IMG/VR virus record: IMGVR_UViG_3300020450_001133
Source of the DNA: a virus
Taxonomy: Duplodnaviria; Caudoviricetes
Reading direction: 5' to 3' (one strand)
Length of the DNA stretch: 64,000 bases
The notes beneath the pieces were generated by a model. The model ran no database searches, was not told where the DNA came from, and saw only the letters and a list, made by a program, of their open reading frames with translations. Below are positions 1 through 64,000 of the stretch, in pieces (the stretch's first letter is position 1; every line of letters begins with the position of its first letter). A program made the translations under genes and the position numbers.

Positions 1-475
1 CAAATGGGTCACCAGCAAAGTTATCTTCTTTGCCCTGCTCACAGAATATCATTTCAACTCTGCCATTGTCAATAACTGCAGAATATCTTTGGCTTCTTAA
101 TCCAAAGCATACTGCTGATTTTTCAACAAGCATACCCATATGACGTGTGAATTCACCGTTGCCGTCTGCAATAGGTTTAACATTTACTATACCTTGGTCT
201 GCAAACCAGGCATTCATTACAAATGAATCATTTACACTCAAACAATATACTTCATCGATGTCTTGTTCAAGCAGTTCATTATACCTTGCTTCATAACCTG
301 GTAAGTGTGTGCTACTACAAGTAGGAGTAAATGCTCCTGGTAGTGAAAATAACACAACCCGTTTTCCTTCAAACAAATCCTTTGAGTCTTCTTCTATCCA
401 CTCATAATCTGTTTTACCTTCAGGAATCGCTCTCTTGTTCCATTTTACCAAAGGTATTGTCATTTCAATAGCCAT
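1..475 (-). CDS. Peroxiredoxin (Prx5/type II), 3' end truncated by the window edge
   Basis: Manual translation MAIEMTIPLVKW...VVLFSLPGAFTPTCSSTHLPGY...YCLSVNDSFVMNAW: PGAFTPTC peroxidatic motif; AGGAG SD upstream; not in the ORF track. Confidence 0.9.
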   Translation of the reverse strand, partial: MAIEMTIPLVKWNKRAIPEGKTDYEWIEEDSKDLFEGKRVVLFSLPGAFTPTCSSTHLPGYEARYNELLEQDIDEVYCLSVNDSFVMNAWFADQGIVNVKPIADGNGEFTRHMGMLVEKSAVCFGLRSQRYSAVIDNGRVEMIFCEQGKEDNFAGDPF

Positions 476-510
476 ATCATATCTCCTTTATTGCTAATCG
501 TATATTTATT

Positions 511-903
511 TTATTTAAAAAGTTGTTCCATATATTTTTGTAAACTTTGAATAGGAAATCTATTTGCAAATTTTAACTCAAATATCATTCTTTCTTCCTC
601 TGTGAACTTTTTGCCTAAAGGTCTTATCCACACATTTACACTAAACTGAGGAAAGTCCATGCCATACATAGCATGTGGTTTTCCATAACTCATGCGTATT
701 TCATACTCTATGCTATTCTTATCAAACCATTTTGTAAAAGGCTTTATAGCATTATGTACAGCCGCTTCAGTCATATGCTCATAGTCAGCATCATCATTGC
801 AAGGAGCACACAATACTAATAATGCTCCTTGCAAATCTTTTAGTTCTTCATTTACAGAACCTTCTAAAAAGTTCTCCATCTCTTGTCTATCTTTGTTTGG
901 CAC
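511..903 (-). CDS. Hypothetical protein
   Basis: 130 aa ORF overlapping the upstream gene, on the coding strand. Confidence 0.55.
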   Translation of the reverse strand: MPNKDRQEMENFLEGSVNEELKDLQGALLVLCAPCNDDADYEHMTEAAVHNAIKPFTKWFDKNSIEYEIRMSYGKPHAMYGMDFPQFSVNVWIRPLGKKFTEEERMIFELKFANRFPIQSLQKYMEQLFK

Positions 904-1330
904 CTAGGTAATCCTTATCCTTGTATGTTTTTATCATATGGCATTTAACACACAATGTCTGTATATTATCCTTCGTATTAGCACCACCTTGGCTCTTTAG
1001 GTGTATATGGTCACCATGCATAATGGCTCGCATTACACGAACTCTATGATACTCATCATCTATTTCTTCAAACTGAGGATCTTCAGTTGGGTTATATCCA
1101 CACTTTGCACATTCCATAGTCCTATAAAATGTCCAAGGTCTTTCAGGTTTACCCATACCGCCGTACTCGACACATTCCAATTGATGTTCTCTACATAAAG
1201 TGTTGCTACCAGGACCGTCATATATACTGATTGTATTATCACAATCCTCTAGCAAACACTTTTTGTTGAGTTGCTCTTTTAAGACTGCGTTAGATTTTAA
1301 CTTGTCTTTGTTTGGGTCTCTTATTGCCAT
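887..1330 (-). CDS. HNH endonuclease with extra Cys pairs (Zn-binding)
   Basis: GDHIHLKSQGGANTKDNIQTLCVKCHMIKT = HNH motif; CAKC and CxxxxC pairs. Confidence 0.8.
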   Translation of the reverse strand: MAIRDPNKDKLKSNAVLKEQLNKKCLLEDCDNTISIYDGPGSNTLCREHQLECVEYGGMGKPERPWTFYRTMECAKCGYNPTEDPQFEEIDDEYHRVRVMRAIMHGDHIHLKSQGGANTKDNIQTLCVKCHMIKTYKDKDYLGAKQR

Positions 1331-2484
1331 AATTCAAAATCCAATACACTATACCCATTGTTAGGAGAGTATGTTGGAGTTTTTAAGTCTGTGCTTTTCT
1401 TAATTTGTGCAATAAGGAAAGGTCCGCCACAACGCCATTCTGTAGTAAACCCTCTAACTATAATTTCGCCATCCTCATTTTTATCATCGCTATGCTTGTT
1501 AGCACCTCGATACCAATTTGAATAACTTTGTTTTACCTTATCCCAAAACATTCCATTCTCACTAAAGTCTGCTTCAAAGTATTCTTTAGTGAAGTCTGCA
1601 AGTTTTCTGCAGTAATCATCATCTACTTTTATACCTTGGTTATAACAAGCATCAAAGTATTCATACAGTTGCCTTGCTTCTTTAGGTCTTACAGGTCTGT
1701 CCTGATTCAAGTAACTCCAGTAACTAGTAAACATCTTAGTAATGTTTGGATGTTTTCTCTTTCTTAAACTTTTACTCATTAAGGTGTCTGCTAACAATGT
1801 AAATGCACCATTCTCATCTTCATCGCCAAACTTATTGTTTGTAGCAAACAAACCTGCATTTTCAAAGTATTGTTGCTTTTGTTCTGAATCAATCCAATCC
1901 TCATCTGTTGCTCCATCGACTCTCACACCAAACACCATTTGCTTGAATGTGTCAATAAAGTCTAAAGGTTCCTTTGCATCTCCATTTAACAAAATAAAGT
2001 TACGTCTTATCTCTAACTTATTTTCTACTGGATATTCTACAACTGGAATCTCAACACTTGCAGGACGTTGTCCAAATACTTTTGTTGCAATAATGTATAA
2101 AGTAATAGCAGTATGTTGTCCGTCCCATGCTATCCATTCATCACCTGGAGGAACTTCTTTATACACCTGTATAGGCATAACCATACTCTGACTAAAGTAG
2201 CCAAGTATCTTTATAACATGCCTAATATTCAGAGGACGTTGTAATGTAGTATCAATTACAATGTCACTCATCTTTGCAGGAATAGAATTGCACAATGTAA
2301 TATCATCAAATGACTTCCATTGTTTATTTCTACGTTTGAATTCATCTACTGCACCATCCAGCATTTTTGCAAATACTGGATTTAGTTCTAGTGCATCATT
2401 TAGACGTTGTTGTAATGAAACAAGATTACTTGCTTCTTCTGTGAATTGCTGATTTATTTTATCAGCATAACTTGTAGTAGTCAT
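1321..2484 (-). CDS. ParB/Srx-fold protein with DGQH motif
   Basis: IDTTLQRPL...WIAWDGQHT resembles the DGQH(R) ParB-like signature. Confidence 0.6.
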   Translation of the reverse strand: MTTTSYADKINQQFTEEASNLVSLQQRLNDALELNPVFAKMLDGAVDEFKRRNKQWKSFDDITLCNSIPAKMSDIVIDTTLQRPLNIRHVIKILGYFSQSMVMPIQVYKEVPPGDEWIAWDGQHTAITLYIIATKVFGQRPASVEIPVVEYPVENKLEIRRNFILLNGDAKEPLDFIDTFKQMVFGVRVDGATDEDWIDSEQKQQYFENAGLFATNNKFGDEDENGAFTLLADTLMSKSLRKRKHPNITKMFTSYWSYLNQDRPVRPKEARQLYEYFDACYNQGIKVDDDYCRKLADFTKEYFEADFSENGMFWDKVKQSYSNWYRGANKHSDDKNEDGEIIVRGFTTEWRCGGPFLIAQIKKSTDLKTPTYSPNNGYSVLDFELWQ

Positions 2485-2765
2485 TTAGCAACAACTCCTA
2501 CCCATAAATTATCATTTTCATATCTACGGGTTCTAATCATTACATCACTGTCTTTGTAATGCCTTCTATTATAATTTGCCACAGCACTTAACATACGACA
2601 ACCGCCGCTTTTGTTACGTTTTATGCTTTCGTGGTTTGCTGGAATTACTAAAGCACTTCCTTCACTTAATAAATGTAACTTGTACCTAGAATTAGTACTG
2701 TTACGTCTTGGTGGCATTGCCGCCGTTACAATTTCAAAATTGTAATCTTCATTGTTTGTCTTCAT
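2481..2765 (-). CDS. Hypothetical protein (start reassigned to MKTNNEDY)
   Basis: GAGGAGG SD 7 nt before the ATG at 2765. Confidence 0.55.
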   Translation of the reverse strand: MKTNNEDYNFEIVTAAMPPRRNSTNSRYKLHLLSEGSALVIPANHESIKRNKSGGCRMLSAVANYNRRHYKDSDVMIRTRRYENDNLWVGVVAK

Positions 2766-2832
2766 ATTAAACCTCCTCGCCATTCTCGGCATTAGCGGGC
2801 CTCATCGCCCTAAGTCATATTAGACATTTTTA

Positions 2833-2860
2833 ATTATACTTCTTTATTCTAATTTGTCAA
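2833..2860 (-). promoter_or_regulatory. sigma70-type early promoter
   Basis: TTGACA-16-TATAAT. Confidence 0.75.
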
Positions 2861-3100
2861 GCCTTTTCTTTTGAAAAACATAACAACACCATATAAACTA
2901 ATAAGAAACCAAAATACTTCAATTACTATACTAGCAAGGTTTGGTGTATAAACTAAACTTACTGTAACAAGTATTGCAACCAATAAGTTGTTAAAACTGT
3001 ACCAAAACCCTTTAGGGTCTATCTTATCTAATTGCAGTAGTGCATACGTGATTATTAATAATGCAACTCCTGTTAATCCTATTAGGTCTGGTAATGTCAT
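2849..3100 (-). CDS. Small multi-TM membrane protein (CBU_0592-like)
   Basis: 83 aa hydrophobic; DLIGLTGV..YALLQ..YSFNNLL..EVFWFLIS pattern. Confidence 0.55.
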   Translation of the reverse strand: MTLPDLIGLTGVALLIITYALLQLDKIDPKGFWYSFNNLLVAILVTVSLVYTPNLASIVIEVFWFLISLYGVVMFFKRKGLTN

Positions 3101-3243
3101 TTTTTATCCTTTCTTTTTTCTCCAAATATCTTTTCCCATGCTTCTGCATACTTGTTCTGGTCAGTAGGTTTTTGTATGGAGCCTTTGCCTCCATGCCATT
3201 TACCTTTACTCGCTGTCTCGTTGTTCTTTTTCTCTTTGCTCAT
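3097..3243 (-). CDS. Small phage protein (WHGGKGS...AWEKIFG), 48 aa
   Basis: Manual translation MSKEKKNNETASKGKWHGGKGSIQKPTDQNKYAEAWEKIFGEKRKDKK; stop overlaps the next ATG (ATGA). Confidence 0.55.
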   Translation of the reverse strand: MSKEKKNNETASKGKWHGGKGSIQKPTDQNKYAEAWEKIFGEKRKDKK

Positions 3244-3358
3244 ATTCTAACCAATCCCACGGATATCCAGTTCTTGGCTCTTTGTTTTCCTTTGCTCTTT
3301 TCCAGGCTTGATCCTGTAAAGTATTAGGAGTCTTTTCTTTTTTCTTTTCTTCGCTCAT
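3206..3358 (-). CDS. Small hypothetical protein, 50 aa
   Basis: Manual translation MSEEKKKEKTPNTLQDQAWKRAKENKEPRTGYPWDWLEYE...; fills the gap in a gene-dense run. Confidence 0.4.
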   Translation of the reverse strand: MSEEKKKEKTPNTLQDQAWKRAKENKEPRTGYPWDWLEYEQREKEQRDSE

Positions 3359-3527
3359 TTGTTTTAAGTGTCTCTCCACAATGTGGGCATTTAAGTGGTA
3401 TGTCTAATAATTCGCTATATGCAGTATGTTTATTCCATTCCTCATCTATGTCCACAGTAGGTATAACCTCTGCGTGGAACATCTCAGGTGGTAAAGGAAA
3501 TCCTACATGTTTGTTTGAGTCTACCAT
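3324..3527 (-). CDS. Hypothetical protein with CPHC motif
   Basis: 67 aa ORF overlapping its neighbour. Confidence 0.5.
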   Translation of the reverse strand: MVDSNKHVGFPLPPEMFHAEVIPTVDIDEEWNKHTAYSELLDIPLKCPHCGETLKTNERRKEKRKDS

Positions 3528-3820
3528 TTTTCTAAATTTACACCTCGGGTATTAAATGTTCCTTTTGTTCTGCTTTCTCTATAATCAAATGGTACACTTA
3601 CACTAAAAGGATCTGATATTCCTGTGCCTACCCATTCAGCAGTATTGTAAATTGTACTAGGATTTACATGGTCCAAATACTTTTCTACAAACATATTATT
3701 CTTTTCACACCATGCTTCTATTTCTTCATAAGTTCCATACACCAATGTACCCATTTTGTATTCACTGTGGTCTGCATGTAGCACTCTTGCTATTTCTTGA
3801 TGTGATATACAGTTACTCAT
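3521..3820 (-). CDS. Hypothetical protein
   Basis: 99 aa; AGGA SD. Confidence 0.55.
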   Translation of the reverse strand: MSNCISHQEIARVLHADHSEYKMGTLVYGTYEEIEAWCEKNNMFVEKYLDHVNPSTIYNTAEWVGTGISDPFSVSVPFDYRESRTKGTFNTRGVNLEKW

Positions 3821-3956
3821 CCTATCTTTGGTGTTTCAGGATTTGGCTGATAATCAAAATAATCCAAACTATCTACGGTACTTTGCCACCTGGTTATAAT
3901 AATAAACAACACTGAAACTATCAGCATTGTAATAATTAGGTCTGGTATTGGGTTTC

Positions 3957-4178
3957 TCATACTATATCTCCATGTACATCTATCTCATCATATTGCTCTA
4001 ATCTTTTAGGAATTACAACTACATAATTACAAGTCTCACAACATCTTCCGTCCATTATGGGCCAAGCATTATGACTTTCAATTCCCTTTATGGGTTTAGA
4101 ACAAAGACAGCAACTTATAGTATCACCTTTCAGTCTACCTATAACATGTTTTGCGTCTTGTTCTGTAAAATCAGACAT
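3957..4178 (-). CDS. Small Zn-finger-like protein
   Basis: CCLCSK...GRCCETCN Cys pairs. Confidence 0.55.
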   Translation of the reverse strand: MSDFTEQDAKHVIGRLKGDTISCCLCSKPIKGIESHNAWPIMDGRCCETCNYVVVIPKRLEQYDEIDVHGDIV

Positions 4179-4363
4179 TATTCAACCTCTTGCCAATAAC
4201 CTTGATTCAATAAATTATCAATGTATAATTGACCACCTTCATATGTCATAAGATGATTTTCGCCATCTTCATTGACTTTCCAAAATTCTAAACCTTCTTC
4301 ACGGGTACTTTCAAATGTAATAACATTTTTACCGTTTGTTAAAACTTTTACAAATTCAATCAT
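4178..4363 (-). CDS. Hypothetical protein
   Basis: 61 aa, coupled to both neighbours. Confidence 0.5.
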   Translation of the reverse strand: MIEFVKVLTNGKNVITFESTREEGLEFWKVNEDGENHLMTYEGGQLYIDNLLNQGYWQEVE

Positions 4364-4806
4364 TTGCCTATATCTTTAATGTTGTTTTTGCCAATAACCT
4401 GATATGCACCTTTGTTGTAAGCAGGAGCAATAGTATAGTTCTTGCATATTTCTGCTTTTTCTTTCTCCCACTCAAGGTCATCTTTCTTAGTGCTACTGCC
4501 ACCAGTCAAAGGCATACTAGGATATTTTTTAGCATGTTCTTTCATTTGCCTAGCACGTTCTAGTGCCGCATGGTCAGGTTTTGCTGGCTTGAATGCTTCT
4601 CTACTTCGAGGATCTATTTTAGGTGTTATGCCATGACAGTAATCAACATACTGTTCAAAAGTCCACTTAGGCAGACCCATACGTTTATGTTCTTTGTTCT
4701 TAACTCTTAAGCCTTCTTCCCACTTGGCAATGTTTGCCTTAGTCATCTTAGGCTTATACTTTCTATTTCTAATGGTCGTTAGACCTTGTGCTAAATGCAT
4801 TGTCAT
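4360..4806 (-). CDS. Conserved T4-like marine phage protein (IAPAYNKGAYQV C-terminus)
   Basis: C-terminal motif recalled from marine myophage proteins; directly downstream of a sigma70 promoter. Confidence 0.6.
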   Translation of the reverse strand: MTMHLAQGLTTIRNRKYKPKMTKANIAKWEEGLRVKNKEHKRMGLPKWTFEQYVDYCHGITPKIDPRSREAFKPAKPDHAALERARQMKEHAKKYPSMPLTGGSSTKKDDLEWEKEKAEICKNYTIAPAYNKGAYQVIGKNNIKDIGK

Positions 4807-4813
4807 AATTTAT

Positions 4814-4842
4814 ATTTTACCGGATTTATTGATTAATGTCAA
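4814..4842 (-). promoter_or_regulatory. sigma70-type early promoter (leaderless transcript predicted)
   Basis: TTGACA-17-TAAAAT; ATG 7 nt after the -10. Confidence 0.7.
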
Positions 4843-4853
4843 GAAAAAATCTA

Positions 4854-4883
4854 TAAAAAAATGCCCGACCGAAGCCGGGCATT
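4854..4883 (-). terminator. Rho-independent terminator
   Basis: AATGCCCGGC-TTCG-GTCGGGCATT followed by a U-tract. Confidence 0.85.
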
Positions 4884-4897
4884 GAGTTGGTTTGTTC

Positions 4898-5137
4898 TTA
4901 TCGGATGTCTGATTGAATTTGTTTACCATTTGCTTTTTCAAATGCATCTGCTAAAACATCAAACATCGCATAATGTTTTTGGTTGTTTGCAGGATTGCCA
5001 TCTGTGTCACGAGGACCAACATCCATGTAAACATCAGCATCAACAAAGTTCCAGTTGACGTGTCCATTAGACTGAATGTTTTCAGGATTAGTTACAGCCT
5101 TGTTAAAAGACCTTGCCATTTTTACATCTACGTTCAT
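4898..5137 (-). CDS. Hypothetical phage protein
   Basis: 79 aa; ends just before the terminator. Confidence 0.55.
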   Translation of the reverse strand: MNVDVKMARSFNKAVTNPENIQSNGHVNWNFVDADVYMDVGPRDTDGNPANNQKHYAMFDVLADAFEKANGKQIQSDIR

Positions 5138-5658
5138 TAAGCCACCTCTAGTGATTGTTCAACATAATTTTTTACTTGGTCAGTGATATCTTCAAATCCA
5201 AAACTAGCAACAATATGGAATGTACCGTTGTCAACGTCTTGAACAATATCACCAACACTCAAAGAGTGCATGTCACGGAAAGTTACAACTTCACCGTCTT
5301 TGCGAGTAACAGTTTTCATTTTGTAATCGCTTACATGAGCATCGAACACAGGATCTGTTTCAGTGTCCTCATCATAGTATCTACCGTTAAGAACAGCAAA
5401 CACATCTTCCAAATCACGTACCTGCCAACTATCACCGGAACCATCAACAAGACCTGCGTCTTTCTTTACAGAAGCAACATGGGTAAAATGTTGAAAGTCA
5501 GTATCTTTGAATTTGATTTCATCACGGAAACTGTGACGCAATCTCATGTATGCTTCGTAGATTGGGTATTTTTCTTCAGCACCAACATGTCCTCTATCGT
5601 TGCTATTCACAAAGTTGTGGACTTCTTTGTTGATTTTGATTTGAAATACTTTATACAT
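5137..5658 (-). CDS. Hypothetical phage protein (HSLSVGDIV motif)
   Basis: 173 aa; AGGAG SD; follows an early promoter. Confidence 0.6.
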   Translation of the reverse strand: MYKVFQIKINKEVHNFVNSNDRGHVGAEEKYPIYEAYMRLRHSFRDEIKFKDTDFQHFTHVASVKKDAGLVDGSGDSWQVRDLEDVFAVLNGRYYDEDTETDPVFDAHVSDYKMKTVTRKDGEVVTFRDMHSLSVGDIVQDVDNGTFHIVASFGFEDITDQVKNYVEQSLEVA

Positions 5659-5689
5659 AATTACTCCTTTTCTTTAACCTACATATACT

Positions 5690-5717
5690 ATTATACGTCT
5701 TTTAGGAGTAAAGTCAA
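5690..5717 (-). promoter_or_regulatory. sigma70-type early promoter
   Basis: TTGACT-16-TATAAT; shares AAAAGACGTATAATAGT with the promoter at 14811. Confidence 0.8.
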
Positions 5718-5744
5718 CCTTTTTACCGGTTTTTTTGGTAAATT

Positions 5745-6131
5745 TTAGAAGAAATATCTGAAGAATTGCCCTAAAAGTGCTGAACCAAGGGCAAATACAA
5801 TGATTGCATTAAGGATAATTAGGGCTCTATCCTTCCACATTAGTCCAACCCATGTCCAACCCAAACAACCTATCAAACTGAGGATTCTGTCTGCTGTCTG
5901 AAATGTTTCTCCGTCTTGGGCTCTCATCATTACAGCCAATAAAATGAACATACTGGCTGTCCACTTTACATACCAACTTAGGTCACCTTTGGGTGTAGCA
6001 CTTTTTACAATACGTTTAGAATGTTGTATTTCACCTATGCTATACTCTTCCCCTTTATCTGTTACAATTACAGTATCAGGAGATGGTGTTGGGTCTGCTT
6101 CTTTTATAGTAAATTCTTTTTTAATACTCAT
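5745..6131 (-). CDS. Membrane protein (DUF6552-like)
   Basis: WYVKWTAS...LMWKDRALIILN with hydrophobic helices. Confidence 0.5.
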   Translation of the reverse strand: MSIKKEFTIKEADPTPSPDTVIVTDKGEEYSIGEIQHSKRIVKSATPKGDLSWYVKWTASMFILLAVMMRAQDGETFQTADRILSLIGCLGWTWVGLMWKDRALIILNAIIVFALGSALLGQFFRYFF

Positions 6132-6598
6132 AACAGTCCTAATTGATATTTTCCTTCATCGCTTACCATGGTATGTGGATTCCACGGTGGGTCAAATGTT
6201 AAAACTACATTAACCTTATTTACACACTCAACTGCTCTAGTGGCAAATTCTATTTCCATTGGTATGATTTCTGCCGCAGGACAATTTGGTGTAGTTAATG
6301 TAAATATGATTTGTGCATCGTACTCTTTATTTACTGCAACTTCATAAATTAAACCTAAATCATACACGTTTAAGTTCAATTCAGGATCGTACACTTTACG
6401 CAAATTTGCTATTATTTGTTCTACCAATTGATCCTGTAAATTTTCTGGGGGCTTAGGCATACTTGCTTTTTCTTCTGCCGTTGGAAGTGTTCTTGATTCA
6501 TAATCTCTACCTTGCAAGGTAGAATTTTCTTGGTCTAACTCTTCAAGTCTTGGATCAGGTTCTTTACCTACAGTTTCATCTTTTCTATCGCCTGCCAT
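6128..6598 (-). CDS. sufT: SUF system Fe-S assembly protein SufT (DUF59/MIP18 family)
   Basis: LRKVYDPEL..NVYDLGLIY...TLTTPNCPAAE...LTFDPPW. Confidence 0.85.
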   Translation of the reverse strand: MAGDRKDETVGKEPDPRLEELDQENSTLQGRDYESRTLPTAEEKASMPKPPENLQDQLVEQIIANLRKVYDPELNLNVYDLGLIYEVAVNKEYDAQIIFTLTTPNCPAAEIIPMEIEFATRAVECVNKVNVVLTFDPPWNPHTMVSDEGKYQLGLL

Positions 6599-7782
6599 AG
6601 TCCCTCAACTAATTTTACGCAATCATGTTCATCATTATATGGTGCTGAACTAACTCGTAAAATTCCTTCATTATTTGTGTATCTGTAACTTGCCGGATAG
6701 GCACACATATGACCCGTCCTTACACAAACATTTTGCATGTCTAAAAATCCTGCTAAATCACTTGGACTTGTTCCTTTTACTTTAAAACTATAAACACTAT
6801 TTGGTTTAATAGGTCCAATAAGTTCCATTTGTTCTATTTCAAATAGACCTTTGTCTTTTAACATATTAAAAAATTCTTTTTCACATTCATGAATTTCATT
6901 GTATGTGATATCTTGTATCCATTTTGCCGCCGCACCTAAACTATGAACTCCTGCTACATTAGGAGTTCCGGCTTCCATTCTTTCAGGTCCTCTTTTCAAA
7001 GTGAATGTATCAAAATCGCATTGTGTGATTGTTCCGCCACCTAACCAAGTTTGTACATCATCAAATCCGCCTTTATGATATAAAACTCCTGTGCCTGTAC
7101 TTGCATACATTTTATGTCCACTAAATGCCATCCAATCTATATCATTCTTTTTAACATCAATTGGTCTATGTCCTATACTTTGACAAGCATCTATTACAAC
7201 TTCACAGTCATGTTCTTTTGCAATCATTATCATTTGTTGCCAAGGAAGTTCTTGTCCTGTAAAATTACTTTGTGTTAAGAAACTGCAAACACTTCCTGGA
7301 TTGTCTTTTACTGTTTCATACCAAGCATTTACGTCTACATTACCTTCATCGTTACTAGGAACTATTACTAACTGCCCATTTGCTTTTGTTCTACCTTGTT
7401 GCATCCAAGGTAAAATGTTACTGTGATGTTCTACCTCAGTCATAATTACTGTTGGTTCTAACGGAGTCCAATCTGCAATTATGTTTAAACTTGCAGTTGT
7501 TCCATTTGTAAAAACAATCTCATGTGGTTCAGCATTTATAAGTTTTGCAACTTCTACTCTTGCTTCGTCATACTTGTCACTTGCAATGGTACTAGTCTTA
7601 AAGTCTCCCCTATGAACATTTGCTCTGTAATTATAATGATAATCACTAACCGCTTTGATTGAACTATCAACAGTTTGACTACTTGCGGCATTGTCCAAGT
7701 ATGTCAAATCGCTATATGCTAAACTAGGAAAACAATTCCTAATCTGTTTGATATCTTTTGCTTTTTTATAAACTTTTAACAT
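6568..7782 (-). CDS. sufS: Cysteine desulfurase SufS (group II)
   Basis: YLDNAASSQ, EHHSNILPW, FSGHKMY (PLP Lys), EAGTPN, RTGHMCA (catalytic Cys). Confidence 0.92.
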   Translation of the reverse strand: MLKVYKKAKDIKQIRNCFPSLAYSDLTYLDNAASSQTVDSSIKAVSDYHYNYRANVHRGDFKTSTIASDKYDEARVEVAKLINAEPHEIVFTNGTTASLNIIADWTPLEPTVIMTEVEHHSNILPWMQQGRTKANGQLVIVPSNDEGNVDVNAWYETVKDNPGSVCSFLTQSNFTGQELPWQQMIMIAKEHDCEVVIDACQSIGHRPIDVKKNDIDWMAFSGHKMYASTGTGVLYHKGGFDDVQTWLGGGTITQCDFDTFTLKRGPERMEAGTPNVAGVHSLGAAAKWIQDITYNEIHECEKEFFNMLKDKGLFEIEQMELIGPIKPNSVYSFKVKGTSPSDLAGFLDMQNVCVRTGHMCAYPASYRYTNNEGILRVSSAPYNDEHDCVKLVEGLWQAIEKMKL

Positions 7783-9086
7783 AAAAAACTACTTACTAAT
7801 ACGTCCTCGGCTATGTCTTTTGCTAGTCCTCGGCTCTGCAAATAATATAATTTGCTTTTATCTATATTACTTATGGTACAACCATGAGTACATTCAATTT
7901 CTTTGGTATGTATATCTAGTATGGGTCTGGAGTGCATTTTTGTATTTGGAGTCAACATTAAATTTTCGTTTTTCATATGACCATCAAATCCTACACTATT
8001 AGGACTTACATCAAATCTGCCTATAAAACTTGTACTAGCATTTTCATTTCCAACGTTCTTAATATCAATTATACTTTTGTTATCTGAACTTCTACTGTCA
8101 ACATGCACAAACTGATGATATTCATGTCCTTTGTAGATGTTGTTTCTACCATTAAGTGTTAAATCTACATTTGTGGTTAAGTCAAAATAAAAGTTTTCTT
8201 GATAGTAGTCTGATCCTGTGTTTTTAAAATTTACAGTTATCTTACTGTTAGGGTGGCAAATAAATTTGCTATCAAATACACCGAAGCCTCCATAATCGTT
8301 TGTAATTCTATCTATAACCAGTTCACTGTTTTCTCTAACAATGTAGATTATATTGTTCATTTGTCCAGATTGTAATTTTACATTCTCTTTTAAATGAACT
8401 TTTGTTTTGTGTTGTACATCTATAATGTTTGTATTGCATTCTAAAATACCTTTAGAATTCTTATTTAGATATTGAATACTAATTGGATTCTTCATAAAGT
8501 TTCCATTAGCACCAGATGGAACAATCACAGTATTTAAAAAAGGTGAGAATGCGTATGTAAAATTAGAAAAGTTTTCTGTCCTTCTTATTAGTTTTACATA
8601 TTCATCTTGCTTGTTCCTGTTTACTTTTATTTGGTCTAAAATTTGTAATTGGAAAGGTTTCTTAACTCCTAAGTCGTTGCTAGGATAAAGTATTCCGTCA
8701 TTAAACAATAATGTATTCTTTTTAAATGCTACTTGTTCAAATGGTTCTAGGTCTGCAAGATAATTTTTTTCATTGGGCTCACTTGACCAAAGTATTTCTT
8801 TATTGTAAAGTTTGTGTAAGTTTGCAAAGTTGAATTGTTCAGATTTACTATCAGGCAAGCCTATTTTACTAATGTATTCTACATTATTGTTATAGCCGTT
8901 ATAAAAATTATTTAATTTATGTTTAAGATGATGAAAGTCTCTTGTTTTTGTATTCTCACCTATAACATAATCATAAAGGTCTTTGATAGTGTAATAACTA
9001 TCAAACTCATTTGTAGGTTCTAATGTTTCTCTGTAGAATAAATTTTTATACACTTTCAAACCCTTGACTAAATATTTTGTTTGCAA
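7776..9086 (-). CDS. sufD: Fe-S assembly protein SufD (divergent N-terminus)
   Basis: C-terminal NENLML..SRPILDI..ECTHGCTISNID..LYYLQSRGL; lies between sufC and sufS. Confidence 0.8.
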   Translation of the reverse strand: MQTKYLVKGLKVYKNLFYRETLEPTNEFDSYYTIKDLYDYVIGENTKTRDFHHLKHKLNNFYNGYNNNVEYISKIGLPDSKSEQFNFANLHKLYNKEILWSSEPNEKNYLADLEPFEQVAFKKNTLLFNDGILYPSNDLGVKKPFQLQILDQIKVNRNKQDEYVKLIRRTENFSNFTYAFSPFLNTVIVPSGANGNFMKNPISIQYLNKNSKGILECNTNIIDVQHKTKVHLKENVKLQSGQMNNIIYIVRENSELVIDRITNDYGGFGVFDSKFICHPNSKITVNFKNTGSDYYQENFYFDLTTNVDLTLNGRNNIYKGHEYHQFVHVDSRSSDNKSIIDIKNVGNENASTSFIGRFDVSPNSVGFDGHMKNENLMLTPNTKMHSRPILDIHTKEIECTHGCTISNIDKSKLYYLQSRGLAKDIAEDVLVSSFLC

Positions 9087-9741
9087 GTTCTATATCGCCT
9101 GATAGAACTCCATCCTTCTTCAATACTAATACTTTGTCTGGGTTTAACCCTTCAACTAATTTTTGATAATGTGTAACAACAATCAAAGTGTTATTATCAT
9201 TACGCCATTCATTGAGTTGTTCTATTAATGCTTTTATTCCATCTACATCTAATCCACTGTCTGGTTCATCAAGCATTGCCAATTTGGTATTAAGCATACT
9301 CATTTGTATGAGTTCATTTTTCTTTTTCTCACCACCACTGGCGTCTGTGTTAAGGTTTCGTTTATCCCAATTATCAGGCAAGTTAAGTTTTGCACTTACT
9401 TCTTTAAAATTTCTTAATGTTTCTGCTATATCTTTTCCTGATATATTTAATGCCTGTTTCATAAACTGAAAGTTACTTAAACCAGGTACACTTGTTGGTG
9501 CTTGGAAACCTACAAACATTCCTAGTCTTGCTCTTTCATCTGTTTCTAACTCTGTAAGGTCACTACCCATAAAAGTCATTTCGCCAGATACATTAAGGTC
9601 AGGTCTTCCCATGATGCCATGTAATAGGGTGCTTTTACCTACACCATTACTTCCCATCACCACATAAGTTTTGCCAATGTCGAAAGTCGTACTGACATTG
9701 TCAAGTATATGTTCTACAGAAAAATCTTTTAATTTTAACAT
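9046..9741 (-). CDS. sufC: Fe-S assembly ABC ATPase SufC
   Basis: GSNGVGKST Walker A, FQAP Q-loop, SGGEKK signature, LDEPDSGLD Walker B, VVTHY. Confidence 0.92.
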   Translation of the reverse strand: MLKLKDFSVEHILDNVSTTFDIGKTYVVMGSNGVGKSTLLHGIMGRPDLNVSGEMTFMGSDLTELETDERARLGMFVGFQAPTSVPGLSNFQFMKQALNISGKDIAETLRNFKEVSAKLNLPDNWDKRNLNTDASGGEKKKNELIQMSMLNTKLAMLDEPDSGLDVDGIKALIEQLNEWRNDNNTLIVVTHYQKLVEGLNPDKVLVLKKDGVLSGDIELANKIFSQGFESV

Positions 9742-9747
9742 GCCGAT

Positions 9748-9776
9748 ATTATACTACCTTTTAGGTATTAAGTCAA
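9748..9776 (-). promoter_or_regulatory. sigma70-type promoter internal to the suf cluster
   Basis: TTGACT-17-TATAAT; sufC ATG 6 nt after the -10, no SD. Confidence 0.8.
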
Positions 9777-9778
9777 TA

Positions 9779-11236
9779 TTATCCAACTGCCCCTTCCAGT
9801 TGTACAGCCAACAATTGATTGGCTTCTGCGGCAAACTCTAATGGTAGTTTTTGGAATACGTCTTTACAAAATCCATTCACTACCAAATTCATTGCATCAT
9901 CTTCACTGAATCCTCTAGTTGCAAGATAATACATTTGTTCTTCACTAATTTTTCCAGCACTTGCTTCATGCTCTATCATAGCACTATCATTTTGGCTAGT
10001 TACATAAGGAATTGTTAATGCTCTACTATCTTGTAACATTAAACTATCACACTTTGTATAGTTAGACGCATTTTTGGCTCCTGGATTAACTTTTACTGAA
10101 CCTCTATATGTATTTGTGCTGTCTCCAAAACTTATACCTTTGGATATAATGGTACTTTTGGTATTCTTACCTAAGTGTATCATTTTTGTTCCTGTGTCTG
10201 CTTGTTGTTTGCCTTTTGTTACTGCAACACTAAAGAACTCTCCAATACTACCTTCACCTTTTAAAATGCAACTTGGATATTTCCAAGTTACTGCTGAACC
10301 TGTTTCTACTTGGGTCCAACTAACTTTACTATTTTTGCCTTCGCACTTTGCACGTTTTGTTACAAAGTTATAAACACCACCTACTCCATCTTCATTACCT
10401 GGATACCAATTTTGTACTGTGGAGTATTTTATTTCTGCATTGTCTTTAGTAATTAATTCTACACAGGCGGCATGTAATGTATTCTCATCATATGCTGGTG
10501 CAGTACAACCTTCTAAGTAACTTACATAACTATCTTCGTCTGCTATTATTAATGTGCGTTCAAACTGACCTGTGTTTCTTGCATTTATTCTAAAGTATGT
10601 GTTTAGTTCCATAGGACATGAAACACCTTTAGGGATATACACAAAAGTACCGTCTGTGAATACAGCAGAGTTCAGTGTAGCAAAGTAATTGTCTGTGTAA
10701 GGTATCACACTACCTAAGTATTCTTTAACTAGTTCTTCGTGGTCTTTTACTGCTTCACTAATACTGCAAAATACAATGCCATGCTTCTTTAATTCTGCTT
10801 GGAATGTTGTAGCAACACTAACACTATCAAAGACAGCATCAACGGCTACTGTTGGTATAAGATTTTCTTTTTTTGGTTTTTCTGTATCAAGTCCTAGTAA
10901 GGCATCACGTTCATGCAAAGGAACACCTAACTTTTCAAATGTATCTAAAATCTCTTGTGGTATTTCGTCTTTGTTTCTAGTCTTAGGTGCTGAGTAATAA
11001 CTTAATGCTTGGTAGTCAACAGGGTCATAATCAAGTTCACTCCAATTGGGCTCACTCATCTGCTCCCATCTTTTGAATGCTTTTAGTCTAAATTCAAGTA
11101 ACCATTCTGGCTCATCTTTGAGCATACTGATATTTTTAATAATATCTTCATTCAAACCCGTGGGGAATGTTTCGTTTTCTAAATCAGTTACGAATCCTTC
11201 TTTGTAATATTTGTCGTTAAAATTATCAATACTCAT
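9779..11236 (-). CDS. sufB: Fe-S assembly scaffold SufB
   Basis: [58 protein letters not shown]. Confidence 0.96.
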
Positions 11237-11538
11237 TATTCCACTTGTTTAACTTTTAATTGTAAAGGATGTCCTTGTCCTCTAGCAACGGTTGTTCCTT
11301 CTGCACATTTCTGTTCTGCAATTTCATAAGAATATGTACCAGCAACTGCTGAACCTGACTCATGAACTTCGAGTGTTACGTCTTTTGCTGACTTAAGATT
11401 CTTGTTAAAGATTTCAACTAACAGTTTGATTACAAATTCTACTGGAGTAAAATCGTCATTAAAAATTATAACATCATACCTTGGTGGGTATTTTAATGCT
11501 ACATTAGTTCTTGTCTTTTGTTCAACTTGTTCTGTCAT
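11236..11538 (-). CDS. clpS: N-degron adaptor ClpS
   Basis: [19 protein letters not shown]...[24 protein letters not shown]. Confidence 0.92.
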
Positions 11539-11539
11539 A

Positions 11540-11743
11540 TTATTTACTATGTGGTGGTAATTTTGCCTCTACAAACATTTCATGTTTTCGTTTAACCGGA
11601 TTATACTTTCTTAATTTTAACTTCTGATTTTCAATTGTCAACCTTTTTGTTTTCAAAGCGGTGTAATGATATGTGTGACTATCTCTGGTTTCACCTTCCG
11701 GTATTAAATAAACTAAGGTTTTTCTTTTGTCTTTCTTTGCCAT
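11540..11743 (-). CDS. rpmG: Ribosomal protein bL33 (Cys-free type)
   Basis: KLKLRKYNPVKRKHEMFVEAK C-terminal L33 signature. Confidence 0.8.
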   Translation of the reverse strand: MAKKDKRKTLVYLIPEGETRDSHTYHYTALKTKRLTIENQKLKLRKYNPVKRKHEMFVEAKLPPHSK

Positions 11744-11752
11744 AATAATAAA

Positions 11753-11776
11753 GGGTAGCAGAAAATACTGCTACCC
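11753..11776 (-). terminator. Hairpin between hsp20 and rpmG (terminator or processing site)
   Basis: Perfect 9-bp stem GGGTAGCAG/CTGCTACCC followed by TTTATT. Confidence 0.6.
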
Positions 11777-11794
11777 ACATATTTACCGCAAAGT

Positions 11795-12235
11795 TTATGA
11801 TATTTTTATCTTTTGTGGTTTCATAGCATCAGGTACGTTCCTGAACAATGAAACTCTTAAAATACCATCTTCTAGTTTTGCTGATTTTACTTCTACAAAC
11901 TCTGCTAGTTTGAATGTTCTAGTAAAGTTTCTTTCAGCAATACCTTTATGAAGATACTCAATTTCATCTGAATCTAATACAGCAGATGTACCTGATATTT
12001 TTAAAGTACCATCTTCTATTTCAATTTCGATGTCATCTTTCTTAAAACCTGCAACGGCTAAAGTTATTTCATATATGTCATCTTTGCCTTTGCTGATATT
12101 AAAGGGTGGATACCCTGTTGCGTTATTTGTGAAAGTAGGGTCGTTAAAGAATTGCTCTGCAAGTCTATCAAAGCCTACGGACATTTTATATAGTGGGGAT
12201 AGTGATTCGGTTGTGAATCGGATTTGCTTATTCAT
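11795..12235 (-). CDS. Small heat-shock protein Hsp20 (IbpA-like)
   Basis: GFDRL, YPPFNI, LAVAGF, YLHKGIAERNFTRTFKLA, LEDGIL. Confidence 0.93.
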   Translation of the reverse strand: MNKQIRFTTESLSPLYKMSVGFDRLAEQFFNDPTFTNNATGYPPFNISKGKDDIYEITLAVAGFKKDDIEIEIEDGTLKISGTSAVLDSDEIEYLHKGIAERNFTRTFKLAEFVEVKSAKLEDGILRVSLFRNVPDAMKPQKIKIS

Positions 12236-12241
12236 ATTAAT

Positions 12242-12303
12242 CTCCTATATTTAGCAAGTTAATCTATTCCAACTTTTAAAACCCTAATGGCGAATTAAAA
12301 GTT
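12242..12303 (-). promoter_or_regulatory. ROSE-type RNA thermometer leader of hsp20
   Basis: CUUGCU-AAAUAU-AGGAG hairpin (UUGCU with bulged G opposite the SD) at 12242-12258; upstream 9-bp hairpin around TTCGCCATTAGGG. Confidence 0.7.
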
Positions 12304-12304
12304 C

Positions 12305-12594
12305 GCGTGTGAGGTCGTTTCTGTTAGTATGTGTCTGTATCTCCTCACGACACTTGTCCATCTTCTTGGTTTCTTTTGATGTTACCATCTCCAGTCCTTT
12401 GTTGGTGGACCCAATCATGTATATACTTCTTAGTCTGTTACCATTCGGTTTATTTCACTTACGATCCTTAAACCTTGTGTATCTTCCCAGTTGTTTATAC
12501 AAGGCATTTCTGGTTGTCCTAGTTGTACAGTAGACATTAGTCTCTTACGATTCCAATGCCCTTGCACTTCTTTGTCCTTCCTTAAAATGCAAAG
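12305..12594 (-). ncRNA. Candidate ~290-nt structured RNA
   Basis: Several stems and GUAA loops seen by eye downstream of the promoters at 12596-12643; no convincing SD-led ORF. Confidence 0.35.
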
Positions 12595-12613
12595 ATATTT
12601 ATAATCTATATGT

Positions 12614-12643
12614 ATTATATAGTACTTTTTTGGCAAAAATCAA
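12614..12643 (-). promoter_or_regulatory. sigma70-type promoter; a TATAAATA late-type element lies just downstream at 12596-12603
   Basis: TTGATT-18-TATAAT. Confidence 0.65.
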
Positions 12644-12720
12644 CCTTTTTTGACATCTTTTTTATATTTTTTCATTAAAAACTATTATTATTGGGCCTTT
12701 TGCTAGGTATAAGTAATTGT

Positions 12721-12957
12721 ATGCAACAAGACAAATTTGCAAAAATAATTCTAATATCCGACTTATTAAAGGATAAAGAAGCAAAAGAAGAAGAACTTGC
12801 ATATTACGAAAAAGTAATGCAAGAACTCCTGGTTAAAATGCATATGGTTAAAAATGAAATAAACTTAACCAACACAATTATAGATGTTATAAAAAACGAA
12901 AAAGCGGACATACTACAACAGTTTATAGAATCTAAAGACAACACTAGAGTAATATAA
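12721..12957 (+). CDS. Hypothetical coiled-coil protein
   Basis: MQQDKFAK...; start reassigned (AGGT upstream). Confidence 0.55.
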   Translation: MQQDKFAKIILISDLLKDKEAKEEELAYYEKVMQELLVKMHMVKNEINLTNTIIDVIKNEKADILQQFIESKDNTRVI

Positions 12958-13018
12958 ATCCATATATCGAAAAACATCTTGTATTCACCCTCCCTGTGAA
13001 TACTTGGGGAGAAAACAA

Positions 13019-13270
13019 ATGAATACGAGAAAGCGACATAGAATCATCTCGACATTAAAAGCCTGTACATGGCGTGTACTTGCGTCTGCTGACACCTTTC
13101 TAATTGGTTTCTTATTAACAGGTAGTGCGGCTATTGGTGCCAGTATTGCTAGTATAGAAGTATTAACTAAAATGTTCTTATACTATTGGCATGAAAGAAT
13201 GTGGGAAAAGCCAAAGATTAATATGTTTGTTATGCAGTCTTATAAAAGAATAGGGTCCTATATAAAATAA
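13019..13270 (+). CDS. DUF2061-family membrane protein
   Basis: LKACTWRVLASADT...EVLTKMFLYYWHERMW; GGGGAG SD. Confidence 0.75.
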   Translation: MNTRKRHRIISTLKACTWRVLASADTFLIGFLLTGSAAIGASIASIEVLTKMFLYYWHERMWEKPKINMFVMQSYKRIGSYIK

Positions 13271-13314
13271 AACCCTATCCAAAGTTATTAATAACGTAAA
13301 GGACTTCTAATTAC

Positions 13315-13959
13315 TTAGAATGATTTGCTAACTGAAAATACGAAAGTATCTTCGTCTGCAAGTCCTGAGCCGTCTTCAGCGGCAAAGTCTACATAAGCAA
13401 CTGTTCCTTCAATACCCATAGGTAAATCAAAACTTCTACTTACTGACCAATTATCGCCTACAGTATCCCAAGAACCATAAGACACATCAACTGCGTCCAT
13501 TACGTTATATGAGACTTCTGTATAGTCGTTGAAGTCATCGTTTCCGATGAAATGTGAGACAGACAAGTCTTTCCATGTTCCTGAAATATAAACTTCAGAA
13601 CCATCTAAAGCACCATCACCACTATATGCATAATCGATGTAACCAACGTCAAGACTAATGTCATTGCCTATTGATCCAGCCCAACCTACATATAGGTCAG
13701 TTTCTCTGTCTGCATCACTGCCAACATAAGAAACTTCTGATGCCCAAACTCCAGCATAAATGCCTTTACCTGCGTCTACATGTAGACCCATTGATAAAGC
13801 ACTATCGCCTTCTGTTTGAGATTGTCCTCTGAAAATGTAGTCACTTCCGTAACCAACACTTCCACTCACTGAAGCCGCTTGGGCTCCGAATGCCATAATA
13901 GACAATAGTATAATTACTAAAGCCTTATATCCATTCTCAATACTGATTAAATTTTTCAT
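13315..13959 (-). CDS. TorF-family putative outer-membrane porin
   Basis: Signal peptide, SDYIFRGQSQT, GIYAGVWAS, ETDLYVG, C-terminal Phe. Confidence 0.8.
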   Translation of the reverse strand: MKNLISIENGYKALVIILLSIMAFGAQAASVSGSVGYGSDYIFRGQSQTEGDSALSMGLHVDAGKGIYAGVWASEVSYVGSDADRETDLYVGWAGSIGNDISLDVGYIDYAYSGDGALDGSEVYISGTWKDLSVSHFIGNDDFNDYTEVSYNVMDAVDVSYGSWDTVGDNWSVSRSFDLPMGIEGTVAYVDFAAEDGSGLADEDTFVFSVSKSF

Positions 13960-14036
13960 TTAATCCTCCTTCTTATTATTATATTACTATGCTACAACAG
14001 ACAATAATACTGCCTGTTTTGTCACAGTAATCTATT

Positions 14037-14065
14037 ATTATACACAAAGTAGGAATATATGTCAA
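14037..14065 (-). promoter_or_regulatory. sigma70-type promoter of the porin gene
   Basis: TTGACA-17-TATAAT. Confidence 0.8.
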
Positions 14066-14069
14066 CCTT

Positions 14070-14111
14070 TTATCCAATAAATATCAACAAGTTATCCACA
14101 GGATATTAACA
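14070..14111 (+). repeat. Four 9-mers at 11-bp phasing, including one perfect DnaA box
   Basis: TTATCCAAT, ATATCAACA, TTATCCACA, ATATTAACA starting at 14070, 14081, 14092, 14103. Confidence 0.5.
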
Positions 14112-14402
14112 ATATTCTAGTTTATATGGAAATTAAAAAAGTGTGTTTTTTGATTGGAGACTTATACTTATCTAATAAATGTGTTTGGATTTTGTTTGGA
14201 TAATGAGAATACCTTTAGAAAAAAGTGTTACTCATTTACAACACTCTCTTCTATTAGATTGGCTGAGTTGCTTCTACGTCTACTTGAATGTACTATTTCA
14301 ACGTCTAATCCAACAAAACCACAATAAACGCCGAACACAATATTAATGATTATCTGTTTGTGTTCTTTCTTCCATATGTGTTTTCAATCAATCATAAAAA
14401 AA

Positions 14403-14420
14403 GCACACCCGAAGGTGTGC
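14403..14420 (-). terminator. Rho-independent terminator
   Basis: GCACACC-TTCG-GGTGTGC + U-tract; identical to the hairpin at 25634. Confidence 0.88.
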
Positions 14421-14451
14421 TTTTACTTAACCGTATTAGGTTATTTGCTAC

Positions 14452-14715
14452 TTAAGAAGTGGCAAGTGATTTGTACCCTGCGGCAATAACGGCTCTAGAA
14501 GCAGTACCTAGTCTGTAAACATTTCTAGTTCTACCTTTAGTGTCAGTTACCGTGTTAAGGTAAATTGGATAACCTTTGAAACGTAGTGATTGAATCACTG
14601 CTTGTGGGTTACCAGCACCAAAATGTGCTTTGATTTGAGCTGAACTTAAAGTTCTGCCTTCTTGTAGAGCTGAAAGTACTTTCATCTCTTTACTTACGAA
14701 TGTTGTTGTAGTCAT
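14452..14715 (-). CDS. Small winged-HTH-like phage DNA-binding protein
   Basis: KVLSALQEGRTLSSAQI..FGAGNPQAVIQSLRFKGYPIY; AGGAGG SD before the ATG at 14715. Confidence 0.7.
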   Translation of the reverse strand: MTTTTFVSKEMKVLSALQEGRTLSSAQIKAHFGAGNPQAVIQSLRFKGYPIYLNTVTDTKGRTRNVYRLGTASRAVIAAGYKSLATS

Positions 14716-14810
14716 ATGACCTCCTAATTTCAACAAACCAACTAATCTAAATATAAAATTTTTCATAGTCTTTTTAATTATGTTAAGGACAATTCCTTAA
14801 CTTACTCACT

Positions 14811-14838
14811 ATTATACGTCTTTTGTTTTCAATGTCAA
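14811..14838 (-). promoter_or_regulatory. sigma70-type early promoter; an 8-bp hairpin (14782-14801) follows near +1
   Basis: TTGACA-16-TATAAT; GTTAAGGA-ATTG-TCCTTAAC. Confidence 0.8.
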
Positions 14839-15260
14839 CCTTTTTTTGACATTAAATATGTTTCGTTATGAATCCACTTGTTTTTCTTGATAAATCCCCA
14901 TTCTCTAACACGTGGACCTACAAAAAATAATGTCCAAACGTCAACACCAGGCTCTAATTCTATACGGTGTAATGACTTACTACCAGCAAATCTCATACTT
15001 CCTGCTTTACGCCAAAACTTTCCTTTGGGTGTGTATTCCCAATATCCACCTTTAAGTATGATTGTGAAGTAACTCCAAGGATGGTCATGTAGGTCATCTG
15101 GGTCACCTTTATGAAAATTATGTAGGAAAAAATTAAAAGGGAACCATTTTCTATCTTTTAGGAATACATAATACCTAGTTAGATATGGTTCTTGGTGTAT
15201 TCGGTCCAGTATTATTCGTTTTCTACCAAACCTTTCTAGTAGATTAAGAAGAATTTTCAT
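14835..15260 (-). CDS. Cupin-fold phage protein
   Basis: LHNFHKGDPDDLHDHPW...GGYWE...LHRIEL; start reassigned to MKILLN. Confidence 0.7.
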   Translation of the reverse strand: MKILLNLLERFGRKRIILDRIHQEPYLTRYYVFLKDRKWFPFNFFLHNFHKGDPDDLHDHPWSYFTIILKGGYWEYTPKGKFWRKAGSMRFAGSKSLHRIELEPGVDVWTLFFVGPRVREWGFIKKNKWIHNETYLMSKKG

Positions 15261-15690
15261 GTTCTGCAACTCTCTGTCTGAGACTGGTACTGCTAAAACT
15301 ATGGTCTCTGCCATTGAATACTAATTTAATATTCCTGTCTTTGCAGATTTGCTTACCAGTGAATTGTTTATCTTTGTATTCAACTCCTAACACTCTAACA
15401 TTTATAGGAAGTGTTAAAAGTAAATCCTCTAAATCTTGCTCTGTTGCGTAACATACTATTTCATCTACATATTTTACAGCCGCCAACTGTATTTGTCTTT
15501 CTACTAAACTTTGTACTGGCGGATTTTTACTGTCTGGTCTGTCTATTGTAGGATCAGTTTGCAATCCTACTATCAAAAAATCACAATGTCTTTTTGCTTC
15601 TTCAAGCATTGTGATATGACCTGCATGTAACAAATCGAATGTACTACAAGTAAATCCTATTTTGCCACAATCTTTATAACTGAGTCTCAT
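15244..15690 (-). CDS. Cytidylyltransferase (TagD-like, HIGH superfamily)
   Basis: STFDLLHAGH, LIVGLQTD, KYVDEIV, FSSTSLR. Confidence 0.88.
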   Translation of the reverse strand: MRLSYKDCGKIGFTCSTFDLLHAGHITMLEEAKRHCDFLIVGLQTDPTIDRPDSKNPPVQSLVERQIQLAAVKYVDEIVCYATEQDLEDLLLTLPINVRVLGVEYKDKQFTGKQICKDRNIKLVFNGRDHSFSSTSLRQRVAEHENSS

Positions 15691-16127
15691 GCAAAGTCCT
15701 TTAACATTTTTTTGATTTCTAATGCGTGTTGTTCTTCTTGTCCAATTTGTCCTCTAGCATATTCTTCTAAATACACACTGGCACCTTCTACTTCAGAAAG
15801 TAGTTCTTTATATAAATTAACTGCATGAGTTTCATGTTCTAAACTTTCTTGTAATATTTGAACAATGCTATGGTCATGTGATTCCACAATTGGTGCTATA
15901 ACTTGACTAGGATGTCCGTCTAAGCCTGTAATTAATTCTCCGGCTTGTAAGGCATGTTGTAAACTTTCATTTGCTTGTTCTTGCAAAAATGTTACAATAG
16001 GAATCCTGTAAGGTCCAGTAATCATTAACGAACTATGTGCGTATCTGACAACTCCAGCCATTTCATATTCCACTATTGAATTAAGTATCTCACATACTTT
16101 ACTTTGGTTTAATTCTTTCAATTCCAT
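15687..16127 (-). CDS. Bacterioferritin/ferritin-like protein
   Basis: E..Y, ESLQH, LEHE, EEQH diiron-type ExxH motifs in a four-helix pattern. Confidence 0.75.
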   Translation of the reverse strand: MELKELNQSKVCEILNSIVEYEMAGVVRYAHSSLMITGPYRIPIVTFLQEQANESLQHALQAGELITGLDGHPSQVIAPIVESHDHSIVQILQESLEHETHAVNLYKELLSEVEGASVYLEEYARGQIGQEEQHALEIKKMLKDFA

Positions 16128-16897
16128 TATTCTCCGTTATAATAATGAAGACGTTCTATATCATCTTCACTGGTCTCATCACCATATTGTATTTCAATAA
16201 TGTGACATGGTTTATCATTTCTATTAACAATTTGATGCCAATCATTTGCTTTCACATGAAAATTATCATCTTGTTTAAGAGTTACATTTGTAAAGTTGTC
16301 TGGATTACTAGCACTATACTTTACTTCGCATTCTCCTTTACTGACAAACCATATTTCACTTCTTTTAAAGTGACGTTGATAACTGATACCTTTCCCTGGT
16401 TCAATTATCAACTCCTTAACTTTTACTACTTCATCTTGGAACAAATCACTAAATTCGCCCCAAACCCTTCTAGTAGTTGGATATTGCCATTCCTTTAGTA
16501 TCCAACTGCTACTGTTTGATTTATTGGAACCTCCAACACCAAACACAAATTCAACGCCTTCAACAATCATTTCTGGAATGTTATCTTTTGTTCTATCACC
16601 TCCGTTGCAAAAGATAATTTCTGCATGTTCATATGCCTTCTTGGCATTTTCCAGAGCCTCAACTGCTGAGCCGTCTTTATCATCGAAACCCCAAACATTG
16701 TCTACCATGTCCATTGTTTCTAGAATTCTTGCCCTCTCTTCGAAAGGCATAAAGGGCCTGCCTTTTTTTCTTGTGAGCCACTCATCGCTATTAAGTGCTA
16801 CAACTAGTTTGTCTCCTAATTGTTTTGCTCCTTCTAAGTAGTCTATATGTCCAGAATGCAGTGGATCAAATCCACCTGATACGACTACTACTTTCAT
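16127..16897 (-). CDS. Bifunctional cytidylyltransferase (RfaE/HldE-like) + mannose-6-P isomerase-type cupin
   Basis: SGGFDPLHSGH, NSDEWLTRKKG, NGGDRT; C-terminal RVWG...QRHFKRSEIW...WHQIVN. Confidence 0.85.
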   Translation of the reverse strand: MKVVVVSGGFDPLHSGHIDYLEGAKQLGDKLVVALNSDEWLTRKKGRPFMPFEERARILETMDMVDNVWGFDDKDGSAVEALENAKKAYEHAEIIFCNGGDRTKDNIPEMIVEGVEFVFGVGGSNKSNSSSWILKEWQYPTTRRVWGEFSDLFQDEVVKVKELIIEPGKGISYQRHFKRSEIWFVSKGECEVKYSASNPDNFTNVTLKQDDNFHVKANDWHQIVNRNDKPCHIIEIQYGDETSEDDIERLHYYNGE

Positions 16898-17325
16898 TAG
16901 AAGTTACCACGACTTCTCTGCATAGCGGCTATCCTTTCGTTGTATTCTCTTACTCGCCTTGTTTTACGTTTGGACTTCATCCATTTTTGACCAGTGGGCA
17001 TGTATTGTTTAAAATCGCCTCTTGCTTCGGCTTCTCTAACATACTTGTCCCATCTCTTTTTGGCTTGTTTCTTTTTACGATTTCTTTTTGCACTAGGCTT
17101 TTCGTAATATTGTTGCTTTGCTAATTCCTTTTGGAATTCTGCTTTTTCTAATCTCTTTTTCAAAACTCTTAATGCCTTATTCACGTCGTTGTTTCGAACT
17201 TCAATAGAACTATTGAATTTGTCCAGATAATGTTTATCTTTCTTAGGTTGTTCTTTCCTTTTATTGGAGTTCCAACCTTGCGTTATCTTTCTACTTTGCT
17301 GTCTGCCTTGCGATTTATTACTCAA
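16897..17325 (-). CDS. rpsU: Ribosomal protein bS21 with N- and C-terminal basic extensions
   Basis: IEVRNNDVNKALRVLKKRL...YYEKPSAKRNRKK core. Confidence 0.82.
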   Translation of the reverse strand: MSNKSQGRQQSRKITQGWNSNKRKEQPKKDKHYLDKFNSSIEVRNNDVNKALRVLKKRLEKAEFQKELAKQQYYEKPSAKRNRKKKQAKKRWDKYVREAEARGDFKQYMPTGQKWMKSKRKTRRVREYNERIAAMQRSRGNF

Positions 17326-18590
17326 CTTTTACCTCTAATTTTTATTTTATAATCTTTATCCGATTTTTCATTACCGTTAGTATAAACGAAAACAGGGTAA
17401 GTGTCAACATCTTTTGTTGGATATTTGTTGAATCTCACCGTTTTGACCCCATTTTCTTTTAGTTTAGGTGCTCTGTACATAATGTTGTGTAAACTGTTTT
17501 CTACTATGGATTTTAATCCTCTAGCACCAGTTTTTGTTTTACTAGCCAGTTTTGATATATCATCTATGTACTCATCATTAAACTCTAATTCTATATCATC
17601 AAACTCTAAAAGTTTTTTAACTTGTGGAATAACACTTGCTTTTGATGATTTTAAAATTGTTTTCATATCGGATTGTGATAATGGTTCTAAAGGTACAATG
17701 TTTGGTAATCTACCAACAAGTTCTGGAATGAGACCATAACTGATTAAATCGTCATGCTCTACTTTGTGTTGCCAATTGTCTTTTTTGGTTGTTGATTTTA
17801 ATTGTTTGTTGAATCCTATGTTCTTTTTGTTTGCCTTAGTGTTTATTTGTTTTTCTAAACCTACAAATGCACCACTACATATAAACAATACATTTGTTGT
17901 ATCAAACTCTACATATTGGTCCATACGTTTTGAACCGTTAGAAGATACTTTAACTACTGTACCTTCAATTAATCTTAGGAGTGCTTGTTGTACACCTTGT
18001 CCACTAATGTCCTTTGTGCCGGTGTTAGACTCGCCCTTACGAGCCTTTTTATCTATTTCATCTATGAATACAATACCTTTTTGTGCTAGTTCTAAGTTCC
18101 AATCGCACATATTAAGTAAACGTTCAAGCATACTTTCAACATCTTCCCCAACATAACCTGCTTCTGTTAATGTTGTAGCATCAGCAATAGCAAAAGGTAC
18201 ACTTAATTTATCTGCAAGTGTCTTTGCTAATAAAGTTTTACCTGTTCCTGTATTACCCAATATAATAATGTTACTTTTTTCTATATCAGTTTCACTATCA
18301 TTGTAAATTGTTTTGTAATGATTGTATGCACATACAGATAATATTTCTTTTGCATACTCTTGGCTAATTACATATTCATCAAGATGTGCTTTGATTTCTT
18401 CTGGAGTTGGGATATCTTCGAAGGATAAGTCTTCTAATGTATCTTCTTCATTGATAATTTTATGACTGATGTTAATACATTCGTTACAGATGTAAGAATT
18501 AGGACCTGCTATTAACTTTTTTACTTCAGTTCGCTTTTTACCACAAAAACTACAACTTAGATTTTGTTCGTTGTCTCTATCACCGGGCAT
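17322..18590 (-). CDS. clpX: ATP-dependent unfoldase ClpX
   Basis: CSFC..CNEC Zn domain, GNTGTGKT, EAGYVGEDVE, FIDEIDK, GVQQALL, IGF loop, TGARGL. Confidence 0.95.
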   Translation of the reverse strand: MPGDRDNEQNLSCSFCGKKRTEVKKLIAGPNSYICNECINISHKIINEEDTLEDLSFEDIPTPEEIKAHLDEYVISQEYAKEILSVCAYNHYKTIYNDSETDIEKSNIIILGNTGTGKTLLAKTLADKLSVPFAIADATTLTEAGYVGEDVESMLERLLNMCDWNLELAQKGIVFIDEIDKKARKGESNTGTKDISGQGVQQALLRLIEGTVVKVSSNGSKRMDQYVEFDTTNVLFICSGAFVGLEKQINTKANKKNIGFNKQLKSTTKKDNWQHKVEHDDLISYGLIPELVGRLPNIVPLEPLSQSDMKTILKSSKASVIPQVKKLLEFDDIELEFNDEYIDDISKLASKTKTGARGLKSIVENSLHNIMYRAPKLKENGVKTVRFNKYPTKDVDTYPVFVYTNGNEKSDKDYKIKIRGKS

Positions 18591-19426
18591 TATTTCCTCG
18601 TAACATAATTTGTATCTGTTGTGTCATCATCTGTGTCGTTTGGTAATGGTACTGCCCAAAAGCCTCCCAACTGTTTATTTACATCTTCTTCGCTTAATTC
18701 CTGTAACATCTTGAGTATTTCATCAGTGGATAAATCATTTACATTCATTTCACTATTTGCTATTAATGTTGCCGCAGTTCTAAGGTCTCCTGTGTTAGGC
18801 AATTCTACTCTTACTGCACGTCTAGGACCTTCAACAATCTTTTCTTTAACCGGTCTCTGTTCTAATTTGTTTTCTAACTCTGCAACTAAGGCTGTGAGTC
18901 TATCTATTTCTCTATTGTCAGTTCTTACAACAACTCTTTCAGGACCTTGTATAAGTTTTTCTACAACTTTTTCTACGGGTACTTCTACCTTTACTTCTTT
19001 TTCAACAATTTTTTCTACAATCTTTTCAACAGGTACTTCTACTTTTATTTCTTTTTCAACTATTTTTTCAACAGGTACTTCTACTTCTTTGATAACTTCA
19101 ACTTCTTTGATTACTTCTACTGGAACTTCTTTGATTACTTCGACGGGAACTTCGACGACTCGTTCTGGTCCTGGCACTTCGACGATTCGTTCTGGTCCTG
19201 GGACCTCTTTTTCGATAGTGACCAACTTCTCCTCTGGGACAAGGATCTCCTTCTCAACTGTGACAACCTTTTCGACCTCAACTTGCACTTCCTTAGGCTT
19301 TTTAGCCAGTTCGTTTTCTAAATGTTCTATTTGATCCAAAGCATCATCTAACATTCCTAATGTGTTAGCATACTTTGTATTTAATACATTTATTGCTTCT
19401 TTAACTGTTATCTTCTTTTTTGCCAT
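18590..19426 (-). CDS. Repeat protein with VEVP/EKIVE tandem repeats
   Basis: ~110 aa of (V/I)EK(I/V)VE, EVPVE and VPGPER repeats. Confidence 0.7.
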   Translation of the reverse strand: MAKKKITVKEAINVLNTKYANTLGMLDDALDQIEHLENELAKKPKEVQVEVEKVVTVEKEILVPEEKLVTIEKEVPGPERIVEVPGPERVVEVPVEVIKEVPVEVIKEVEVIKEVEVPVEKIVEKEIKVEVPVEKIVEKIVEKEVKVEVPVEKVVEKLIQGPERVVVRTDNREIDRLTALVAELENKLEQRPVKEKIVEGPRRAVRVELPNTGDLRTAATLIANSEMNVNDLSTDEILKMLQELSEEDVNKQLGGFWAVPLPNDTDDDTTDTNYVTRK

Positions 19427-20816
19427 CTTTTTTAAGTTTCTTTTCTAGTCGTTTTTCTAATTCTTTAATAGCAGGTGGTGTGCTTAAATCTATTTCTGCT
19501 TCTACTTCTTTTTCAACAACAACTTCTTTTTCCACTTCCTTAATGACTTCTACTGGTACTTCTTTGATAACTTCTTTTTCTACAATCATAGGTGCAGGTT
19601 GTTTATAACCTGACATGACATCTGCCGCATCATCTACTGCACTTGGTGGACTAGGTTGTCTTGGTAAATCTGGAGAAGTTTCTTCTTTTAATTGGTCTCG
19701 CAAATCAGGTCCTGTTTTTTCCAAGTTAATACCATAACGTAATAATGTTTGGTTGGCGGCTATAATTAATACAACTGCTAATGGATCGAATACAAACACT
19801 AGCATTAATATAAACAGTCTTACTGCTTGGTCCAAATAACTTTCAGTATCTTCGCCATATATTAGTTGTGCAACATACTTAATAGGACCTACTTCTTTTT
19901 CTAAGTTTCTTACAATACTTTCTGCTTCAAACTTTTCATCTTTTAATATCACAATGTTGTCATATATTTCATCAATTTGTGTATTGTAATCATCTATCTT
20001 AATGATATTTTCATCTTGTTGACTGCTGTTTTGATTTCTTAATCTGTTTATTTCGACGTTAGCATCGTCTATTGTTTTTTGGGCCTGTTCTCTATACTTG
20101 TCAATGTTGTCTTGTTGAACTTGTATATCTACTCTAATTTGGTCACGTTGTTCTTTTTGTTGTGCAAATAATTCATTTGCCTGTGCTACATAATCAATCT
20201 TTTCAGTTTCTGCTTGTCTAAAAGCACCACCTTCATCTAGTGTTACAACTTCAACACCTTTTTCTCTAAGGTCATTTACTGCTTTGTCTAATACTGCTAG
20301 TTGGTCTCTTAATCTATCTATTTGACCATTTGCATAATCTATATCACCTTGAACTCTTGCCCAAGCACCATCTCTTATTTCTTCTTGTTGTCTTATGCTT
20401 TCGGAAACATCTATACTACCACCTACTCCTAATATCCTATCTTCAAGTAGTGCAATTTTGTTTTCTTCTCTTTCTATTTGTCCATCTATTCTTTCTACTT
20501 TAGCAAAAGCATCGCCTGTTTCACCTGCTTGGTCTAAGTGTGCTTTAGATAGATAACCAAAAATACCCATGCTTGTGATTAACATTAAAACAACCACGGC
20601 TATGGACAAGTATGTTTTTAATAGTAATGAAGTTTCATGCCAGTATCTATACAACCAACTTGCAGTAAGTAACTTACCAACTTCAAGTGTTCCAGCCATA
20701 ATTGCAATAGGAAGTGCTGAGGCACTGAAAATTGCCATAAGTCCTTCAATGGAAAACCATGCCGCAACTCCGGCTATGGCTAAGGCTGTTATTAATGTAA
20801 AGATACCGAATAGCAT
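19401..20816 (-). CDS. Membrane-anchored coiled-coil phage protein
   Basis: N-terminal TMs (LEVGKL, SMGIFGYLSKAH), long coiled coil, VGPIKY, FVFDPLAV, EVPVE repeats. Confidence 0.7.
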   Translation of the reverse strand: MLFGIFTLITALAIAGVAAWFSIEGLMAIFSASALPIAIMAGTLEVGKLLTASWLYRYWHETSLLLKTYLSIAVVVLMLITSMGIFGYLSKAHLDQAGETGDAFAKVERIDGQIEREENKIALLEDRILGVGGSIDVSESIRQQEEIRDGAWARVQGDIDYANGQIDRLRDQLAVLDKAVNDLREKGVEVVTLDEGGAFRQAETEKIDYVAQANELFAQQKEQRDQIRVDIQVQQDNIDKYREQAQKTIDDANVEINRLRNQNSSQQDENIIKIDDYNTQIDEIYDNIVILKDEKFEAESIVRNLEKEVGPIKYVAQLIYGEDTESYLDQAVRLFILMLVFVFDPLAVVLIIAANQTLLRYGINLEKTGPDLRDQLKEETSPDLPRQPSPPSAVDDAADVMSGYKQPAPMIVEKEVIKEVPVEVIKEVEKEVVVEKEVEAEIDLSTPPAIKELEKRLEKKLKKDGKKEDNS

Positions 20817-20821
20817 ACCAA

Positions 20822-20829
20822 TATTTATC
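20822..20829 (-). promoter_or_regulatory. Late-type promoter GATAAATA
   Basis: GATAAATA 5 nt before the ATG at 20816; the motif recurs before many genes. Confidence 0.6.
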
Positions 20830-20887
20830 GTATTTTTGCAACCAATTAAACAATACTGATTACATAAACTATCCTGTTAATGCATAA

Positions 20888-20908
20888 AACCCCCATAACT
20901 AGGGGGTT
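20888..20908 (-). terminator. Hairpin terminator downstream of queD
   Basis: AACCCCC/GGGGGTT stem, T-rich 3' side. Confidence 0.6.
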
Positions 20909-20930
20909 CTATTGTGTTTTAATTTAATTT

Positions 20931-21404
20931 TTAAACGATTTTTTGATGGTCGTTACGTTCTACAGTTGCAGAGTTATGTTCATGTTCTCTGACTGTAACT
21001 TCTTGTACCCAACATCTGCCATCAGTTAAATCATCAACCAAGTCTTGTGCAAAGTCAAATACCTGTTCAGCAAAACGTTCGCAACCAACTGCTGGAACAA
21101 GTCTCATGTCAATAAGATTCTTTTCTTGTAACATTTTAATTGTTTCCAACTCTGGATCATCTTCTGCAACTAGATATGTGTGGTCAAACATATATTTTAA
21201 CCATTCTTTGAGTGGCTTTAATCCACCAAAGTCTACTATCCAATTTCTTTCATCTAATTCACCACCGAACTTCAATTCAAATTGTAGTGCATATCCGTGA
21301 ATTAAATTGCAATGGCTATCTGCTCGCCATTGTCTAAAGGCGCAACTGTGTCCTGTTGCATGACTATAAGTCTTTCCACTGTAAAATCTTTTCTTTACTG
21401 CCAT
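20931..21404 (-). CDS. queD: 6-carboxytetrahydropterin synthase QueD / PTPS
   Basis: HSCAFRQW..SHCNLIHGY, WIVDFGGLK, FDHT, CERFAE, EHEHNSA. Confidence 0.88.
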   Translation of the reverse strand: MAVKKRFYSGKTYSHATGHSCAFRQWRADSHCNLIHGYALQFELKFGGELDERNWIVDFGGLKPLKEWLKYMFDHTYLVAEDDPELETIKMLQEKNLIDMRLVPAVGCERFAEQVFDFAQDLVDDLTDGRCWVQEVTVREHEHNSATVERNDHQKIV

Positions 21405-21697
21405 TATAATGTCTCTATCTTTGATGTTTGTTTTGTATAGCCTTTACTTATTTCATCATTAGTCTTAGCCATACTTAAAATATGTTCCATCTTGATAGTT
21501 ACTGTGGATTCTGGATTGACTGTCATCATGTATGGCATAAGTCCGAAGCCTTCTGCACTTCTACCTACAATTAAAGGCGTGTCGAGTTCAACATAACCGT
21601 CATCTCTTTTATCTTTCTTTAGTCTTGCAACTAATTCTTCGCCTGTTGTAAGTCTGCAACTAACAACTTCATTCTCTTTAATAACTTCAATAAGCAT
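21404..21697 (-). CDS. Sm-like small phage protein
   Basis: VSCRLTTGEELVARL...GLMPYM pattern. Confidence 0.55.
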   Translation of the reverse strand: MLIEVIKENEVVSCRLTTGEELVARLKKDKRDDGYVELDTPLIVGRSAEGFGLMPYMMTVNPESTVTIKMEHILSMAKTNDEISKGYTKQTSKIETL

Positions 21698-21718
21698 ACT
21701 TCTATCCTGTAAAATTGT

Positions 21719-21746
21719 ATTATACAGAATAGTTATGAAATGTCAA
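21719..21746 (-). promoter_or_regulatory. sigma70-type promoter
   Basis: TTGACA-16-TATAAT. Confidence 0.75.
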
Positions 21747-21754
21747 CCTATTTT

Positions 21755-22213
21755 TTATTGAATTCCGGCTTCTTCTAAAGTGACGTCAACTAACCCTTCT
21801 CTGATTAGTTTTTTACGGTTTGCCATATGCTTGTCTTGGATTTCTTCCTTACTGCCTCCGAAGTATGCAACTGCATGTCCTTCTTCTACAAGTATATCAG
21901 TAACCATTCTGCCATCTTCAGTAACAAAGTCACCTAAGATACGTCCAAACTTACCTCGCATATCTTCGCCTTTTTTATTAATCTGTGTTTTGAGAATTGG
22001 TCCGGATCTACCACCGATAAGTTCTTTCAACCTTGCCTTACTAGCCAAGCCAAATTTCTTTTCAACTTTATCTCTGGTTCTACTTTCTGGTGTGTCAATA
22101 CCCATAATACGAACTCTTTCGTCTCTGAGCATGATATCAAAACCTAAATCAATGTCCACGTCAACCGTGTCGCCATCAATCACTCTGATGACTTTACATC
22201 TGTATTCGTACAT
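21755..22213 (-). CDS. Thermonuclease (SNase-like)
   Basis: RVIDGDTVDVDIDLGF, RVRIMGIDTPESR, KFGRILG. Confidence 0.9.
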   Translation of the reverse strand: MYEYRCKVIRVIDGDTVDVDIDLGFDIMLRDERVRIMGIDTPESRTRDKVEKKFGLASKARLKELIGGRSGPILKTQINKKGEDMRGKFGRILGDFVTEDGRMVTDILVEEGHAVAYFGGSKEEIQDKHMANRKKLIREGLVDVTLEEAGIQ

Positions 22214-22260
22214 AATTACTCCTGTGTTTCCTACAAGAGTATTTATCTTAAAATACTGTT

Positions 22261-22806
22261 TTAATCGTTTCTAATTAAGAAAGTATGATTGCTTAAAATA
22301 GCAACAACTGGATATACTTGACCCCAACTAGGTTGACTGATATTGTGATTATAATAATGTGTTGCACCACTTGTTGGATCTATAGTCACACCATACATTG
22401 CCAATAAAGAAACTTGAACACTTTGTTTCCAGGCTTCCATATTAGGACCAATTGGTTTTCCAGCATTAATCTTTTCATACACTATCTGAATATTATCTGA
22501 TTTGCCATCACAATACCAACTGAATTGACACATACCTATAATAGGTACTTCGTATCCTCTCCAATTAGTTCTATACTTTGCTTGTTTTGTAACACCACAG
22601 ATAGTGCTAGGATATTTTTTATGTGCAACTCTGTTAAGAGTAACATGAGCAACTGCTGATTTACCTGCTAGGTTTTCACCTTTTGCTTCGTGGTAAACAT
22701 TCTGTGCTAAACAAAATGCTTCTTCTCTATCAATAAGAACGTCAGTAGCATTGTAGGGTGCATAACTTAACATCATAGATGTTAATACTGCTAATAAAGT
22801 TTCCAT
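22261..22806 (-). CDS. Cell-wall hydrolase SleB family
   Basis: CLAQNVYHEAKGE, VTLNRV, CQFSWYCDGK, GATHYY, HTF. Confidence 0.9.
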   Translation of the reverse strand: METLLAVLTSMMLSYAPYNATDVLIDREEAFCLAQNVYHEAKGENLAGKSAVAHVTLNRVAHKKYPSTICGVTKQAKYRTNWRGYEVPIIGMCQFSWYCDGKSDNIQIVYEKINAGKPIGPNMEAWKQSVQVSLLAMYGVTIDPTSGATHYYNHNISQPSWGQVYPVVAILSNHTFLIRND

Positions 22807-22831
22807 ACTCCCCTTCTCCCTTTATTTTTTG

Positions 22832-23212
22832 TTAGGCAACATTCCTTACAACATGAGCATCATGGTCATGTTCAATAAAACTACCATCTGGATTTCTACC
22901 AGGTGATGTTGAAGCATGGATAACATTATCAAATGTTCTAATGTCATATCCAGTTCTATGTAGTATGCTGTCAACAATTCTTTGTCTCATCAACTTCATG
23001 AAAGGAACATTAATATTTACAGGGTTATCTGAACCTTCTGGATGATTAACATTTTCTTCGTGATTATACCACATTGATTCTAAACCTGTAAGTTGAATCG
23101 TAACACCTGGTTCATCAGTATTGTCATTAGAACAACTAACTGTATTAATCCAGTATCCATTTACAGATGTAATTTTATCTTTGCTTTGGTTTGTTGTGTA
23201 AATACTATTCAA
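22832..23212 (-). CDS. Hypothetical protein
   Basis: 126 aa; AGGAG SD. Confidence 0.55.
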   Translation of the reverse strand: MNSIYTTNQSKDKITSVNGYWINTVSCSNDNTDEPGVTIQLTGLESMWYNHEENVNHPEGSDNPVNINVPFMKLMRQRIVDSILHRTGYDIRTFDNVIHASTSPGRNPDGSFIEHDHDAHVVRNVA

Positions 23213-23313
23213 TTTTGCTCCCTTTCTTATTTAAAATATACATATATTATACTAAAATTAAGGTGGTATGTCAAGTATTTTGTGCCAGTTTTTTTGGCGT
23301 ATTTTGAACTTAT

Positions 23314-23667
23314 TTAATCGATTTGTTTGGCTGGTATTCTACTCACTTTACTCCAATTTTCATCGTCAGTATAACTAGCCGCCTCTTCGTATGTGGGTAA
23401 TGGATCTTTTACTTTTGTGATTACGGGCCAAGTTTTGCTCATTTCTGTATTAAAATCTAGCCACTGTTGGTCTGATTCTGTTTCAAGTTTTCTATCTGAC
23501 ACAATGGCGTTGACTGGGCATTCAGGTTCACAGATAGCACAATCGATACAAACTTCAGGGTCTATAACTACTGTATTCTCTCCTTCATGAAAACAATCAA
23601 CAGGGCATACTTGAACGCAGGTTGTATGTTTACAATCTACGCATTCACCCTTTACAACATAAGTCAA
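23314..23667 (-). CDS. fdxA: 7Fe ferredoxin (FdxA-like)
   Basis: CVDCKHTTCVQVCPVDCF...CIDCAICEPECPVNAI; TTG start with AGGAG SD. Confidence 0.9.
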   Translation of the reverse strand: MTYVVKGECVDCKHTTCVQVCPVDCFHEGENTVVIDPEVCIDCAICEPECPVNAIVSDRKLETESDQQWLDFNTEMSKTWPVITKVKDPLPTYEEAASYTDDENWSKVSRIPAKQID

Positions 23668-23748
23668 ACTAAAACTCCTCTTAACACCAATATTTACTCA
23701 AAATACACCATTTCTACATACTTTTCCAGCAAATGGTTAAATATTAGC

Positions 23749-23844
23749 AACTGATTGGTATTGAACCAGTTGACAACATAAAGTATTTCACCGCTCATTA
23801 AGATGTGATAGATAGGAAAGGAACTCGGTGTTCCCCAATCAGTC
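23749..23844 (-). ncRNA. Candidate structured leader RNA upstream of fdxA
   Basis: 10-bp closing helix GACTGATTGG/CCAATCAGTT enclosing GGAAC-ACCGA-GTTCC and TCAC/GTGA stems. Confidence 0.35.
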
Positions 23845-23869
23845 AACACAAAAAGACTCCGGAGTCAAT

Positions 23870-24925
23870 TTATGTGTTTAGATATTGCAGGTATAGTTGT
23901 TCACTAGCAAGGTTTTTAGCCTTTGCTTCGCATTGAATGTCAAAATTATCAAAGAAACTCAGTGCCCATTCATTAACTTTTTCGTTAGGGTAAAAATCTG
24001 AGTGTGCTCTAAGTTTTTGTTTTTTGCAACCTAAATCCAGTAAGGTTGAAAAGTCATGCATTGTTGTATGTCTACTTCCTGATTCAAACAAGGATGGTTC
24101 AGGTAACCATTCATCCCTGCTATAACTATAATGTAGAGTAGGCCTAACACCACGCCAACTATCAATGACCCTTTTAACACGGTCGTCATCCGCTTGTATA
24201 TATTCTTCATCTCTAATCCAATGGTGATGTATGTCCAACACCAGTGCTAAATGTTTCTCCAATTTTAATGATTCATCAAGTCCGTGACACATTTCATCAT
24301 TCTCGATTGCAATAGTGTTACGAGCCTCGGGTGATAACTTAGGTAGTATATTTATAATACCTTCTGCTCCTTGGCGTCCAGATATGTGTATATTGAGTTT
24401 CATATCCATAAACTCTTGTCCATATCCCATCCAACGTGCCATGCTGGCATGATATTCGAATTCGTCTATACTACGTTCTACTACATCAGGCTTATCACTA
24501 GCAAGGACACAAAACTGCCCAGGATGAAAACTAATACGCACATCCAAATCTTTTGCAAGTTGTCCAACCTTGGCAAATCCATCTTCGAGTATTCGTTGAT
24601 TGTCAGCATCATCCCAAAGATAACGCCAAGTAGGCTCAGTAGCCATAGGTATTTGATTACTTCCAAGTCTTACCATCCTCCGTTCTGCTGGTAAAGTTGT
24701 ACCTACCCATTCAACAAGATTGTAGGCACTTTGCATATTGTGAGTGACCAAATCCAGCATTCTTTCTTCAGCCACATGTTTTTCCTGTCTGTTACACCAT
24801 GCAACTGTTGTAACTTTCTCAGTATAATTTTGTTGTATTTCTTTTAGTATCTTGGGTTTTTGACTCTGGTCAGGATCAAGATACTTACAACAAAAACCAA
24901 TTCTCTTTACAGTAGAATCAAACAT
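23870..24925 (-). CDS. uvsE: UV-damage endonuclease UvsE
   Basis: RIGFCCKY, RMVRLGS, RISFHPGQF, IAIENDE, LVLDIHHHW, EAKAKNLA. Confidence 0.9.
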   Translation of the reverse strand: MFDSTVKRIGFCCKYLDPDQSQKPKILKEIQQNYTEKVTTVAWCNRQEKHVAEERMLDLVTHNMQSAYNLVEWVGTTLPAERRMVRLGSNQIPMATEPTWRYLWDDADNQRILEDGFAKVGQLAKDLDVRISFHPGQFCVLASDKPDVVERSIDEFEYHASMARWMGYGQEFMDMKLNIHISGRQGAEGIINILPKLSPEARNTIAIENDEMCHGLDESLKLEKHLALVLDIHHHWIRDEEYIQADDDRVKRVIDSWRGVRPTLHYSYSRDEWLPEPSLFESGSRHTTMHDFSTLLDLGCKKQKLRAHSDFYPNEKVNEWALSFFDNFDIQCEAKAKNLASEQLYLQYLNT

Positions 24926-24931
24926 GCTGAT

Positions 24932-24960
24932 ATTATATTATATAAAGTAGTCAATGTCAA
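24932..24960 (-). promoter_or_regulatory. sigma70-type promoter of uvsE (leaderless predicted)
   Basis: TTGACA-17-TATAAT; ATG 6 nt after the -10. Confidence 0.78.
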
Positions 24961-24968
24961 CTGATTTC

Positions 24969-24976
24969 GATAAATA
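24969..24976 (+). promoter_or_regulatory. Late-type promoter opening the plus-strand block
   Basis: GATAAATA; similar sites at 25678, 29455 and (AATAAATA) 34215. Confidence 0.6.
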
Positions 24977-25024
24977 TGTACAGTAGTAAACTACATATAA
25001 TCGATTATACAATGGAGTAACCAC

Positions 25025-25612
25025 ATGGCAGACGTAAACAATTTTGGTTTGAAGGGTATTGCAAATCTAGTGCAATTCGGCAAACGCGGATTAAAACTTC
25101 TCACAAACACCACAGATAATGAATTTACATTTACTGACAATGACGGTTCTACTCTTGTTGAAGTTAAGGGTGCAGATGCCACCCAGGCTACTGCATTTTT
25201 TACAAAAGGACAATTTGATAGTGCTACCCAAACAGTTGCACAATATGTTAGTACTGAAGTTCAATATAACTCAGGAACAACAACATTATTTGAGGCACCT
25301 GCAGATTCTATGATATTTAGTATCAGTGTAGATGTAGGAAGTCCTTGGGTAAGTGCTGACGATACCACAACTATAATAGTTGGAGATGATGGTGATACTG
25401 ATAGACACTTTGGTACAGGTGATGCTGATATGACGCAAACATTCCAATTTCAAAGCAGTCATCAACACATATATAGTTCAGCAACTAATGTAAAAGCCAC
25501 TGTTGCGGCAGGTAGTGCCTCCAGTGGAACAGCAGTTATTACAGCAATCGTACTTACTCAAGCAAGTGTTACAAGTAACATTACTAGAGATTACGGTTCA
25601 GTTGCTTCATAG
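25025..25612 (+). CDS. Probable virion structural protein
   Basis: Thr/Ser/Gly-rich beta-type composition; late promoter; GGAG SD. Confidence 0.6.
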   Translation: MADVNNFGLKGIANLVQFGKRGLKLLTNTTDNEFTFTDNDGSTLVEVKGADATQATAFFTKGQFDSATQTVAQYVSTEVQYNSGTTTLFEAPADSMIFSISVDVGSPWVSADDTTTIIVGDDGDTDRHFGTGDADMTQTFQFQSSHQHIYSSATNVKATVAAGSASSGTAVITAIVLTQASVTSNITRDYGSVAS

Positions 25613-25633
25613 TAAGTAGAAACTAATTTAAGA

Positions 25634-25659
25634 GCACACCTTCGGGTGTGCTTTTTTTT
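25634..25659 (+). terminator. Rho-independent terminator
   Basis: GCACACC-TTCG-GGTGTGC + T8. Confidence 0.9.
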
Positions 25660-25693
25660 GGCAAAATTAGAGAAACTGATAAATACACACATA

Positions 25694-26170
25694 ATGTTTA
25701 AAAATTTATTTAAGGATACTAAATTGAATAGAGAAGCAGTATTTGAACAACTAAAAATTGATGAAGGAGTAGTAAATGAAATCTACCTTGACCACCTCGG
25801 CTATCCCACATTTGGAGTCGGTCACCTTATCCTCGAAAGTGACGAGGAACATGGACGGGAAGTTGGAACTCCAGTTACTGAAGAAAGAGTCAGGTCGTGT
25901 TTTGAAAGAGACCTTGACATTGCCATCGGAGAGTGTGAACTATTATACGAAGACGGGGTCTTTGGAAACTTACCAGACGAAGTCCAACAAATCCTGGTTA
26001 ATATGATGTTCAACATGGGGAGAACTAGATTAAGTAAATTTAAAAAAATGCATGCCGCAATACTAGAAGGCAACTGGAAAGAAGCCGCAGTAGAAGGCAG
26101 AGATAGTAGATGGCACAAACAAGTAACCAATCGTGCAGAAAGATTAATGAAAAGATTAGAGGAAGTGTAA
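25694..26170 (+). CDS. T4-type lysozyme (GH24)
   Basis: IDEG..IYLDHLGYPTFGVGHL (E-D-T triad), NMMFNMG, RWHKQVTNRAERL; start reassigned to MFKNLF. Confidence 0.92.
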   Translation: MFKNLFKDTKLNREAVFEQLKIDEGVVNEIYLDHLGYPTFGVGHLILESDEEHGREVGTPVTEERVRSCFERDLDIAIGECELLYEDGVFGNLPDEVQQILVNMMFNMGRTRLSKFKKMHAAILEGNWKEAAVEGRDSRWHKQVTNRAERLMKRLEEV

Positions 26171-26541
26171 TGAAACTTAATGAAGTAATAGTTCAAGAGC
26201 AAACTGAAGAAGAAATAAAAGCAGAATTAAAAAGGCTTGAGCCTATTGCTGATAAGTTTGAATTTGCACAAAGTGAAGCAAGAGATATAACCAAAGCAAT
26301 CAAATATGAAAACACTACTATGGAAATAATGATTGGTCTCAGTGGTCTTGCTGACAAACTTGGAATAGATGAAAGAGAATTAGACTACTATGAAAGTAGA
26401 GTACGTGAAGCAAAAAATCAATTAGAGTCTGCAGTTTATGAGATGGAAGAATTATTTGCTGACAAGTATAGTGATGTAAGAAACAAAATTGATGAACTAG
26501 AAATGGATCTAGAAGATTTAGAATACGAGAGAAACAGATGA
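26170..26541 (+). CDS. Acidic helical late protein
   Basis: MKLNEV start coupled to the lysozyme stop. Confidence 0.6.
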   Translation: MKLNEVIVQEQTEEEIKAELKRLEPIADKFEFAQSEARDITKAIKYENTTMEIMIGLSGLADKLGIDERELDYYESRVREAKNQLESAVYEMEELFADKYSDVRNKIDELEMDLEDLEYERNR

Positions 26542-27572
26542 AACTAAGTGACTTTAACGAATCATTCAAACACTATCAAGTAAAACACAAAAGAAGTGGT
26601 AAAGTCTATAAAGTGACTGCTATGCATGATAAGAGTGCAAAAGAAAAAGCCAGAGCACAACATGGTGGATCTGCATCACGATACACTGGGTCATCAATGG
26701 ATGATTTTGAAATTGTTGAAGGCATATTTACTAAACATAGTGATGATCCTATATCAGGTGGTGGACAATCAAGTCCAAGAAAACCAGTTCCTGTAGAAGG
26801 ACAAGTTATTACTTTAGATAATGAAAGATATAAAGTTATTAAAGTATCCAATGATAGAAAAACTTTTGATGTTGTAAATGTTAAAGATCCTAGTGAAAGT
26901 CATTTTGGAATTAAAGTTGACAAAAATCCGTTTTTCATAGAAGGCAGAAAGAAACAAGTTAAAGCAAATAGCAAAAAACCTAAATTAATAAAACCAAATA
27001 GAGGACATGAAAGTCCACATCCTTATCAAGGTAAACTAGTTGGTGAAGAAAAAAACAAAATGCCAAAGCAGTCTAATCCAGTTGCAAAACATTCAAGAAA
27101 TAAAAGTGGGGCAGGTGCTCACAAATCAATTAAAGACTACGATAGAAAAAAAGAAAAACAAGATTTAAAAAAGATGAACTTTGATGAAGCAGATTTTGTT
27201 GCATCAAAATCAGCAGTAATAGATTCTATTCTAAAAAAACTTAAAGATGAAGCACAAGAAGATGATAAATTGTTAAGACATTTAGCAAAACTTGTAAAGA
27301 AAGATGCTAAACCAAGATTTCATAACAAACCACAAGGGAGATTTACATTATCTCCTCTAGAAGAAGAAATGAAAAATGTTTGGGAAGTTCGTCAAATAAT
27401 GACAGAAGAAGAATTTGACGAAGCGGCAGGTAAGAAAGATGCCTGTTATCACAAAGTAAAATCCAGATATAAAGTTTGGCCCAGTGCTTACGCCAGTGGT
27501 GCATTAGTACAATGCAGAAAGAAAGGTGCGGCTAATTGGGGCAACTCTAAAAAGAAAAAGAAGAAAAAATAA
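26538..27572 (+). CDS. Mosaic late protein (candidate internal head polyprotein)
   Basis: Short modules separated by FNES/IVEG/FIEG/FDEA; basic C-terminal KDACYHKVK..WPSAYASGALVQCR module. Confidence 0.65.
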   Translation: MKLSDFNESFKHYQVKHKRSGKVYKVTAMHDKSAKEKARAQHGGSASRYTGSSMDDFEIVEGIFTKHSDDPISGGGQSSPRKPVPVEGQVITLDNERYKVIKVSNDRKTFDVVNVKDPSESHFGIKVDKNPFFIEGRKKQVKANSKKPKLIKPNRGHESPHPYQGKLVGEEKNKMPKQSNPVAKHSRNKSGAGAHKSIKDYDRKKEKQDLKKMNFDEADFVASKSAVIDSILKKLKDEAQEDDKLLRHLAKLVKKDAKPRFHNKPQGRFTLSPLEEEMKNVWEVRQIMTEEEFDEAAGKKDACYHKVKSRYKVWPSAYASGALVQCRKKGAANWGNSKKKKKKK

Positions 27573-28687
27573 TGCGTTTATTCGAAGTATATCAAGCAGA
27601 AGACAATGTCGTTAAAATGGCAGAGCCTGGCGCATATGATCCAAAGTTAAAGTTACCGCATGATGAAGTGGAAAGTGTCATTACTAGATGGATAAATCAA
27701 GATGACCACATTGAGTTAAGTAATGGTATGCATATTTTAAGTGGTGAGAATCACGGCTACAATGATAACGAAGCACTTGTTATAGACCAAGATTACAAAA
27801 TACTAGACCATGATTCAGACATAGTCGACTTAATGCAACAATTTACACCAATCGAAATAGACCAAAGCATTGTAGAAACAATAGTTGAAAAATGTTGGAA
27901 AGGATATCAAAAGAAAGGTATGAAAACAATGTTTGGCAAACGTGTACCCAACTGTGTCAAGAAAGAAGCAGTAGAAGAAGAAATAACATCAGGCGATAGA
28001 AATATTGCACTTATGTTGCCAAGAAACGAAATGAAAGTTCTTAAAGCAGAAGACAAAGATTACGACAGAGGACTACTAGTTAAATTGTTAGATGACGGTG
28101 GTTATGATATGGCATATTGGTATGAGAAACATGTACCATTTGAAGTAGAAGTATTAGTAGACGGTAAATCAATAAAGAAAGATGCTAAAGTTGTTACTAT
28201 GAAATTTCATCCTGAACTTGATGGCATGATGGACAAAGTTAATAAATTCAGAATGTATGACATAGAAGCAGACATGAAAGATTTAAGAGACAAAATTGAA
28301 ATGGCAAAACTAACTGAAACTTTAGAGTTTGGTCAAGATTTTAATGCTCTAATAAATGGCATTGAGGAAGGTCTAGCAGAAAGACAACTAGAATTAGAAA
28401 ATCTTCGTGCTTGGTTTGGCAAAGGCAAAAAAGGTGGTGCTGGTGGCGGAGGCTGGGACCGTTATAATACTAAAGGTGAAAGAATTGGTAAGTGTGGTGA
28501 CAGCAAAAAAGGTGAAGGTAAACCTAAATGTCTAAGCAAAAGCAGAGCCGCAAGTTTACGAGCCAAAGGTGGTAAAGCCGCCATTGGTGCCGCAGTTAGG
28601 AAGAAACGTAGAAATGATCCTAATAAAAACCGCAAAGGTAAGGCTAAAAACGTAAGTAACACTACAAAAAAATCTAAGAAGAAGTAA
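27572..28687 (+). CDS. Mosaic late protein (candidate internal head polyprotein)
   Basis: Acidic N-terminus, CWKGY..PNCV module, highly basic C-terminal module. Confidence 0.65.
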   Translation: MRLFEVYQAEDNVVKMAEPGAYDPKLKLPHDEVESVITRWINQDDHIELSNGMHILSGENHGYNDNEALVIDQDYKILDHDSDIVDLMQQFTPIEIDQSIVETIVEKCWKGYQKKGMKTMFGKRVPNCVKKEAVEEEITSGDRNIALMLPRNEMKVLKAEDKDYDRGLLVKLLDDGGYDMAYWYEKHVPFEVEVLVDGKSIKKDAKVVTMKFHPELDGMMDKVNKFRMYDIEADMKDLRDKIEMAKLTETLEFGQDFNALINGIEEGLAERQLELENLRAWFGKGKKGGAGGGGWDRYNTKGERIGKCGDSKKGEGKPKCLSKSRAASLRAKGGKAAIGAAVRKKRRNDPNKNRKGKAKNVSNTTKKSKKK

Positions 28688-28957
28688 ATGCATTGGCTAT
28701 TCATATTAACATTAAAAAGTATTCTTTCGAGTATTATCGGCAGTAGTTTTTATCAATGGTTTAAAAACACAAAGATGGGTGTATGGTTCCAAGTAAAAAT
28801 GGATAACTGTATGGAGTGGGTAGCAAAAAGATATGACATTGAAATTGCTAGTCGAGAGGAAAAATGGTTAGCACAATATCCATTACTTGCAAAAAGAATT
28901 GTCGATTTAGAAAAAGAAGTTGCAAAACTTAAGAAAGAAAGTAAACAGTTCAAATAA
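28688..28957 (+). CDS. Hypothetical protein with hydrophobic N-terminus
   Basis: 89 aa coupled ORF. Confidence 0.55.
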   Translation: MHWLFILTLKSILSSIIGSSFYQWFKNTKMGVWFQVKMDNCMEWVAKRYDIEIASREEKWLAQYPLLAKRIVDLEKEVAKLKKESKQFK

Positions 28958-29034
28958 TTCCTAATTAAAACTATTTTTAAATAAATACAAACATCAAAAC
29001 AACACTGATGTATGTGTTGTCACACCGAGGGGTA

Positions 29035-29193
29035 ATGGCTAGAGCGGCAAGAAAAGTATCGACAATAACACCTACAAGGAAAGCAAGTTCCATAGGAAAA
29101 GGTGGACGTGGTAGAAGAACAAAAATATCTACATCAACAATGAACAAGCACAAACGTCGTTCCCACAAGAGGTACAGAGGGCAAGGGAGATAG
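29035..29193 (+). CDS. Small highly basic protein (52 aa)
   Basis: MARAARK...NKHKRRSHKRYRGQGR; GAGGGG SD. Confidence 0.65.
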   Translation: MARAARKVSTITPTRKASSIGKGGRGRRTKISTSTMNKHKRRSHKRYRGQGR

Positions 29194-29195
29194 TT

Positions 29196-29441
29196 ATGCC
29201 AGTTAAATTTGGACCATCAGTTAAAAAATATGCTAAGGGTAGCCGTACTAAATGGCATTGGGAACACGATTACATCAGAGCAAAATCCACAGAATTCTTA
29301 TTCGAATACGTCAACAAAGAAAAAGGTTCATACAAACCTAAAACAAGAGTAAAATGCATTAAAGAACTACAACGTAGAGGCATAAATCTTGTGTGGGTAG
29401 AACGTAAAGACCAAGAAGACGAACTACAAGAAAACAAATAA
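29196..29441 (+). CDS. Small basic hypothetical protein
   Basis: 81 aa; GGAG SD. Confidence 0.55.
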   Translation: MPVKFGPSVKKYAKGSRTKWHWEHDYIRAKSTEFLFEYVNKEKGSYKPKTRVKCIKELQRRGINLVWVERKDQEDELQENK

Positions 29442-29468
29442 ATCTGCTAAAAGTGATAAATAGTTTAT

Positions 29469-31379
29469 ATGAAACTATTCGATTTTACAGCAGATAAAAA
29501 CAAACTCTCATCACAAATCACAGAAAGCATTTCTGTAAACGAAGAAGAGTCTGTAAATGAATCACTCCAAGCATTAGCAAAACATGTTAAAGAAGGTACT
29601 GCACTATGTGATAGTCCTTTTAGACATGGCAGTAAAGCATACATCGAAACATTCCAACTAGCAAAAAAATTACGTGAAGCAGGATCTTTACCTGAACTTG
29701 ATTGGGAAAGTGAAGAAATGCTTGCCACAGACATAGGCGAACAAGTAACACTTAAAGGTGGTAAAAAAGTTTGGCTAGATATTCCTTACTTAAATGAAGA
29801 AGAAGATGAAGGAATGATTGGTGAACCAGATGATTACTATGATGCTGAAGAAAGAACTGAAGCATACGATGAATTACAAGATGCACTACAAGGCAATTAC
29901 ATGGACGACTATATCAAAGATGGTGTATGTCCAGCCTGTGGTGGAAATGGGTACATGGACGGTGAAGAAGAAATGTACAACGATGAAACAGATGAATACG
30001 AAGAAGGCTTAGAATGTGATGGCTTTGGAAAATATGGCTGTGACGAAGGTGAAATGACTTATGGTAGTGATGGTCCAAGTTGGGTAGAAATTATCAAACA
30101 TGATAAAGGTAATGCAGAAAGACAAAAATCCAGAGACGAATATCCAGGTGACGAAGAGGTAATTAAACAAGTTGCTAGTTATATGAAACGAATGGATGAT
30201 CCAAGACAAGCATATCAACAAATGCAGGCAGACTTCCCACACATGGGCAGAGGACAACGAAGTGAAATATTAGGTAAAGCATCTAAAATGGCATTTGGAG
30301 AAAATATAAACGAAGGCGAAGAAAGAAGTATTATACAAGATGCAGTAGTGGATCATTTAATAGATACATTTGGTGGTGAAAATTGGATGATATTTGCTGA
30401 TACTAGAGAACAACTAGAATCAAGAATGTATGATGAGATTGAAACATTAAGTGTCGATGAAGTAGTAGATCCAGAAATGGAAGTAGGTGGACAACCAATT
30501 GGTAACTTTGCTAGTGGTAGAGTACTAGATGTTATAGATAGCAGTAGTGCTATTGAAAGTGCGATGCAATATGTAGAAGGATTAGACGAAGGTATGATGG
30601 ATTTAGATGATTTACCAATGATTAAATCATACAACACACCAGAAGAAAATGCAGTAGGAAAAATACTTGGTAGAGCATTAATGAAAAAGGATTGGGCAAA
30701 ATATTCACCACAAGAATTATTTGCAGAATTAGAAAGTGAGAATCCAGAGTTAGCAGACGACATTGCCAAGGTTGCAAAAATTGTTTACAATGTAAAATTA
30801 GAAGAAAGAGCATTTAAAGATGTTGGTGTAGCAGATGTTGTAAAAGATACACGTGGTAAAGAATTCAAGTTTAATAAAGACAGCAAAATGTTCAAAGCAA
30901 TAGACGGCAGTGAAGAAGCAGACGTTAAAACTAAATTAGGTAAAGACTTGATGAGACGTAGACGTAATGCAATGAAAAGAACATCACCAAGTTATCCAAA
31001 GAACAAAAAAATGATGGACGGTAAAAGTCCACATAAAAAAGGTACAAAGAAATATAAAAAACACATGGCGGCTATACATGCCGGTGAAAGTGTTACCAAC
31101 GAAGCAGAATATCAAGGCAAAAAAGTAGAACTTAACAAACCAAAAAGAGGCGGTAGTAAAAAATATTATGTTTATGTAAAAAATCCTAAAACTGATAGAG
31201 TTAAAAAAATTAGTTTTGGAGATGTTACAGGACTTAAAACTAAGGCAGGTAATAAGAAAAGAGCAAAATCATTTGCCGCAAGACATAATTGCGAAAAGAA
31301 AAACGACAAAATGAAGGCAGGTTATTGGGCATGTCGTTTACCAAGATACGGTTTAGTTAAAGGTGGCAAGTGGTGGTAG
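29469..31379 (+). CDS. Large mosaic late protein (candidate internal head polyprotein)
   Basis: Modules bounded by VNES/INEG/LDEG/TNEA; CPACGGNG Zn-finger repeat; basic C-terminal module (SFAARHNC..AGYWAC). Confidence 0.7.
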   Translation: MKLFDFTADKNKLSSQITESISVNEEESVNESLQALAKHVKEGTALCDSPFRHGSKAYIETFQLAKKLREAGSLPELDWESEEMLATDIGEQVTLKGGKKVWLDIPYLNEEEDEGMIGEPDDYYDAEERTEAYDELQDALQGNYMDDYIKDGVCPACGGNGYMDGEEEMYNDETDEYEEGLECDGFGKYGCDEGEMTYGSDGPSWVEIIKHDKGNAERQKSRDEYPGDEEVIKQVASYMKRMDDPRQAYQQMQADFPHMGRGQRSEILGKASKMAFGENINEGEERSIIQDAVVDHLIDTFGGENWMIFADTREQLESRMYDEIETLSVDEVVDPEMEVGGQPIGNFASGRVLDVIDSSSAIESAMQYVEGLDEGMMDLDDLPMIKSYNTPEENAVGKILGRALMKKDWAKYSPQELFAELESENPELADDIAKVAKIVYNVKLEERAFKDVGVADVVKDTRGKEFKFNKDSKMFKAIDGSEEADVKTKLGKDLMRRRRNAMKRTSPSYPKNKKMMDGKSPHKKGTKKYKKHMAAIHAGESVTNEAEYQGKKVELNKPKRGGSKKYYVYVKNPKTDRVKKISFGDVTGLKTKAGNKKRAKSFAARHNCEKKNDKMKAGYWACRLPRYGLVKGGKWW

Positions 31380-31382
31380 GCT

Positions 31383-31652
31383 ATGAGTGGACCCTATACT
31401 CAAACCAATCTAACTGAAAATACATTTGAAAGAGTATTTGACTTATCAGTAGACAATGAAGAACTTGTTTGGCACAGAGATAGAAGAACAAGATTTGTAA
31501 AAGTATTAGAAGGCGTTGGTTGGAAATTTCAATTTGACAACGAACTACCAAAAGAAATAGGCCCAGGTTCCACTATACATATCAACAAAAGATGTTATCA
31601 TAGACTTATCAAAGGTTCAACACCATTAAAGGTTAGAATTGTAGAACTATGA
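31383..31652 (+). CDS. Small cupin-like protein
   Basis: ELVWHRD...GWKFQFDNELP...YHRLIKG. Confidence 0.65.
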   Translation: MSGPYTQTNLTENTFERVFDLSVDNEELVWHRDRRTRFVKVLEGVGWKFQFDNELPKEIGPGSTIHINKRCYHRLIKGSTPLKVRIVEL

Positions 31653-33433
31653 AAAAAGCAGTAATATATCCAGGAAGATTTCAACCTATGCTACCTCATC
31701 ATGAGATAGTGTACAAAAAACTGCAGGCAGAATTTCCTGATGCAGATGTATATATTGCAACATCAGACAAAGTAGAAGGCAGTAAAAGTCCTTTCAATTT
31801 TAAAGAAAAAGCAGAAATAATGGCACAAATGTTTGATATTCCTGTGGATAAAATTATACTTGCACCTCAACCTTACCTAATAGATTCATATAAAACTAAA
31901 TTAGATATGGAAAATACTTTGGTTATATTTGCAGTAGGGGAAAAGGATACAGACCGTTTTCCAATGAATAATGTGGACGAAAAGACAGGTTTAGACATGA
32001 CTGTACGTGGAGAATCACGTCCAAAGTACTATCAGATGATAAATACATTAGAGCAACATCCTGCTTTACCAATGAGTGAAAGAGGATACATTCATATAGC
32101 ACCAACTGTAAAAGGTGGTGATGAAGTTGCAAGTGCAAGTGCTTTTAGAAAAGCATTCACAAGTGTTGAAGACATTGAAAAGAGAAAAGAGATATTCCAA
32201 AAGTATTTGGGTTCTTATAACGAAAAAGTATTTAAACTTTTCAATAACAAATTAATAGGTGAACAAATGAGCGAAATGATAGATATAATGAAATATTTAG
32301 CAGGTTTAACTGAAGCCGCTCCTATTCAATACGGAGATTTAGATGTTGATACAGGAATGAAGGACAGTGATGAAGATGACTATGCTACAAAACCAGGCTA
32401 TGAACAAGATAGCATGATTAATCAATTAGGCAAAATAATTGATAGTGAAGAAGCAGGTAAAGATGCTGAAGATATGAAGATTAAAAACTTCAAACCAGTT
32501 ACAAGTGTTAAAACTGATGACGGCAAAGACATTGATATAAGTCCAGAAGAAGCAAAAGCACTGAAGAAAATGATGGACATGCTACCTAGTAATAGAGGTG
32601 GCGAAGAACAATCACCTAGAGAAAAGTATTTAGATGCAATCCAAAACTCCGAAGGATTAGCAAACATGTTAGATTTCGCAAAAAGTAAAAACCTAGTAGA
32701 TGAAGATATTGAAAAAATTGAAATGCCAACTATAGACTTATCTGACATAAAATCAGATTATAGTGTGGACGTAGAAGAAGACGAGGATGAAGATTATGAA
32801 CTTCCTATGGGTCCTACACCAAGTGAAATGGACGATGAGGAACTTATGGATTATGTAGGTCAAAAAGAAGAAGATTTAGTTGATGACATACAAGACTACA
32901 TATCACCAGACTTTTTGCACAAAGACAACTATGATGAAATGTTTATGAAGTACAGGGAAGAAGTATTAGAACCTGCCGCTGATGAAATGAACAGAGACCA
33001 TGCAATGGACAGTATGGCTGGAGAGTCAATTGATGAAGGCAGATTAAAAGATGTAATCATAGATGCTTTACAGATGACTAAAGAAGAATTTGATGATGAA
33101 TACAAAGGTATGTTTGATTACGATGACCTAAACAAACAGTACAATGAAGAACATCCAGAATATGTTCCTTCAGATGCATACGAAAGTGAAATGGCAGAAA
33201 TGAAAAAACTAGCAGGTTTACCTGAAAGAGCTATAAATCATGATGACTTCATGAAGTCGTTATCTAATAAAGAAAAAGAAGAGTATTATAAACGTGAGGC
33301 TGATCCAGACAGTTTAACAGGTTCACCAGCGAAAGTATTTAAAAATTTAGTTAAGCAAGAAATAGGCAGACCTCTTGCAAAAGCAGGAAAAGATATGCAT
33401 GATAAAATCAAATCTGCATTAGGGAGCAAGTAA
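31649..33433 (+). CDS. HIGH-superfamily nucleotidyltransferase-like domain fused to acidic modules
   Basis: IYPGRFQPMLPHH, SPFNFKEK, FAVGEKD, SASAFR; then D/E-rich modules with two LAGL motifs. Confidence 0.7.
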   Translation: MKKAVIYPGRFQPMLPHHEIVYKKLQAEFPDADVYIATSDKVEGSKSPFNFKEKAEIMAQMFDIPVDKIILAPQPYLIDSYKTKLDMENTLVIFAVGEKDTDRFPMNNVDEKTGLDMTVRGESRPKYYQMINTLEQHPALPMSERGYIHIAPTVKGGDEVASASAFRKAFTSVEDIEKRKEIFQKYLGSYNEKVFKLFNNKLIGEQMSEMIDIMKYLAGLTEAAPIQYGDLDVDTGMKDSDEDDYATKPGYEQDSMINQLGKIIDSEEAGKDAEDMKIKNFKPVTSVKTDDGKDIDISPEEAKALKKMMDMLPSNRGGEEQSPREKYLDAIQNSEGLANMLDFAKSKNLVDEDIEKIEMPTIDLSDIKSDYSVDVEEDEDEDYELPMGPTPSEMDDEELMDYVGQKEEDLVDDIQDYISPDFLHKDNYDEMFMKYREEVLEPAADEMNRDHAMDSMAGESIDEGRLKDVIIDALQMTKEEFDDEYKGMFDYDDLNKQYNEEHPEYVPSDAYESEMAEMKKLAGLPERAINHDDFMKSLSNKEKEEYYKREADPDSLTGSPAKVFKNLVKQEIGRPLAKAGKDMHDKIKSALGSK

Positions 33434-33434
33434 A

Positions 33435-34205
33435 ATGCCTAAAGACGATAACGTTCTAGATTTTAAAACTGCTGGCATGAAACGTGCTGGTGCAAGAGAT
33501 GACGCACAATCCAAAGGCAAACAATTTGGTATTGGAAACTTCTTTGCTTGGGCAATGGAAAAATATCCTAAAATGACATTGGGACAACTAGAAGCAAGAA
33601 TGCCTAGTTTAGAAAGAGAATACGGACAAGAAAAAACTATGAGAAGGCAAGAGCCTGATAGAGTTCCTACAGTAAGTTCAGCATTTGATGACGAAGAAGA
33701 AAGAAACAAAGCAAAAGGTATAGAAACACCAGATGCTTTTGAAGGCACAAAAGATCCAATAAGTAAAGGCGACTGTGAACCATGTGATGGAACAGGCATG
33801 GACGACAAAGGCGATGCATGTAAAGTATGTGACGGAGATGGAGAAGATCCAGGTTTCGGTGGTACTAAAGCATACGAAGATTTAAACAGAATTAGAAAAC
33901 TAGCAGGACTTCCAATGATGGAAGAAGAAGGTTCTGTTACTAAAATAGCAATAGGACATGTTGATGACGAAGCAGACATGTTAAGAAAAGAACTATACAA
34001 AATTGGAAAGTATAGTGTAGAATTATACAAAATGTTAGGTCAACTACCTAACGGAGATTTCCCACATTGGTGGCAAGGCAAAGTAATTAAAGCAGGAGAA
34101 TACATTGGTTCTGCCAAACATTACTTAGAAGGTGAACTATTTGCACCTGAAGAAGATTCACCAATGCCAGATGACAAAGACGACCTAAATCCTTCAGGCG
34201 TATAA
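33435..34205 (+). CDS. Mosaic late protein with DnaJ-type CxxCxGxG repeats
   Basis: CEPCDGTG..CKVCDGDG; RIRKLAGL. Confidence 0.6.
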   Translation: MPKDDNVLDFKTAGMKRAGARDDAQSKGKQFGIGNFFAWAMEKYPKMTLGQLEARMPSLEREYGQEKTMRRQEPDRVPTVSSAFDDEEERNKAKGIETPDAFEGTKDPISKGDCEPCDGTGMDDKGDACKVCDGDGEDPGFGGTKAYEDLNRIRKLAGLPMMEEEGSVTKIAIGHVDDEADMLRKELYKIGKYSVELYKMLGQLPNGDFPHWWQGKVIKAGEYIGSAKHYLEGELFAPEEDSPMPDDKDDLNPSGV

Positions 34206-34251
34206 AAAAATCATAATAAATACTGTTATAATTACATAACAGGAATATTTT

Positions 34252-35004
34252 ATGACAATCGAAGCATACATACCTAAACATGCATATTTTTCAACTTCTT
34301 TGAATCCAACTAATATTGGATTAGAAAAATATGAAGATGCAAAAGTTTTAGAATTATATGGAAATGCTGGAACACTTTTAAATGATCCAGAAAATAAAGT
34401 AAAAGAAGAAAACTATACTGTATTTGATAGTGACCAAGAAGCAATAGACCAAGGTAAAGAAGACTTTCCTAATGCTGATTTCAGAATGTGGAATAGACAC
34501 AATCAAATGAATCATCCAAGTGGTAACGTAGATGAGCCTATGCCTTTTGAAGAAGGTGAAATGTTTGATTGCATTTTTTCATATATGAAAACTGCTAATG
34601 TAGATCCAGAAATATTAATGGCTGATTTACAAACCTGTTATTCACATCTTAATCCAGGCGGTGCAATAGTGTTTGGATCTTTTATCAGAGAAGTAGCATT
34701 AAACTATTTTGTTGTAAGACGTACACATGAATACGGTATGTTAGATGCTTCACTGGTAGAAAACACAGAAAACAGTGATGTGTTCTGCTTAATTAACAAT
34801 GATGATATTAGAGTTGATGTAGACAGAGTTCCTACATCAGGAGATGATGCAGTTCTTGAAGCAACACACTTTACATGGTTTTGGAATAATGATTCTTTAG
34901 TAGCAAGACTAAAACTTGCATTTCCAGATGCAACAATACACACTAGAAGACTTCCACCTATGTGGACATTACAGAATCCTTTTGTAATTGAAAAACCTGA
35001 ATAA
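34252..35004 (+). CDS. Methyltransferase-fold protein (divergent)
   Basis: KVLELYGNAG, FDCIFSY, HLNPGGAIVF. Confidence 0.5.
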   Translation: MTIEAYIPKHAYFSTSLNPTNIGLEKYEDAKVLELYGNAGTLLNDPENKVKEENYTVFDSDQEAIDQGKEDFPNADFRMWNRHNQMNHPSGNVDEPMPFEEGEMFDCIFSYMKTANVDPEILMADLQTCYSHLNPGGAIVFGSFIREVALNYFVVRRTHEYGMLDASLVENTENSDVFCLINNDDIRVDVDRVPTSGDDAVLEATHFTWFWNNDSLVARLKLAFPDATIHTRRLPPMWTLQNPFVIEKPE

Positions 35005-35697
35005 TTAAACGAATTGTTTTGTATTGCTAAGACTAGCAATTAAGTGTATTCTTTCCGTATCACTATAATTAGTAGCACAATGTATCTTACTTGTATTAAG
35101 TAAGTAACTGCTACCTGCTTTAAAGTGTGCAATTTCTAAAGGTATAATTTCCCCTTCATCTTTTGGTGTGCCGAAGTTATCGGGCCAATTAAGTAAAAAA
35201 CATCTACTATTTGTTACAACAGGAAAATGTAATCTCCAATCTAAAATTGCCCCACCACTATTAAGTGTTTGCATTAATGGACTGCCGTCCTTGTGTATGC
35301 TTAAAGTTGTTCTAGGAGGCAAAATACTAATACGCCATCTGTACACATCACTAAAACTTTTAACAAATTCTTCTAAATACAATCCTTGTATTTGTTTTAT
35401 AGGATGTATAAATTTAGTTTCATCTATCATTTCGTTTGAGTCATCGCCAATTTGTGTTGCAAGTACTCCTTGTTTACCTTGTGCTTCAGTTTTGTTTACA
35501 TAAGTTTTACCAGCAATACCGTCTGTCCATTCATCACTGTCTGGTTTAGAAGTTGTAATACAAATATTTCGGTATGCTAGAGCCTCATATTGCGTTCCTA
35601 CTGCTTGTTCTTTGATAGTATGATATACATGATTCACATCATTACGCAACTTCATGTAATCAAAGTCTACATTTATTTTTTTAAATACTTCTATCAT
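35005..35697 (-). CDS. Fe(II)/2OG oxygenase (Asp/Asn beta-hydroxylase-like)
   Basis: RISILPP..SIHKD..RLHFPVVTN..LLNTSKIHCATN..ERIHL (HxD...H...R). Confidence 0.78.
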   Translation of the reverse strand: MIEVFKKINVDFDYMKLRNDVNHVYHTIKEQAVGTQYEALAYRNICITTSKPDSDEWTDGIAGKTYVNKTEAQGKQGVLATQIGDDSNEMIDETKFIHPIKQIQGLYLEEFVKSFSDVYRWRISILPPRTTLSIHKDGSPLMQTLNSGGAILDWRLHFPVVTNSRCFLLNWPDNFGTPKDEGEIIPLEIAHFKAGSSYLLNTSKIHCATNYSDTERIHLIASLSNTKQFV

Positions 35698-36637
35698 TCT
35701 TTAATCCGCAAAAACTACAATTTTTATGTACTGGTGTATATACTATATATCCTCTTACCGGACAACGGTGTGCCCAAAATGAAGGACTTGGGACAGAATT
35801 ACTCACTAACTCCTCAGCCATAATCCCCCAAAACTTTCCTGCTTTTGGTCCTTTATTTTTCTTACCATCGCTTTCTCCTGGTATCTTTACCCACAAAAAA
35901 GCATCACATTTTTCTACTTTTGTATCACATGTTGGTTTAATACCTAATGCTCTGCCAGGTGGATTACACCATTCGTTGCCCAACGGACCATTACCATTTC
36001 TACTTGTATCAATAACAAAACAGTCATTAGGTCTATGCTCACATACTTTTAAACTCCATTCCATGGATTCATCTGTGCTTCTGTAGTTGCTTACATTTAC
36101 CGCAAATCCTCTTACTTTGTCGTTGTTTACAAAGTTTAAAAGTTCTGCCGCTTCTTTAGGACTTAACCAATTACTATGACCTATATCAGTGTAAATGTAT
36201 GCATCGCTTTCTTCTGTAAGTATTTCTAAACCTTCTTTGATTAAATTTAATCTAAAGTCAGCATCTTGTTTATCCATTTGTGTTGTATGAGGTAATGCAT
36301 CTGGTTCAAATATTATTATAGGTTTATGGCCCTTTATACCCTCACAGAACTCGTGTAAGAACAATAAGTATTCAGTTGCACCTTTGGCACCACCTTTACT
36401 GTAATGACCCATATCTCTATTGGGTAAATTGTATATCACAAAATAAGGTAAGTTTGGTGCAGTTCTTTTAAGGAATCTTTTAAGACTATGCTCTAGTTTC
36501 TTTATAGATTTACCTTTTTTAGAACCATACCAAAATGCTACTGGTTGTTCAAATATTTTACTAGATAAGGGAAAGTTTATTCTGTGGTCTTTGACTCTGT
36601 CAAAATCATTTACCCAGAAAGGATAATCAAGTGCCAT
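35681..36637 (-). CDS. Glycoside hydrolase family 6 (cellulase-like)
   Basis: YNLPNRD, FEPDAL, GFAVNVSNY, IDTSRNG, WCNPPGRALG, FLWVKIPGESDG. Confidence 0.9.
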   Translation of the reverse strand: MALDYPFWVNDFDRVKDHRINFPLSSKIFEQPVAFWYGSKKGKSIKKLEHSLKRFLKRTAPNLPYFVIYNLPNRDMGHYSKGGAKGATEYLLFLHEFCEGIKGHKPIIIFEPDALPHTTQMDKQDADFRLNLIKEGLEILTEESDAYIYTDIGHSNWLSPKEAAELLNFVNNDKVRGFAVNVSNYRSTDESMEWSLKVCEHRPNDCFVIDTSRNGNGPLGNEWCNPPGRALGIKPTCDTKVEKCDAFLWVKIPGESDGKKNKGPKAGKFWGIMAEELVSNSVPSPSFWAHRCPVRGYIVYTPVHKNCSFCGLKNDRSI

Positions 36638-37178
36638 CTTGTATTTTTTGCAAGGCTAAATCTGTTTGCAGTATTTTAAACTGTTTATCACGTTTTTTAA
36701 TTGCACGTTTTAGTTTTAAATCACTTGCATATTCCAAATACAATTTGCCTTGTAAATGGTCAAATTCATGTTGGAAACACCTTGCATCCATTCCGTCTAA
36801 CCAATCTTCTACAACTTGTTGGTCATGTGTTTGAAATCTTACTTTTACTTTTGCAGGTCTTGTTACAATAAAATATAACAAAGGAAATGTTAAACAGCCT
36901 TCTTCCATGCCAACTGTTTCTTCACTGAACTCTAGTATTTCAGGATTATAAACTCCAATGTCTTCTCCTGTGGATAATGTCATAACAAACATTCTATACC
37001 CCATTCCTAATTGAGGTGATGCTAGTCCAATACCAAACTTATCTTTCATAAGTTGTATCATTTCATCTTGTCGCTTTTCCCAATCTACATCTTTTTCATC
37101 AAATGGATTTACACTTGCAACAGTATGTAAAGCAGGATTTTTTGGTTCTACTAATTCTATTTTAAATTCGTCTGACAT
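36627..37178 (-). CDS. def: Peptide deformylase
   Basis: GIGLASPQLG, EGCL, QHEFDHLQG. Confidence 0.95.
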   Translation of the reverse strand: MSDEFKIELVEPKNPALHTVASVNPFDEKDVDWEKRQDEMIQLMKDKFGIGLASPQLGMGYRMFVMTLSTGEDIGVYNPEILEFSEETVGMEEGCLTFPLLYFIVTRPAKVKVRFQTHDQQVVEDWLDGMDARCFQHEFDHLQGKLYLEYASDLKLKRAIKKRDKQFKILQTDLALQKIQDGT

Positions 37179-37659
37179 GTCTTAGTTCGTTTTTTGTTAT
37201 AAATTGTTTTAAAGTAAAGAACATTGTAGCAAAAATTAGTGTGCTAGTCAATAATCTTATATCAAAAGGTATTGCTAATGCGTATGTTTCTAGCAAAGTA
37301 ACAGTACCTAAACCGTTTAAATAAACTCCTAAATTTACAATTAAGTGCCATAAAACAACACTTAATACAGAGTTACCTAATACAGTTTGTAAGTTATCTT
37401 TATGTAAATACCTACTTAAAACACCTATTAAAAGCATTGTGCCGTACACAAACAACATAGTTGTACCATAAAAACCTAATACAATATCTGTTAAAAACAA
37501 TAAAGATACAGGTAAAAATAATTGTAAATTTTTGTTATTTGTTAAATGAGGCATGAATACAGCCATTGCAATTAGAGGAGTAAAGTTAGCAGGTAAAATA
37601 AATCGTGCTAATGCAATACACCCTAATAGCATACTTGCACTCTTGAGGAAGTCTTTCAT
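37162..37659 (-). CDS. Membrane protein, DUF6580-like putative transporter component
   Basis: RFILPANFTPLIAMAVF, LFLTDIVLGFY, NLGVY, AIPF. Confidence 0.65.
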   Translation of the reverse strand: MKDFLKSASMLLGCIALARFILPANFTPLIAMAVFMPHLTNNKNLQLFLPVSLLFLTDIVLGFYGTTMLFVYGTMLLIGVLSRYLHKDNLQTVLGNSVLSVVLWHLIVNLGVYLNGLGTVTLLETYALAIPFDIRLLTSTLIFATMFFTLKQFITKNELRHVRRI

Positions 37660-37660
37660 G

Positions 37661-37879
37661 CTAATATTTATCAGGAACTAAATGGGTCGGTACAAATTTT
37701 ACAACGCCTTCATCTTCAATGACTACAAATAAATCTCCCATTTGACATTTGAGATGTTCTACTGTAATCTCATCGTCAAATTCTATTGTGCCGTTGCTTT
37801 TTAATCTAAATTGATAATCGTGAAATCTAATTGAGCCAGGATCTGTTTCTGGATGAAACTGAGTTCTCTTGAATGACAT
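37661..37879 (-). CDS. Hypothetical protein
   Basis: 72 aa; AGGA SD; late-type motif upstream. Confidence 0.55.
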   Translation of the reverse strand: MSFKRTQFHPETDPGSIRFHDYQFRLKSNGTIEFDDEITVEHLKCQMGDLFVVIEDEGVVKFVPTHLVPDKY

Positions 37880-37912
37880 AATAAGTCCTTACTGTTATTA
37901 TGTAAGTATTTA

Positions 37913-38188
37913 TTATAGTCCGGCTCTACAGTAGGCATCAATTAGAGCATCTCCTTTAAGTTTCTCACCGAAGATTCTAATTACTTTTCCTTTTTGTTCT
38001 CTTACAATGGTGCTATCATTGTATCTGGTATCTATTACACTACCATTTTCAAAGTCTTTTTTAGACTCATCTGTTTCATACCACATGGTTGTTATACTGT
38101 GAATGTGTAAAGATTCAATGCCTTTGGCCCACTCCTCTGCCTCAAGCAATAATCTTTGCCTTTGCACTCTGTGGTCAAACTCTCCCAT
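37913..38188 (-). CDS. Hypothetical phage protein
   Basis: 91 aa. Confidence 0.55.
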   Translation of the reverse strand: MGEFDHRVQRQRLLLEAEEWAKGIESLHIHSITTMWYETDESKKDFENGSVIDTRYNDSTIVREQKGKVIRIFGEKLKGDALIDAYCRAGL

Positions 38189-38196
38189 AATATTAT

Positions 38197-38715
38197 TTAT
38201 GCGGCTTCGTTACACTCTTGTTTGAGTTGTGCATCATTTTGGTCAAACCAACCATTCTTGGTTTTATACTGACAAGCATAATTGGTTCTTTCATTTTCAG
38301 GAAGAGGTATCCATTGTTCAGCCTTACCAATAATAGCACTATTCCAGTGAGTGTATTCTGGGCCTGGAGTGTGATGGGTACGACAGTTCCACCTACCATC
38401 TTCAAAGTAGAACTGGATAGGTGTTTCCCAAGGTTCACACATAGGGCCTTTACCATCGCCGTTTTTACCAAGGTCACGAATCTCCCAGTCCAAGATATAC
38501 TCCTCACTGGCTTCGTTTGAATATTCAATAAGACTAGTAAGGGTTGGAATACCTTCCTGAGCAATCTTATTGATTTGTTTAGAAGTTAAATTATCTACAA
38601 AATAAGTAGTACCACCCTTGAACTTCCAATAAGGTTCATCTATACCATGCTTATAATCTTCATTATGAGCCGCATAGTTCTCTCTATATTGTGTGTGTAT
38701 TACTAATGTCTGCAT
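38197..38715 (-). CDS. Hypothetical phage protein (TQYRENY..YWKFKGG)
   Basis: 172 aa; AGGAG SD; early promoter. Confidence 0.62.
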   Translation of the reverse strand: MQTLVIHTQYRENYAAHNEDYKHGIDEPYWKFKGGTTYFVDNLTSKQINKIAQEGIPTLTSLIEYSNEASEEYILDWEIRDLGKNGDGKGPMCEPWETPIQFYFEDGRWNCRTHHTPGPEYTHWNSAIIGKAEQWIPLPENERTNYACQYKTKNGWFDQNDAQLKQECNEAA

Positions 38716-38750
38716 AAAAAACTCCTACCTTTTTTATTTAATATACATAT

Positions 38751-38779
38751 ATTATATGCAATTTAAGGGTGAATGTCAA
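38751..38779 (-). promoter_or_regulatory. sigma70-type early promoter
   Basis: TTGACA-17-TATAAT. Confidence 0.8.
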
Positions 38780-38806
38780 CCTTTTTTTCACTTTTTTTGG
38801 TAAAAA

Positions 38807-38881
<75 letters not shown>

Positions 38882-38886
38882 ATGAG

Positions 38887-38962
38887 TGGAGCTCGGAAGA
38901 GGATTCGAACCTCCGACCTGAGGTTTACAAAACCCCTGCTCTACCAACTGAGCTATCCGAGC
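38887..38962 (-). tRNA. tRNA-Thr (UGU)
   Basis: GCTCGGA acceptor, TAGCTCAGTTGGTAGAGC D-arm, TTTGTAA loop, TTCGAAT, encoded CCA. Confidence 0.95.
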
Positions 38963-38966
38963 CCGG

Positions 38967-39092
38967 ATTAGTAAGTATAGTACACTTAAGGACTTTGCTG
39001 GGCACGGTCTTGTTATCAACTCTAAATATCGTGGTGTGTTTTACCACACAACCCCACCTAATATACGAAATACCACTCGGATACTTACTAAT
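38967..39092 (-). ncRNA. Candidate 126-nt structured ncRNA heading the tRNA transcript
   Basis: 12-bp perfect terminal helix ATTAGTAAGTAT/ATACTTACTAAT; 5' end coincides with the predicted +1. Confidence 0.55.
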
Positions 39093-39098
39093 ATGTTT

Positions 39099-39126
39099 AT
39101 TATACTGATTATGAATTAAATGTCAA
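39099..39126 (-). promoter_or_regulatory. sigma70-type promoter of the ncRNA-tRNA unit
   Basis: TTGACA-16-TATAAT. Confidence 0.8.
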
Positions 39127-39371
39127 GAACTTTGTTTGACTTCGCTGAATGCATGTTTGAGTTTTATTTGTTCTACAAACTCTGATATGTTGTCTATTTC
39201 TTCTAGTTTTATTAATGCTTCTTTAGGAGTCATCTCTCCTACTCTTGCTACTGTGGTTGCTAAATTTATTAAATCGTGTCTACCTATATTATGCTTTTGA
39301 CAGATTACTTGAACATCAGGTTCTTTTTGCTCTTGCTGGTCTTGTGATTTTATTCTAGTAATTTTTGGCAT
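39123..39371 (-). CDS. Hypothetical protein
   Basis: 82 aa coupled ORF. Confidence 0.5.
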   Translation of the reverse strand: MPKITRIKSQDQQEQKEPDVQVICQKHNIGRHDLINLATTVARVGEMTPKEALIKLEEIDNISEFVEQIKLKHAFSEVKQSS

Positions 39372-40279
39372 TAAAGACTTATTTTTGTATCATCTGGTAA
39401 TCTAGGTTTGTTAGATTTTGGTTCTTGCTTATCTTTATTTATGCTATCAAACTGTCCTGCGCCTTTAGGATTATGTTTGTTTACATCTTCAAAAGGATTT
39501 ACTTTACCACTTATAAAATCTTCAAAAGGACTAGGTGCAGTATGTACTCCCATTTTCTTTAAGAACCAATCTATTTTACTTGCATGATGCATTCGTGCTT
39601 GTACCATATTTGGATGATTAAAGTCTTGTGGATCATTTGGGTTACCTTCCATATATTTTCTATTTTCAAAAGTTTGGTCATCATTGCTACCAGTTAAGTC
39701 TGCTCTATCATGTAATATTTCAATATTGATTCTTTCAAATATTCCATTCATTCTAGCAATAACACTTACCCATGTATCGTTTTGTGCATTTACACTCCAA
39801 GAGTCACATAATGTAAACCAGTCTGCAGGAATAAGTGGGAAGATTGCAAACGGATGGTCATGATTATCTTTAGGTGCTAAACACTTAAACTGTCCATCAT
39901 ATTTTTGTATTTCTACTTCCCAATCTTTGGTTTGCATAATTGCATCATCATTCCATAGAAATAACCATGCACCAGTGCTAGAGTGACAAAGTAAATTTAC
40001 ATACACATTTAGTTGTTCATATCCCAAAGGCTTAAACACTTTGGCTTTACAGGCACAACCCCATTTTTGCATAAACTCTTCTGCATCATTGTTTACCCAA
40101 TCAATGCTTTCTTGGTCATCTTCATCTACACCCAACATGATTTCAACCTTTGCTGGATTTTTTGCATTCTCTAAAAGGCTTTCTATACTTTTTAGTAATG
40201 CACCACTTTTAACTCTGCCTCTTGTAGGAAGTATTACACTAACTACACTACCTTCATCTAAAACTTTATTATCTGTCAT
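39371..40279 (-). CDS. Glycosyltransferase (GT-A/GT2-like)
   Basis: SVILPTRGR, LGVDEDD, FLWNDDA (DxD-like). Confidence 0.75.
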   Translation of the reverse strand: MTDNKVLDEGSVVSVILPTRGRVKSGALLKSIESLLENAKNPAKVEIMLGVDEDDQESIDWVNNDAEEFMQKWGCACKAKVFKPLGYEQLNVYVNLLCHSSTGAWLFLWNDDAIMQTKDWEVEIQKYDGQFKCLAPKDNHDHPFAIFPLIPADWFTLCDSWSVNAQNDTWVSVIARMNGIFERINIEILHDRADLTGSNDDQTFENRKYMEGNPNDPQDFNHPNMVQARMHHASKIDWFLKKMGVHTAPSPFEDFISGKVNPFEDVNKHNPKGAGQFDSINKDKQEPKSNKPRLPDDTKISL

Positions 40280-40281
40280 AA

Positions 40282-41223
40282 TTAACCTGTTATTAATTTT
40301 CTAATGTTTCCACGGAATGTATAATGTCCTACATGGTTAAGTCCAGTTCTAGGATCTAGGAATACTTCTCCGCCCATTTGTTGCCATAGTCTACAGAATG
40401 TATAATCCTCTGACAAGTAACGTCTACTGTCTGGATCAATCATTGTGTCAAACAATGCGTACATGTGTTTTTCAAACTTCTGATCCACATTTATATCATT
40501 TGCATATTTTAATTCTGGATGTGCATCAAACATTTTTTGAATAACTTCTTTTTGAATACACATGAATCCTGTGCCAGCATCTTTTAATTTTATCAAGTTA
40601 TCTCTAATTTGTATTTGATTTTGTGGATTACCATCTTCGTCTGTAACAAATTCAAAGTTTACAACATAATTAGAACTATGTCCTTCTATAGTTTCAGTTG
40701 TTTCTTCTTCATTACGTCTTGCGGCTTCTATAATACTTTGCCAGTTAATTGCTTTTTTAGGGTAAGCACCAACTGTAATTGGTCTGTCGTATGCAACCAT
40801 TCTAAGTAAGTCATTTGGGTCAAACTCTATGTCGGCATCTATAAAGAATAAATGTGATGCATCAGGGTGTTCCATAAAGAAACTTACTAAGGTGTTACGT
40901 CCTCTAGTAATCAGACTTTCATTTGCCAATGTGCTTACAGTAAATTGAATATCATACTTGTTACAAAGAATTGCTAATCTCATCATACTTCTAAAATAAG
41001 GCTCACCAATTTGTCCACCATAACAAGGAGTTGCAATAAAAATGTGCTTGTTTCTTAATACTTCAATTGGTATTTCAATTTTAGCATCAAGCAATTTATA
41101 TAATACATCATCTTGGTCGGGTGTAACATTTGCTGTAACTTTCTTTTCGTCTGCAACGGGAGTTGTTGCTTTAGATTTTGACTGCTTAGGAGTCTTTGCT
41201 CTACTCTTCTTTCGTTTTGCCAT
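40282..41223 (-). CDS. GT-A-fold phage protein
   Basis: FIATPCYGG, ESLITRGRN, LFFIDADI, AGTGFM, LSEDYTFC, HVGHY. Confidence 0.7.
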   Translation of the reverse strand: MAKRKKSRAKTPKQSKSKATTPVADEKKVTANVTPDQDDVLYKLLDAKIEIPIEVLRNKHIFIATPCYGGQIGEPYFRSMMRLAILCNKYDIQFTVSTLANESLITRGRNTLVSFFMEHPDASHLFFIDADIEFDPNDLLRMVAYDRPITVGAYPKKAINWQSIIEAARRNEEETTETIEGHSSNYVVNFEFVTDEDGNPQNQIQIRDNLIKLKDAGTGFMCIQKEVIQKMFDAHPELKYANDINVDQKFEKHMYALFDTMIDPDSRRYLSEDYTFCRLWQQMGGEVFLDPRTGLNHVGHYTFRGNIRKLITG

Positions 41224-41300
41224 GTGTTATCCTGTAAAAAACTATTTGTGTATTGTACAGTATTTACTCTAAAAGTCAAGTAGAAAGGATAAGTTTTGGT

Positions 41301-41495
41301 TTACTTCTGGTCGGGCTTTCTGGAAATGAACTGATTTAATTTCTCTGCTTCTTTGATAACGTCTTCGGTAGATGGCATAAGGTCAGGTTTGTTAGCCTGT
41401 GCCTGTAAAATTAAACGTGCTTCTTGAATAAGTTCTAATCTTATTTCGTATGGTGTTTTATTAGACAATTTAATTGTTCTCCTACATTTACACAA
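41301..41495 (-). CDS. Small conserved phage protein (start uncertain)
   Basis: KTPYEIRLELIQEA...EDVIKEAEKLNQFI. Confidence 0.55.
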   Translation of the reverse strand: MCKCRRTIKLSNKTPYEIRLELIQEARLILQAQANKPDLMPSTEDVIKEAEKLNQFISRKPDQK

Positions 41496-41504
41496 CTTAT
41501 TTAT

Positions 41505-42221
41505 CTAATTTTTGAATAAAGTACCTCCTTGGTACTTCCTATAACATACGTTTATATCTGAGAAATCTTCTACGGCACAACTTAAAACAACTCTGTCAAC
41601 GTTGCTTAATTCGTTATAACCTCTATGAAAAATCATTGTGTTGTAAAATGCAGGAACTGTTGGTCTGTCCCAACGACAAAGTATTTCTGTATCTTCCATA
41701 TCTGTTTTTGTAATGAAGCCATGTTTCTCATTGTCTCTAGGATCTATATTTTTAAATCTAGGAAATGTTGCCCATTGTCCTTCCATTACTTCAGCATCGC
41801 CAAACACAGGAAAGTTTAATGCACATTGTCTTGTGTGAAACACAGGCCCTTCACAATGCCATCTACTGTTTGCATTAGCAGGTGTTCTCAACATTAATAT
41901 ACTTGAAAACTTTAAGTTCAATGTATCGCCTAAAAATTCTTTCATGCGTTTACTTAAATCAAAATTTACTTCTTCGTATAAATTTACTTCTTTGAAATCA
42001 CGTTTATCTTGTGTGCTGTTTTCTTCTACTTTTATATAACTTTGATACCAGTTAGCACTTAAACTTCTACTTTCTTTGTTTTCAACCTTTTCTTGATTCT
42101 TATCATCTTTTTCTGCTTCATATCTTTGTTGTTCACTAACAAAATATTGCTGTACATCAAAAGGAATCTCAGGCATTTCTGGCACTTCGAAAAAATATGG
42201 TAACTCTATTCTTTGACTCAT
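41505..42221 (-). CDS. Fe(II)/2OG oxygenase-like, paralogue 1
   Basis: WHCEG..CALNFPV..YNTMIFHRG..DRVVLS. Confidence 0.65.
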   Translation of the reverse strand: MSQRIELPYFFEVPEMPEIPFDVQQYFVSEQQRYEAEKDDKNQEKVENKESRSLSANWYQSYIKVEENSTQDKRDFKEVNLYEEVNFDLSKRMKEFLGDTLNLKFSSILMLRTPANANSRWHCEGPVFHTRQCALNFPVFGDAEVMEGQWATFPRFKNIDPRDNEKHGFITKTDMEDTEILCRWDRPTVPAFYNTMIFHRGYNELSNVDRVVLSCAVEDFSDINVCYRKYQGGTLFKN

Positions 42222-42946
42222 TTAAAAAGATTTCCTTCTTGATATACTTTGTGAACTGCATGTATATCTATATTTTCTTGTAATGCAATACTTAAAATAG
42301 TCCTATGTTGATTACAATGTTCATTTACTCCTCTATGTAAATACATTGTATTATAAAAAAATCCGCGATTTAAAACATCACTAACGTAGGTGCCATTTTC
42401 ATAAACTTCCATTTCAGGTACATATTCTGCTTTAACATAACCTTTTTGTTCAACTTGCTCAGGCGGTAAGTCTCCCCAAAGTTTACAATATCCCCATTCT
42501 GCTTTAGTTTTGTTTAGTTCACCTTCAACTAAAAAATTTAATGCACATCTTCTACTACGCAACATTGGGCCTTCACAATGCCACCAACCATTTTGACCAG
42601 GTAATGTTCTTAATAAACTTACACTTGTCATTCTTACAGTAAAAGTATCTTTTGACCATTCCCTTAACAACTTGCTCATTTCGGCATTTTGTTCTTCTGT
42701 CATTCCTGTACTTTCACTTAAAGTTGCACCTTGTGTTTTTTCTGCACCAGTGCCACCAAACCCTTGTAAGTACCAACCTGCTTCTTTAGATGCAGTACGT
42801 CCTTGTTGCAGTTTGTCTAAATAATCTGAGTTCCCATCAAAGATTTGGTCATCTTTATTCATAAGGTCATCTTCTTGATATACATATTTCATTACATCAA
42901 ACGGCAACTCTATCTCTGGTACTTCAAAATAGTAAGGTAAACTCAT
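42218..42946 (-). CDS. Fe(II)/2OG oxygenase-like, paralogue 2
   Basis: WHCEG..CALNFLV..YNTMYLHRG..HRTILS. Confidence 0.65.
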   Translation of the reverse strand: MSLPYYFEVPEIELPFDVMKYVYQEDDLMNKDDQIFDGNSDYLDKLQQGRTASKEAGWYLQGFGGTGAEKTQGATLSESTGMTEEQNAEMSKLLREWSKDTFTVRMTSVSLLRTLPGQNGWWHCEGPMLRSRRCALNFLVEGELNKTKAEWGYCKLWGDLPPEQVEQKGYVKAEYVPEMEVYENGTYVSDVLNRGFFYNTMYLHRGVNEHCNQHRTILSIALQENIDIHAVHKVYQEGNLFK

Positions 42947-42955
42947 ATTAAATAT

Positions 42956-43537
42956 TTATTTGAATAATTTTCCACTTTCATATAAGTTAGAAACTTCTTC
43001 TATATCTTCTCTTATAGCGGCACTAATTACTAATCTATTCCAACCTGTAAAATTAAATACTCTGTGCCAATGCATTGTATTATAAATTGTTGCTTGTCCG
43101 GGTGTCATTCTATGTTCTGCTAAAACTTCCAGGTTTTCATCTTCCCACCATGTAGGTTCTTTTTCATTATTTACTATATCTTCAACTGCACCTCTTGTTG
43201 CCCACTGAACATAACTGCGTTCATAGTCTCCAGCAACCATAAAGTTTAAAGCACACTTCCTGCCAAATGTTCCTGGGCCTTCACTATGCCAAGGACTCGA
43301 TGCATTACACATTGTATTTAAAAGTGTTAAACTTCCAACTGGTATTGTTAATGTATCTTGTAAATATGTTTTTACACTTTCATACCAATTCTCAGGAACT
43401 ACTCTATATTGAAAACTGTTACCTCCAAGTCCTAATCCTGTTGGTGACATATAGTCAGCAGGGTGTTGGACATAAGGCTTATCATCTACATCAAAAGGTA
43501 ATATAAGTTCTGGTATGTCTAGATAGTAGGGTATCAT
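42956..43537 (-). CDS. Fe(II)/2OG oxygenase-like, paralogue 3
   Basis: WHSEG..CALNFMV..YNTMHWHRV..NRLVIS. Confidence 0.65.
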   Translation of the reverse strand: MIPYYLDIPELILPFDVDDKPYVQHPADYMSPTGLGLGGNSFQYRVVPENWYESVKTYLQDTLTIPVGSLTLLNTMCNASSPWHSEGPGTFGRKCALNFMVAGDYERSYVQWATRGAVEDIVNNEKEPTWWEDENLEVLAEHRMTPGQATIYNTMHWHRVFNFTGWNRLVISAAIREDIEEVSNLYESGKLFK

Positions 43538-43552
43538 GCTACTATTTATCGG

Positions 43553-43714
43553 CTAATTTGTCAGTAAACTAGCAATAAAGAGTAAGATAGTGACTGTGCC
43601 TAAGAAAATTGCTAACACAAGATAGGCAAACATAAGAATTCTAAAAGGGGTAAGTTCGAGATTATCGCTTTTCTTTCCGACACCTATTACGGCTTTGAGT
43701 GCCTCTTTAATCAA
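43553..43714 (-). CDS. Small membrane protein (DUF2970-like), 53 aa
   Basis: Manual translation from TTG: MIKEALKAVIGVGKKSDNLELTPFRILMFAYLVLAIFLG... Confidence 0.5.
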   Translation of the reverse strand: MIKEALKAVIGVGKKSDNLELTPFRILMFAYLVLAIFLGTVTILLFIASLLTN

Positions 43715-43983
43715 AAGAATATATTATTCATGTACATAACAGCACCCATAAATCCAAGTGCGGATATTTGAATAATCGTTGCAATTATTATAAACTTAAA
43801 TTGTCTGTCTCCCCACCATTTAAGTTCTGTTTCATACCAATCCTCGATTTGCTCTGGGGTAGCATCGGGTAGATTGGCAAATGTATTGTATATGACTTTT
43901 TCTTTTGGAGAATAGTTTGGAAGAGATTCTACATCTTTAAATATAGGTCTCTTCCAGGAATCATATCCAACTATTTTTTTCAT
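43711..43983 (-). CDS. Small membrane protein
   Basis: 90 aa with C-terminal TM. Confidence 0.55.
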   Translation of the reverse strand: MKKIVGYDSWKRPIFKDVESLPNYSPKEKVIYNTFANLPDATPEQIEDWYETELKWWGDRQFKFIIIATIIQISALGFMGAVMYMNNIFF

Positions 43984-44423
43984 TATAACTCTGACAAATA
44001 CTTGTCCAGTCTGTCTTTATTCATCACAAATGATTTACCGTATTGTCCTGCAAATCTTTTGGTTGCATCATCAACAGTTGCATTGCCAACTTTGATAACA
44101 CCTACCATTGCCATCATTTTATGAGGTGTACATTCATACACATAAACACCTTCAGTGTTTAATGTTACTGAAATGTCTTTGCTCATTGCACCTTTCCAAG
44201 GTGTTGCTCCTGCAGGAGTTAATACTGAAGCGGAGTTATGTGCCATATCCGTTGCTTCAAATTTAACTGTATCTCCGACATTTACAGATAATACAGCAGG
44301 TTCAAAAATCATCATGCCGCCTGCACCGTTGTTTAACATTTTTACTACATGCTCAGCCGCAAAGGTTGGAGCAGATAACATTAACATTAAGAATGCAGTT
44401 GCTATTTTGTGTGTGTTTTTCAT
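43983..44423 (-). CDS. Pseudoazurin-like blue copper protein
   Basis: Signal peptide; VKMLN..FEPA..GDTV..HNS..YECTPH..MVG (H,C,H,M ligands). Confidence 0.88.
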   Translation of the reverse strand: MKNTHKIATAFLMLMLSAPTFAAEHVVKMLNNGAGGMMIFEPAVLSVNVGDTVKFEATDMAHNSASVLTPAGATPWKGAMSKDISVTLNTEGVYVYECTPHKMMAMVGVIKVGNATVDDATKRFAGQYGKSFVMNKDRLDKYLSEL

Positions 44424-45589
44424 TTTATCTCCGGTAATGGATTTCTTGATCCAACTGCTTGTTCAATTGAATCGAATCCGTCTTTTTTAAGTAATTTAAC
44501 TAATCCTCTATTAATTTCATTAATGTTTTGAGGACCGTCAAATATCATTGTTGTAATCATGTGTAGTAAACTAGCACCAGATGTTATTTTCTCATAAGCA
44601 TCTTTGGCACTAAAAATACCACCAACGCCTATTATAGTTATCTTTCCTCTAGTTCTTCTGTACACATGTCTGATAACATTTGTAGAAATACGTTGTAATG
44701 GCAATCCACTCATTGCACCTTTACCTTTGGGTAGCAATCCTTTTTCAGTTGGATATTCCTCTGGTCTATGCTCTGAATTGTATTGTGGTTTTGCAAGGTT
44801 TGTACATACTACACCGTCCATGCCATGTTCAATACAACCATCTACAATGATGTCTATTTCATCTAATGTCATATCAGCCGCAAGTTTTACATAAATTGGT
44901 TTATCACTTATCGGTCTAATTTCTTCGTTTATCCTAGTTAATAATGCATCTAGGTTTTTCTTGTCTACAAATGGTTCACCGTCTTGCGTATTAGGACAAC
45001 TGATGTTTACATCATAGTAGTCACCAATATCTACAAACAGTTTCATTGTTTTCAAGTAATCGTTGATAGACATCTCTAGGTCAAACTCAGGTGTTAGGTT
45101 TGAATTAGCCGCATTGATACCAACACGAAGTCTTCCAAAATCTTCACCTGCTAATCTTTTAGATATTTTTTCTGATCCTTCGTTGTTTAGTCCATACCAT
45201 ACAACGATTGCTTTTGACTTAATCATTCTAAATAATCTTTTACCTGGATTACCTGGGCATATCTCACCTGTGAATGATCCTAGTTCAGCAAGTCCAAATC
45301 CAATTGACGGATATATTTTTGTTAATTCTCCGTCTTTATCAAATCCAGCAGAAAGACCTACAGGGTTTCTATAGTCTATACCGTCTACTGTGATTGCTAA
45401 ACTCTTGTCGTTGTAATCCATTAAAAGACTTGTTAGTCCTCTTGTTATTGGATTACTTCCTAACAACACACCCATACGTTTTAATGAATAGTGTGCTTGT
45501 TCTGGTTCCATTAAAAATATTAATGGTCTAATGGCTCTAAATCCTAACCATAGAATCTTATTTCTGATTCCTACTATAAAGTTTTTCAT
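44420..45589 (-). CDS. pyrD: Dihydroorotate dehydrogenase, class 2-like (quinone-dependent)
   Basis: EPEQAH, NPVGLSAGFDKDG, GLNNEG, NISCPNT, VKLAAD, GAMSG, IGVGGI, GASL. Confidence 0.92.
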   Translation of the reverse strand: MKNFIVGIRNKILWLGFRAIRPLIFLMEPEQAHYSLKRMGVLLGSNPITRGLTSLLMDYNDKSLAITVDGIDYRNPVGLSAGFDKDGELTKIYPSIGFGLAELGSFTGEICPGNPGKRLFRMIKSKAIVVWYGLNNEGSEKISKRLAGEDFGRLRVGINAANSNLTPEFDLEMSINDYLKTMKLFVDIGDYYDVNISCPNTQDGEPFVDKKNLDALLTRINEEIRPISDKPIYVKLAADMTLDEIDIIVDGCIEHGMDGVVCTNLAKPQYNSEHRPEEYPTEKGLLPKGKGAMSGLPLQRISTNVIRHVYRRTRGKITIIGVGGIFSAKDAYEKITSGASLLHMITTMIFDGPQNINEINRGLVKLLKKDGFDSIEQAVGSRNPLPEIK

Positions 45590-45595
45590 ATGCTT

Positions 45596-45647
45596 CTCCT
45601 ATTTTAAGCAAGAAATTTTTTATTCCCTAATGGCGAATAAAAAGTTT
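45596..45647 (-). promoter_or_regulatory. Second ROSE-type leader, upstream of pyrD
   Basis: CUUGCU-UAAAAU-AGGAG hairpin (45596-45612) plus an upstream hairpin with the same TTCGCCATTAGGG core as the hsp20 leader. Confidence 0.7.
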
Positions 45648-45756
45648 AATATGTTAGCAAAAATGCCAACAACATTACCAAAGGTATCTCCCATGGTATA
45701 AAAACTATACCCAACAGCAGTGGGTATTGTTTTGCAAATGTCCAAATATGCCTCAT
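45646..45756 (-). CDS. 36-aa hydrophobic peptide
   Basis: MRHIWTFAKQYPLLLGIVFIPWEIPLVMLLAFLLTY (manual translation). Confidence 0.45.
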   Translation of the reverse strand: MRHIWTFAKQYPLLLGIVFIPWEIPLVMLLAFLLTY

Positions 45757-45758
45757 GC

Positions 45759-45842
45759 CTATTGAACAATTCCTAATACACTAATAACAAAAATTGATAC
45801 TAATGATATAACTTCAAATTTATCTCTAATGTCATCAGACAT
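45759..45842 (-). CDS. 27-aa hydrophobic peptide
   Basis: MSDDIRDKFEVISLVSIFVISVLGIVQ; AAGGAG SD. Confidence 0.5.
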   Translation of the reverse strand: MSDDIRDKFEVISLVSIFVISVLGIVQ

Positions 45843-45909
45843 CGCTACTCCTTCTGTGTATGTAATAAGCATGTTCTATATCACGTAAACTTCTCATAAT
45901 GCCTGCCAT
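45835..45909 (-). CDS. 24-aa peptide (or 46 aa from the ATG at 45975)
   Basis: MAGIMRSLRDIEHAYYIHRRSSDV; its AGGAGA SD sits in a hairpin. Confidence 0.35.
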   Translation of the reverse strand: MAGIMRSLRDIEHAYYIHRRSSDV

Positions 45910-46099
45910 CGAGTCTCCTACCTGTACAGAGAACAGGAGACTAGCAAAAATTATAGAACGTTTCACTTGTATCATTATAAGGGAGAATGATTATATAAAC
46001 AAAACTTATTGCCTATTATAGAAGGTATTTATAATATATTATAAAAAAACTTATAAAAAACATGTTTTTTATAACTTTCAGTTTAAAACTTGTATAAGT

Positions 46100-47149
46100 T
46101 TATAACGATTTTGTTATGCTGATATCGTTTAAATTGTTGCAATATTCAAAAGGACAAGTGTATTCTTCTTTGGGTAATTTTAATTCTTTAATTTGAGTGA
46201 TGTTTCCAAAACTTTTTGCACCGCACCAACTACTTAATATTTCTCCATGCATGTCTATATTAAGTCCTTCAGAACCTAAATGACATTTCATACCAGCAAA
46301 TTTGTTTAATCCTTCATTTATTATTTGATGACTTTGCACATACTTTACTGTTCCATCTTCATACTTAAATTCAGTTGACCAATACTTAGGATCGCTTTTT
46401 ACATGGCTAGGTGTATTATCTTCTATGGGTTGGGGTCTTGGTTTTACTCCAGGACGTTGCATTATTTCTATTTCTTCTGGTGCATAGTTATACCAAGTTT
46501 CTTGTGTATCGTAGTTATTATTATCGCCCAATAATTTTTTATACAATGTTTTTACGGCAATACTTACATCATACACACTTTGCCTATCATTGTTATTAAA
46601 TAACTCTCTTAATTCTTCGCCATAGTCGTATAATTCTTTAACTTGACCACTAACACCAGCAATACTTATATCTACCGTTACATGCCCTTTAAGAACGTCT
46701 ACAACCTCTTTAAAGTGTTGCTTATCCATTGTTAAAGGATGATATGTTAATACAACACCTTGTAAATAGTTTCTTGCTTCTTCCCACCATCTTACTGTTC
46801 TACTACCATTAGAATAAACTGTAACATTTGCTTTATAATCATATAGTCTTTGTAAAATTTCTTCAAAGTCAGGTATTGTTGTAACTTCGCCACCTATAAG
46901 TTCCCAATGCATAGCACGAACTTTTTCTTCACCATTATGTATATAAGTGTTATTTTTATAATACTCACATACTTTGTCTATAGTTTTAAGATATGTTTCT
47001 TTAGGCATCCAAGGATTAGTGCCATCATGTAGTACAGTAGGACAATAATCACAAGAGAAATTACAGGTATTACCCATGCTCCATTGAATATTAACTGGAT
47101 TATTTGGTGCGTGAAAATGTGGCCCTACAACCGATATGAGTTTACTCAT
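46100..47149 (-). CDS. Radical SAM protein with C-terminal Cys cluster (SPASM/twitch-like)
   Basis: CNFSCDYC, GGEVT, SNGSR; C-terminal CHLG..WCG..CPFEYC. Confidence 0.88.
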   Translation of the reverse strand: MSKLISVVGPHFHAPNNPVNIQWSMGNTCNFSCDYCPTVLHDGTNPWMPKETYLKTIDKVCEYYKNNTYIHNGEEKVRAMHWELIGGEVTTIPDFEEILQRLYDYKANVTVYSNGSRTVRWWEEARNYLQGVVLTYHPLTMDKQHFKEVVDVLKGHVTVDISIAGVSGQVKELYDYGEELRELFNNNDRQSVYDVSIAVKTLYKKLLGDNNNYDTQETWYNYAPEEIEIMQRPGVKPRPQPIEDNTPSHVKSDPKYWSTEFKYEDGTVKYVQSHQIINEGLNKFAGMKCHLGSEGLNIDMHGEILSSWCGAKSFGNITQIKELKLPKEEYTCPFEYCNNLNDISITKSL

Positions 47150-47167
47150 ATCAATATTTATCGTATT

Positions 47168-48025
47168 TTAAGAACTTAATTTATCAATGATATCATTTAG
47201 AATGCGTTCAGTTGCCATTTGGTCATAAGACATTTTTGCATCTACTCTTTTCCATTCTGTATCTTCCCAAATTTTGCCTTTTTGTATCCAACTGTAAACT
47301 TGTTTTAATTCTGTTGGAATAGGGAACGGAGCATGATGATTAACTATAACATTTTCTGCAATTTCATCTGTGTACCCAGGCTTACAAAATCCGTGTACAC
47401 AATCAAAAAATTCTACATACTCGCTATTTGTTTCGTCAGCAAAGATTTTACTTTTTTCAGGACTAGTCCAAATATCCTCTGCACCATGATAGCACGTTAC
47501 GTCATATTCTTTTGCTTTGTAAAATGCATCTTCAAAGGGCCATAAGTTCCCATAACATAATGCAAAAAATGTTTCCTTAGGTAATATTTCGTTGTAATGT
47601 GCAATTACATTTGCAACTGTATCAGCACCCCAACTAAATCCAACAAATGCTAATTTTTTTAAATCAAGTCCTGCAAACATATTTCTATGATTCTCACATA
47701 AAAATTTATATGCTTCTACAGTTTCTAATGCTCTCATTTTAGGACTTACATATCCACTAAAGTCATTCCAGCCTATGGCTTCCATACTCCTTCCTGTAAA
47801 ACTATCTACACATAATGTTGCTATGCCTTGTTGCCCTAAACTATCAACAAATAAATCAGTATCACTACCTAATCCACCTGAACCATGACTTATAATACAC
47901 AATGGTTGGTCACCTGCAAACTTATCTGGTATTACTAATTGACATCCAATTCTAATTGGTGTATCGTCCCAAAAAATGTTTTTAGAACTTTGTACTTGAA
48001 ATAAAACTCTTTTTATGTTTTTCAT
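47168..48025 (-). CDS. Alpha/beta hydrolase (dienelactone hydrolase-like)
   Basis: HGSGG, GFSWG nucleophile elbow, HGAEDIW, VHGF. Confidence 0.8.
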   Translation of the reverse strand: MKNIKRVLFQVQSSKNIFWDDTPIRIGCQLVIPDKFAGDQPLCIISHGSGGLGSDTDLFVDSLGQQGIATLCVDSFTGRSMEAIGWNDFSGYVSPKMRALETVEAYKFLCENHRNMFAGLDLKKLAFVGFSWGADTVANVIAHYNEILPKETFFALCYGNLWPFEDAFYKAKEYDVTCYHGAEDIWTSPEKSKIFADETNSEYVEFFDCVHGFCKPGYTDEIAENVIVNHHAPFPIPTELKQVYSWIQKGKIWEDTEWKRVDAKMSYDQMATERILNDIIDKLSS

Positions 48026-48627
48026 TTGTTTAACTCTTTAAATTTATCAAAATGCATTTTCCACACTACTTGTGGAACAGAATAAAATTCTGTAATACCT
48101 TCAGGCTCTGCAATACCTTTTTTAAGCCACCAATTTCTTTTTACATAGTCAGTAATAGTGTTACTACTTCTTACATAATTATCTGCATAGGCTTTGTTGG
48201 CTAATGTAGTTCCAAATGTTGCTTTAAAATTAGATTGTTTAGTTGCCCATTCACAATTAAAATATAGTAAGCCATCAAACTCAGGCATCTCTCCTCTGCC
48301 ATATCTTGTTGCTCTAGTCATTGGTATATCATTTTTAGGTATTCTACAAAGACGTGTCCATATTCTATAATATCCATCTTTGTATTCAGGCATATATTGT
48401 ACACCTGCTACTGCATAAATTTCATTTGTGGGTATATGGACCATGCAATGATATTGTATTTCATCTACTTTCATTGCTTCTGGTGATGAGTTATTTTCGT
48501 ATCCACAGTCTTTTGCAATACTGCAGAACTTTTCTAGTTGCGGTAACCATTTGTCGCTGTATTCTATACAGCCTATTTTTCCTTCAAAAAATGTTCTTAA
48601 GATTTCTTTATCGTTGATATCATCCAT
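48022..48627 (-). CDS. Hypothetical protein, possibly GNAT-like
   Basis: IYAVAGV..YRIWTRLC pattern only. Confidence 0.45.
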   Translation of the reverse strand: MDDINDKEILRTFFEGKIGCIEYSDKWLPQLEKFCSIAKDCGYENNSSPEAMKVDEIQYHCMVHIPTNEIYAVAGVQYMPEYKDGYYRIWTRLCRIPKNDIPMTRATRYGRGEMPEFDGLLYFNCEWATKQSNFKATFGTTLANKAYADNYVRSSNTITDYVKRNWWLKKGIAEPEGITEFYSVPQVVWKMHFDKFKELNK

Positions 48628-49370
48628 CTGCCTACATCCATTTCATACCATTTAGTATTAAAGTTTAATCTTCTTGGTCTGTAATGATGATTGTTATGTA
48701 AACTTTCACCCCATGTAAATAATGCTAACCAAGGATTATTAGTACTTCTATTCTTCATTGGTGTTGTTTCGTATGTCAAACCTTTAATAGGTGTATGACC
48801 AAATACGTTTACAATACCACTTATAATTACACTTAGAAAACTTGCATTTAAACTAGCAAGTATATATCTTCCTTCAACACCCGGAATCCAAAAAGTTAGT
48901 AAACCTAAAAGTGCTAAATTTAATAATATTAAAAAGTGATAATTTTTATGACACCATAATGCAAACGGATCAAGTTGTTTTCTTATTTTAAACAACTCTG
49001 TTCTGGCAAATTCATGATTTGCTTTGTGGAATATCCAACCAAAAAATGCATAAAATAATCCTTTAGTTGGAGTGTGTACATCTCCTTCTTTGTCTGTGTG
49101 TGCATGATGACTTCTGTTGTGTAAAAGGCTCCATGTAATAGGAGAGCCTTGTGCTCCTTGACAACCTAAATATAGTAGTAATTTTCTTATAGGTTCCCAA
49201 GTTTTAAAACTGTTGTGACTATGTAATCTATGGAATCCAACACTTATACCGTATCCACTATAAAGGATAGTGAATAAAGCAGTTGCACAATATAATTGTA
49301 AACTGCCGTTGAACATACTCCATATTAAGGATAAAAATGCTACTGGTAAAAATATTAAATAAAATAACAT
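48597..49370 (-). CDS. Membrane fatty-acid desaturase (delta-9 type), copy 1
   Basis: His boxes HRLHSH, HNRSHH, HNNHH; TM helices. Confidence 0.9.
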   Translation of the reverse strand: MLFYLIFLPVAFLSLIWSMFNGSLQLYCATALFTILYSGYGISVGFHRLHSHNSFKTWEPIRKLLLYLGCQGAQGSPITWSLLHNRSHHAHTDKEGDVHTPTKGLFYAFFGWIFHKANHEFARTELFKIRKQLDPFALWCHKNYHFLILLNLALLGLLTFWIPGVEGRYILASLNASFLSVIISGIVNVFGHTPIKGLTYETTPMKNRSTNNPWLALFTWGESLHNNHHYRPRRLNFNTKWYEMDVGRWMISTIKKS

Positions 49371-50194
49371 TATTTTTTAAGTCCTTTAATTACCCAACCA
49401 CTGATATCTACTTCGCTCCAGTGTTGACTGTTACTCGTTGCTCTCCAATGTCTATGATGATTGTTGTGTAACATTTCACCAAATGTAAGGATTGCACCTA
49501 CTCTATTATTTACACTATTATCTGGTGTATCAAAGTTTCTATAGCCAAACCAACTGTAATGACTAAGTGCTGTTACCAAACTGGTATTCATTAGTGTTGC
49601 CCATATACCAAACCAGATACCGTATAGTGCAACTTGCCAACCAAACAATAACCATGCTAGTGCAAATGTTCCATAGTTAATTGCTATATGATTGTCATTT
49701 AAAAACGTATAATACTTATCTGTTACAAACTCTCTTCTTATGTAAGTAACCAAAGTACGTCTATCTATGTGTTTATCAAAATATTTTTGTTCTCTATGCC
49801 ATGTTAAAAAGGCATGCCAAAAACCTTGTAAGGGTGAGTGTGGATCATCTTCTCTGTCGCTATTTTTATGATGTCCTCTTTCATGTATCATAACCCAAGG
49901 AAATATACTGCCATAACCATTAAACACACTAAATGTGGTCATAATCCTTTCTTTCCATTTGGGCATGTCAAATGCTTTGTGACCCCAATACCTATGTAAT
50001 CCTATAGCCATTCCTACACAACCAAACAAAAAGTATGTAATAAGACCTAACCAAAGATAATTCCAATCTCCATTAAATGCCATAATCGGCAAGATACACC
50101 ATCCAACTAATTGAATTGGAAGTGTGTAAAACCAAAAATTTATTTTTGCTTTATCTTTAAAAAAGTTTGTTAATGAAGTCAAAATTCGTTTCAT
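49370..50194 (-). CDS. Membrane fatty-acid desaturase (delta-9 type), copy 2
   Basis: His boxes HRYWGH, HERGHH, HNNHH; DPHSP. Confidence 0.9.
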   Translation of the reverse strand: MKRILTSLTNFFKDKAKINFWFYTLPIQLVGWCILPIMAFNGDWNYLWLGLITYFLFGCVGMAIGLHRYWGHKAFDMPKWKERIMTTFSVFNGYGSIFPWVMIHERGHHKNSDREDDPHSPLQGFWHAFLTWHREQKYFDKHIDRRTLVTYIRREFVTDKYYTFLNDNHIAINYGTFALAWLLFGWQVALYGIWFGIWATLMNTSLVTALSHYSWFGYRNFDTPDNSVNNRVGAILTFGEMLHNNHHRHWRATSNSQHWSEVDISGWVIKGLKK

Positions 50195-51113
50195 GATGTT
50201 TTTCTAGCATTTCCTTTAGTCTAGTGTCTACTTTTACTGTATATTGTAGACTAGCATACTTCATAGTCAAAGGACCATATGGTGCTAATCTTTGTCTTAA
50301 TGCTTTATCGTATTTATCATGTCCGAAGTGACTTTTAAGTAATTCAATACCTATTAACTTCTGAGTGGTCGGTTTTATGTCAAAACCTGCTTGTTTTATG
50401 GTTCTCATCTCATATTGATAGTACCTATGTGGTGCATTATCAACAAATTCTTGTGTATTAGACTTTAAGACATCACCATAACTTTGTGTAAACATCCAAC
50501 TAGTGTACATGTCTACATAATGTTCTTGAAAATTTGTATATTCTTTACCACTTACTTCAGCGGCATGTTCCTGTGTTTGATGAGGAACAAAAGGCATAAA
50601 GCCGTTATTTTTACTTCTAGTCCAGTCGCTATTACTAACATGTGCCATAAAGCCAGGATATACAACACAACAATCCGGCAATAAATCAAAAAACTTTCCA
50701 ACTATTGTCATTTGTGGTTGTGTTGTTGGGAAATTTTCTCCCCAATACAAAAACTCCGGACCATCAAATAATGCTGGAACGTCTATATGGAATAATTCAT
50801 ATTTTATACCTCTTGCTTCACAATATGCAATAGTACAATCGTTTTCACGTTTACTAAGATTATCACTTAAAACTGGAATGGCGGCAACAAAATCTATACC
50901 TGCCATTTTAAATCCTTGCATAGCAATTTGTGAATACATGTGTTGCACACTATAATCACACCATACATAAATGTCCTTAGTATATTTGTTTCTTATTTTT
51001 ATTGCTGTATTTGTTGCTTCTTTTAAAGGTATATCAGGAACACAATCTGGTGCATTGTAAAACATGTCTACATTTTGACCATTACCAAACTCACTAAAAG
51101 TTACACCTCTCAT
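50157..51113 (-). CDS. Hypothetical protein (possibly degenerate adenine-nucleotide alpha-hydrolase-like)
   Basis: 318 aa coupled ORF; only weak pattern similarity. Confidence 0.45.
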   Translation of the reverse strand: MRGVTFSEFGNGQNVDMFYNAPDCVPDIPLKEATNTAIKIRNKYTKDIYVWCDYSVQHMYSQIAMQGFKMAGIDFVAAIPVLSDNLSKRENDCTIAYCEARGIKYELFHIDVPALFDGPEFLYWGENFPTTQPQMTIVGKFFDLLPDCCVVYPGFMAHVSNSDWTRSKNNGFMPFVPHQTQEHAAEVSGKEYTNFQEHYVDMYTSWMFTQSYGDVLKSNTQEFVDNAPHRYYQYEMRTIKQAGFDIKPTTQKLIGIELLKSHFGHDKYDKALRQRLAPYGPLTMKYASLQYTVKVDTRLKEMLEKHHETNFDFINKLF

Positions 51114-52252
51114 TCGTACTCCCTATACAAATGTAAATCATTTAAGTTGTATGTTCTTATAAATGGGTCACCAGGTTCTAATAATTTAATAGGTCTAGCC
51201 ATAGGTACCCAATATTCTCTCATTGTGAAGGGTGGAGCATTATAAGGTCTATTGTAATATTTTTCTTTTACATCATTGTATTCAAGTTTATTTTCAGCAT
51301 CGCAACTGATTAAATGGTATTCAAATAATTGTCCATTTATATCAACTTGGAATCTATGAAACATATCTTGTTTAAATTTAAAAGTTCCATATAACCAACC
51401 ACTTTGTAAATTAAATGTAATACCACGTGGCAGTTCTACACCCAAATCAACATATCTTGCTTCTACAAAATTTTCTAATTCACATCCACCATATAACATA
51501 CTAACATTATCACCAGGTCGAACTGGTATTAAGTGTTCTCCTGCACAATATCTTAGATTGGATACAGGATTAAATTCATAGTATTTTGTTTGCTTAGACG
51601 GTGTCTGTGCAAGTCTAAGAGGCCAAGGAGCACTACGAATACTGCTATCACTATAATATCCTAGTTCATAATCTAATTCTAATTGTTTGTGTACCATTTT
51701 AGTGCAAATGTTATGAACTGCTTTATTGCTGTTTGGTTCACTAGGATCAGTTACGTCATATATGTCTATCCAATTTTGATAGTACCCATTATGCTTATTT
51801 CCACCAACTCTAATAACACCATCTACTGCAACTGGACTTATGTCTATAACAGGCAAATCCCTATTTCCACCTGCACAAACTACCAAATGACCTGCTTTTA
51901 AAAGTTGTTCTATACGATAATCCACTATATAATTACGGTCCATTTGCCAACTAAAACACAATATTTTGGGCTCTTGTACTGCTAAAAGGTCTAGTTTTTC
52001 TATGAGTGGTGCAAGTGTATCTTCGGGAGATACCGTTGTATATGACGTTGTATGACGCTCATAGACGTCGATATACGCACAATCTTCATTAGATTGCATA
52101 CTTATTACCGGATATTGCTTAGAAATGCTGGAAATGACGTCATATTCGCTTAATTCACAATCTATTAGATATGTGTTATGTTTAAAAGATTGTATTATCT
52201 CGACAGGAAAGTCTATCGGGTCGATATAGTCATCAAATTGAATTATAAGCAT
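51110..52252 (-). CDS. Degenerate subtilase(S8)-like protein with an Ig-like segment
   Basis: ILCFSW..GHLVVCAGGN..SPVAVDGVIRVGG; LPRGITFNLQSGWLYGT; no D/H/S catalytic motifs seen. Confidence 0.55.
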   Translation of the reverse strand: MLIIQFDDYIDPIDFPVEIIQSFKHNTYLIDCELSEYDVISSISKQYPVISMQSNEDCAYIDVYERHTTSYTTVSPEDTLAPLIEKLDLLAVQEPKILCFSWQMDRNYIVDYRIEQLLKAGHLVVCAGGNRDLPVIDISPVAVDGVIRVGGNKHNGYYQNWIDIYDVTDPSEPNSNKAVHNICTKMVHKQLELDYELGYYSDSSIRSAPWPLRLAQTPSKQTKYYEFNPVSNLRYCAGEHLIPVRPGDNVSMLYGGCELENFVEARYVDLGVELPRGITFNLQSGWLYGTFKFKQDMFHRFQVDINGQLFEYHLISCDAENKLEYNDVKEKYYNRPYNAPPFTMREYWVPMARPIKLLEPGDPFIRTYNLNDLHLYREYE

Positions 52253-52281
52253 AGTTAATACTTATCTGTGAATAATGTTAT

Positions 52282-52545
52282 TTAACCAGCAAATGTGGTG
52301 GAAGCACCGTTGGCGGCATGACCACAAGAAGCAACATCTCCTGCTCTTGTAACAGTTTTGCCTGTGGCAAATACAGTTGAACTTGTACCTATGATTTTTG
52401 GTGCGGCATGAGGAGCCTTACCATGTCCTGCCACTAAATCACCAACTAGAGATACTCGTTGTCCTTCACAAAAAACTGATCCGGATCCTGGTCCGACTAT
52501 CGCCGCTCCGGCTTGATTTGCTGATACTCTAGTTAATGCTGGCAT
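52282..52545 (-). CDS. PAAR-repeat spike tip protein (gp5.4-like)
   Basis: GSGSVFCEG..VGD..HG..PH..TVFATG..RAGD..CGH. Confidence 0.85.
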   Translation of the reverse strand: MPALTRVSANQAGAAIVGPGSGSVFCEGQRVSLVGDLVAGHGKAPHAAPKIIGTSSTVFATGKTVTRAGDVASCGHAANGASTTFAG

Positions 52546-52564
52546 ACATTTATTTATGCCAATT

Positions 52565-52933
52565 TTATGTGACTGCTTTTAAAATCTCTACAAAAAGTTT
52601 GCCATATTTTGCAAACCATGTCTGTTCTTCAGTTAATGCTATACCATAACTATCTGCCAACATAATAGCAGTTTCAGTACCTAAGAAAGCATTACTTACT
52701 AACAGAAAACCTGCACTTGATACTAACAAATACAAATGGTCAGTTCCTCTAAGGCTATGTACCATTATAATAACTGTTCCTGCAAATAGCATAAGATACG
52801 CATATAGTTCCATGTGAGGGTTATATGAGATACCTAAAGACATTGTCAAACCAAGAAACAATAGAGAACAACCTACAACTTTAAGTGTAGTTTGCACAAA
52901 TCCGTGGATTTGCCTCTTCTGTTTCCTAGTCAT
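52565..52933 (-). CDS. Membrane protein
   Basis: Three hydrophobic segments. Confidence 0.55.
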   Translation of the reverse strand: MTRKQKRQIHGFVQTTLKVVGCSLLFLGLTMSLGISYNPHMELYAYLMLFAGTVIIMVHSLRGTDHLYLLVSSAGFLLVSNAFLGTETAIMLADSYGIALTEEQTWFAKYGKLFVEILKAVT

Positions 52934-52941
52934 AAAGTATT

Positions 52942-52970
52942 ATTATACCAGAAAAACTGGTAAATGTCAA
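52942..52970 (-). promoter_or_regulatory. sigma70-type promoter (near-leaderless)
   Basis: TTGACA-17-TATAAT; ATG 8 nt after the -10, no SD. Confidence 0.75.
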
Positions 52971-52988
52971 CCTTTTTTGGGAGTTTTT

Positions 52989-54089
52989 TTAGAGAGAAAA
53001 ACCTTTAAATGTATCGTTATCAACGTCTTGTTTTGTGCCGCCAATAACATAACTGCTTATTTCAGTCTCTTGTGGAGCAACTTGAACACTACCGCCTGTA
53101 ATCCATGCTTGGGTCCAAGGTAAAGGATTTGTTCCTGTGTTAAAAGGTGTTTCTAATTGTACTGCTCTCATTCTTTTACCTGCAATATATTCTATATATT
53201 GCTTTAACAGTTCTGCATTTAGTCCTATAATACTACCGTCTTTAAACAAATAATCTGCCCAGGCTTTTTCTTGCTCAACTGCATCCATAAACATACCAAT
53301 AGATTCTTCTTTTAATTCTTTTGCTATCTTTACATAGTCTTTATCATCTTTAGGCAGAAGTTTTAGCATTTGTTGTGTACTTGCTAAATGAACGTTTTCA
53401 TCTCTAGCAATTAGTTTGATAATTTTAGCATTACCTTCCATTTTTTTAAGTTCAGCAAATGCCCAACTACAAGCAAATGAAACATAAAAACGTACACCTT
53501 CTAATATGTTTACACTCATTAAACATCTGTACAATGCTTTTTTATGTTCGTATTCATTGTAACTTTGTAAGCCACGTTCTCTTGCTTGGTTTTGTTCGAT
53601 TAATTTGTCATAGTTTTCTGTAATTGCATCTGAGCAATCTGTTATTTCTTTAATGCTTAACATTTCATCAAATACTTTACTTGGATCTGGGTACACATTT
53701 CTTATTATGTGCGTATAACTTCTACTGTGAATAGTTTCTGAGAATGCCCAAGTTTCAATCCATGTTTCTAATTCAGGAACACTAACAACAGGCAACAATG
53801 CTAAATTAGGTGAACGACCTTGTACACTATCTAATAGTATTTGTCTTTTTAGATTGCTTGTAAAAATATGTTGTTCAAAGTCAGTTAGTTCTTTAAAGTC
53901 TTTTGCGTCTTTTAAAATATCAACTTCTTCAGGTCTCCAAAAGAAACCAAGTTGCTTTTCAGTTAATTTTTCAAACTGCTTATATTTAACAACATCAAAT
54001 CTTTGTACACCTGGCCCGCCACCAGAGTCCAAAAACATTTTTGCTTTTGTATGATGTGTTTTATTTTTTGCATCAAAAACTGAACTCAT
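52989..54089 (-). CDS. nrdB: Ribonucleotide reductase class Ia beta subunit
   Basis: FFWRPEE, LDSVQGR, ETIHSRSY, EGVRFYVSF, DENVH, APQETE. Confidence 0.97.
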   Translation of the reverse strand: MSSVFDAKNKTHHTKAKMFLDSGGGPGVQRFDVVKYKQFEKLTEKQLGFFWRPEEVDILKDAKDFKELTDFEQHIFTSNLKRQILLDSVQGRSPNLALLPVVSVPELETWIETWAFSETIHSRSYTHIIRNVYPDPSKVFDEMLSIKEITDCSDAITENYDKLIEQNQARERGLQSYNEYEHKKALYRCLMSVNILEGVRFYVSFACSWAFAELKKMEGNAKIIKLIARDENVHLASTQQMLKLLPKDDKDYVKIAKELKEESIGMFMDAVEQEKAWADYLFKDGSIIGLNAELLKQYIEYIAGKRMRAVQLETPFNTGTNPLPWTQAWITGGSVQVAPQETEISSYVIGGTKQDVDNDTFKGFSL

Positions 54090-56395
54090 TATATTTTACA
54101 ACTCTCGCAATCATCATCTTCTAGTAATGGTGAAACATTACCAGACTCTATAAACTGCACTTGGGCAGTTTCTTCTTTGTTAATATCTATCTCACCTTGT
54201 CCATCGTGAGTATTATTATAGTATAATTGTTTACCACCATATTTATAAAACATTACTAGGTGTTGTAACAACATACTCATAGGCACTTTCTCATCTTCGA
54301 AGTGCTCTGGATTGTATGATGTATTTACCGAAATACCCTGGTCAATGTACTTTTGAAGAATGGACATTATCTTCAAATACCCTTCAGGTGACTTCTGTTC
54401 CCAAAGTAAATCATACTTGTTTTTCAATCTTGGAAAACCTGGTACTACTTGTTTTAACACACCATGTTTGCTTTGCTTAATACTAACATAACTTCTTGGT
54501 GGTTCAATACCATTTGTACTGTTACTAATCTGTGCTGATGTTTCTGCAGGCATCAATGCCATTAACGTACTATTTCTAATACCAGTTTCTTTAAGTTGTT
54601 TTCTTAAACTTTTCCAGTCAGCACGTTCTTGATGTTTTACTAATTCATCAACATCTTTCTTGTATGTCTGATTAGGAGTAATACCCAAACTGTATTTAGT
54701 CTCATCGGACTTAGGACATGCTCCTTTTTCAACTGCCAAGTCTGCACTTGCTTTAATTAAGTAATAACTCCATGCTTCAGTCCAAGTATCTACCATTTCC
54801 AAATTTGGTTCTTGGTATGTGCTATCATTTTTTGCCATCCAATATGCAAAGTTTATGATACCAATTCCTAATGGGCGTCTATTCATTGTGCTAACTCTTG
54901 CCGCTTCAATAGGATATTCTTGGTAGTCCAGAAGTTCATCTAATGCTCTAACAGCCAAATCGCAAACTTTTTCCATTTGCTCTAAACTTTTAATGGCACC
55001 CCAATTAACCGCACTCAAAGTACATAGGCTAATTTCGCCATTAGGGTCATCTATATTTGTTAAAGGTTTAGTTGGCAAATCAATTTCACAACATAAATTA
55101 CTTTGTTTGATTGGGGCAACATCTTCAATGAAAGAACCATGTGTATTAGCATGGTCCACATTTTGTAGATAAATTCTACCTGTGTCTTTTCTTTCTTGAA
55201 CAAAGTTGCTGAAAAGTTCTACTGCTGGTATTGATTTTTTCCTAATGCTAGTTTTTCTTTCTGCCGCTTCATAAACTTCTTTAAACTTATCTTGGTCAGT
55301 AAAGAAAGCATCATAAACTTCTGGTACATCATTAGGGGAGAATAATGTAATATTACCACCTTCAATTAATCTTTCATACATCAATTTGTTAAACTGTACA
55401 CCATAGTCCATATGACGTACTCTGTTATCTTCTGTTCCTTTATTATTCTTTAACACTAGCATATCTTCAATTTCTAAATGCCAAATAGGATAATAAAGTG
55501 TAGCCGCTCCGCCTCTTACACCACCTTGACTGCAAGACTTAACTGCTGATTGAAATAATTTATAGAAGGGGATAACGCCTGTATGTGTTGCATCTCCACT
55601 CCTAATCTTAGAACCAATTGCTCTAATTCTTCCTGCTCCAATTCCAATACCTGCTTTCTGCGATACATATTTAACAATACTGCTACTTGTTGCATTAATA
55701 CTGTCCAAACTATCATCTGTTTCAATAAGTACGCAACTACTAAATTGTCTTTGTGGTGTTCTAACACCTGCCATTACAGGTGTAGGCAAACTAATTAAAA
55801 ACTTACTAATTGCATCATAGTAGTCTTTAATATATTTCATTCTTTTTTCAACAGGATATTTTGCAAACAATGTTGCGGCAATCATCATATATGCAACTTG
55901 TGGTGTTTCAAATATTTCACCTGTTGCTCTATTTTGTACTAGATACTTTCCACGGAACTGTTCCATAGCCGCATAAGTAAGATATTCATCTCTGCTATGG
56001 TCTATATAACTTTGTAATTCATTAATATCATCTTTAGTAAACAACTCTACAAATTCAGGGTCATAAAATCCTGCATCAATATTGTCTTGAACAATATCAC
56101 ATAAGCAAGGTGGTGTAAATGTATTATATACTTGCTTACGCAAATGATAGTTAATTAATCTACCTGCTACATATTGATAGTTTGGTGTTTCTTCTGATAT
56201 AAGGTCTGCGGCACTTTTAATAAGTGTTTCTTGAATGTCTTCTGTTTTAATTGAATCAAAGAATTGAATTTGTGAATTTATCTCTACTTGTGAAGCACTT
56301 ACACCAGTAATGTCCTCACAAGCATACATAACGACTTTATGCAATTTATCAATGTTTAAATCTTCTAGTCGTCCGTCCCTTTTCTGTACCTGCAT
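54089..56395 (-). CDS. nrdA: Ribonucleotide reductase class Ia alpha subunit with ATP cone
   Basis: VQKRDG, SSCVL, QGGVRGG, SNLCCEI, LMPAETS, KQLYY, CESC; start reassigned to MQVQKRDG. Confidence 0.97.
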   Translation of the reverse strand: MQVQKRDGRLEDLNIDKLHKVVMYACEDITGVSASQVEINSQIQFFDSIKTEDIQETLIKSAADLISEETPNYQYVAGRLINYHLRKQVYNTFTPPCLCDIVQDNIDAGFYDPEFVELFTKDDINELQSYIDHSRDEYLTYAAMEQFRGKYLVQNRATGEIFETPQVAYMMIAATLFAKYPVEKRMKYIKDYYDAISKFLISLPTPVMAGVRTPQRQFSSCVLIETDDSLDSINATSSSIVKYVSQKAGIGIGAGRIRAIGSKIRSGDATHTGVIPFYKLFQSAVKSCSQGGVRGGAATLYYPIWHLEIEDMLVLKNNKGTEDNRVRHMDYGVQFNKLMYERLIEGGNITLFSPNDVPEVYDAFFTDQDKFKEVYEAAERKTSIRKKSIPAVELFSNFVQERKDTGRIYLQNVDHANTHGSFIEDVAPIKQSNLCCEIDLPTKPLTNIDDPNGEISLCTLSAVNWGAIKSLEQMEKVCDLAVRALDELLDYQEYPIEAARVSTMNRRPLGIGIINFAYWMAKNDSTYQEPNLEMVDTWTEAWSYYLIKASADLAVEKGACPKSDETKYSLGITPNQTYKKDVDELVKHQERADWKSLRKQLKETGIRNSTLMALMPAETSAQISNSTNGIEPPRSYVSIKQSKHGVLKQVVPGFPRLKNKYDLLWEQKSPEGYLKIMSILQKYIDQGISVNTSYNPEHFEDEKVPMSMLLQHLVMFYKYGGKQLYYNNTHDGQGEIDINKEETAQVQFIESGNVSPLLEDDDCESCKI

Positions 56396-56435
56396 GTGTT
56401 TTCCGTATTTGTATCTATGTTTTAGTTTAAGTATC

Positions 56436-56464
56436 ATTATACAACAGAATGTTGAATAAGTCAA
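56436..56464 (-). promoter_or_regulatory. sigma70-type promoter of nrdAB
   Basis: TTGACT-17-TATAAT. Confidence 0.78.
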
Positions 56465-56890
56465 TTAAATTAAAGGTATGAGTAAATCTTTATAATCTAT
56501 AAGTGTTATGTACAAATCATCGGATTCAGCAAGTGACACTGAACGTTCTGGATTAAGGTTATACATTCTCCCATTTGTTATAAAAACTGCACCATCGTTT
56601 CCTGTAACATGATTACTTATCACTTTCCATTGAGTTTCGGTTGGATTTAGGAAGTTTAAATGCCCTAATGTTTGGTACAAAAGAATGGCTATTCCTGTTG
56701 CACAAAAGTAACCTTCTTCCACTATTGTAAAAGGATTGGGCCAAGTTTTGGGAGTCCAATAATCTAGATATCTAGGTAGGATTTTTATTTTGGCAAACTG
56801 TTCTAAAACGTCCTGTTCTGTTTCAGCATTTTGTCTTAGTTTTCGCCACTGAATAATCCGGCTTTCTGCCGTTGTGTGTTGTTCGAACAT
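56465..56890 (-). CDS. Conserved jumbo-phage protein (WPNPF motif)
   Basis: 141 aa, directly after the large structural gene. Confidence 0.55.
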   Translation of the reverse strand: MFEQHTTAESRIIQWRKLRQNAETEQDVLEQFAKIKILPRYLDYWTPKTWPNPFTIVEEGYFCATGIAILLYQTLGHLNFLNPTETQWKVISNHVTGNDGAVFITNGRMYNLNPERSVSLAESDDLYITLIDYKDLLIPLI

Positions 56891-56899
56891 TTTTAATTC

Positions 56900-59563
56900 T
56901 TAGGATTTCCATCTTCTAACAATGTATTTCATTACTACATTACTTGTAGCAGGTTGAATACTATTATTTGCAGTAATGTTTACAGTATTAGAACCTGGTG
57001 CCATACTAGCATTAAATTGTATATTTCCTGATACAGTAGTAACATTACCACTTACGTTAGAAGTATCTGCGATTTCAGATGATATATCTTGTATAGTAAC
57101 TGCTCCATTGGATTGTATATTACCACCACCTGCATCAAATCTATCTGCATTTTGATTACCAATGTAACTTAATGTACCAACTCTATTATAAAACAATGTA
57201 ATATTTGAATCATTAGGATCCAAAGTTTGTCCTGTTAATGAATAGTCTACAAATACTGTATCATAAACACTTGTATCTGTGCCTAATGCTGTTAATAGAA
57301 CATTACTGTTAGAACCAATTGTTAATTGCTGTGGTTGTGTAAATGTTGTTACAGCCTGACCTGCTTCTTGTGAAGCAGTTGTTAAGAGTTCGATATTTGT
57401 TTTTATTGTAGCAAGTCCTCTTTTATCTGGATTTGAGGACCTAAAATAAAGTTTGTTTACTAGTTCTGCAAAGTTACCTGCTTCATCACTGCTTGTAAAA
57501 TCAATCTCTGCATTTGTTGTATCTAATGAAATACCAAAACTGTTAAAAGTTTCTGTTCCATAAACATCATTAATATATGCATTTGTAATAATGTTTACTT
57601 TTTCATCAGCAAGAACACGTTTTAACCAAGTTTCTAATTTAGCCTTAACTGTATGACTTGCTCTTGTATAATAACCTGGTAAAATACCCATAGCATTCCA
57701 AGTATTTGTATCTGCTTGTGGGTCGTCAAACAATCTATATTGCGATTGGTCATTACTGTAAATGTATGCTTCATCATTTACATCTGGTTTAAGACTCATC
57801 CTAATCCATTGTTGTTTACTATTAATCTCGCCAATTGCACCACTTAATGTGCTTTTACCTGACAAGTCTAACATATAACCTGCTGTTACTGTAAGTCCGT
57901 CTGCTTCTACAATATTACTTAATACAGGACTTAAATTACCTGTTACATTAGCCGTTACCGCAGAACTAACTGGAATAAAGAATGCATTTTGTGATGGTGT
58001 ACCTTGTACATCAGTAGATGTACTTGCACTTATACCACCTACAGCAGTATCAAATGTTACATTTGTTGTTCCTGGTACTCCATGACTTGCACTAAAAATT
58101 TGTACATTAGCACCAGTATTATCTGTACCATAGTTTATGTAATCTAAATCACTGTTAATTGCAACTGTTACACTTGGTTCTGTGACTGTAAAGTTACCTG
58201 TTCCAACTGATTGAACTTGATAAATGTTATCAGTATCATTAAATTGCGTATTGTTGCTACCTATAAATCTAACAAAATCATTTGTTGTTAATCCATCAAC
58301 ATTACCTGTTACTGTGACTGTACCACTTGCCGCTACACCTGTTGTAACTGCTCTTGATGTTTGGAAAGCATTTGCTGGAACATCAATTGTAAAACTTGTT
58401 CCTGTGCTATTTGCTTTTACAGGTAATAGTTTTCTGTGTAGATAGTGTGGAGTATTTACAACTGAAAAACTACCACCTTTTGCTTTACCTTCAAACCACA
58501 CATAACTATTGTATCCTGTAGAGTAATCTATATTTGCAGTATCATATTTTGTTAATACTAATGAGTCAGCACCCATATCAACTGTAATTTCTCCTGATGC
58601 CACTGTGGCATTTGCTGAAATACCAGCATATACATTTCCTGAAGAAGCATCAACTGAGAATAAACTTGGATCTTGACTGTCTTTTACTGCAACAACTTTT
58701 CCTAATGAAACATTTGCTACATTGGCAACACCTTGCCCTTCTGCAACAACATCAATATGTTTTGTTTCTAATCCAATAAATCCAGTACCAACTTGTTCGT
58801 TTACTACAACATATTCTGAATTTAGATATCTATAACTTGGTATAGACATATTTGCATGGAAGCCTGTAACTGCGGCTCCACTGGCAATAACTGTATTTGC
58901 TATTGTATGGTTTACATGTGAATTACCGTAATATGTAACTGCTATATCTTGTGAATTTGTAGGTGCTGTTCTAAAGAAAATATTGTGGTCACTATTTGCA
59001 TTACTACCTGTTATAAAGTTGTAATCAAAAGATGTATTTACTGTTGCACCTGTACCACTGCTATCACCTTTTTGTTTAACACCATCTATTAAAACTGTAA
59101 CATCATCAGCATCAAAGGCTACACCAGTTTGATTATGTTTGATAAAGTCATTTCCTGAAACAACTGGATCAAACACATCTCTATTAATAGTATTTCCACT
59201 TCCATCTACAATACCTGCATTTACTGTAATATTTGTATTAGCAGTCCAAGATTGGCTTTTGCTAACACCGTCAAATGTTGCAGAACCTTTTGGAAATCTA
59301 ATATGAGGAACTGTAAATTTTACAATTTGATTATTTGCTAATGATAATGCTCTTGCTTGAGCACCTAATGTATTTTCTAAATATACTGATTTATTAAAAG
59401 TTTTACTAATGCTATCGTCTGTATCAGCACCAATATATACTTGTCTGCTGTCAGTAGCAAATCCAATTTCACCAGGACGCAAAGGTTGAGGTAAATCTTG
59501 TTTCAAACCTCGCCTTTGCTGTATTCTACTAATTATTACTTTTAAATTTGCTTCATCTGACAT
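56900..59563 (-). CDS. Large virion structural protein (tail/baseplate-associated)
   Basis: N-terminal ISRIQQRRGLKQDLP..GEIGFATDSRQVYIG; T/S/N/G-rich beta segments; late-type GATAAATA upstream. Confidence 0.72.
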   Translation of the reverse strand: MSDEANLKVIISRIQQRRGLKQDLPQPLRPGEIGFATDSRQVYIGADTDDSISKTFNKSVYLENTLGAQARALSLANNQIVKFTVPHIRFPKGSATFDGVSKSQSWTANTNITVNAGIVDGSGNTINRDVFDPVVSGNDFIKHNQTGVAFDADDVTVLIDGVKQKGDSSGTGATVNTSFDYNFITGSNANSDHNIFFRTAPTNSQDIAVTYYGNSHVNHTIANTVIASGAAVTGFHANMSIPSYRYLNSEYVVVNEQVGTGFIGLETKHIDVVAEGQGVANVANVSLGKVVAVKDSQDPSLFSVDASSGNVYAGISANATVASGEITVDMGADSLVLTKYDTANIDYSTGYNSYVWFEGKAKGGSFSVVNTPHYLHRKLLPVKANSTGTSFTIDVPANAFQTSRAVTTGVAASGTVTVTGNVDGLTTNDFVRFIGSNNTQFNDTDNIYQVQSVGTGNFTVTEPSVTVAINSDLDYINYGTDNTGANVQIFSASHGVPGTTNVTFDTAVGGISASTSTDVQGTPSQNAFFIPVSSAVTANVTGNLSPVLSNIVEADGLTVTAGYMLDLSGKSTLSGAIGEINSKQQWIRMSLKPDVNDEAYIYSNDQSQYRLFDDPQADTNTWNAMGILPGYYTRASHTVKAKLETWLKRVLADEKVNIITNAYINDVYGTETFNSFGISLDTTNAEIDFTSSDEAGNFAELVNKLYFRSSNPDKRGLATIKTNIELLTTASQEAGQAVTTFTQPQQLTIGSNSNVLLTALGTDTSVYDTVFVDYSLTGQTLDPNDSNITLFYNRVGTLSYIGNQNADRFDAGGGNIQSNGAVTIQDISSEIADTSNVSGNVTTVSGNIQFNASMAPGSNTVNITANNSIQPATSNVVMKYIVRRWKS

Positions 59564-59624
59564 TATTGTAATCCCATACGTTTATGTATGTATTTATCAT
59601 TTTATCAGAAATGTGAAGTGCTAT

Positions 59625-60647
59625 TTAAAGTTGGGTAACTAATCTTCCAAACTTTTTATTAGAATCTGTATCGTAAATAAAGAATTGGTCTATATATTGT
59701 TGTGGCATAGACTCAATGCCTTGATAAATTTGGTATTGAGGGGTGAGTTTTTCATAATGTTTGTCAACAAAGTCTAAGTATTCTTGTCTCCATTCCTCTA
59801 CATCAAATCTCCAAGAGCAACCATGTATATGTGCATCTTTGTGAATTATAGATTGTATATTAGGGCCTAACACATTTAATTTATTATTGTATGTTTTCAT
59901 AGCACCACATAAACATAGATGAGATTGTTGGTTTAATTTTGTTAATGCTATAAGCATTCTTTCAGAACATACGTTTGCATGATAATAATCTATACCATTA
60001 GGGAAAGCATTTTCGAAAACTTTACTAATTTTTGCTATTCCTCCTTGTGCTGGTAATAGTACTCCTATGCCACCAATATTATCTATATAATCTACTTTTT
60101 CTTGTGTTGATGTAATACCGTAAACTGTTAATCCATCTGCAACTGCCATTTGAACAAACAGTTGTCCTACTCCACCTGTAGCACCATCTATAACAACAAT
60201 GTCACCAGGGTTTGGATTTAATACTTTCTTTAAAGAATAATATGCTGTGATTCCTACTAATCCATATATAGAAAGATAATCTAGTATTTTATGATTGCCA
60301 GGTATGATTCTTGTGTATTCATTGTCATCTAATTCACTTAGAACTGTATGTGTTCTCCAACCGTGCCTATGTATTATGTTTGAGCCTACAGAAAATTTAG
60401 GATTTTTACTTTCGATTACTGTGCCAACAGCATCACCTTGAATAGGTTGTTTAGGTTTTGTGTTAAAGGGTTCTGCAATCATAGTACCCATTGTGGATCT
60501 AATATATGGGTCTGTGCTACAATAGATATTTTCTATTAATATTTCGCCGGATTGTAGTTCAGGTATTTCTACATCTACAATTTCGAAATCTTCTACTTTT
60601 ATTTTTCCTTCTATAGGATTAAGTATTCTAACTTGTTTTGAAATCAT
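59625..60647 (-). CDS. NADP-dependent alkenal/one oxidoreductase (MDR, prostaglandin reductase-like)
   Basis: STDPYIR, GLVGITAYY, DGATGGVGQ, GIDYY, CGA. Confidence 0.82.
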   Translation of the reverse strand: MISKQVRILNPIEGKIKVEDFEIVDVEIPELQSGEILIENIYCSTDPYIRSTMGTMIAEPFNTKPKQPIQGDAVGTVIESKNPKFSVGSNIIHRHGWRTHTVLSELDDNEYTRIIPGNHKILDYLSIYGLVGITAYYSLKKVLNPNPGDIVVIDGATGGVGQLFVQMAVADGLTVYGITSTQEKVDYIDNIGGIGVLLPAQGGIAKISKVFENAFPNGIDYYHANVCSERMLIALTKLNQQSHLCLCGAMKTYNNKLNVLGPNIQSIIHKDAHIHGCSWRFDVEEWRQEYLDFVDKHYEKLTPQYQIYQGIESMPQQYIDQFFIYDTDSNKKFGRLVTQL

Positions 60648-61315
60648 CCGAATTTACTGTAATACTCTTCGAGTCTTTGTGTCCAAAGGTCGCAATACAT
60701 TTCAAATCTTGCTCCTTCAATAATAAACTCTTTGAGTTTTACATCTCTACTTACCATTAGTATAACACCTTTTTTTATGTCTGTGCCATACATCTCGTTG
60801 TGTGCTAATGCATAAGCACAACATTGTAAATAGTAATCTTCAATCCATTCTTCTTTTTTAATTTTCTTACTTGTTTTAAAGTCAATGATTGCGTCTTCAC
60901 CATTATGTACACCGACACAATCAGTTGTGCCTGCATATAGTCCTGGTGCAATAAGTCCTATTTCAGTACCCCAAACTTCATCTACATTAGCAAAACCTTC
61001 GTTAATCATAAGTTCACTCATATCTTTTGCCATAACACTTACCATGTTATTTCCAAATTCAACTGTCTCACCCAGTATATATTTTTCTATTGCATTGTGA
61101 ACTTTTGTGCCTAATCCTGCACTTTCTTTACTAACTCTATTTGCTTCTTGTTCACCAACTCTTTTACGCCAGGCAATAAGAGCAGTTTTGTCTGAAGTTT
61201 TATCCAAAATAGTTGTTACACTAGGAACTGGTATATTGTCATCTCCAACATACTTTCTTCCTTCTGCAGTTGTAACTCTTTCTAATTTTTTATATTGTAT
61301 TTTTTCTATGAGCAT
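60644..61315 (-). CDS. PD-(D/E)XK exonuclease
   Basis: PSVTTIL, GTKVH, YAGTTD, IIDFKTS, QCCAYALA. Confidence 0.88.
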   Translation of the reverse strand: MLIEKIQYKKLERVTTAEGRKYVGDDNIPVPSVTTILDKTSDKTALIAWRKRVGEQEANRVSKESAGLGTKVHNAIEKYILGETVEFGNNMVSVMAKDMSELMINEGFANVDEVWGTEIGLIAPGLYAGTTDCVGVHNGEDAIIDFKTSKKIKKEEWIEDYYLQCCAYALAHNEMYGTDIKKGVILMVSRDVKLKEFIIEGARFEMYCDLWTQRLEEYYSKFG

Positions 61316-62010
61316 TTTATTTGAGGTTCCAAGTTTTGCATGTATGTTGCAAAGTTTTTTTGTGTTTTATTTCCAAAATGTTGATTATCCGATGCTTTGT
61401 CTATAATTAATTTTTTATGATTCCTTAAAAATCTTACACTATTTGAATTAACATATTTTAGTTCAATATTTTCTTTTTCACAAAAATATGATAAATGATT
61501 GATTTCCCTATTATTATAGTACATTTTTGTATCTAAGTCAATGTATTTGTAGTTCTTAAGTGCTCCTTCATTAAATGGAATAAGTGCATAATCTTTACCG
61601 TTTTTAAATACTACTAATCGTTCAGCATGTGGACAAAACAACATAAGTTTTTTGAAAGGTTTTTCTTCATATATTGCTTTTGCAATATCTACCATGTCAT
61701 ATATAGAAGCACCTGGTATACCTGCATTGTAGCAGTTTTCTATATGCCAGGGCCAAGGTGTAGAACACCCAGAACCAAATGTATGACTACAACCTACAGC
61801 AAGTGTATAATCATCGTCATATTCATCTAACTCTTTTCCGTCTACTGTTCTGTGCCATAGGCTATTCATAAAGTATTCATTGTCGTTTGACTTGTCACCA
61901 AACATATTTTTATGAACAACTCTTCTTTCGTAAAATTTTTTTGATAAGTTTTCGTAGAGATTTTCTTCAGTTCTACGCACAATATTTTCCATTACCGATA
62001 GGATACTCAT
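61306..62010 (-). CDS. SGNH/GDSL-like hydrolase
   Basis: AVGCSHTFG, NAGIPGAS, DNQHFG. Confidence 0.55.
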   Translation of the reverse strand: MSILSVMENIVRRTEENLYENLSKKFYERRVVHKNMFGDKSNDNEYFMNSLWHRTVDGKELDEYDDDYTLAVGCSHTFGSGCSTPWPWHIENCYNAGIPGASIYDMVDIAKAIYEEKPFKKLMLFCPHAERLVVFKNGKDYALIPFNEGALKNYKYIDLDTKMYYNNREINHLSYFCEKENIELKYVNSNSVRFLRNHKKLIIDKASDNQHFGNKTQKNFATYMQNLEPQIKCS

Positions 62011-62029
62011 GCAACTATTTATTTGTGGG

Positions 62030-62392
62030 TTATACTAATCCAGGATCTTTTACGGCATCTAATGCCTGGTCTTGTGCCATTGCGGCTACATCAGTTCCTG
62101 TTTCTTCTTCGCCTTCTGGTCCGGCATCTTCGGGCTCTGCCATATCATTTGGTATTTTGCCTTTTGGTGTAATAGAATCTTTATCAATAGCAGTTACCAA
62201 ATCCATTTGTTCTAATGCAGATTTTAGTTCTTCAAAACTCAATAGAAAACCATCAAGTGATAATGATTTTCTAAATTCTTCTGTGGGGATTTCGTTTACG
62301 TCTGAACCTAAGTATTGTGCAAGTCTGTCTTTAATTGCTAATTCGAGTTCATCAAAATATGCCTCCAGTAGTAATACTTCGGCTATTTTCAT
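62030..62392 (-). CDS. Acidic late protein
   Basis: MKIAEV..LEA start; late-type motif nearby. Confidence 0.55.
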   Translation of the reverse strand: MKIAEVLLLEAYFDELELAIKDRLAQYLGSDVNEIPTEEFRKSLSLDGFLLSFEELKSALEQMDLVTAIDKDSITPKGKIPNDMAEPEDAGPEGEEETGTDVAAMAQDQALDAVKDPGLV

Positions 62393-62394
62393 TT

Positions 62395-63681
62395 TTAAAC
62401 TCCTGCGTCGACTACTGGATCTGCTGGTACTTCGCCGGCTGGTTCTACTTCTGCTCTACCTAGTGGTTCTTCTTCTGGTCCTGCCGCCGCTGGTACATTA
62501 TCAACTGGAGCATCAACTGGTACTTCAGCATCAACTGGAGCATCCATAGGAGCACCTGCGTCTGCTAGTGAACCCATTCCTGTTAATTGTCCTACAACTG
62601 CATCAACACCATCTTTACCTACTTTGTTTGCATCTAATAGTGCTTGTAAAGATTGTTCCATTTGGTCTTTAATTTGACCTGCTTGGTCAACTCCAAACTC
62701 GGCAACCATTTGGTCTGCTATTGCTGGAATGTCTTCATTTACCATACGACCAATTCTTTCAATGTGATTTTGTACATCATCTGCTAATGCTCTGATTGCC
62801 ATAACAACTTCTGCTTGTTCAACTTCAACTTCTTCTGCAATCATATCATCTACAATGTCATCAAACATTTTGCTTTCTTTCTTTGCTTGTGATTTTTCAT
62901 CTGAAGTATCGCCAGATACTTTGTAAGTTTTGCCATCTACTTCAAACTCTTTTTCGCCTTTTTCAATAGCATCTTGTCTAGCACCTGTAAATTTGTTTTG
63001 CTCTCCAATTTTTGCACCAAACATTTGGATACCTGGAGTAATGCTGTCTAGTTCTAAACCATTTAAGAAACCTACAACTGCATCTCTGCTTTTTCCACTT
63101 ACGTTAGCAAATGTTCCAAGTTTTTCTTCAATAGCATCATAGTTTTCTACAGTTTCTAAATCTATACCAACTTCTTTTGCAAGTTCTCTTAATACAGGTT
63201 CATTAATATCAGATTCAATAGATTCTCTATTGCAACTTGACTCGTATGCTTTTGCGGCTTTAATCACTATCGGTAAAACAAATTCATCATCATAAGCATA
63301 TCGGGGGTCTTGTCTATATCTGTTCATGCATTCTGCACATGCTTCATCAACGGTGTATCCACCATCCATTAAGTTTTGTACTTCTGCATTAAGTTCTTGT
63401 CTCATGCCTTCTAGTGCTGGACTATCAGCATATACGCCTTCTTCAAGCATTGTGTCTATGACATCTCTTACACCTAAATACTTTGCGTATTCAGGATCAA
63501 TATTAAATTTTTTGTTAGTGTTTCTAAGTCTGACTACATGCATTTCTGCTTTTTCACGAACTTTTTCTAGTTTGTTTCTTGTATGAAAGCCAGTAACTTT
63601 AACACCATGGTTTTCCTTAAGATAGTTATTCATTGCTTTGATTCTATCTAAAGGTGTTTGATTAAAGTTTGCAATTTTCAT
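62395..63681 (-). CDS. Conserved jumbo-phage acidic structural/scaffold-like protein
   Basis: EEVEVEQAEVVMAIRAL..QNHIERI..; Pro/Asp/Ala-rich tail; GATAAATA upstream. Confidence 0.62.
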   Translation of the reverse strand: MKIANFNQTPLDRIKAMNNYLKENHGVKVTGFHTRNKLEKVREKAEMHVVRLRNTNKKFNIDPEYAKYLGVRDVIDTMLEEGVYADSPALEGMRQELNAEVQNLMDGGYTVDEACAECMNRYRQDPRYAYDDEFVLPIVIKAAKAYESSCNRESIESDINEPVLRELAKEVGIDLETVENYDAIEEKLGTFANVSGKSRDAVVGFLNGLELDSITPGIQMFGAKIGEQNKFTGARQDAIEKGEKEFEVDGKTYKVSGDTSDEKSQAKKESKMFDDIVDDMIAEEVEVEQAEVVMAIRALADDVQNHIERIGRMVNEDIPAIADQMVAEFGVDQAGQIKDQMEQSLQALLDANKVGKDGVDAVVGQLTGMGSLADAGAPMDAPVDAEVPVDAPVDNVPAAAGPEEEPLGRAEVEPAGEVPADPVVDAGV

Positions 63682-63749
63682 TTTGTTTTCCCGATAAAAT
63701 AAATTTGTTAATTGTATTTATCAATTATTGGAAAAAATATGTCAGTTTG

Positions 63750-63986
63750 TTAGTCTAGGTGTGTTGCATGTAACACATTAATACCTAATTTATCTTGTAA
63801 ACAATCTCTTTCGTGTCGTAATTTTGATACAGATATGTCAATTCTTGCTTCAGTTGAGAAGAATTTAACAGTATCTTTAGTGGTTTTTAGTGTATGCTTG
63901 TAGAAAAATAAATCATTCAAATGTTTTTCTATAATAGGTTGGTATTGCCTTAATGTTTCATTAAACTTTTCTATTACTTTAGGCAA
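63750..63986 (-). CDS. Hypothetical protein, possibly 5'-truncated
   Basis: Frame stays open to the window edge. Confidence 0.5.
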   Translation of the reverse strand: MPKVIEKFNETLRQYQPIIEKHLNDLFFYKHTLKTTKDTVKFFSTEARIDISVSKLRHERDCLQDKLGINVLHATHLD

Positions 63987-64000
63987 TTTCTTTTTATTAG

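Follow-up and report, generated by a model that had tools for sequence, protein, structure and literature searches.

A Probable Phage-Borne SUF System for Iron-Sulfur Cluster Assembly in Marine T4-Like Jumbo Phages

A suf operon and its neighboring genes

Five tightly packed, co-oriented open reading frames on the minus strand, spanning positions 6128 to 11236 of the DNA analyzed (the whole 64-kb stretch, referred to here as the window), correspond to sufB, sufC, sufD, sufS, and sufT. A preliminary description made from the letters of the window had reported five contiguous suf genes here, and both the reported span and the assignments hold against the reading frames and family profiles. The first gene, sufB (9779 to 11236), encodes a 485-amino-acid scaffold subunit that scores 813 bits against NF008773 (cutoff, 717), while sufC (9046 to 9741) encodes the 231-amino-acid ABC-type ATPase of the SufBC2D complex (TIGR01978, 232 versus a cutoff of 212.8). 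The diverged partner of SufB is encoded by sufD (7776 to 9086; Pfam SUFBD_core, 4e-33), the start of which is uncertain; it lies either at TTG 9086, which gives a protein of 436 amino acids and overlaps the end of sufC, or at GTG 9053. The product of sufS (6568 to 7782) is a type II pyridoxal phosphate (PLP)-dependent cysteine desulfurase of 404 amino acids (Aminotran_5, 1e-92; best family TIGR01979, 328 bits, under the cutoff of 475), and that of sufT (6128 to 6598) is a 156-amino-acid DUF59 Fe-S maturation factor (PF01883, 3e-15; TIGR02945, 109, under the cutoff of 143). The N-terminal linker of SufT contains a strain-specific 38-codon insertion (6452 to 6566), which is absent from a sister contig, G001, and from one metatranscriptome contig. 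None of the five genes contains an internal stop or frameshift. As SufD, SufS, SufT, and the SufE of related contigs (see below) all score under NCBIfam equivalog cutoffs, these four proteins are regarded as divergent.

The operon lies within a phage-specific cassette with the order hsp20-L33-clpS-sufB, promoter, sufC-sufD-sufS-sufT-DUF6552, all on the minus strand. The cassette begins with an IbpA/B-like hsp20 (11795 to 12235; PF00011, 1e-17), followed by a gene for a 67-amino-acid bL33-like protein (11540 to 11743; TIGR01023, 29.7 versus 23.95) and clpS, which encodes a 100-amino-acid Clp adaptor (11236 to 11538; PF02617, 3e-27). At the other end, a small DUF6552 protein is encoded at 5745 to 6131 (PF20189, 3e-15). 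The start of this gene overlaps the sufT stop (ATGA), and it may therefore be a sixth member of the operon; the same position downstream of sufT is seen in related loci and on Tara scaffolds, and nearly all members of the family in the ESM Atlas are viral. Three hydrophobic segments in its translation were taken, by eye, as transmembrane. A further minus-strand gene, clpX (17322 to 18590; 422 amino acids with zf-C4_ClpX, AAA_2, and ClpB_D2-small domains), is one of the phage Clp genes found alongside the cassette and is kept close to it in 13 viral loci. The bL33-like gene is likewise kept, at 73 to 93%, in 13 viral loci, and of 56 viral loci, 26 have clpS beside or close to sufB, as against none of 80 bacterial loci. 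Taken together, hsp20, L33, clpS, clpX, and DUF6552 occur near sufB in 13 to 26 viral loci and in 0 of the 80 bacterial ones. In Tara relatives, a peroxiredoxin gene was observed two genes downstream of the cassette.

Promoter and transcription

The clpS stop codon overlaps the sufB start codon (TAATG), so that sufB is probably translationally coupled to clpS, with the bL33-like gene upstream of both; coupling of sufB to clpS and rpmG had been proposed previously. Within the 37-nucleotide gap between sufB and sufC lies a sigma-70-type promoter, TTGACT-N17-TATAAT (9748 to 9776, minus strand), that matches the consensus at 11 of 12 positions and ends 6 nucleotides before the sufC ATG, a placement suited to a leaderless sufCDST mRNA. 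Both hexamers and the 6-nucleotide distance to the ATG are kept in 12 related loci, with a variable spacer, which bears out the earlier suggestion that sufCDST has a promoter of its own. The promoter is retained even in loci where extra genes have been inserted between sufB and sufC.

Exactly matching metatranscriptome contigs overlap parts of sufB, sufC, sufS, sufT, and clpS, at a low and patchy depth of 3 to 18 to which DNA carry-over may contribute, and none covers sufD in the two best runs. Contigs at 11683 to 12471, in the hsp20 region, reach a depth of 480 to 608. A hairpin located after hsp20 (11753 to 11776) shows compensatory changes across eight loci.

Conservation of functional residues

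Alignment to solved structures recovered every motif named in the preliminary description for SufB, SufC, SufD, SufS, and SufT. SufB aligns with Escherichia coli SufB (5awf_A) at 636 bits and keeps EGC (equivalent to Cys254), CDS (Cys405), and EHEAS (Glu432/His433/Glu434), as well as the equivalents of Arg226, Asn228, Gln285, Trp287, and Lys303; the sulfur-acceptor, tunnel, and cluster-ligand residues are invariant in 36 sequences. SufC (153 bits against E. coli SufC) retains its nucleotide-binding motifs, namely, the Walker A Lys, the Q-loop, the signature SGGEKK, the Walker B LDE, and the H-loop His. The best matches of SufS are solved SufS/CsdB structures (approximately 213 to 218 bits), with the PLP-binding Lys (FSGHKMY), the catalytic Cys (RTGHMCAYP), and EHHSN preserved. 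SufT aligns to TM0487 and other DUF59 structures, contains the DPE, CP, and PPW motifs, and keeps the Cys of TTPxCP.

SufD had been described as strongly diverged, and it shares only 15% identity with E. coli SufD and 21 to 39% with bacterial SufD proteins. It fails the curated SufD thresholds (TIGR01981, 113 versus 222; NF008194, 82 versus 489) and passes that of Pfam SUFBD_core (115 versus 27). The CTHG motif provides Cys399 and His401 (Cys358 and His360 in E. coli), which are invariant across 36 SufD sequences. An AF2 model of SufD (pLDDT, 84.8) has E. coli SufD (5awf_B) as its best PDB match over the full length (TM, 0.70/0.74), ahead of SufB chains. The protein stops approximately 30 residues short of E. 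coli SufD, which shortens the C-terminal helical domain. The predicted complex of SufB with SufD scores 0.82 (best control, 0.08); that mark was attained by 58 of the 80 solved complexes and by 2 of the 110 mismatched pairs. The prediction may, however, recall the solved E. coli SufBCD structure. In the model, SufB residues 383 to 429 face SufD residues 362 to 407, an interface that holds the Cys, Glu-His-Glu, and Cys-x-His ligand residues. A SufB-SufD heterodimer with cluster ligands at its interface is thus predicted with confidence.

Phage origin of the locus

The immediate flanks of the operon are clpS, the L33-like gene, hsp20, and DUF6552, and the statement in the preliminary description that the genes are flanked by phage reading frames was therefore loose. 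The phage identity that it implied does stand, on account of colinearity with capsid-bearing contigs rather than of these flanks. The window is colinear with G001 over 64 kb at 85 to 91% nucleotide identity and, at the protein level, with positions 129.8 to 192 kb of G002. The latter contig is 339.8 kb long (CheckV, 91%) and encodes a gp23 major capsid protein (271 bits) and a gp20 portal protein (378 bits). Both genes are present in G002 and G004, and gp23 was also found in G006 and G007. The T4-like jumbo myophage assignment thus comes through relatives carrying gp23 and gp20 and extends to the window by its 64-kb colinearity with G001 and G002. From these comparisons, the source is identified as an uncultivated marine T4-like jumbo myophage with relatives of approximately 330 to 345 kb.

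Within IMG/VR, the sufBCDST block occurs as part of the cassette hsp20-L33-clpS-sufBCDST-DUF6552 in approximately 22 viral contigs, and the cassette was also present in Tara assemblies made independently from separate samples. The block is absent from all 80 bacterial sufB loci compared. DNA of the locus is present in marine metagenomes from several studies, and the GC content of the operon (0.335) is close to that of the window (0.343).

Age of the operon and selection

The closest bacterial SufB proteins are 60 to 65% identical to the phage protein. In the SufB tree, a branch with an SH-aLRT support of 99% has 38 of 41 viral sequences to the same side, and three IMG/VR sufB contigs group among bacterial sequences; for SufD, the 14 viral sequences all lie to the same side of a branch supported at 100%. 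Viral SufB and SufD are thus each placed in a clade of their own, separated from cellular sequences by strongly supported branches. Relatives of the phage SufS are 57 to 97% identical (on contigs of up to 345 kb), followed by a straight drop to ≤44%, and outside the viral group nothing above approximately 44% was found among 5.8 billion protein clusters. Identity to bacterial counterparts is 21 to 43% across SufC, SufD, and SufS.

Values of dN/dS are low in all five genes (sufB, 0.04 to 0.05; sufC, 0.06 to 0.10; sufD, 0.08 to 0.11; sufS, 0.04 to 0.10; sufT, 0.03 to 0.04) at a dS of 0.3 to 1.2, and the gene order and the regulatory element are kept across lineages down to 72% SufB identity. Because of the separate clades, the distance of SufS, and dN/dS values of 0.03 to 0.11, the suf genes are best read as an old, maintained phage operon, vertically inherited under purifying selection, and not as a fresh capture from a host; the preliminary description had already rejected a fresh capture on the divergence of SufD. 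The genes are metabolic genes of host type, virus-borne, outside the virion and replication machinery, and maintained by selection, which places them among viral auxiliary metabolic genes.

Sulfur transfer and cluster carriers

No sufE, SufU, or A-type carrier gene was found within the 64-kb window, as noted in the preliminary description. Beyond it, SufE (PF02657) scores over its cutoff in all five related contigs examined, including G001, where sufE lies 16.7 kb to the left of the window start, adjoins clpP, and encodes the acceptor Cys in GC(T)S. As relatives encode a SufE with the catalytic Cys, the host protein or novel route previously suggested for sulfur transfer is probably not needed, which would strengthen the reading of the locus as an autonomous Fe-S factory. 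The lineage yielded neither an A-type carrier nor IscU/SufU; therefore, delivery of clusters to clients may still use host carriers.

Comparison with known systems

The phage SufB, SufC, and SufD, its SufS, and the SufE of its relatives keep the defining residues of the E. coli SUF system (SufABCDSE), i.e., those for sulfur acceptance, the tunnel, cluster ligation, ATP hydrolysis, and desulfuration. SufB passes an equivalog cutoff built on E. coli SufB, SufD matches its E. coli counterpart in structure, and the predicted SufB-SufD interface lies at the position seen in the E. coli complex. Unlike the E. coli system, that of the phage is virus-borne, lacks sufA, and includes sufT, as in many nonenteric bacteria; the sufE of relatives is unlinked, lying approximately 17 to 27 kb away beside clpP. 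Further differences are the 21 to 43% identity of SufC, SufD, and SufS to bacterial proteins, the shorter SufD C terminus, the coupling of sufB to clpS, and the separate leaderless-type promoter of sufCDST. The order B-C-D-S-(gap)-T is identical to that in Pelagibacteraceae (SAR11) and many other bacterial loci, and a more distant phage subclade shares with Pelagibacter an overlap (TAATG) of sufB and sufC. However, SufB identity to SAR11-type sequences is 62 to 64%, a strongly supported branch separates the bacterial sequences from the viral clade, and hsp20, L33, clpS, and DUF6552 lie beside the operon in no bacterial locus. No donor lineage could be named from comparison of SufB with bacteria.

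T4-like marine phages carry Fe-S biogenesis genes together with radical SAM genes, glutaredoxin, and ClpP (PMC5332604; PMC8940887). These single genes (A-type carrier/sufA, iscU, sufE, and paaD-like DUF59) are likewise virus-encoded Fe-S biogenesis functions, amounting to no more than one or two genes for carriers or scaffolds, which rely on the host machine; sufE, for example, was found without sufS (PMC8940887). In contrast, the phage described here has the whole core of a desulfurase and an ATP-driven scaffold. The only full suf cluster in a collection of 50,697 phage genomes is that of the "Microcystis jumbo phage" record PhiMa05 (MW495066), annotated as sufB-C-D-S-iscU, with a SufB that is 59% identical. 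Its viral nature is disputed, as it is rejected by virus predictors and has no packaging or tail module (PMC13623518). PhiMa05 also differs in its neighbors (panB, panC, and pxpA) and in being of the SufU/IscU type; in the lineage described here, by contrast, gp23 and gp20 are encoded on contigs that carry the suf genes, and the neighborhood is virus-specific. We found no previous description of a complete SUF system in a phage whose viral nature is undisputed.

Proposed function and alternative explanations

We consider the locus to be part of a real, intact, phage-borne SUF system that includes a sufE, as found in the genomes of relatives (probability, approximately 0.8). By analogy with the established E. 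coli pathway, SufS would use PLP and its active-site Cys to draw sulfur from L-cysteine as a persulfide, which would be accepted by the Cys of the phage SufE and handed to the Cys254 equivalent of SufB. The tunnel in SufB would then carry the sulfur to the SufB(Cys405)/SufD(His360) interface of SufBC2D, where the cluster would be assembled with power from the SufC ATPase; SufT would help maturation under high demand. To judge from promoters and gene content, host sigma-70 RNA polymerase would transcribe the operon early in infection and the clusters would be used mainly by the many Fe-S enzymes that the phage itself encodes. The supply could thereby be kept up in iron-poor, oxidizing surface seawater and after host synthesis shuts down.

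Several readings of the locus compete with this one. That the suf block is bacterial, owing to a chimeric contig or to cellular DNA wrongly filed as viral, would agree with Fe-S assembly systems being normally cellular and with the three IMG/VR sufB contigs among bacterial sequences. The PhiMa05 region neighbors panB, panC, and iscU, and the critique of that record counts an Fe-S assembly system as a cellular trait (PMC13623518). This explanation was nevertheless rejected and is largely refuted: the same boundaries to the left and right of the cassette are found again in the approximately 22 IMG/VR contigs and the independent Tara assemblies, the window is colinear over 64 kb with contigs bearing gp23 and gp20, the operon equals the remainder of the window in composition, nothing close in sequence was found in bacterial genomes or protein clusters, and the neighborhood is missing from the 80 bacterial loci. 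Equally improbable is a decaying passenger, captured once and now a set of nonfunctional remnants, to which the subthreshold scores of SufD, SufS, SufT, and SufE and the shortened SufD C terminus might point. It is refuted by the selection data (dN/dS, 0.03 to 0.11 at a dS of 0.3 to 1.2), and the genes are free of stops and frameshifts, the catalytic residues are invariant, and order and regulatory element are kept down to 72% SufB identity. The proteins could also have been repurposed, with SufS/SufE and SufBCD trafficking sulfur for non-Fe-S uses, such as tRNA or DNA thiolation or the tailoring of a phage-made metabolite, or acting as an iron or sulfur sink that manipulates host regulators. 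Type II desulfurases supply further sulfur pathways too, and SufS, SufD, and SufE are divergent; however, SufT acts in Fe-S maturation, the full canonical set is arranged B-C-D-S-(gap)-T as in bacteria, and all SufB/SufD ligand and sulfur-tunnel residues, needed for cluster assembly only, are kept, so repurposing is deemed quite unlikely.

The beneficiary of an active system is a separate question. Two candidate clients are encoded in the window on the minus strand: a 7Fe-type ferredoxin (23314 to 23667; Fer4 and DUF3470, with CxxCxxCxxxCP) and a radical SAM enzyme (46100 to 47149; PF04055, 32.7 versus 29.5; CNFSCDYC; PHROG radical SAM families) that would take a 4Fe-4S cluster. Relatives have 11 to 17 radical SAM matches each. 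On the basis of this co-occurrence, it is an even call whether the clients of the operon are chiefly phage-encoded Fe-S enzymes. The same machine might instead act as an auxiliary metabolic set that, when iron is limiting and under oxidative stress, keeps host Fe-S enzymes running through a long jumbo-phage infection, among them those of respiration, the TCA cycle, and the synthesis of nucleotides and isoprenoids. SUF is the bacterial system for stress and iron limitation, the peroxiredoxin of Tara relatives and the cotraveling hsp20, clpS, and clpX would suit such a role, and some related phage fragments have sufB with no nearby sufC or sufS, which is sensible only with host partners. The single Fe-S genes of marine phages have been interpreted in this way (PMC5332604; PMC8940887). 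Service to the host is, however, judged possible but unlikely as the main role, given the unusually many phage-encoded clients (the radical SAM matches and the ferredoxin) and the 21 to 43% identity of SufC, SufD, and SufS to bacterial proteins, which fits a self-contained, coevolved complex and not a plug-in for host parts. Supply to phage clients and supply to the host are mutually compatible.

From its gene content, the virus appears to supply an entire pathway for building a cofactor, beyond single helper genes. More tentatively, and at somewhat less than even odds, the lineage may be self-sufficient for Fe-S biogenesis, with SufS-SufE, SufBC2D, SufT, and an early leaderless promoter of its own, tied to a Clp/Hsp20 proteostasis set and coevolved with a dozen or more radical SAM enzymes. 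If this is true, it would be the first complete multisubunit cofactor-assembly pathway shown to be virus-owned, and the DUF6552 membrane protein, being translationally coupled, could be a new accessory factor of viral SUF. Phage Fe-S chemistry would then proceed independently of host SUF and ISC, or after their shutoff.

Gene content of the suf operon and conservation of functional residues

Five tightly packed open reading frames (ORFs) on the minus strand at 6128-11236 were named SufB, SufC, SufD, SufS, and SufT by Pfam and NCBIfam. SufB and SufC passed the curated equivalog thresholds (813 bits against a cut-off of 717 and 232 against 212.8, respectively), and for SufD, SufS, and SufT the best match was the expected family, at a score below the curated threshold. 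In alignments to solved structures, SufB was found to keep the persulfide-acceptor Cys, the tunnel residues, and the Cys/Glu-His-Glu ligand set, SufC all ABC motifs, SufS the PLP lysine and the catalytic Cys, and SufT the DUF59 Cys; the Cys-x-His of SufD is also present and is invariant across 36 SufD sequences. These profile scores and alignments fully bear out the five-gene cluster with intact functional residues proposed in the preliminary description. The gene junctions overlap or nearly do so (TAATG at clpS/sufB, ATGTTAA at sufD/sufS, and ATGA at sufT/DUF6552). By membership, the predicted system is of the E. coli SufBC2D/SufSE type; it includes SufT and lacks SufA. A strain-specific 38-codon insertion (approximately 115 nt; 6452-6566) lies in the disordered N-terminal region of SufT, and neither the 110-kb sister contig G001 nor a metatranscriptome contig from a related strain has it.

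Of the subunits, SufD has diverged the most. A model built from a 36-row alignment (pLDDT 84.8, pTM 0.87) had E. coli SufD as its top PDB match over the full length (TM 0.70/0.74, 15% identity), with SufB chains ranking lower; the C terminus of the phage protein is approximately 30 residues shorter than that of E. coli SufD. For the two phage proteins SufB and SufD, the predicted complex had a score of 0.82, a mark attained by 58 of 80 solved complexes and by 2 of 110 mismatched pairs; the best control reached 0.08. The confident part of the predicted interface comprises SufB 383-429 and SufD 362-407, both of which hold cluster-ligand residues. As a complex of this kind has already been solved, the prediction indicates resemblance to SufBCD and does not independently prove binding.

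Viral origin, age, and selection

A SufB-based scan of IMG/VR identified 56 loci, and the phage identity of the window was assessed through its relatives. The window is colinear with G001 across all 64 kb at 85 to 91% nucleotide identity, and at the protein level with positions 129.8-192 kb of G002, a 339.8-kb relative estimated by CheckV to be 91% complete, which encodes a T4-type major capsid protein (gp23; 271 bits) and a T4-type portal (gp20; 378 bits). Other sufB-bearing contigs also carry gp23. Since Terminase_6C gave sub-threshold matches only, phage identity rests on gp23 and gp20. Using an exact-protein look-up, the same cassette (hsp20-L33-clpS-sufBCDST-DUF6552) was found on Tara scaffolds of 146 to 220 kb from different samples, the contigs of SufS relatives measured 329 to 345 kb in several assemblies, and marine metagenome runs of several studies contained the window stretch nearly whole. 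The composition of the operon is uniform with the remainder of the window. It is thus very unlikely that the window is a chimeric assembly or a piece of bacterial DNA, given colinear contigs with capsid and portal genes, recurrence in independent samples, and uniform composition. Among 50,697 phage genomes, blastn returned just short matches, to the borders of Staphylococcus prophages and to a single gut contig, and tblastn returned, prophage-flank artefacts aside, only PhiMa05, a disputed Microcystis jumbo phage record.

Phylogeny and sequence identity also bear on a recent acquisition from a host. The top bacterial SufB among GTDB species representatives shares 60 to 65% identity with the phage protein, and a maximum-likelihood tree placed 38 of 41 viral SufB sequences apart from all 80 bacterial sequences at a branch with 99% SH-aLRT support. 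All 14 viral SufD sequences fell on one side of a branch with 100% support, and the window's subclade was likewise starred in the SufC and SufS trees. Identity between phage and bacterial proteins was 35 to 43% for SufC, 21 to 39% for SufD, and 29 to 36% for SufS. A SufS search of 5.8 billion protein clusters returned approximately 38 clusters at 57 to 97% identity, located on long, phage-sized contigs; the next matches were at 44% or less, with named bacterial proteins at 35 to 40%. Within the phage clade, dN/dS at unsaturated dS was 0.03 to 0.11 for all five suf genes. This range and the retained functional residues led to rejection of a pseudogene reading. The strong divergence of SufD reported earlier was confirmed (21 to 39% identity to bacterial SufD and 15% to that of E. 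coli), and the separate viral clades, the SufS identity gap, and the dN/dS values uphold the view that the operon is not a fresh host capture. By these measures it is old, vertically inherited, and kept functional. The tree has no root, and its bacterial sequences are the 80 best among more than 600 SufB loci, so no bacterial donor or sister group could be named from it.

Cassette layout and neighboring genes

In approximately 22 viral loci the gene order is hsp20, bL33-like, clpS, sufB, sufC, sufD, sufS, sufT, DUF6552. Within the operon, the order B-C-D-S-(gap)-T is the one usual in bacteria, for instance in Pelagibacteraceae. The genes hsp20, L33, clpS, clpX, and DUF6552 were found within 8 kb of sufB in 13 to 26 viral loci and in none of 80 bacterial loci (the best 80 of more than 600). 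The cassette lies on opposite sides of a 5-kb gene block in the window (511-5137) and in G002 (135917-139154), and the segment from hsp20 to sufT has thus been shifted as one block relative to its flanks.

The phage-encoded bL33-like ribosomal protein (11540-11743; 67 amino acids) scored just above the TIGR01023 cut-off; it is 73 to 93% conserved in 13 viral loci, invariably positioned between hsp20 and clpS. At the other end, the DUF6552 gene (5745-6131), whose start overlaps the sufT stop (ATGA), encodes a soluble N terminus followed by three hydrophobic segments, judged by eye to be transmembrane. DUF6552 follows sufT in relatives and, in some contigs with no further suf genes in the vicinity, adjoins sufB. 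In the ESM Atlas the family is almost wholly viral, and the protein may have an accessory role in the viral SUF operon. In the Tara scaffolds L170 to L172, a peroxiredoxin gene (AhpC-TSA; 13465-14073) lies two genes downstream of DUF6552, which ties the cassette to oxidative-stress functions. As clpS adjoins sufB, clpX is 6 kb away, and clpP adjoins sufE in G001, the phage appears to have its own Clp set of clpP, clpS, and clpX. That hsp20, clpS, clpX, and the clpP next to sufE constantly accompany the suf genes suggests a module in which proteostasis and cofactor functions are combined.

Sulfur transfer and cluster delivery

No sufE, sufU, or sufA was found within the 64-kb window, as had been observed previously. 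A SufE-family protein above the Pfam cut-off was encoded in all five related contigs examined. In G001, sufE encodes 117 amino acids, is located 27.5 kb from sufB (L143 1471-2472, equivalent to G001 86447-87448 with the adjoining clpP), and projects to 16.7 kb left of the window's first base; directly after it lies a canonical clpP (NF001368, 302 bits). The Gly-Cys acceptor motif is kept and aligns with Cys51 of E. coli SufE. With SufE in five of five relatives and the acceptor Cys retained in G001, the sulfur route is most likely an ordinary SufS-SufE relay, and the host proteins or novel route proposed earlier are probably not needed. No IscU, SufU, or NifU was identified in the five related contigs, and no A-type carrier in the window lineage; among relatives, such carriers were found only in the separate jumbo-phage lineage of contig G004. 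Because these carriers are missing from the lineage, host carriers may still serve the last step of cluster delivery.

Candidate Fe-S clients and proposed function

One 7Fe-type ferredoxin and one radical SAM enzyme are encoded in the window, and 11 and 17 radical SAM matches were found in G002 and G004, respectively. The most economical reading is that phage-made clusters would serve the phage's own Fe-S enzymes in iron-poor oxic seawater, with host enzymes possibly being additional recipients. Host-type genes in the window include a cytidylyltransferase-cupin fusion (16127-16897), a dihydroorotate dehydrogenase (44420-45589), and a QueD/PTPS-like enzyme (20931-21404), the last of which hints at 7-deazaguanine chemistry; such chemistry would require the radical SAM enzyme QueE.

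Predicted promoter, intergenic hairpin, and expression

Within the 37-nt spacer between sufB and sufC lies TTGACT-17-TATAAT, whose end is 6 nt from the sufC ATG; there is no Shine-Dalgarno sequence. Across 12 related loci both hexamers and the 6-nt distance are kept even though the spacer and the bases of the 6-nt stretch are variable, and the element remains attached to sufC despite 170 to 500 nt of extra sequence after sufB in some lineages. This conservation pattern points to a functional sigma-70-type promoter, with transcription predicted to start at the A of the ATG or beside it and to yield a leaderless mRNA. T4-like phages have sigma-70-type promoters that are read by unmodified host polymerase, i.e., early, and by analogy the sufC promoter would be read in the same way. 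The extra sequence was seen in loci L004 and L005 (11456-11958), L007, and L010 (11450-11748), with open frames beginning at the sufB stop. In a more distant phage subclade, sufB and sufC overlap (TAATG) in place of the promoter spacer. Between hsp20 and the L33-like gene (11753-11795), an invariant GGTAAATA is followed by a hairpin with compensatory stem changes across eight loci; this element could act as a terminator, as a leader structure, or in the manner of a late promoter.

An RNA contig covering hsp20 (11683-12471) was present at a depth of 480 to 608 in two marine metatranscriptomes, with the same ends in both; its start lies approximately 236 nt upstream of the ATG of hsp20, and it extends beyond the hairpin into the L33 gene. 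hsp20 is clearly transcribed, and abundantly. These two libraries derive from the samples that gave the best DNA matches, and they also yielded contigs matching the window exactly over parts of sufB, sufC, sufS, sufT, clpS, and L33, at a patchy depth of 3 to 18. This suf signal is compatible with low expression but may reflect DNA carry-over, so it is not proof of transcription.

Other viral suf arrangements

The G004 lineage, which has gp23 and gp20 and a SufB 65% identical to that of the window, has the order sufB-sufC-sufS-sufE-sufT-sufA (loci L018, L020, and L021 at approximately 9944-15460; also L141, L144, and L145), with no sufD, two A-type carriers, and the 17 radical SAM matches. Other viral clades contain SufD-like ORFs of approximately 190 amino acids, corresponding to the C-terminal part only, after sufB or sufC (loci L023 to L025, L030, L042, L043, L050, L019, and L054). 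On contig G008, sufB and sufC are approximately 0.8 kb apart. Many viral contigs (including loci L026 to L040, G006, and G007) carry sufB, yet no sufC or sufS within 10 kb, and in two gp23-bearing fragments of 90 and 134 kb neither gene was found anywhere. The SufB proteins of contigs without nearby sufC or sufS all fell inside the one viral clade.

Relation to known systems and implications

Fe-S assembly systems are regarded as a hallmark of cells. Fe-S genes published from marine phages are single carriers or scaffolds, namely, sufA and other A-type carriers, iscU, sufE, and DUF59/paaD (PMC5332604, PMC8940887). Among GenBank records labelled as phage, PhiMa05 alone has sufBCDS; whether it is viral is contested, with an "Fe-S cluster assembly system" cited as a cellular, nonviral trait (PMC13623518). 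As its viral nature is disputed and its suf context looks bacterial, it was rejected as a precedent. The marine jumbo-phage, huge-phage, and pelagimyophage literature, coverage of which was incomplete, yielded no description of sufBCDS from a phage of undisputed status; this is absence of evidence. The phage system differs from bacterial SUF in its carrier, its own gene neighborhood, the split sufE, the promoter architecture, and the strong divergence of SufC, SufD, and SufS.

Judged from sequence, phages with T4-type capsid and portal genes appear to carry a whole SUF machine that is vertically inherited, under purifying selection, and widespread in ocean metagenomes. For viromics, this cautions against the use of pathways such as SUF as a contamination filter, and compact, diverged SufBC2D/SufSE proteins become available for biochemical study. 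The known limit of viral metabolic autonomy would be extended beyond single carrier genes to an entire cofactor factory driven by ATP, and a phage SUF system would help to explain how jumbo phages sustain a dozen or more radical SAM enzymes in seawater that is poor in iron.

What the first reader, a model, noticed from the sequence alone, without database searches (positions are those of the whole stretch)
12242..45647. Duplicated ROSE-type RNA thermometer before both hsp20 and pyrD
Seen: two leaders 33 kb apart share one architecture. An AU-rich hairpin capped by the identical 13-mer TTCGCCATTAGGG (12282-12294, 45625-45637) is followed by CUUGCU-N6-AGGAG (12242-12258, 45596-45612) and then the ATG. 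Known: U(U/C)GCU with a bulged G pairing to the AGGA SD is the hallmark of ROSE thermometers controlling small heat-shock genes in alpha- and gamma-proteobacteria. Inference: a phage thermoregulated regulon has extended to de novo pyrimidine synthesis (and the coupled pseudoazurin). The invariant 13-mer may bind a protein. It also hints at a proteobacterial host.
Basis: partly seen in the sequence, partly recalled or inferred. Interest (0 to 1): 0.8.

Follow-up and report, generated by a model that had tools for sequence, protein, structure and literature searches.

The report
Heat-shock mRNA leader copied onto pyrD
A two-hairpin, ROSE-like mRNA leader that SAR11 bacteria and many marine phages place before their hsp20 and dnaK genes occurs twice in this phage: once before hsp20, and once at the head of an inserted pyrD-cupredoxin cassette, which may put pyrimidine synthesis under heat- or stress-dependent translation.

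Summary
Both leaders are at the stated coordinates on the minus strand.

They belong to a conserved RNA leader family of 97 distinct examples. It has a 5' hairpin with a covarying stem and an invariant cap, CGCCA-NNN-GGG. It also has a 3' hairpin in which CUUGCU faces the AGGAG Shine-Dalgarno sequence, which is the ROSE hallmark.

A covariance model built without window sequences scores the hsp20 leader at 77.5 bits and the pyrD leader at 54.6 bits. Nothing else in the window scores.

The family sits before:
- chromosomal hsp20 of SAR11, behind a sigma32-like promoter;
- hsp20 of the cultured pelagiphages HTVC008M and Mosig;
- hsp20 and dnaK of many uncultured marine phages.

No Rfam model reaches its gathering score (ROSE_3 gives 15.8-20 bits against 43).

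The pyrD copy is the only non-chaperone case. It is the 5' edge of a leader-pyrD-cupredoxin insertion. That insertion is absent from the closest syntenic relative (86% identity) and present in a 90%-identical relative. Other phages' pyrD genes lack the leader.

Thermosensing is inferred, not shown. Folding predicts weaker Shine-Dalgarno occlusion for the pyrD copies. The "13-mer" is really an 8-nt conserved cap plus a variable loop. Its third copy, in nrdA, is a coding coincidence.

This is a new variant of a known kind.

The parts
12233..12304 (-). hsp20 leader. Hairpin I spans 12303-12271 with the cap CGCCATTAGGG at 12292-12282. Hairpin II spans about 12262-12237, with CUUGCU at 12258-12253 facing AGGAG at 12246-12242. 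The ATG is at 12235-12233.
   Evidence: Model R1 scores 77.5 bits, E 2e-18. Rfam ROSE_3 gives 15.8 bits over the same span. Sequence read.
11795..12235 (-). hsp20 gene (146 aa)
   Evidence: Pfam HSP20, E 9.7e-18. It is 41% identical to SAR11 chromosomal Hsp20.
45587..45647 (-). pyrD leader. Hairpin I spans 45647-45613 with the cap at 45635-45625. CUUGCU is at 45612-45607, AGGAG at 45600-45596 and the ATG at 45589-45587. There is no spacer between the two hairpins.
   Evidence: Model R1 scores 54.6 bits, E 4e-12. Sequence read. It is conserved in relative L418 with 4 substitutions, none at family-invariant positions.
44420..45589 (-). pyrD, a dihydroorotate dehydrogenase (389 aa)
   Evidence: Pfam DHO_dh, E 1.4e-57.
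43983..44423 (-). Plastocyanin/azurin-family copper protein. Its start overlaps the end of pyrD, and it is the 3' end of the inserted cassette.
   Evidence: Pfam Copper-bind, E 7.9e-14. pyrD and this gene are also adjacent in L140.
43984..45647 (-). Inserted cassette (leader + pyrD + copper protein). It lies between two small ORFs that are adjacent in the closest syntenic relative, G005.
   Evidence: Synteny with G005 at 86% identity breaks exactly here.
45646..45756 (-). Small hydrophobic ORF2 (36 aa). Its stop codon abuts or overlaps the first bases of hairpin I, marking the upstream edge of the insertion.
   Evidence: Its homologue in G005 is followed directly by ORF3.
43711..43983 (-). ORF3 (90 aa), the downstream edge of the insertion.
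   Evidence: Its homologue in G005 starts 2 nt after ORF2.
46026..46033 (-). TATAAATA, a T4-type late-promoter consensus about 380 nt upstream of the pyrD leader. Contigs from RNA libraries begin just downstream of it.
   Evidence: Sequence. Coverage in three RNA libraries spans 43948-46035 only.
12596..12603 (-). TATAAATA about 290 nt upstream of the hsp20 leader.
   Evidence: Sequence.
55034..55046 (+). Third exact copy of the 13-mer, antisense inside nrdA. It is not a member of the leader family.
   Evidence: R1 finds no leader there. It encodes DPNGE of a conserved DPNGEIS stretch, and G005 differs at two bases of the 13-mer.

Best explanation
Both sites are copies of one conserved 5' leader RNA.

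The leader has two hairpins:
- Hairpin I has a freely covarying stem closed by the invariant cap C-G-C-C-A-N-N-N-G-G-G (C-G, an unpaired G, then two C-G pairs and a 4-nt loop). In most family members it lies at the very 5' end of the mRNA.
- Hairpin II pairs CUUGCU with the AGGAG Shine-Dalgarno sequence and leaves one G unpaired or facing a G. This is the arrangement that defines ROSE thermometers.

The family belongs to the hsp20 gene of SAR11 bacteria. Marine phages carry it along with hsp20 and also use it on dnaK.

The most likely mechanism is inferred, not shown. At low temperature the weak hairpin II hides the ribosome-binding site. Heat opens it, so translation rises. Hairpin I would stabilise the mRNA or nucleate the fold, and its invariant cap may also be recognised by a factor.

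In this phage lineage, a second copy derived from the lineage's own hsp20 leader forms the 5' edge of an inserted pyrD-cupredoxin cassette. That cassette lies inside a late-promoter operon. The copy therefore supplies the cassette's ribosome-binding site and probably couples its translation to the same signal, more leakily.
For: Family and gene association:
- Leaders of hsp20 relatives chosen by protein alone all keep the cap and AACUUGCU-N-AGGAG. R1 finds a leader in 25 of 31 loci with an intact 5' end.
- Pattern scans gave 97 distinct leaders: 86 before hsp20, 9 before dnaK and 2 before pyrD. Pfam confirmed HSP20 and HSP70 on divergent representatives.
- Every extra R1 hit in dnaK contigs precedes an hsp20 gene.

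Structure:
- In hairpin I, 7 of 10 pairs change on both sides. 94% of cells are paired, 0 of 500 shuffles reach that, and slid controls give 37-63%. G-U pairs are present, which points to RNA.
- In hairpin II, the inner pair switches between U-A (69) and A-U (13); 0 of 2000 shuffles match.
- RNAalifold predicts both hairpins on its own.

ROSE likeness: the ROSE_3 model aligns over the whole hsp20 leader.

Host link:
- Four SAR11 genomes have the leader before chromosomal hsp20, behind TTGAAA-N14-CCCATAT, with one copy per genome.
- Pelagiphages Mosig and HTVC008M score 49.3 and 37 bits.

pyrD copy:
- R1 scores it at 54.6 bits.
- The insertion boundaries against G005 are exact.
- L418, 90% identical, keeps it.
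- Its hairpin I is closest to hsp20 leaders of this phage group, 6-9 differences in 35 nt.
- RNA-library contigs identical to the window cross the leader.

Folding: the ROSE-like fold is the minimum-energy fold of the hairpin II segment in 52% of hsp20 leaders, 89% of dnaK leaders and both pyrD copies. The median predicted probability that the Shine-Dalgarno sequence is unpaired at 20 C is 0.18 for hsp20 and 0.07 for dnaK.
Against: - There is no experimental temperature response for any member.
- Rfam ROSE models stay far below threshold: 15.8-20 bits against a gathering score of 43, and nothing for the pyrD leader.
- Hairpin II alone is no more stable than shuffled sequence (z +0.5 and -0.5).
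- The pyrD copies are predicted to be much more open: Shine-Dalgarno unpaired probability 0.37-0.82 and 0.95 in another context. A competing GCUU/AAGC stem leaves the Shine-Dalgarno sequence in a loop.
- A pure thermometer does not explain why the hairpin I cap is invariant in sequence.
- The pyrD leader is internal to a longer transcript, unlike the 5'-terminal position in most members.
- Conservation of the 22 invariant positions between the window and L418 is only marginally unexpected (P about 0.06 at 88% local identity).
Confidence: 0.55

Rival explanations
1. The leader is mainly an operator for the small heat-shock protein itself, as in E. coli, where IbpA binds the ibpA 5' UTR and represses translation until aggregates titrate it away. 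The invariant cap CGCCA...GGG would be the recognition element. On this view pyrD-cupredoxin translation would follow the state of protein folding rather than temperature as such. This could also act together with thermosensing.
For: - IbpA self-repression through its ROSE-like 5' UTR is documented and conserved in gamma-proteobacteria (PMC10474464).
- The cap sequence is invariant while its stem varies freely, which suggests sequence-specific recognition.
- Every genome or contig with the leader that was examined also encodes an Hsp20.
Against: - No binding data exist for any SAR11 or phage Hsp20.
- Which part of the E. coli UTR is recognised was not established from the text read.
- I did not check whether the critical Arg93 of IbpA is present here.
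- The ROSE-type pairing is conserved regardless, and needs no protein.
Confidence: 0.2
2. The leader is a constitutive expression module: a 5' hairpin that stabilises the mRNA plus a strong ribosome-binding site. The pyrD copy is then a recombination by-product or portable translation-start cassette with no sensing role.
For: - In most members hairpin I starts 5-8 nt after a promoter -10 element or TATAAATA. A stabilising 5' stem-loop would sit there, and this role has been proposed for Pseudomonas hairpin I (PMC3669281).
- The pyrD copy forms the exact 5' edge of an inserted cassette.
- Its Shine-Dalgarno sequence is predicted to be mostly open.
Against: - Across two capped samples and model searches, the leader is found only before hsp20 and dnaK. 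A generic module would not be so restricted.
- Nor would it explain the invariance of CUUGCU with its extra G opposite the Shine-Dalgarno sequence.
- SAR11 has only one copy per genome, on hsp20.
Confidence: 0.17
3. The 13-mer is a DNA site for a phage or host DNA-binding regulator, shared by three loci (hsp20, pyrD and nrdA).
For: There are three exact copies in 64 kb. A chance third copy of this composition is expected about 7e-4 times by my calculation.
Against: - The stems contain G-U pairs and the element always lies on the coding strand just before a Shine-Dalgarno sequence.
- The central three bases vary among relatives.
- The nrdA copy has no flanking stem and no CUUGCU. It encodes DPNGE of a conserved DPNGEIS stretch and differs at two bases in G005.
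Confidence: 0.03

Closest known systems
Short ROSE-like RNA thermometers of Pseudomonas ibpA (Rfam ROSE_3, RF02523; PMC3669281)
   Same: - Two hairpins in the 5' UTR of a small heat-shock gene.
- A stable 5' hairpin I that begins close to the transcription start.
- A short 3' hairpin II in which U(U/C)GCU faces the AGGA of the Shine-Dalgarno sequence with one extra G.
- In SAR11, a sigma32-type promoter upstream.
- The ROSE_3 model aligns end to end with the hsp20 leader.
   Different: - It scores only 15.8-20 bits against a gathering score of 43.
- It is AU-rich, and hairpin II lacks the clamping G-C pairs.
- Hairpin I has its own invariant cap, CGCCA-NNN-GGG, which I did not see in the ROSE_3 consensus line.
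- It occurs in SAR11 and phages, also before dnaK, and here before pyrD.
Classical ROSE of rhizobia and other alpha-proteobacteria (RF00435)
   Same: The 3' hairpin reads UGUUGCUCAA..GGAGGA in the two examples fetched, in the same register as CUUGCU..AGGAG here. It also lies upstream of small heat-shock genes in Alphaproteobacteria.
   Different: Classical ROSE has three to four GC-rich hairpins over about 90-100 nt. RF00435 finds nothing in the SAR11 genome searched and hits only 2 of 101 sampled alphaproteobacterial genomes.
E. coli ibpA 5' UTR as target of IbpA self-repression (PMC10474464)
   Same: A ROSE-like leader of a small heat-shock gene that may be bound by its own product. This is a possible reason for the invariant cap.
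   Different: No binding has been shown here. The organisms differ, and I did not compare the UTR sequences.
ROSE-like thermometer on rhlAB of Pseudomonas aeruginosa (mentioned in PMC6761213)
   Same: It is a precedent for a ROSE-type element controlling a metabolic gene that is not a chaperone.
   Different: It is a bacterial chromosomal gene, not a phage auxiliary gene cassette, and it is not a recent copy of the organism's own hsp20 leader.
SAR11-groES RNA motif (Stav et al. 2019, PMC6429828)
   Same: A candidate RNA thermometer on a SAR11 heat-shock gene, with the ribosome-binding site occluded by a stem.
   Different: It sits on a different gene (groES). R1 finds only the hsp20 site in four SAR11 genomes, so the two motifs appear to be distinct. 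I did not see the groES motif's sequence.
Promoter-early stem-loop (PeSL) mobile regulatory cassettes of T4-type phages (recalled from memory, not checked here)
   Same: A short regulatory stem-loop module marks the edge of a shuffled gene cassette.
   Different: PeSLs are described as promoter-plus-terminator units that flank both sides of small ORFs. Here a single translational leader sits on one side only.

Membership tests
ROSE / ROSE-like RNA thermometers | Lies in the 5' UTR directly upstream of a small heat-shock gene | tested here: met
   Met for the hsp20 copy and for 86 of 97 family members. The pyrD copy precedes a dihydroorotate dehydrogenase, so for that copy the feature is not met.
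ROSE / ROSE-like RNA thermometers | Two to four hairpins, with the 3'-proximal one containing the Shine-Dalgarno sequence | tested here: met
   RNAalifold predicts both hairpins. Covariation supports hairpin I strongly and the inner pair of hairpin II. Some members have an optional middle hairpin.
ROSE / ROSE-like RNA thermometers | U(U/C)GCU motif opposite AGGA of the Shine-Dalgarno sequence, with one unpaired G (PMC3669281) | tested here: met
   CUUGCU-N6-AGGAG occurs in both window copies. It is invariant in relatives chosen by protein alone. The isolates read UUUGCU.
ROSE / ROSE-like RNA thermometers | Reaches the gathering score of an Rfam ROSE model | tested here: not met
   There is no gathering-level hit in the window. 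ROSE_3 gives 15.8 bits against 43 for hsp20 and nothing for pyrD. One dnaK leader gives 20 bits, and the SAR11 leaders give none.
ROSE / ROSE-like RNA thermometers | Temperature-dependent melting of the Shine-Dalgarno hairpin and heat-induced translation | not testable with these tools
   Only nearest-neighbour predictions are available. The median ROSE-like fold energy is -4.8 kcal/mol at 20 C and -2.0 at 37 C. The Shine-Dalgarno unpaired probability rises only modestly with temperature.
ROSE / ROSE-like RNA thermometers | Occurs in alpha- or gamma-proteobacteria | tested here: met
   Chromosomal copies occur in four Pelagibacteraceae genomes. Phage copies occur in isolates that infect Ca. 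P. ubique. The host of the window phage itself is not established.
SAR11 / marine-phage hsp20-dnaK leader (model R1, defined here) | Covarying stem capped by CGCCA-NNN-GGG, then CUUGCU-N4-9-AGGAG-N3-10-AUG, and a significant score against a model built without the tested sequence | tested here: met
   hsp20 leader: 77.5 bits. pyrD leader: 54.6 bits. Neither was used to build R1.
SAR11 / marine-phage hsp20-dnaK leader (model R1, defined here) | Precedes a chaperone gene (hsp20 or dnaK) | tested here: inconclusive
   Met for hsp20. Not met for the pyrD copy, which with L418 is the only exception among 97 leaders.

The most novel reading that the evidence does not exclude
SAR11 and its phages share an undescribed ROSE-like leader class. 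Its sequence-invariant cap may make it a portable stress-responsive translation module, read by temperature and possibly by Hsp20 binding. A roughly 350-kb marine phage lineage has redeployed a copy onto an acquired pyrD-cupredoxin cassette. During infection, de novo pyrimidine synthesis would then be translated according to heat or the state of protein folding. That would be a phage rewiring a host stress sensor to control an auxiliary metabolic gene.
Probability: 0.3. Interest if true: 0.75.

Novelty: new variant of a known kind. Interest (0 to 1): 0.6.

Why it matters
SAR11 is among the most abundant bacteria in the ocean, and little is known about how it controls heat-shock genes after transcription.

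The evidence points to a ROSE-type leader on its hsp20 gene that no Rfam model captures at its gathering score. I found no description of it in the paper library searched. Many marine phages have taken it over, with hsp20 and also on dnaK.

The pyrD copy shows such a leader moving as a module onto a metabolic gene cassette. That is a concrete, testable way for phages to tie an auxiliary metabolic gene to an environmental or stress signal.

The leader is also present in cultured pelagiphages (HTVC008M and Mosig) and their host, so it can be tested directly. The invariant cap is an open question in its own right.

Tried and rejected
- **BLAST against isolated phages.** Both window regions, and a leader plus hsp20 of the MNALTRFD group, gave no match.
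- **Rfam at gathering level.** Only two tRNAs were found.
- **Whole genome.** None is held for the window.
- **The 14-mer ATTCGCCATTAGGG in viral contigs.** There were 106 hits. All were unrelated chance matches except L015.
- **The nrdA copy of the 13-mer.** Rejected as part of the system. It has no stem, no CUUGCU and no R1 hit, it codes a conserved peptide, and it differs in G005.
- **A wider SAR11 heat-shock regulon.** R1 finds only hsp20 in four SAR11 genomes. The weaker hits were noise.
- **A leader on pyrD in other phages.** None was found in 17 pyrD loci with intact 5' ends or in five pyrD contigs searched whole. Similarity to the 96%-identical pyrD of L154 starts only 6 nt before the ATG.
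- **pyrD in contigs of hsp20 relatives.** Absent from five contigs, including a 340-kb contig rated 91% complete.
- **Classical ROSE (RF00435).** Not found in SAR11.
- **Stability of hairpin II against shuffles.** Not significant.
- **PHROGs on large ORFs.** Gave no useful phage classification.
- **The six most distant hsp20 relatives (33-39% identity).** They have no Shine-Dalgarno sequence and no leader.

Full report
**Observation.** All genes near both sites are on the minus strand.

- The hsp20 site reads GAACUUUUAAUU-CGCCAUUAGGG-UUUUAAAAGUU..UUAA-CUUGCU-AAAUAU-AGGAG-AUUAAU-AUG.
- The pyrD site reads AAACUUUUUAUU-CGCCAUUAGGG-AAUAAAAAAUUU-CUUGCU-UAAAAU-AGGAG-AAGCAU-AUG.
- Pfam confirms HSP20, dihydroorotate dehydrogenase and a plastocyanin/azurin-type copper protein.
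- The exact 13-mer occurs a third time at 55034-55046 on the plus strand, inside nrdA.

**A conserved family, not a private duplication.**

- hsp20 relatives fetched by protein similarity alone (72-99% identity) all keep a hairpin capped by CGCCA-NNN-GGG, followed by AACUUGCU-N5-8-AGGAGA-N5-AUG. Relatives at 41-46% identity keep CUUGCU..AGGAG with a variant cap.
About 85 hits were AT-rich true leaders. Their downstream proteins form an hsp20 cluster (67, counting the window protein) and a DnaK/Hsp70 cluster (14). The rest were GC-rich chance matches.
- A metagenome scan added 35 more.
- In all there are 97 distinct leaders: 86 before hsp20, 9 before dnaK and 2 before pyrD. Pfam confirmed HSP20 on nine divergent representatives and HSP70 on one.
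- In contigs that carry dnaK, a second leader copy precedes the neighbouring hsp20.

**Structure.**

- In hairpin I, 7 of 10 pairs change on both sides. 94% of cells are paired, no shuffle in 500 reaches the observed values, and sliding the partner drops pairing to 37-63%.
- The stems contain G-U pairs and the element is strand-specific, so the structure is in the RNA.
- The cap is invariant at CGCCA and GGG. The three loop bases take 17 forms.
- In hairpin II the core was fixed by the search pattern and carries no covariation information. The first pair inside it still switches between U-A (69) and A-U (13). Pairing there is 85% against 66% in shuffles, with 0 of 2000 shuffles matching.
- RNAalifold predicts both hairpins independently. 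It places the extra G of CUUGCU opposite a G of the Shine-Dalgarno sequence.

**Objective scoring.**

- Model R1 was built from 21 leaders, none from the window. It scores the hsp20 leader at 77.5 bits and the pyrD leader at 54.6 bits.
- Nothing else in the 64 kb scores above 16 bits. The window therefore has exactly two copies.
- The nrdA 13-mer is not one of them. It encodes DPNGE of a conserved DPNGEIS stretch, has no flanking stem, and differs at two bases in the closest relative.

**Origin and host.**

- The only convincing cellular hits among 185,579 species genomes were four Pelagibacteraceae (SAR11). In each, the leader precedes a chromosomal 148-aa hsp20. It lies directly behind TTGAAA-N14-CCCATAT, which matches the sigma32 consensus as I know it.
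- R1 finds one copy per SAR11 genome, on hsp20 only.
- The cultured pelagiphages Mosig EXVC030M and HTVC008M, both isolated on Ca. P. ubique HTCC1062, have the leader before hsp20 (49.3 and 37.0 bits).
- In most phage members hairpin I begins 5-8 nt after TATAAATA (the T4-type late promoter consensus) or after a sigma70-like -10 element. There it forms the 5' end of the mRNA.
- The window belongs to a group of large phages. Related contigs reach 340 kb, rated 91% complete by CheckV, with one leader copy each.
- In this group the hsp20 leader lies about 290 nt downstream of a TATAAATA.
- The window Hsp20 is 41% identical to SAR11 Hsp20. The host of this particular phage is not established.

**The pyrD copy.**

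- pyrD genes of other phages, up to 96% amino-acid identity, have unrelated upstream sequences. None has the leader.
- The closest syntenic relative, G005, is 86% identical at the DNA level and 99% identical in Hsp20. It has no pyrD. Two small ORFs that are adjacent in G005 are separated in the window by exactly leader + pyrD + copper protein. Hairpin I begins at the stop codon of the upstream ORF.
- A metagenome contig, L418, is 90% identical over 14 kb and carries the same insertion. Its leader has four substitutions in 61 nt. None falls on a family-invariant position, and one restores a C-G pair that is a C-A mismatch in the window.
- The pyrD hairpin I is closest to hsp20 leaders of this same phage group, 6-9 differences in 35 nt. 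It shares the uncommon AUUA loop with the window's own hsp20 leader.
- pyrD and the copper protein travel together in other phages without the leader.
- I infer that a copy of the lineage's hsp20 leader became the translation-start module of an acquired pyrD-cupredoxin cassette.

**Expression.**

- Contigs from three metatranscriptome libraries (two samples, one study) are identical to the window and run through the leader, for example 45295-46013.
- Their coverage is confined to 43948-46035. A DNA library covers the whole stretch.
- A TATAAATA lies at 46033-46026.
- This fits a late transcript that starts about 380 nt upstream of the pyrD leader and includes three small ORFs.
- Contigs cannot prove transcript ends, and the runs were chosen using this region.

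**Mechanism.**

- Shown: two conserved hairpins, the second pairing the ROSE motif with the Shine-Dalgarno sequence, and near-exclusive association with chaperone genes.
- Inferred: temperature-dependent opening of hairpin II.
- Nearest-neighbour folding supports occlusion in typical members. The median Shine-Dalgarno unpaired probability at 20 C is 0.18 for hsp20 and 0.07 for dnaK. The ROSE-like fold energy is about -5 kcal/mol at 20 C and -2 at 37 C.
- Hairpin II alone is no more stable than shuffles.
- The pyrD copies are predicted to be more open: 0.37-0.82 and 0.95. A GCUU/AAGC stem competes. Such models ignore the non-canonical pairs that ROSE hairpins are known to use.
- The invariant cap is not explained by thermosensing. 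An attractive addition is recognition by the small heat-shock protein, as for E. coli IbpA on its own 5' UTR (PMC10474464).

**Comparison with known systems.**

- The closest known kind is the short two-hairpin ROSE-like thermometer of Pseudomonas ibpA (PMC3669281).
- The hallmark features are met. No Rfam ROSE model reaches its threshold. RF00435 finds nothing in the SAR11 genome searched.
- I found no paper in the searchable library describing a ROSE-type leader in SAR11 or in phages. A different SAR11-groES thermometer candidate is known.
- I therefore rate this a new variant of a known kind. It works like a ROSE element. It has its own conserved cap, new carriers (SAR11 and marine phages) and new targets (dnaK and, in one lineage, pyrD).

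Noticed in passing
window 55034-55046 (+), inside nrdA 54089-56464 (-): A third exact copy of TTCGCCATTAGGG lies antisense in the ribonucleotide reductase gene. On the mRNA it is the exact complement of the hairpin I cap of both leaders. It encodes DPNGE of a conserved DPNGEIS stretch and differs at two bases in G005, so it is most likely a coincidence. A loop-to-mRNA pairing was not excluded.
   Followed up: partly
L190, L201, L214, L222, L223, L249 (viral contigs): Marine T4-like phage contigs carry a full-length dnaK (Hsp70, about 620-630 aa) next to hsp20. Each gene has its own copy of the leader, and the cap varies (for example UGCCCGGGUGGGG).
   Followed up: partly
L187:1071-1119: A glutamine riboswitch (glnA RNA, 57.5 bits against a gathering score of 35) lies about 500 nt downstream of the hsp20 leader on a small phage-like contig.
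   Followed up: no
window 12305-12345 (-) and the same position in L110, L111, L115, L116, L121: A conserved block, ACACUAACGAAUGCC..CUCUAC..GCGA, directly precedes hairpin I in the large-phage group only. It could be a promoter of unknown type or part of the roughly 290-nt upstream RNA.
   Followed up: no
window 43948-46035: Coverage by RNA-library contigs begins just after TATAAATA (46033-46026) and ends about 15 nt past the copper-protein stop codon. This suggests a discrete late operon of three small ORFs, pyrD and the cupredoxin.
   Followed up: partly
window 6568-11538, 17322-18590: The phage encodes SufS, SufD-like and SufB proteins, ClpS, ClpX and a weak bL33-like ORF near hsp20. This is a cluster of proteostasis and Fe-S assembly genes.
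   Followed up: no
window 45707-45727 (-): A terminator-like hairpin followed by a T-run lies inside small ORF2, 60 nt upstream of the pyrD leader. It is absent from the G005 homologue.
   Followed up: no
L134-L139: The most distant phage hsp20 relatives (33-39% identity) have AT-rich leaders with no Shine-Dalgarno sequence and no ROSE-like element. This would fit a host that does not use Shine-Dalgarno sequences.
   Followed up: no

What the first reader, a model, noticed from the sequence alone, without database searches (positions are those of the whole stretch)
38967..39092. Unassigned 126-nt RNA transcribed first in the tRNA operon
Seen: the sigma70 -10 at 39099-39104 predicts +1 at about 39092, exactly the first base of a perfect 12-bp terminal helix whose partner ends 4 nt before tRNA-Thr. 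The interior has GUGUG-GUAAAA-CACAC, CACG/CGUG and GUU-GAU-AAC stems, and it is not a cloverleaf and has no ORF. RNase P cleavage at the tRNA-Thr 5' end would release it. Inference: a discrete new phage ncRNA, such as a decoy for anti-phage nucleases or a 6S-like mimic.
Basis: partly seen in the sequence, partly recalled or inferred. Interest (0 to 1): 0.7.

Follow-up and report, generated by a model that had tools for sequence, protein, structure and literature searches.

The report
New marine-phage structured small RNA family
The 126-nt stretch is a real gene for a small folded RNA that belongs to a large, uncatalogued RNA family found only in uncultured marine phages, usually made just ahead of a phage tRNA-Glu gene; what it does is still unknown.

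Summary
Observation confirmed. A perfect sigma70 promoter (TTGACA-16-TATAAT) puts +1 at the first base of a perfect 12-bp helix that closes 4 nt before tRNA-Thr. That helix alone is about what chance gives, and the fold energy is unremarkable (z -0.7). The proof is comparative. About 100 distinct homologues were recovered from IMG/VR and metagenome contigs, and none from 185,579 prokaryote species genomes, INPHARED cultured phages or Rfam 15. All 8 closing-helix pairs covary (98% paired), and two core pairs covary without exception (A-U/C-G 81:14; G-C/A-U 71:25). G-U outnumbers A-C 49:4, so the structure is RNA on this strand.

The fold is a rod. Its 3' strand is almost fully paired. Its 5' strand carries two near-invariant bulges (NCGRRU and UUCGUAN), which may pair with each other as a pseudoknot. 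The cap varies from 5 to 74 nt.

There is one copy per contig. 39 of 69 lineages have a tRNA downstream, nearly always tRNA-Glu(UUC). Others are followed by a U-run or a conserved box. In 17 of 67 lineages a consensus promoter ends 5-8 nt before the helix.

Best reading (0.45): a discrete, abundant early RNA that binds a conserved partner in trans. A new ribozyme class, a cis-acting end module and an aptamer remain open. The 6S-like and tRNA-like readings fail. First readers of this scan flagged homologues in two other genomes.

The parts
39099..39126 (-). Consensus sigma70 promoter: -35 TTGACA 39126-39121, 16-nt spacer, -10 TATAAT 39104-39099. It overlaps the last codons of the upstream ORF.
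   Evidence: 12/12 match. Promoters of at least 11/12 end 5-8 nt before the helix in 17 of 67 lineages with distinct P1.
38967..39092 (-). The whole RNA element (126 nt), a member of the new family.
   Evidence: CM R1 scores 82.8 bits, E 2e-16, with a single hit in the window. 100 homologues are aligned in A5.
39081..39092 (-). P1, 5' arm (12 nt).
   Evidence: Perfect complement of 38967-38978. All 8 inner pairs covary across 96 distinct sequences, 98.2% paired.
39075..39080 (-). J1, the 6-nt 5'-strand bulge CCGAGU (family consensus N-C-G-R-R-U).
   Evidence: In the parsed set, C is kept in 94/95 and G in 95/95, although neither was part of the metagenome search pattern.
39070..39074 (-). P1a, 5' strand GGUAU.
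   Evidence: Pairs with 38979-38983. The pair A22-U111 covaries to C-G (81:14, 1 exception) and G19 pairs with U or C (58:38).
39063..39069 (-). J2, the 7-nt 5'-strand bulge UUCGUAU (family consensus UUCGUAN).
   Evidence: Near-invariant even when left free in search patterns. Its UUCG can pair with the CGAR of J1 (97% pairable, no double changes).
39057..39062 (-). 5' strand of P2 and its 3-bp extension: AUU + AGG.
   Evidence: Pair A34-U104 covaries with G-C (25:71, no exception). Extension pairs are AU 96; UG 93 / CG 3; UA 82 / UG 8 / AU 1.
38992..39056 (-). P3, the optional variable domain (65 nt here). It has a base helix UGGG/CCCA, hairpin P3a GUGUG-GUAAAA-CACAC (39049-39034) and helix P3b CACG/CGUG (39033-39030 with 39006-39003). 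It ends in the conserved AAAG-U.
   Evidence: P3a and P3b covary in 24 relatives. In other lineages the domain is replaced by a 5-nt loop UNNAU or by other inserts of 21-74 nt.
38979..38991 (-). 3' core CCU-UA-AGU-GUACU: P2 3' strand, 2-nt bulge, P2-extension 3' strand, P1a 3' strand.
   Evidence: GUG and AC are invariant. It was not part of any collection search pattern (the parsing regex did require it). The covariation is as given for the 5' partners.
38967..38978 (-). P1, 3' arm.
   Evidence: In a ~93% relative seen in an RNA library the outermost pair is deleted on both sides.
38963..38966 (-). 4-nt spacer CCGG between the RNA and tRNA-Thr.
   Evidence: The spacer to the first tRNA is 1-11 nt in most tRNA-adjacent members.
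38887..38962 (-). tRNA-Thr(UGU). Its 5' maturation would create the 3' end of the RNA.
   Evidence: ARAGORN and Rfam, 70.5 bits.
38807..38881 (-). tRNA-Glu(UUC), the tRNA that accompanies the family in 52 of 54 tRNA-linked members.
   Evidence: 30 of 53 IMG/VR loci with this tRNA-Glu carry the RNA.
39123..39371 (-). 82-aa ORF directly upstream, a frequent but not obligatory neighbour with a weak likeness to RNA polymerase omega.
   Evidence: Homologues end 0-33 nt from P1 in most of the 19 (of 52) lineages that carry one.

Best explanation
Window 38967-39092 (minus strand) is a gene for a discrete small structured RNA. It belongs to a previously uncatalogued family that is confined, as far as these searches reach, to uncultured marine phages.

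Shown:
- The RNA folds into a rod closed by P1, whose sequence is free but always paired.
- The 3' strand is almost completely paired, in the order P1a, a 3-bp P2 extension, a 2-nt bulge, then P2.
- The 5' strand carries two near-invariant bulges, J1 (NCGRRU) and J2 (UUCGUAN).
- The tip is either a 5-nt loop (minimal form, 58 nt) or a variable P3 domain. In the window P3 is a 65-nt three-way junction.
- There is one copy per phage contig.

Inferred:
- In this phage the RNA is the first product of a consensus host-type promoter. It is therefore made early and abundantly by host RNA polymerase.
- Its 3' end is set by RNase P cutting at tRNA-Thr 4 nt downstream. In other lineages the same RNA is ended by a U-run terminator instead.
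- J1 and J2 probably pair with each other across P1a (CGAR with UUCG). That would give a compact H-type pseudoknot whose invariant face is a binding surface.

Most likely mode of action (inferred, not shown): the mature RNA acts in trans. It binds, and thereby sequesters or redirects, one conserved partner. The most probable partner is a protein of the host's RNA/tRNA-processing, transcription or translation machinery, or of a defence system. The RNA does not appear to regulate the gene next to it.
For: - Family and structure: 34 IMG/VR stretches match a 20-nt core pattern.
- P1 is 98.2% paired and 8 of 8 pairs covary. P1a is 99.8% paired, with AU:81 / CG:14 at one pair. P2 is 100% paired, with GC:71 / AU:25. 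For cells paired and for the covariation score, 0 of 500 shuffles reach the observed value, and the slid controls collapse to 38-53% paired.
- The P2 extension keeps pairing through one- and two-sided changes.
- RNA strand: 49 G-U pairs against 4 A-C in 73 distinct P1 helices.
- Selection: a ~93% relative has 47 substitutions in the flanks and none between 38969 and 39090. It also has a paired deletion of the outermost P1 base pair.
- Discreteness: at least 11/12 sigma70 promoters end 5-8 nt before P1 in 17 of 67 lineages spanning four insert types. The spacer to the next tRNA is 1-11 nt in 40 members. In the short-P3 lineages a 14-22 bp P1 is followed by a U-run.
- Autonomy: there is a single copy in each of five contigs of 63-259 kb and in the window. 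No neighbouring protein family is constant. About 40% of lineages have no tRNA nearby.
- Phage-only: 0 true members in 185,579 species genomes and none in INPHARED.
- Novelty: no Rfam family matches, even at E<=10 on the minimal form.
Against: - No partner is identified, and no experiment or read-level RNA data show the mature species or its ends. Only assembled contigs were available.
- The invariance of the 5' core is partly built into the search patterns, although each part was left free in at least one scan.
- The J1:J2 pseudoknot has no compensatory double change, and 10 of 96 sequences break its third pair.
- A trans-acting RNA that binds a host factor might be expected to mimic a host RNA, yet nothing similar exists in host genomes.
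- In about half of the tRNA-linked lineages there is no promoter. The RNA directly follows the stop codon of an ORF, which fits a 3'-UTR role as well as it fits a free RNA.
Confidence: 0.45

Rival explanations
1. It is a new class of small self-cleaving (or otherwise catalytic) RNA. The pseudoknotted invariant core is an active site, P1 and P3 are scaffolds, and cleavage helps to separate the RNA from the upstream mRNA or the downstream tRNA.
For: The anatomy is typical of small ribozymes. It has a compact core of invariant bulge and junction nucleotides, freely covarying helices, a dispensable peripheral hairpin and a 58-nt minimal form. The genomic contexts are heterogeneous and lie in phages. 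There is a precedent for ribozymes next to phage tRNAs: the theta ribozymes, proposed for tRNA 3'-trailer processing (PMC10879173).
Against: No known ribozyme family matches. About 28 invariant positions is more than most small ribozymes need. RNase P and terminators already define the ends. No conserved candidate cleavage dinucleotide outside the helices could be singled out. No read-level data show a cleavage site.
Confidence: 0.15
2. It is a cis-acting end module. As a structured cap at the 5' end of tRNA precursors or the 3' end of mRNAs, it protects the transcript from exonucleases or helps processing of the adjacent tRNA-Glu/Thr.
For: It always lies at a transcript boundary. It starts at +1 of a promoter, sits directly after the stop codon of an upstream ORF, sits 1-11 nt before a tRNA, or merges with a terminator. 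52 of 54 tRNA-linked members have tRNA-Glu downstream.
Against: A generic stabiliser or processing signal should recur many times per genome, yet there is one copy per contig, even in 259 kb. Protection needs only a helix, not ~28 invariant unpaired nucleotides. About 40% of lineages have no tRNA nearby, and 23 of 53 loci with the same tRNA-Glu lack the element.
Confidence: 0.15
3. It is a ligand-binding aptamer (a riboswitch-like sensor or a sponge for a small molecule or ion). Its pocket is formed by the two invariant bulges.
For: The number and placement of invariant nucleotides, the P1-closed pseudoknot architecture and the optional peripheral stem resemble small aptamers. In the window clade the 3' core can alternatively pair with J2 as a 7-bp alternative helix, a possible switch.
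Against: There is no consistent downstream gene and no expression platform. The element often precedes tRNAs, which a riboswitch has no reason to control. The alternative helix is not kept family-wide: 70 of 96 sequences break one pair and 15 of 96 break another. No known riboswitch class matches.
Confidence: 0.1
4. It is a 6S-like or other RNA-polymerase-directed RNA, perhaps working with the omega-like protein encoded just upstream.
For: It is made from a perfect consensus promoter. The adjacent 82-aa ORF family gives RNA polymerase omega subunits as its best, though weak, fold matches (Z 5.1-5.6), and 3 of 23 members hit TIGR00690 rpoZ, best E 0.0013.
Against: At 58-126 nt, with 3-12 bp helices and one-sided bulges, it cannot mimic an open promoter the way the ~180-nt 6S RNA does. 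There is no Rfam 6S match. The omega-like gene is absent from four of five large contigs that carry the RNA.
Confidence: 0.04
5. It is a decayed or highly derived tRNA (or T-armless tRNA-like molecule) that occupies a slot in the tRNA array.
For: J1 plus P1a reads like a class-II tRNA D-arm/loop (CCGAGUGGUA; from memory of tRNA sequences). The minimal form is 58 nt with a closing 'acceptor' helix, and the element sits where a tRNA would sit.
Against: ARAGORN finds nothing in bacterial mode and only 1 spurious hit in 38 in mitochondrial mode. The Rfam tRNA model does not match it. The 'anticodon arm' is 3 bp with a 5-nt loop, or is replaced by up to 74 nt. There is no T-arm and no CCA. The strong purifying selection on non-tRNA features argues against decay.
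Confidence: 0.03

Closest known systems
Phage T4 small stable RNAs, species 1 and 2 (rnaC, rnaD), in the T4 tRNA cluster
   Same: They are phage-encoded RNAs of about 120-140 nt with unknown function. They are annotated inside a tRNA gene cluster, only 1-6 nt from the neighbouring RNA genes (annotation in NC_000866). That they are cut out of a tRNA co-transcript is my recollection of the T4 literature.
   Different: There is no sequence or structure homology: CM R1 with filters off finds nothing at rnaC/rnaD beyond a partial 5.5-bit match at noise level. The T4 RNAs lie at the 3' end of the cluster, whereas this RNA lies at its head. This family also occurs away from tRNAs.
HDV-like theta ribozymes next to phage tRNAs (PMC10879173)
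   Same: They are small pseudoknotted RNAs of Caudoviricetes that are physically coupled to tRNA genes.
   Different: Theta ribozymes are proposed to process tRNA 3' trailers, while this RNA is 5' of the tRNA. Its two ends pair with each other, which the HDV fold does not do. No HDV-type Rfam family matches. Catalysis is untested.
Y RNAs / bacterial YrlA with Ro60 (Rsr) (Rfam RF02553)
   Same: The 5' and 3' ends form a long stem of free sequence, next to a conserved bulged helix and a variable module. In phages these RNAs are often found among tRNA genes. A CCGAGUG string recalls vertebrate Y RNA stems (from memory).
   Different: The YrlA model scores only 15.6 bits against a gathering score of 69, and that match lies mostly on tRNA-Thr. 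No TROVE/Ro60 gene was found in five contigs of 63-259 kb that carry the RNA (the contigs are fragments).
6S RNA
   Same: It is an abundant small RNA made by host polymerase that acts by sequestering a protein. That is the same logic as the best explanation here.
   Different: The size and architecture differ (see the rival explanations). There is no family match.
Orphan structured RNA motifs from comparative genomics of metagenomes (Weinberg/Breaker motif sets, PMC2864571, PMC5737381)
   Same: It is the same kind of evidence: a covarying motif from metagenomic and phage sequence with no assigned function.
   Different: This motif is not among the 4227 Rfam 15 families that hold those sets. 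A full-text search for its core strings finds nothing relevant.

Membership tests
tRNA (RF00005) | Cloverleaf with D, anticodon and T arms; recognised by ARAGORN or the Rfam tRNA model. | tested here: not met
   ARAGORN and Rfam call only tRNA-Thr and tRNA-Glu in the window. For 38 short members, ARAGORN gave 0/38 in bacterial mode and 1/38 (spurious) in mitochondrial mode.
Any Rfam 15 family (4227 models) | A covariance-model match at or near the gathering score. | tested here: not met
   Nothing was found at gathering score. At E<=10 only noise overlaps the element, on either strand (opposite-strand Plastid-psbM, 20.3 bits vs 52.7; YrlA, 15.6 vs 69, lying mostly on tRNA-Thr). Nothing was found on the 58-nt minimal form.
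6S RNA | About 180 nt, with a long helix interrupted by a large central bubble that mimics an open promoter. | tested here: not met
   The RNA is 58-126 nt, its helices are 3-12 bp and its bulges are one-sided. There is no 6S match.
Y RNA / YrlA-Ro60 particle | A match to RF02553, and a Ro60/TROVE gene in the same genome, usually adjacent. | tested here: not met
   The match is 15.6 bits against 69 and is misplaced. PF05731 is absent from five RNA-bearing contigs. These are 25-73% complete, so absence from the whole genomes is not proven.
HDV-like / theta ribozyme | A nested double pseudoknot with the cleavage site at the extreme 5' end, lying 3' of a tRNA. | tested here: not met
   The ends pair with each other, the element is 5' of tRNAs, and there is no Rfam HDV match.
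Self-cleaving ribozyme (any class) | Site-specific self-scission. | not testable with these tools
   Only assembled contigs of RNA libraries were available. No ends could be read.
Riboswitch | An aptamer followed by an expression platform, upstream of a consistent functional set of genes. | tested here: not met
   The downstream feature is a tRNA (39 of 69 lineages), a U-run, a conserved box or something else. The alternative helix is not conserved. Ligand binding itself is untested.
Intrinsic terminator | A G+C-rich stem directly followed by a U-run. | tested here: not met
   The window has an A+U-rich P1 followed by CCGG and a tRNA, and no terminator was called there. The feature is met only in the short-P3 lineages with a 14-22 bp P1.
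T4 rnaC/rnaD | Homology to T4 species 1 or species 2 RNA. | tested here: not met
   cmsearch with filters off over T4 69.0-76.0 kb gives a best score of 10.6 bits elsewhere and only a partial 5.5-bit, noise-level match within rnaC.
The new family itself (model R1) | P1 + NCGRRU + GGUM + UUCGUAN + AUU-RGG ... CCY-NN-NGU-GKACY + P1'. | tested here: met
   The window scores 82.8 bits, and every core position follows the consensus.

The most novel reading that the evidence does not exclude
The invariant pseudoknotted core is a catalytic or ligand- or protein-capturing centre of a kind not yet described. It would be either a new class of small ribozyme, or a phage 'RNA effector' made in bulk at the onset of infection to neutralise a conserved host factor, such as a tRNA-directed defence nuclease or a component of the transcription machinery. 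It would be carried as a single-copy gene by a wide range of large marine phages.
Probability: 0.25. Interest if true: 0.9.

Novelty: categorically new. Interest (0 to 1): 0.72.

Why it matters
Very few phage-encoded small RNAs have a known role. Here is one with about 100 distinct natural variants, textbook covariation, a 58-nt minimal form and some 28 near-invariant nucleotides. It is carried as a single-copy gene by abundant uncultured marine phages and by no sequenced bacterium or cultured phage searched here.

Conservation of this kind normally means catalysis or recognition of one specific partner, so the RNA is a direct handle on an unknown step of phage-host interaction in the ocean. 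Its small size and its consensus E. coli-type promoter make it immediately testable by self-cleavage assays, in-line probing and pull-downs.

It also gives annotators a model for a recurrent 'empty' spacer at the head of phage tRNA arrays. First readers of this scan flagged the same spacer independently in other genomes.

Tried and rejected
- Thermodynamics: the MFE z-score is -0.70 for the window RNA, and -0.15 to -2.26 for six other members. This is not evidence either way.
- Rfam at permissive thresholds on three regions: nothing.
- blastn of the element against INPHARED at E<=10 with three different members: only chance 24-27-nt hits outside the core.
- Two scans of 185,579 species genomes: 0 and 5 pattern hits. 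The 5 score at most 22.9 bits and lack the 3' core and P1, so they are chance.
- RNA-seq: six runs on record as RNA were listed as holding some of the stretch's words. The four laid were kept as contigs only. One contig of a ~93% relative bridges ORF, element and tRNA. The other three runs give no cover of the element. No starts, ends or strand could be read, so neither expression level nor processing is shown.
- J1:J2 hairpin or pseudoknot: 97% pairable but without compensatory changes. It is kept as a hypothesis.
- Alternative 7-bp helix (J2 with the 3' core) proposed by RNAalifold for the window clade: two of its pairs fail in 15 and 70 of 96 sequences, so it is rejected as a family feature. 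Its three P2-proximal pairs are retained as the P2 extension.
- 11-nt tetraloop-receptor, k-turn, loop-E and T-loop readings of the core: compared by eye only, none fits, and all were dropped.
- Readthrough or frameshift stimulator after the upstream stop codon: rejected. There is no conserved downstream frame, the window has a promoter in between, and tRNAs follow.
- DNA-level cruciform or opposite-strand RNA: rejected by G-U 49 against A-C 4.
- Constant protein partner: all-against-all clustering of 1872 flanking ORFs found none shared by all contexts. The upstream ORFs of the other context types are unrelated to the 82-aa family.
- DNA ligase lies within 3 kb in 15 of 52 lineages of all context types. 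I read this as synteny rather than function, and did not test it.
- A weak second CM hit in L342 (16.9 bits) lacks P2 and lies in what looks like coding sequence, so it is chance.
- Literature: full-text searches for the core strings and for marine-phage RNA motifs found no description of this RNA.

Full report
WHAT IS IN THE WINDOW

On the minus strand the order is as follows:
- an 82-aa ORF at 39371-39123;
- a perfect sigma70 promoter that overlaps the end of that ORF (TTGACA 39126-39121, 16 nt, TATAAT 39104-39099);
- the 126-nt element at 39092-38967;
- the spacer CCGG;
- tRNA-Thr(UGU) at 38962-38887;
- tRNA-Glu(UUC) at 38881-38807;
- a second perfect promoter at 38779-38751;
- a 172-aa ORF.

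The first and last 12 nt of the element are perfectly complementary.

Two such 12-nt inverted repeats occur in the 64-kb window, about what its A+T-rich composition predicts by my estimate. The folding energy is ordinary (z -0.70). Two mechanical ORFs overlap the element but run into the tRNA.

HOMOLOGUES

The flanking 172-aa protein led to 67 related viral loci. Only those that also carry tRNA-Thr/Glu or tRNA-Glu matched the element. That alignment exposed a conserved 5' core.

An exact-pattern scan of IMG/VR with 18 specified bases of that core returned 34 stretches. In these, a core CCGAGUGGUAUUUCGUA(A/U)AUU(G/A)GG and a second core CC(C/U)NNNGUGUAC(U/C) are flanked by arms of entirely different sequence that always pair. 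A covariance model (R1) recovered further members from several sources:
- relaxed patterns that freed each part of the 5' core in turn;
- a scan anchored on the phage tRNA-Glu rather than on the element.

In total 100 matches were aligned, of which 96 are distinct.

No member exists in one genome for each of 185,579 bacterial and archaeal species, in 50,697 cultured-phage records, in T4's tRNA region or in Rfam 15. The runs that hold the window's sequence are marine metagenomes.

STRUCTURE

- Closing helix P1: all eight inner pairs covary, 98.2% of cells are paired, and the helix is 5 to 22 bp long (median 11).
- P1a: GGUAU pairs with GUACY just inside P1', 99.8% paired. Its fourth pair is A-U in 81 sequences and C-G in 14, with one exception. 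The switch is seen in several insert types, so it happened more than once.
- P2: G-C in 71 and A-U in 25, with no exception, including one lineage (L271) outside the window's clade.
- P2 extension: beyond a 2-nt 3' bulge, P2 continues for three more pairs that keep pairing through U-to-C, A-to-G and one double change.
- Overall shape: the 3' strand of the core is thus almost fully paired. The 5' strand carries two bulges, J1 (N-C-G-R-R-U) and J2 (U-U-C-G-U-A-N), that hardly ever change.
- Possible pseudoknot: CGAR of J1 can pair with UUCG of J2 across the P1a strand, which would make an H-type pseudoknot. 97% of cells are pairable, but only one-sided changes occur and 10 of 96 sequences break the third pair, so this remains a hypothesis.
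- Tip: either a pentaloop UNNAU (58-nt minimal RNAs) or an inserted P3 domain of 21-74 nt that ends in AAA(U/G)-U.
- Window clade: P3 is a three-way junction. The third stem (GUU/AAC) is not conserved.
- Strand: G-U pairs outnumber A-C 49 to 4 in P1, so the structure is selected in RNA of this strand.
- Selection: a ~93%-identical relative captured in an RNA library has 47 substitutions in the flanks, none inside the element, and a compensatory deletion of the outermost P1 pair.

CONTEXT

Counts are by distinct P1 (69 lineages):

| Downstream feature | Lineages |
|---|---|
| tRNA within 25 nt | 31 |
| tRNA within 420 nt, with another uncatalogued structured RNA in between in several of them | 8 |
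| Conserved CCCUUUAUAAUAUAUA-like box, then ORFs | 11 |
| U-run directly after a long G+C-rich P1 (terminator-like) | 6-8 |
| Other | about 10 |

- The first tRNA downstream is Glu(UUC) in 39 sequences, Thr(UGU) in 14 and Trp in 1. Of the 54 tRNA-linked sequences, 52 have tRNA-Glu within 420 nt.
- Conversely, 30 of 53 IMG/VR loci with this tRNA-Glu carry the element.
- In 17 of 67 lineages a promoter matching at least 11 of 12 consensus positions ends 5-8 nt before the first base of P1.
- In many other tRNA-linked lineages the element starts at the stop codon of an ORF.
- Each of five contigs of 63-259 kb has exactly one copy, as does the window. CheckV estimates these five records at 25-73% complete, which implies genomes of roughly 350 kb.
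- No protein family is a constant neighbour.
- Close relatives of the window phage that lack the tRNAs also lack the element. Homology with them resumes at about the 3' end of tRNA-Glu.

INTERPRETATION

Shown: a real, strongly selected, phage-specific RNA family with a defined secondary structure, of which the window holds a full member.

Strongly inferred: in this phage the RNA starts at 39092 and is released by RNase P cleavage at 38962.

Several facts point the same way: one copy per genome, changing neighbours, invariant unpaired nucleotides on one face, and ends set by whatever lies next door (promoter, tRNA or terminator). Together they suggest an autonomous RNA that recognises one conserved partner, not a regulator of the adjacent gene and not a generic processing or stability signal. 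I therefore favour a trans-acting, partner-binding small RNA (0.45).

A new self-cleaving ribozyme (0.15), a cis-acting end module (0.15) and a small-molecule aptamer (0.10) cannot be excluded with these tools. A 6S-like polymerase mimic (0.04) and a derived tRNA (0.03) are unlikely. The persistent tRNA-Glu linkage may be functional or may reflect common descent of a cassette. The data do not decide.

COMPARISON WITH KNOWN SYSTEMS

Functionally, the nearest precedents are T4's species 1 and 2 RNAs (an analogous setting in a tRNA cluster, no homology) and the theta ribozymes beside gut-phage tRNAs (opposite side of the tRNA, different topology; PMC10879173). The Y RNA/Ro60 idea was raised by earlier notes of this scan for other phage tRNA-array RNAs. 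It was tested and not supported: there is no YrlA match and no TROVE gene in five contigs.

VERDICT

The interpretation 'new discrete phage ncRNA' is supported, while its proposed functions are not. The family is new to the catalogues searched and its mechanism is open. First readers of this scan had flagged homologous ~113-nt RNAs at the head of tRNA clusters in two other genomes.

Noticed in passing
window 39123-39371 (- strand); alignment A4: The 82-aa ORF just upstream of the RNA belongs to a ~75-85-aa helical family (motif IGRHDL..A..VAR). This family precedes the RNA in 19 of 52 lineages. It has no Pfam, PHROG or PDB sequence match, but its AlphaFold model (pLDDT 75) gives bacterial RNA polymerase omega subunits as the top recurring fold hits (Z 5.1-5.6, 54-57 residues aligned). 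Three of 23 members hit TIGR00690 rpoZ (best E 0.0013). It may be a phage-encoded omega-like protein. A literature search found no description of one.
   Followed up: partly
L086:9505-9618, L084:3695-3814, also L259, L286, L312, L320, L346, L364, L373: A second uncatalogued structured RNA of about 105 nt lies between the element and tRNA-Glu in several lineages. It carries conserved AAUAGGGG, CUCGGGUAAGGGACAGG and CACAAUUUAGU blocks, and a covarying stem (GGUCUGC/GCAGACC against GGUUCAC/GUGAACC). There is no Rfam match. Its start recalls the P13/P14 region of E. coli RNase P RNA, but that is from memory and untested.
   Followed up: partly
window 38751-38779 (- strand): A second perfect 12/12 sigma70 promoter (TTGACA-17-TATAAT) lies directly after tRNA-Glu and drives the 172-aa ORF. 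These are the only two perfect matches in the 10 kb scanned. Homology to tRNA-less relatives (L001-L007) starts at about the tRNA-Glu 3' end, which marks a mosaic boundary.
   Followed up: partly
window 6568-11236, 17322-18590, 36627-37178, 44420-45589, 54089-56464: The phage carries an unusual set of host-like genes: two SufB/SufD-like proteins, a class-V aminotransferase (SufS-like), a ClpX-like ATPase, peptide deformylase, dihydroorotate dehydrogenase and the RNR large subunit. Completeness estimates for related contigs imply genomes of about 350 kb.
   Followed up: no
L100:10330-10350, L188, L261, L077 and other members with the 35-nt P3: In one sub-group the RNA is always followed within 1-6 nt by a conserved box, CCCUU(U)AUAAUAUAUAUAG. 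In the loci checked the box occurs at most once, directly after the RNA, and nowhere else. It may be a promoter for the next gene or a 3' extension of the RNA.
   Followed up: partly
L346:6959-7013: A close relative of the L086 RNA lacks the N-C-G of bulge J1 and has U-G instead of U-A in P1a. It still sits behind a consensus promoter. It is either a tolerated variant or a decaying copy, and would be useful as a natural mutant.
   Followed up: no
L072:2178-3296, L093:10411-11766, L070, L084, L209 and others: An ATP-dependent DNA ligase gene lies within about 3 kb of the RNA in 15 of 52 lineages across all context types. In L093 a YqeY/GatB-like (tRNA amidotransferase-type) gene lies 1.3 kb upstream. 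Whether this is synteny or function is not resolved.
   Followed up: no
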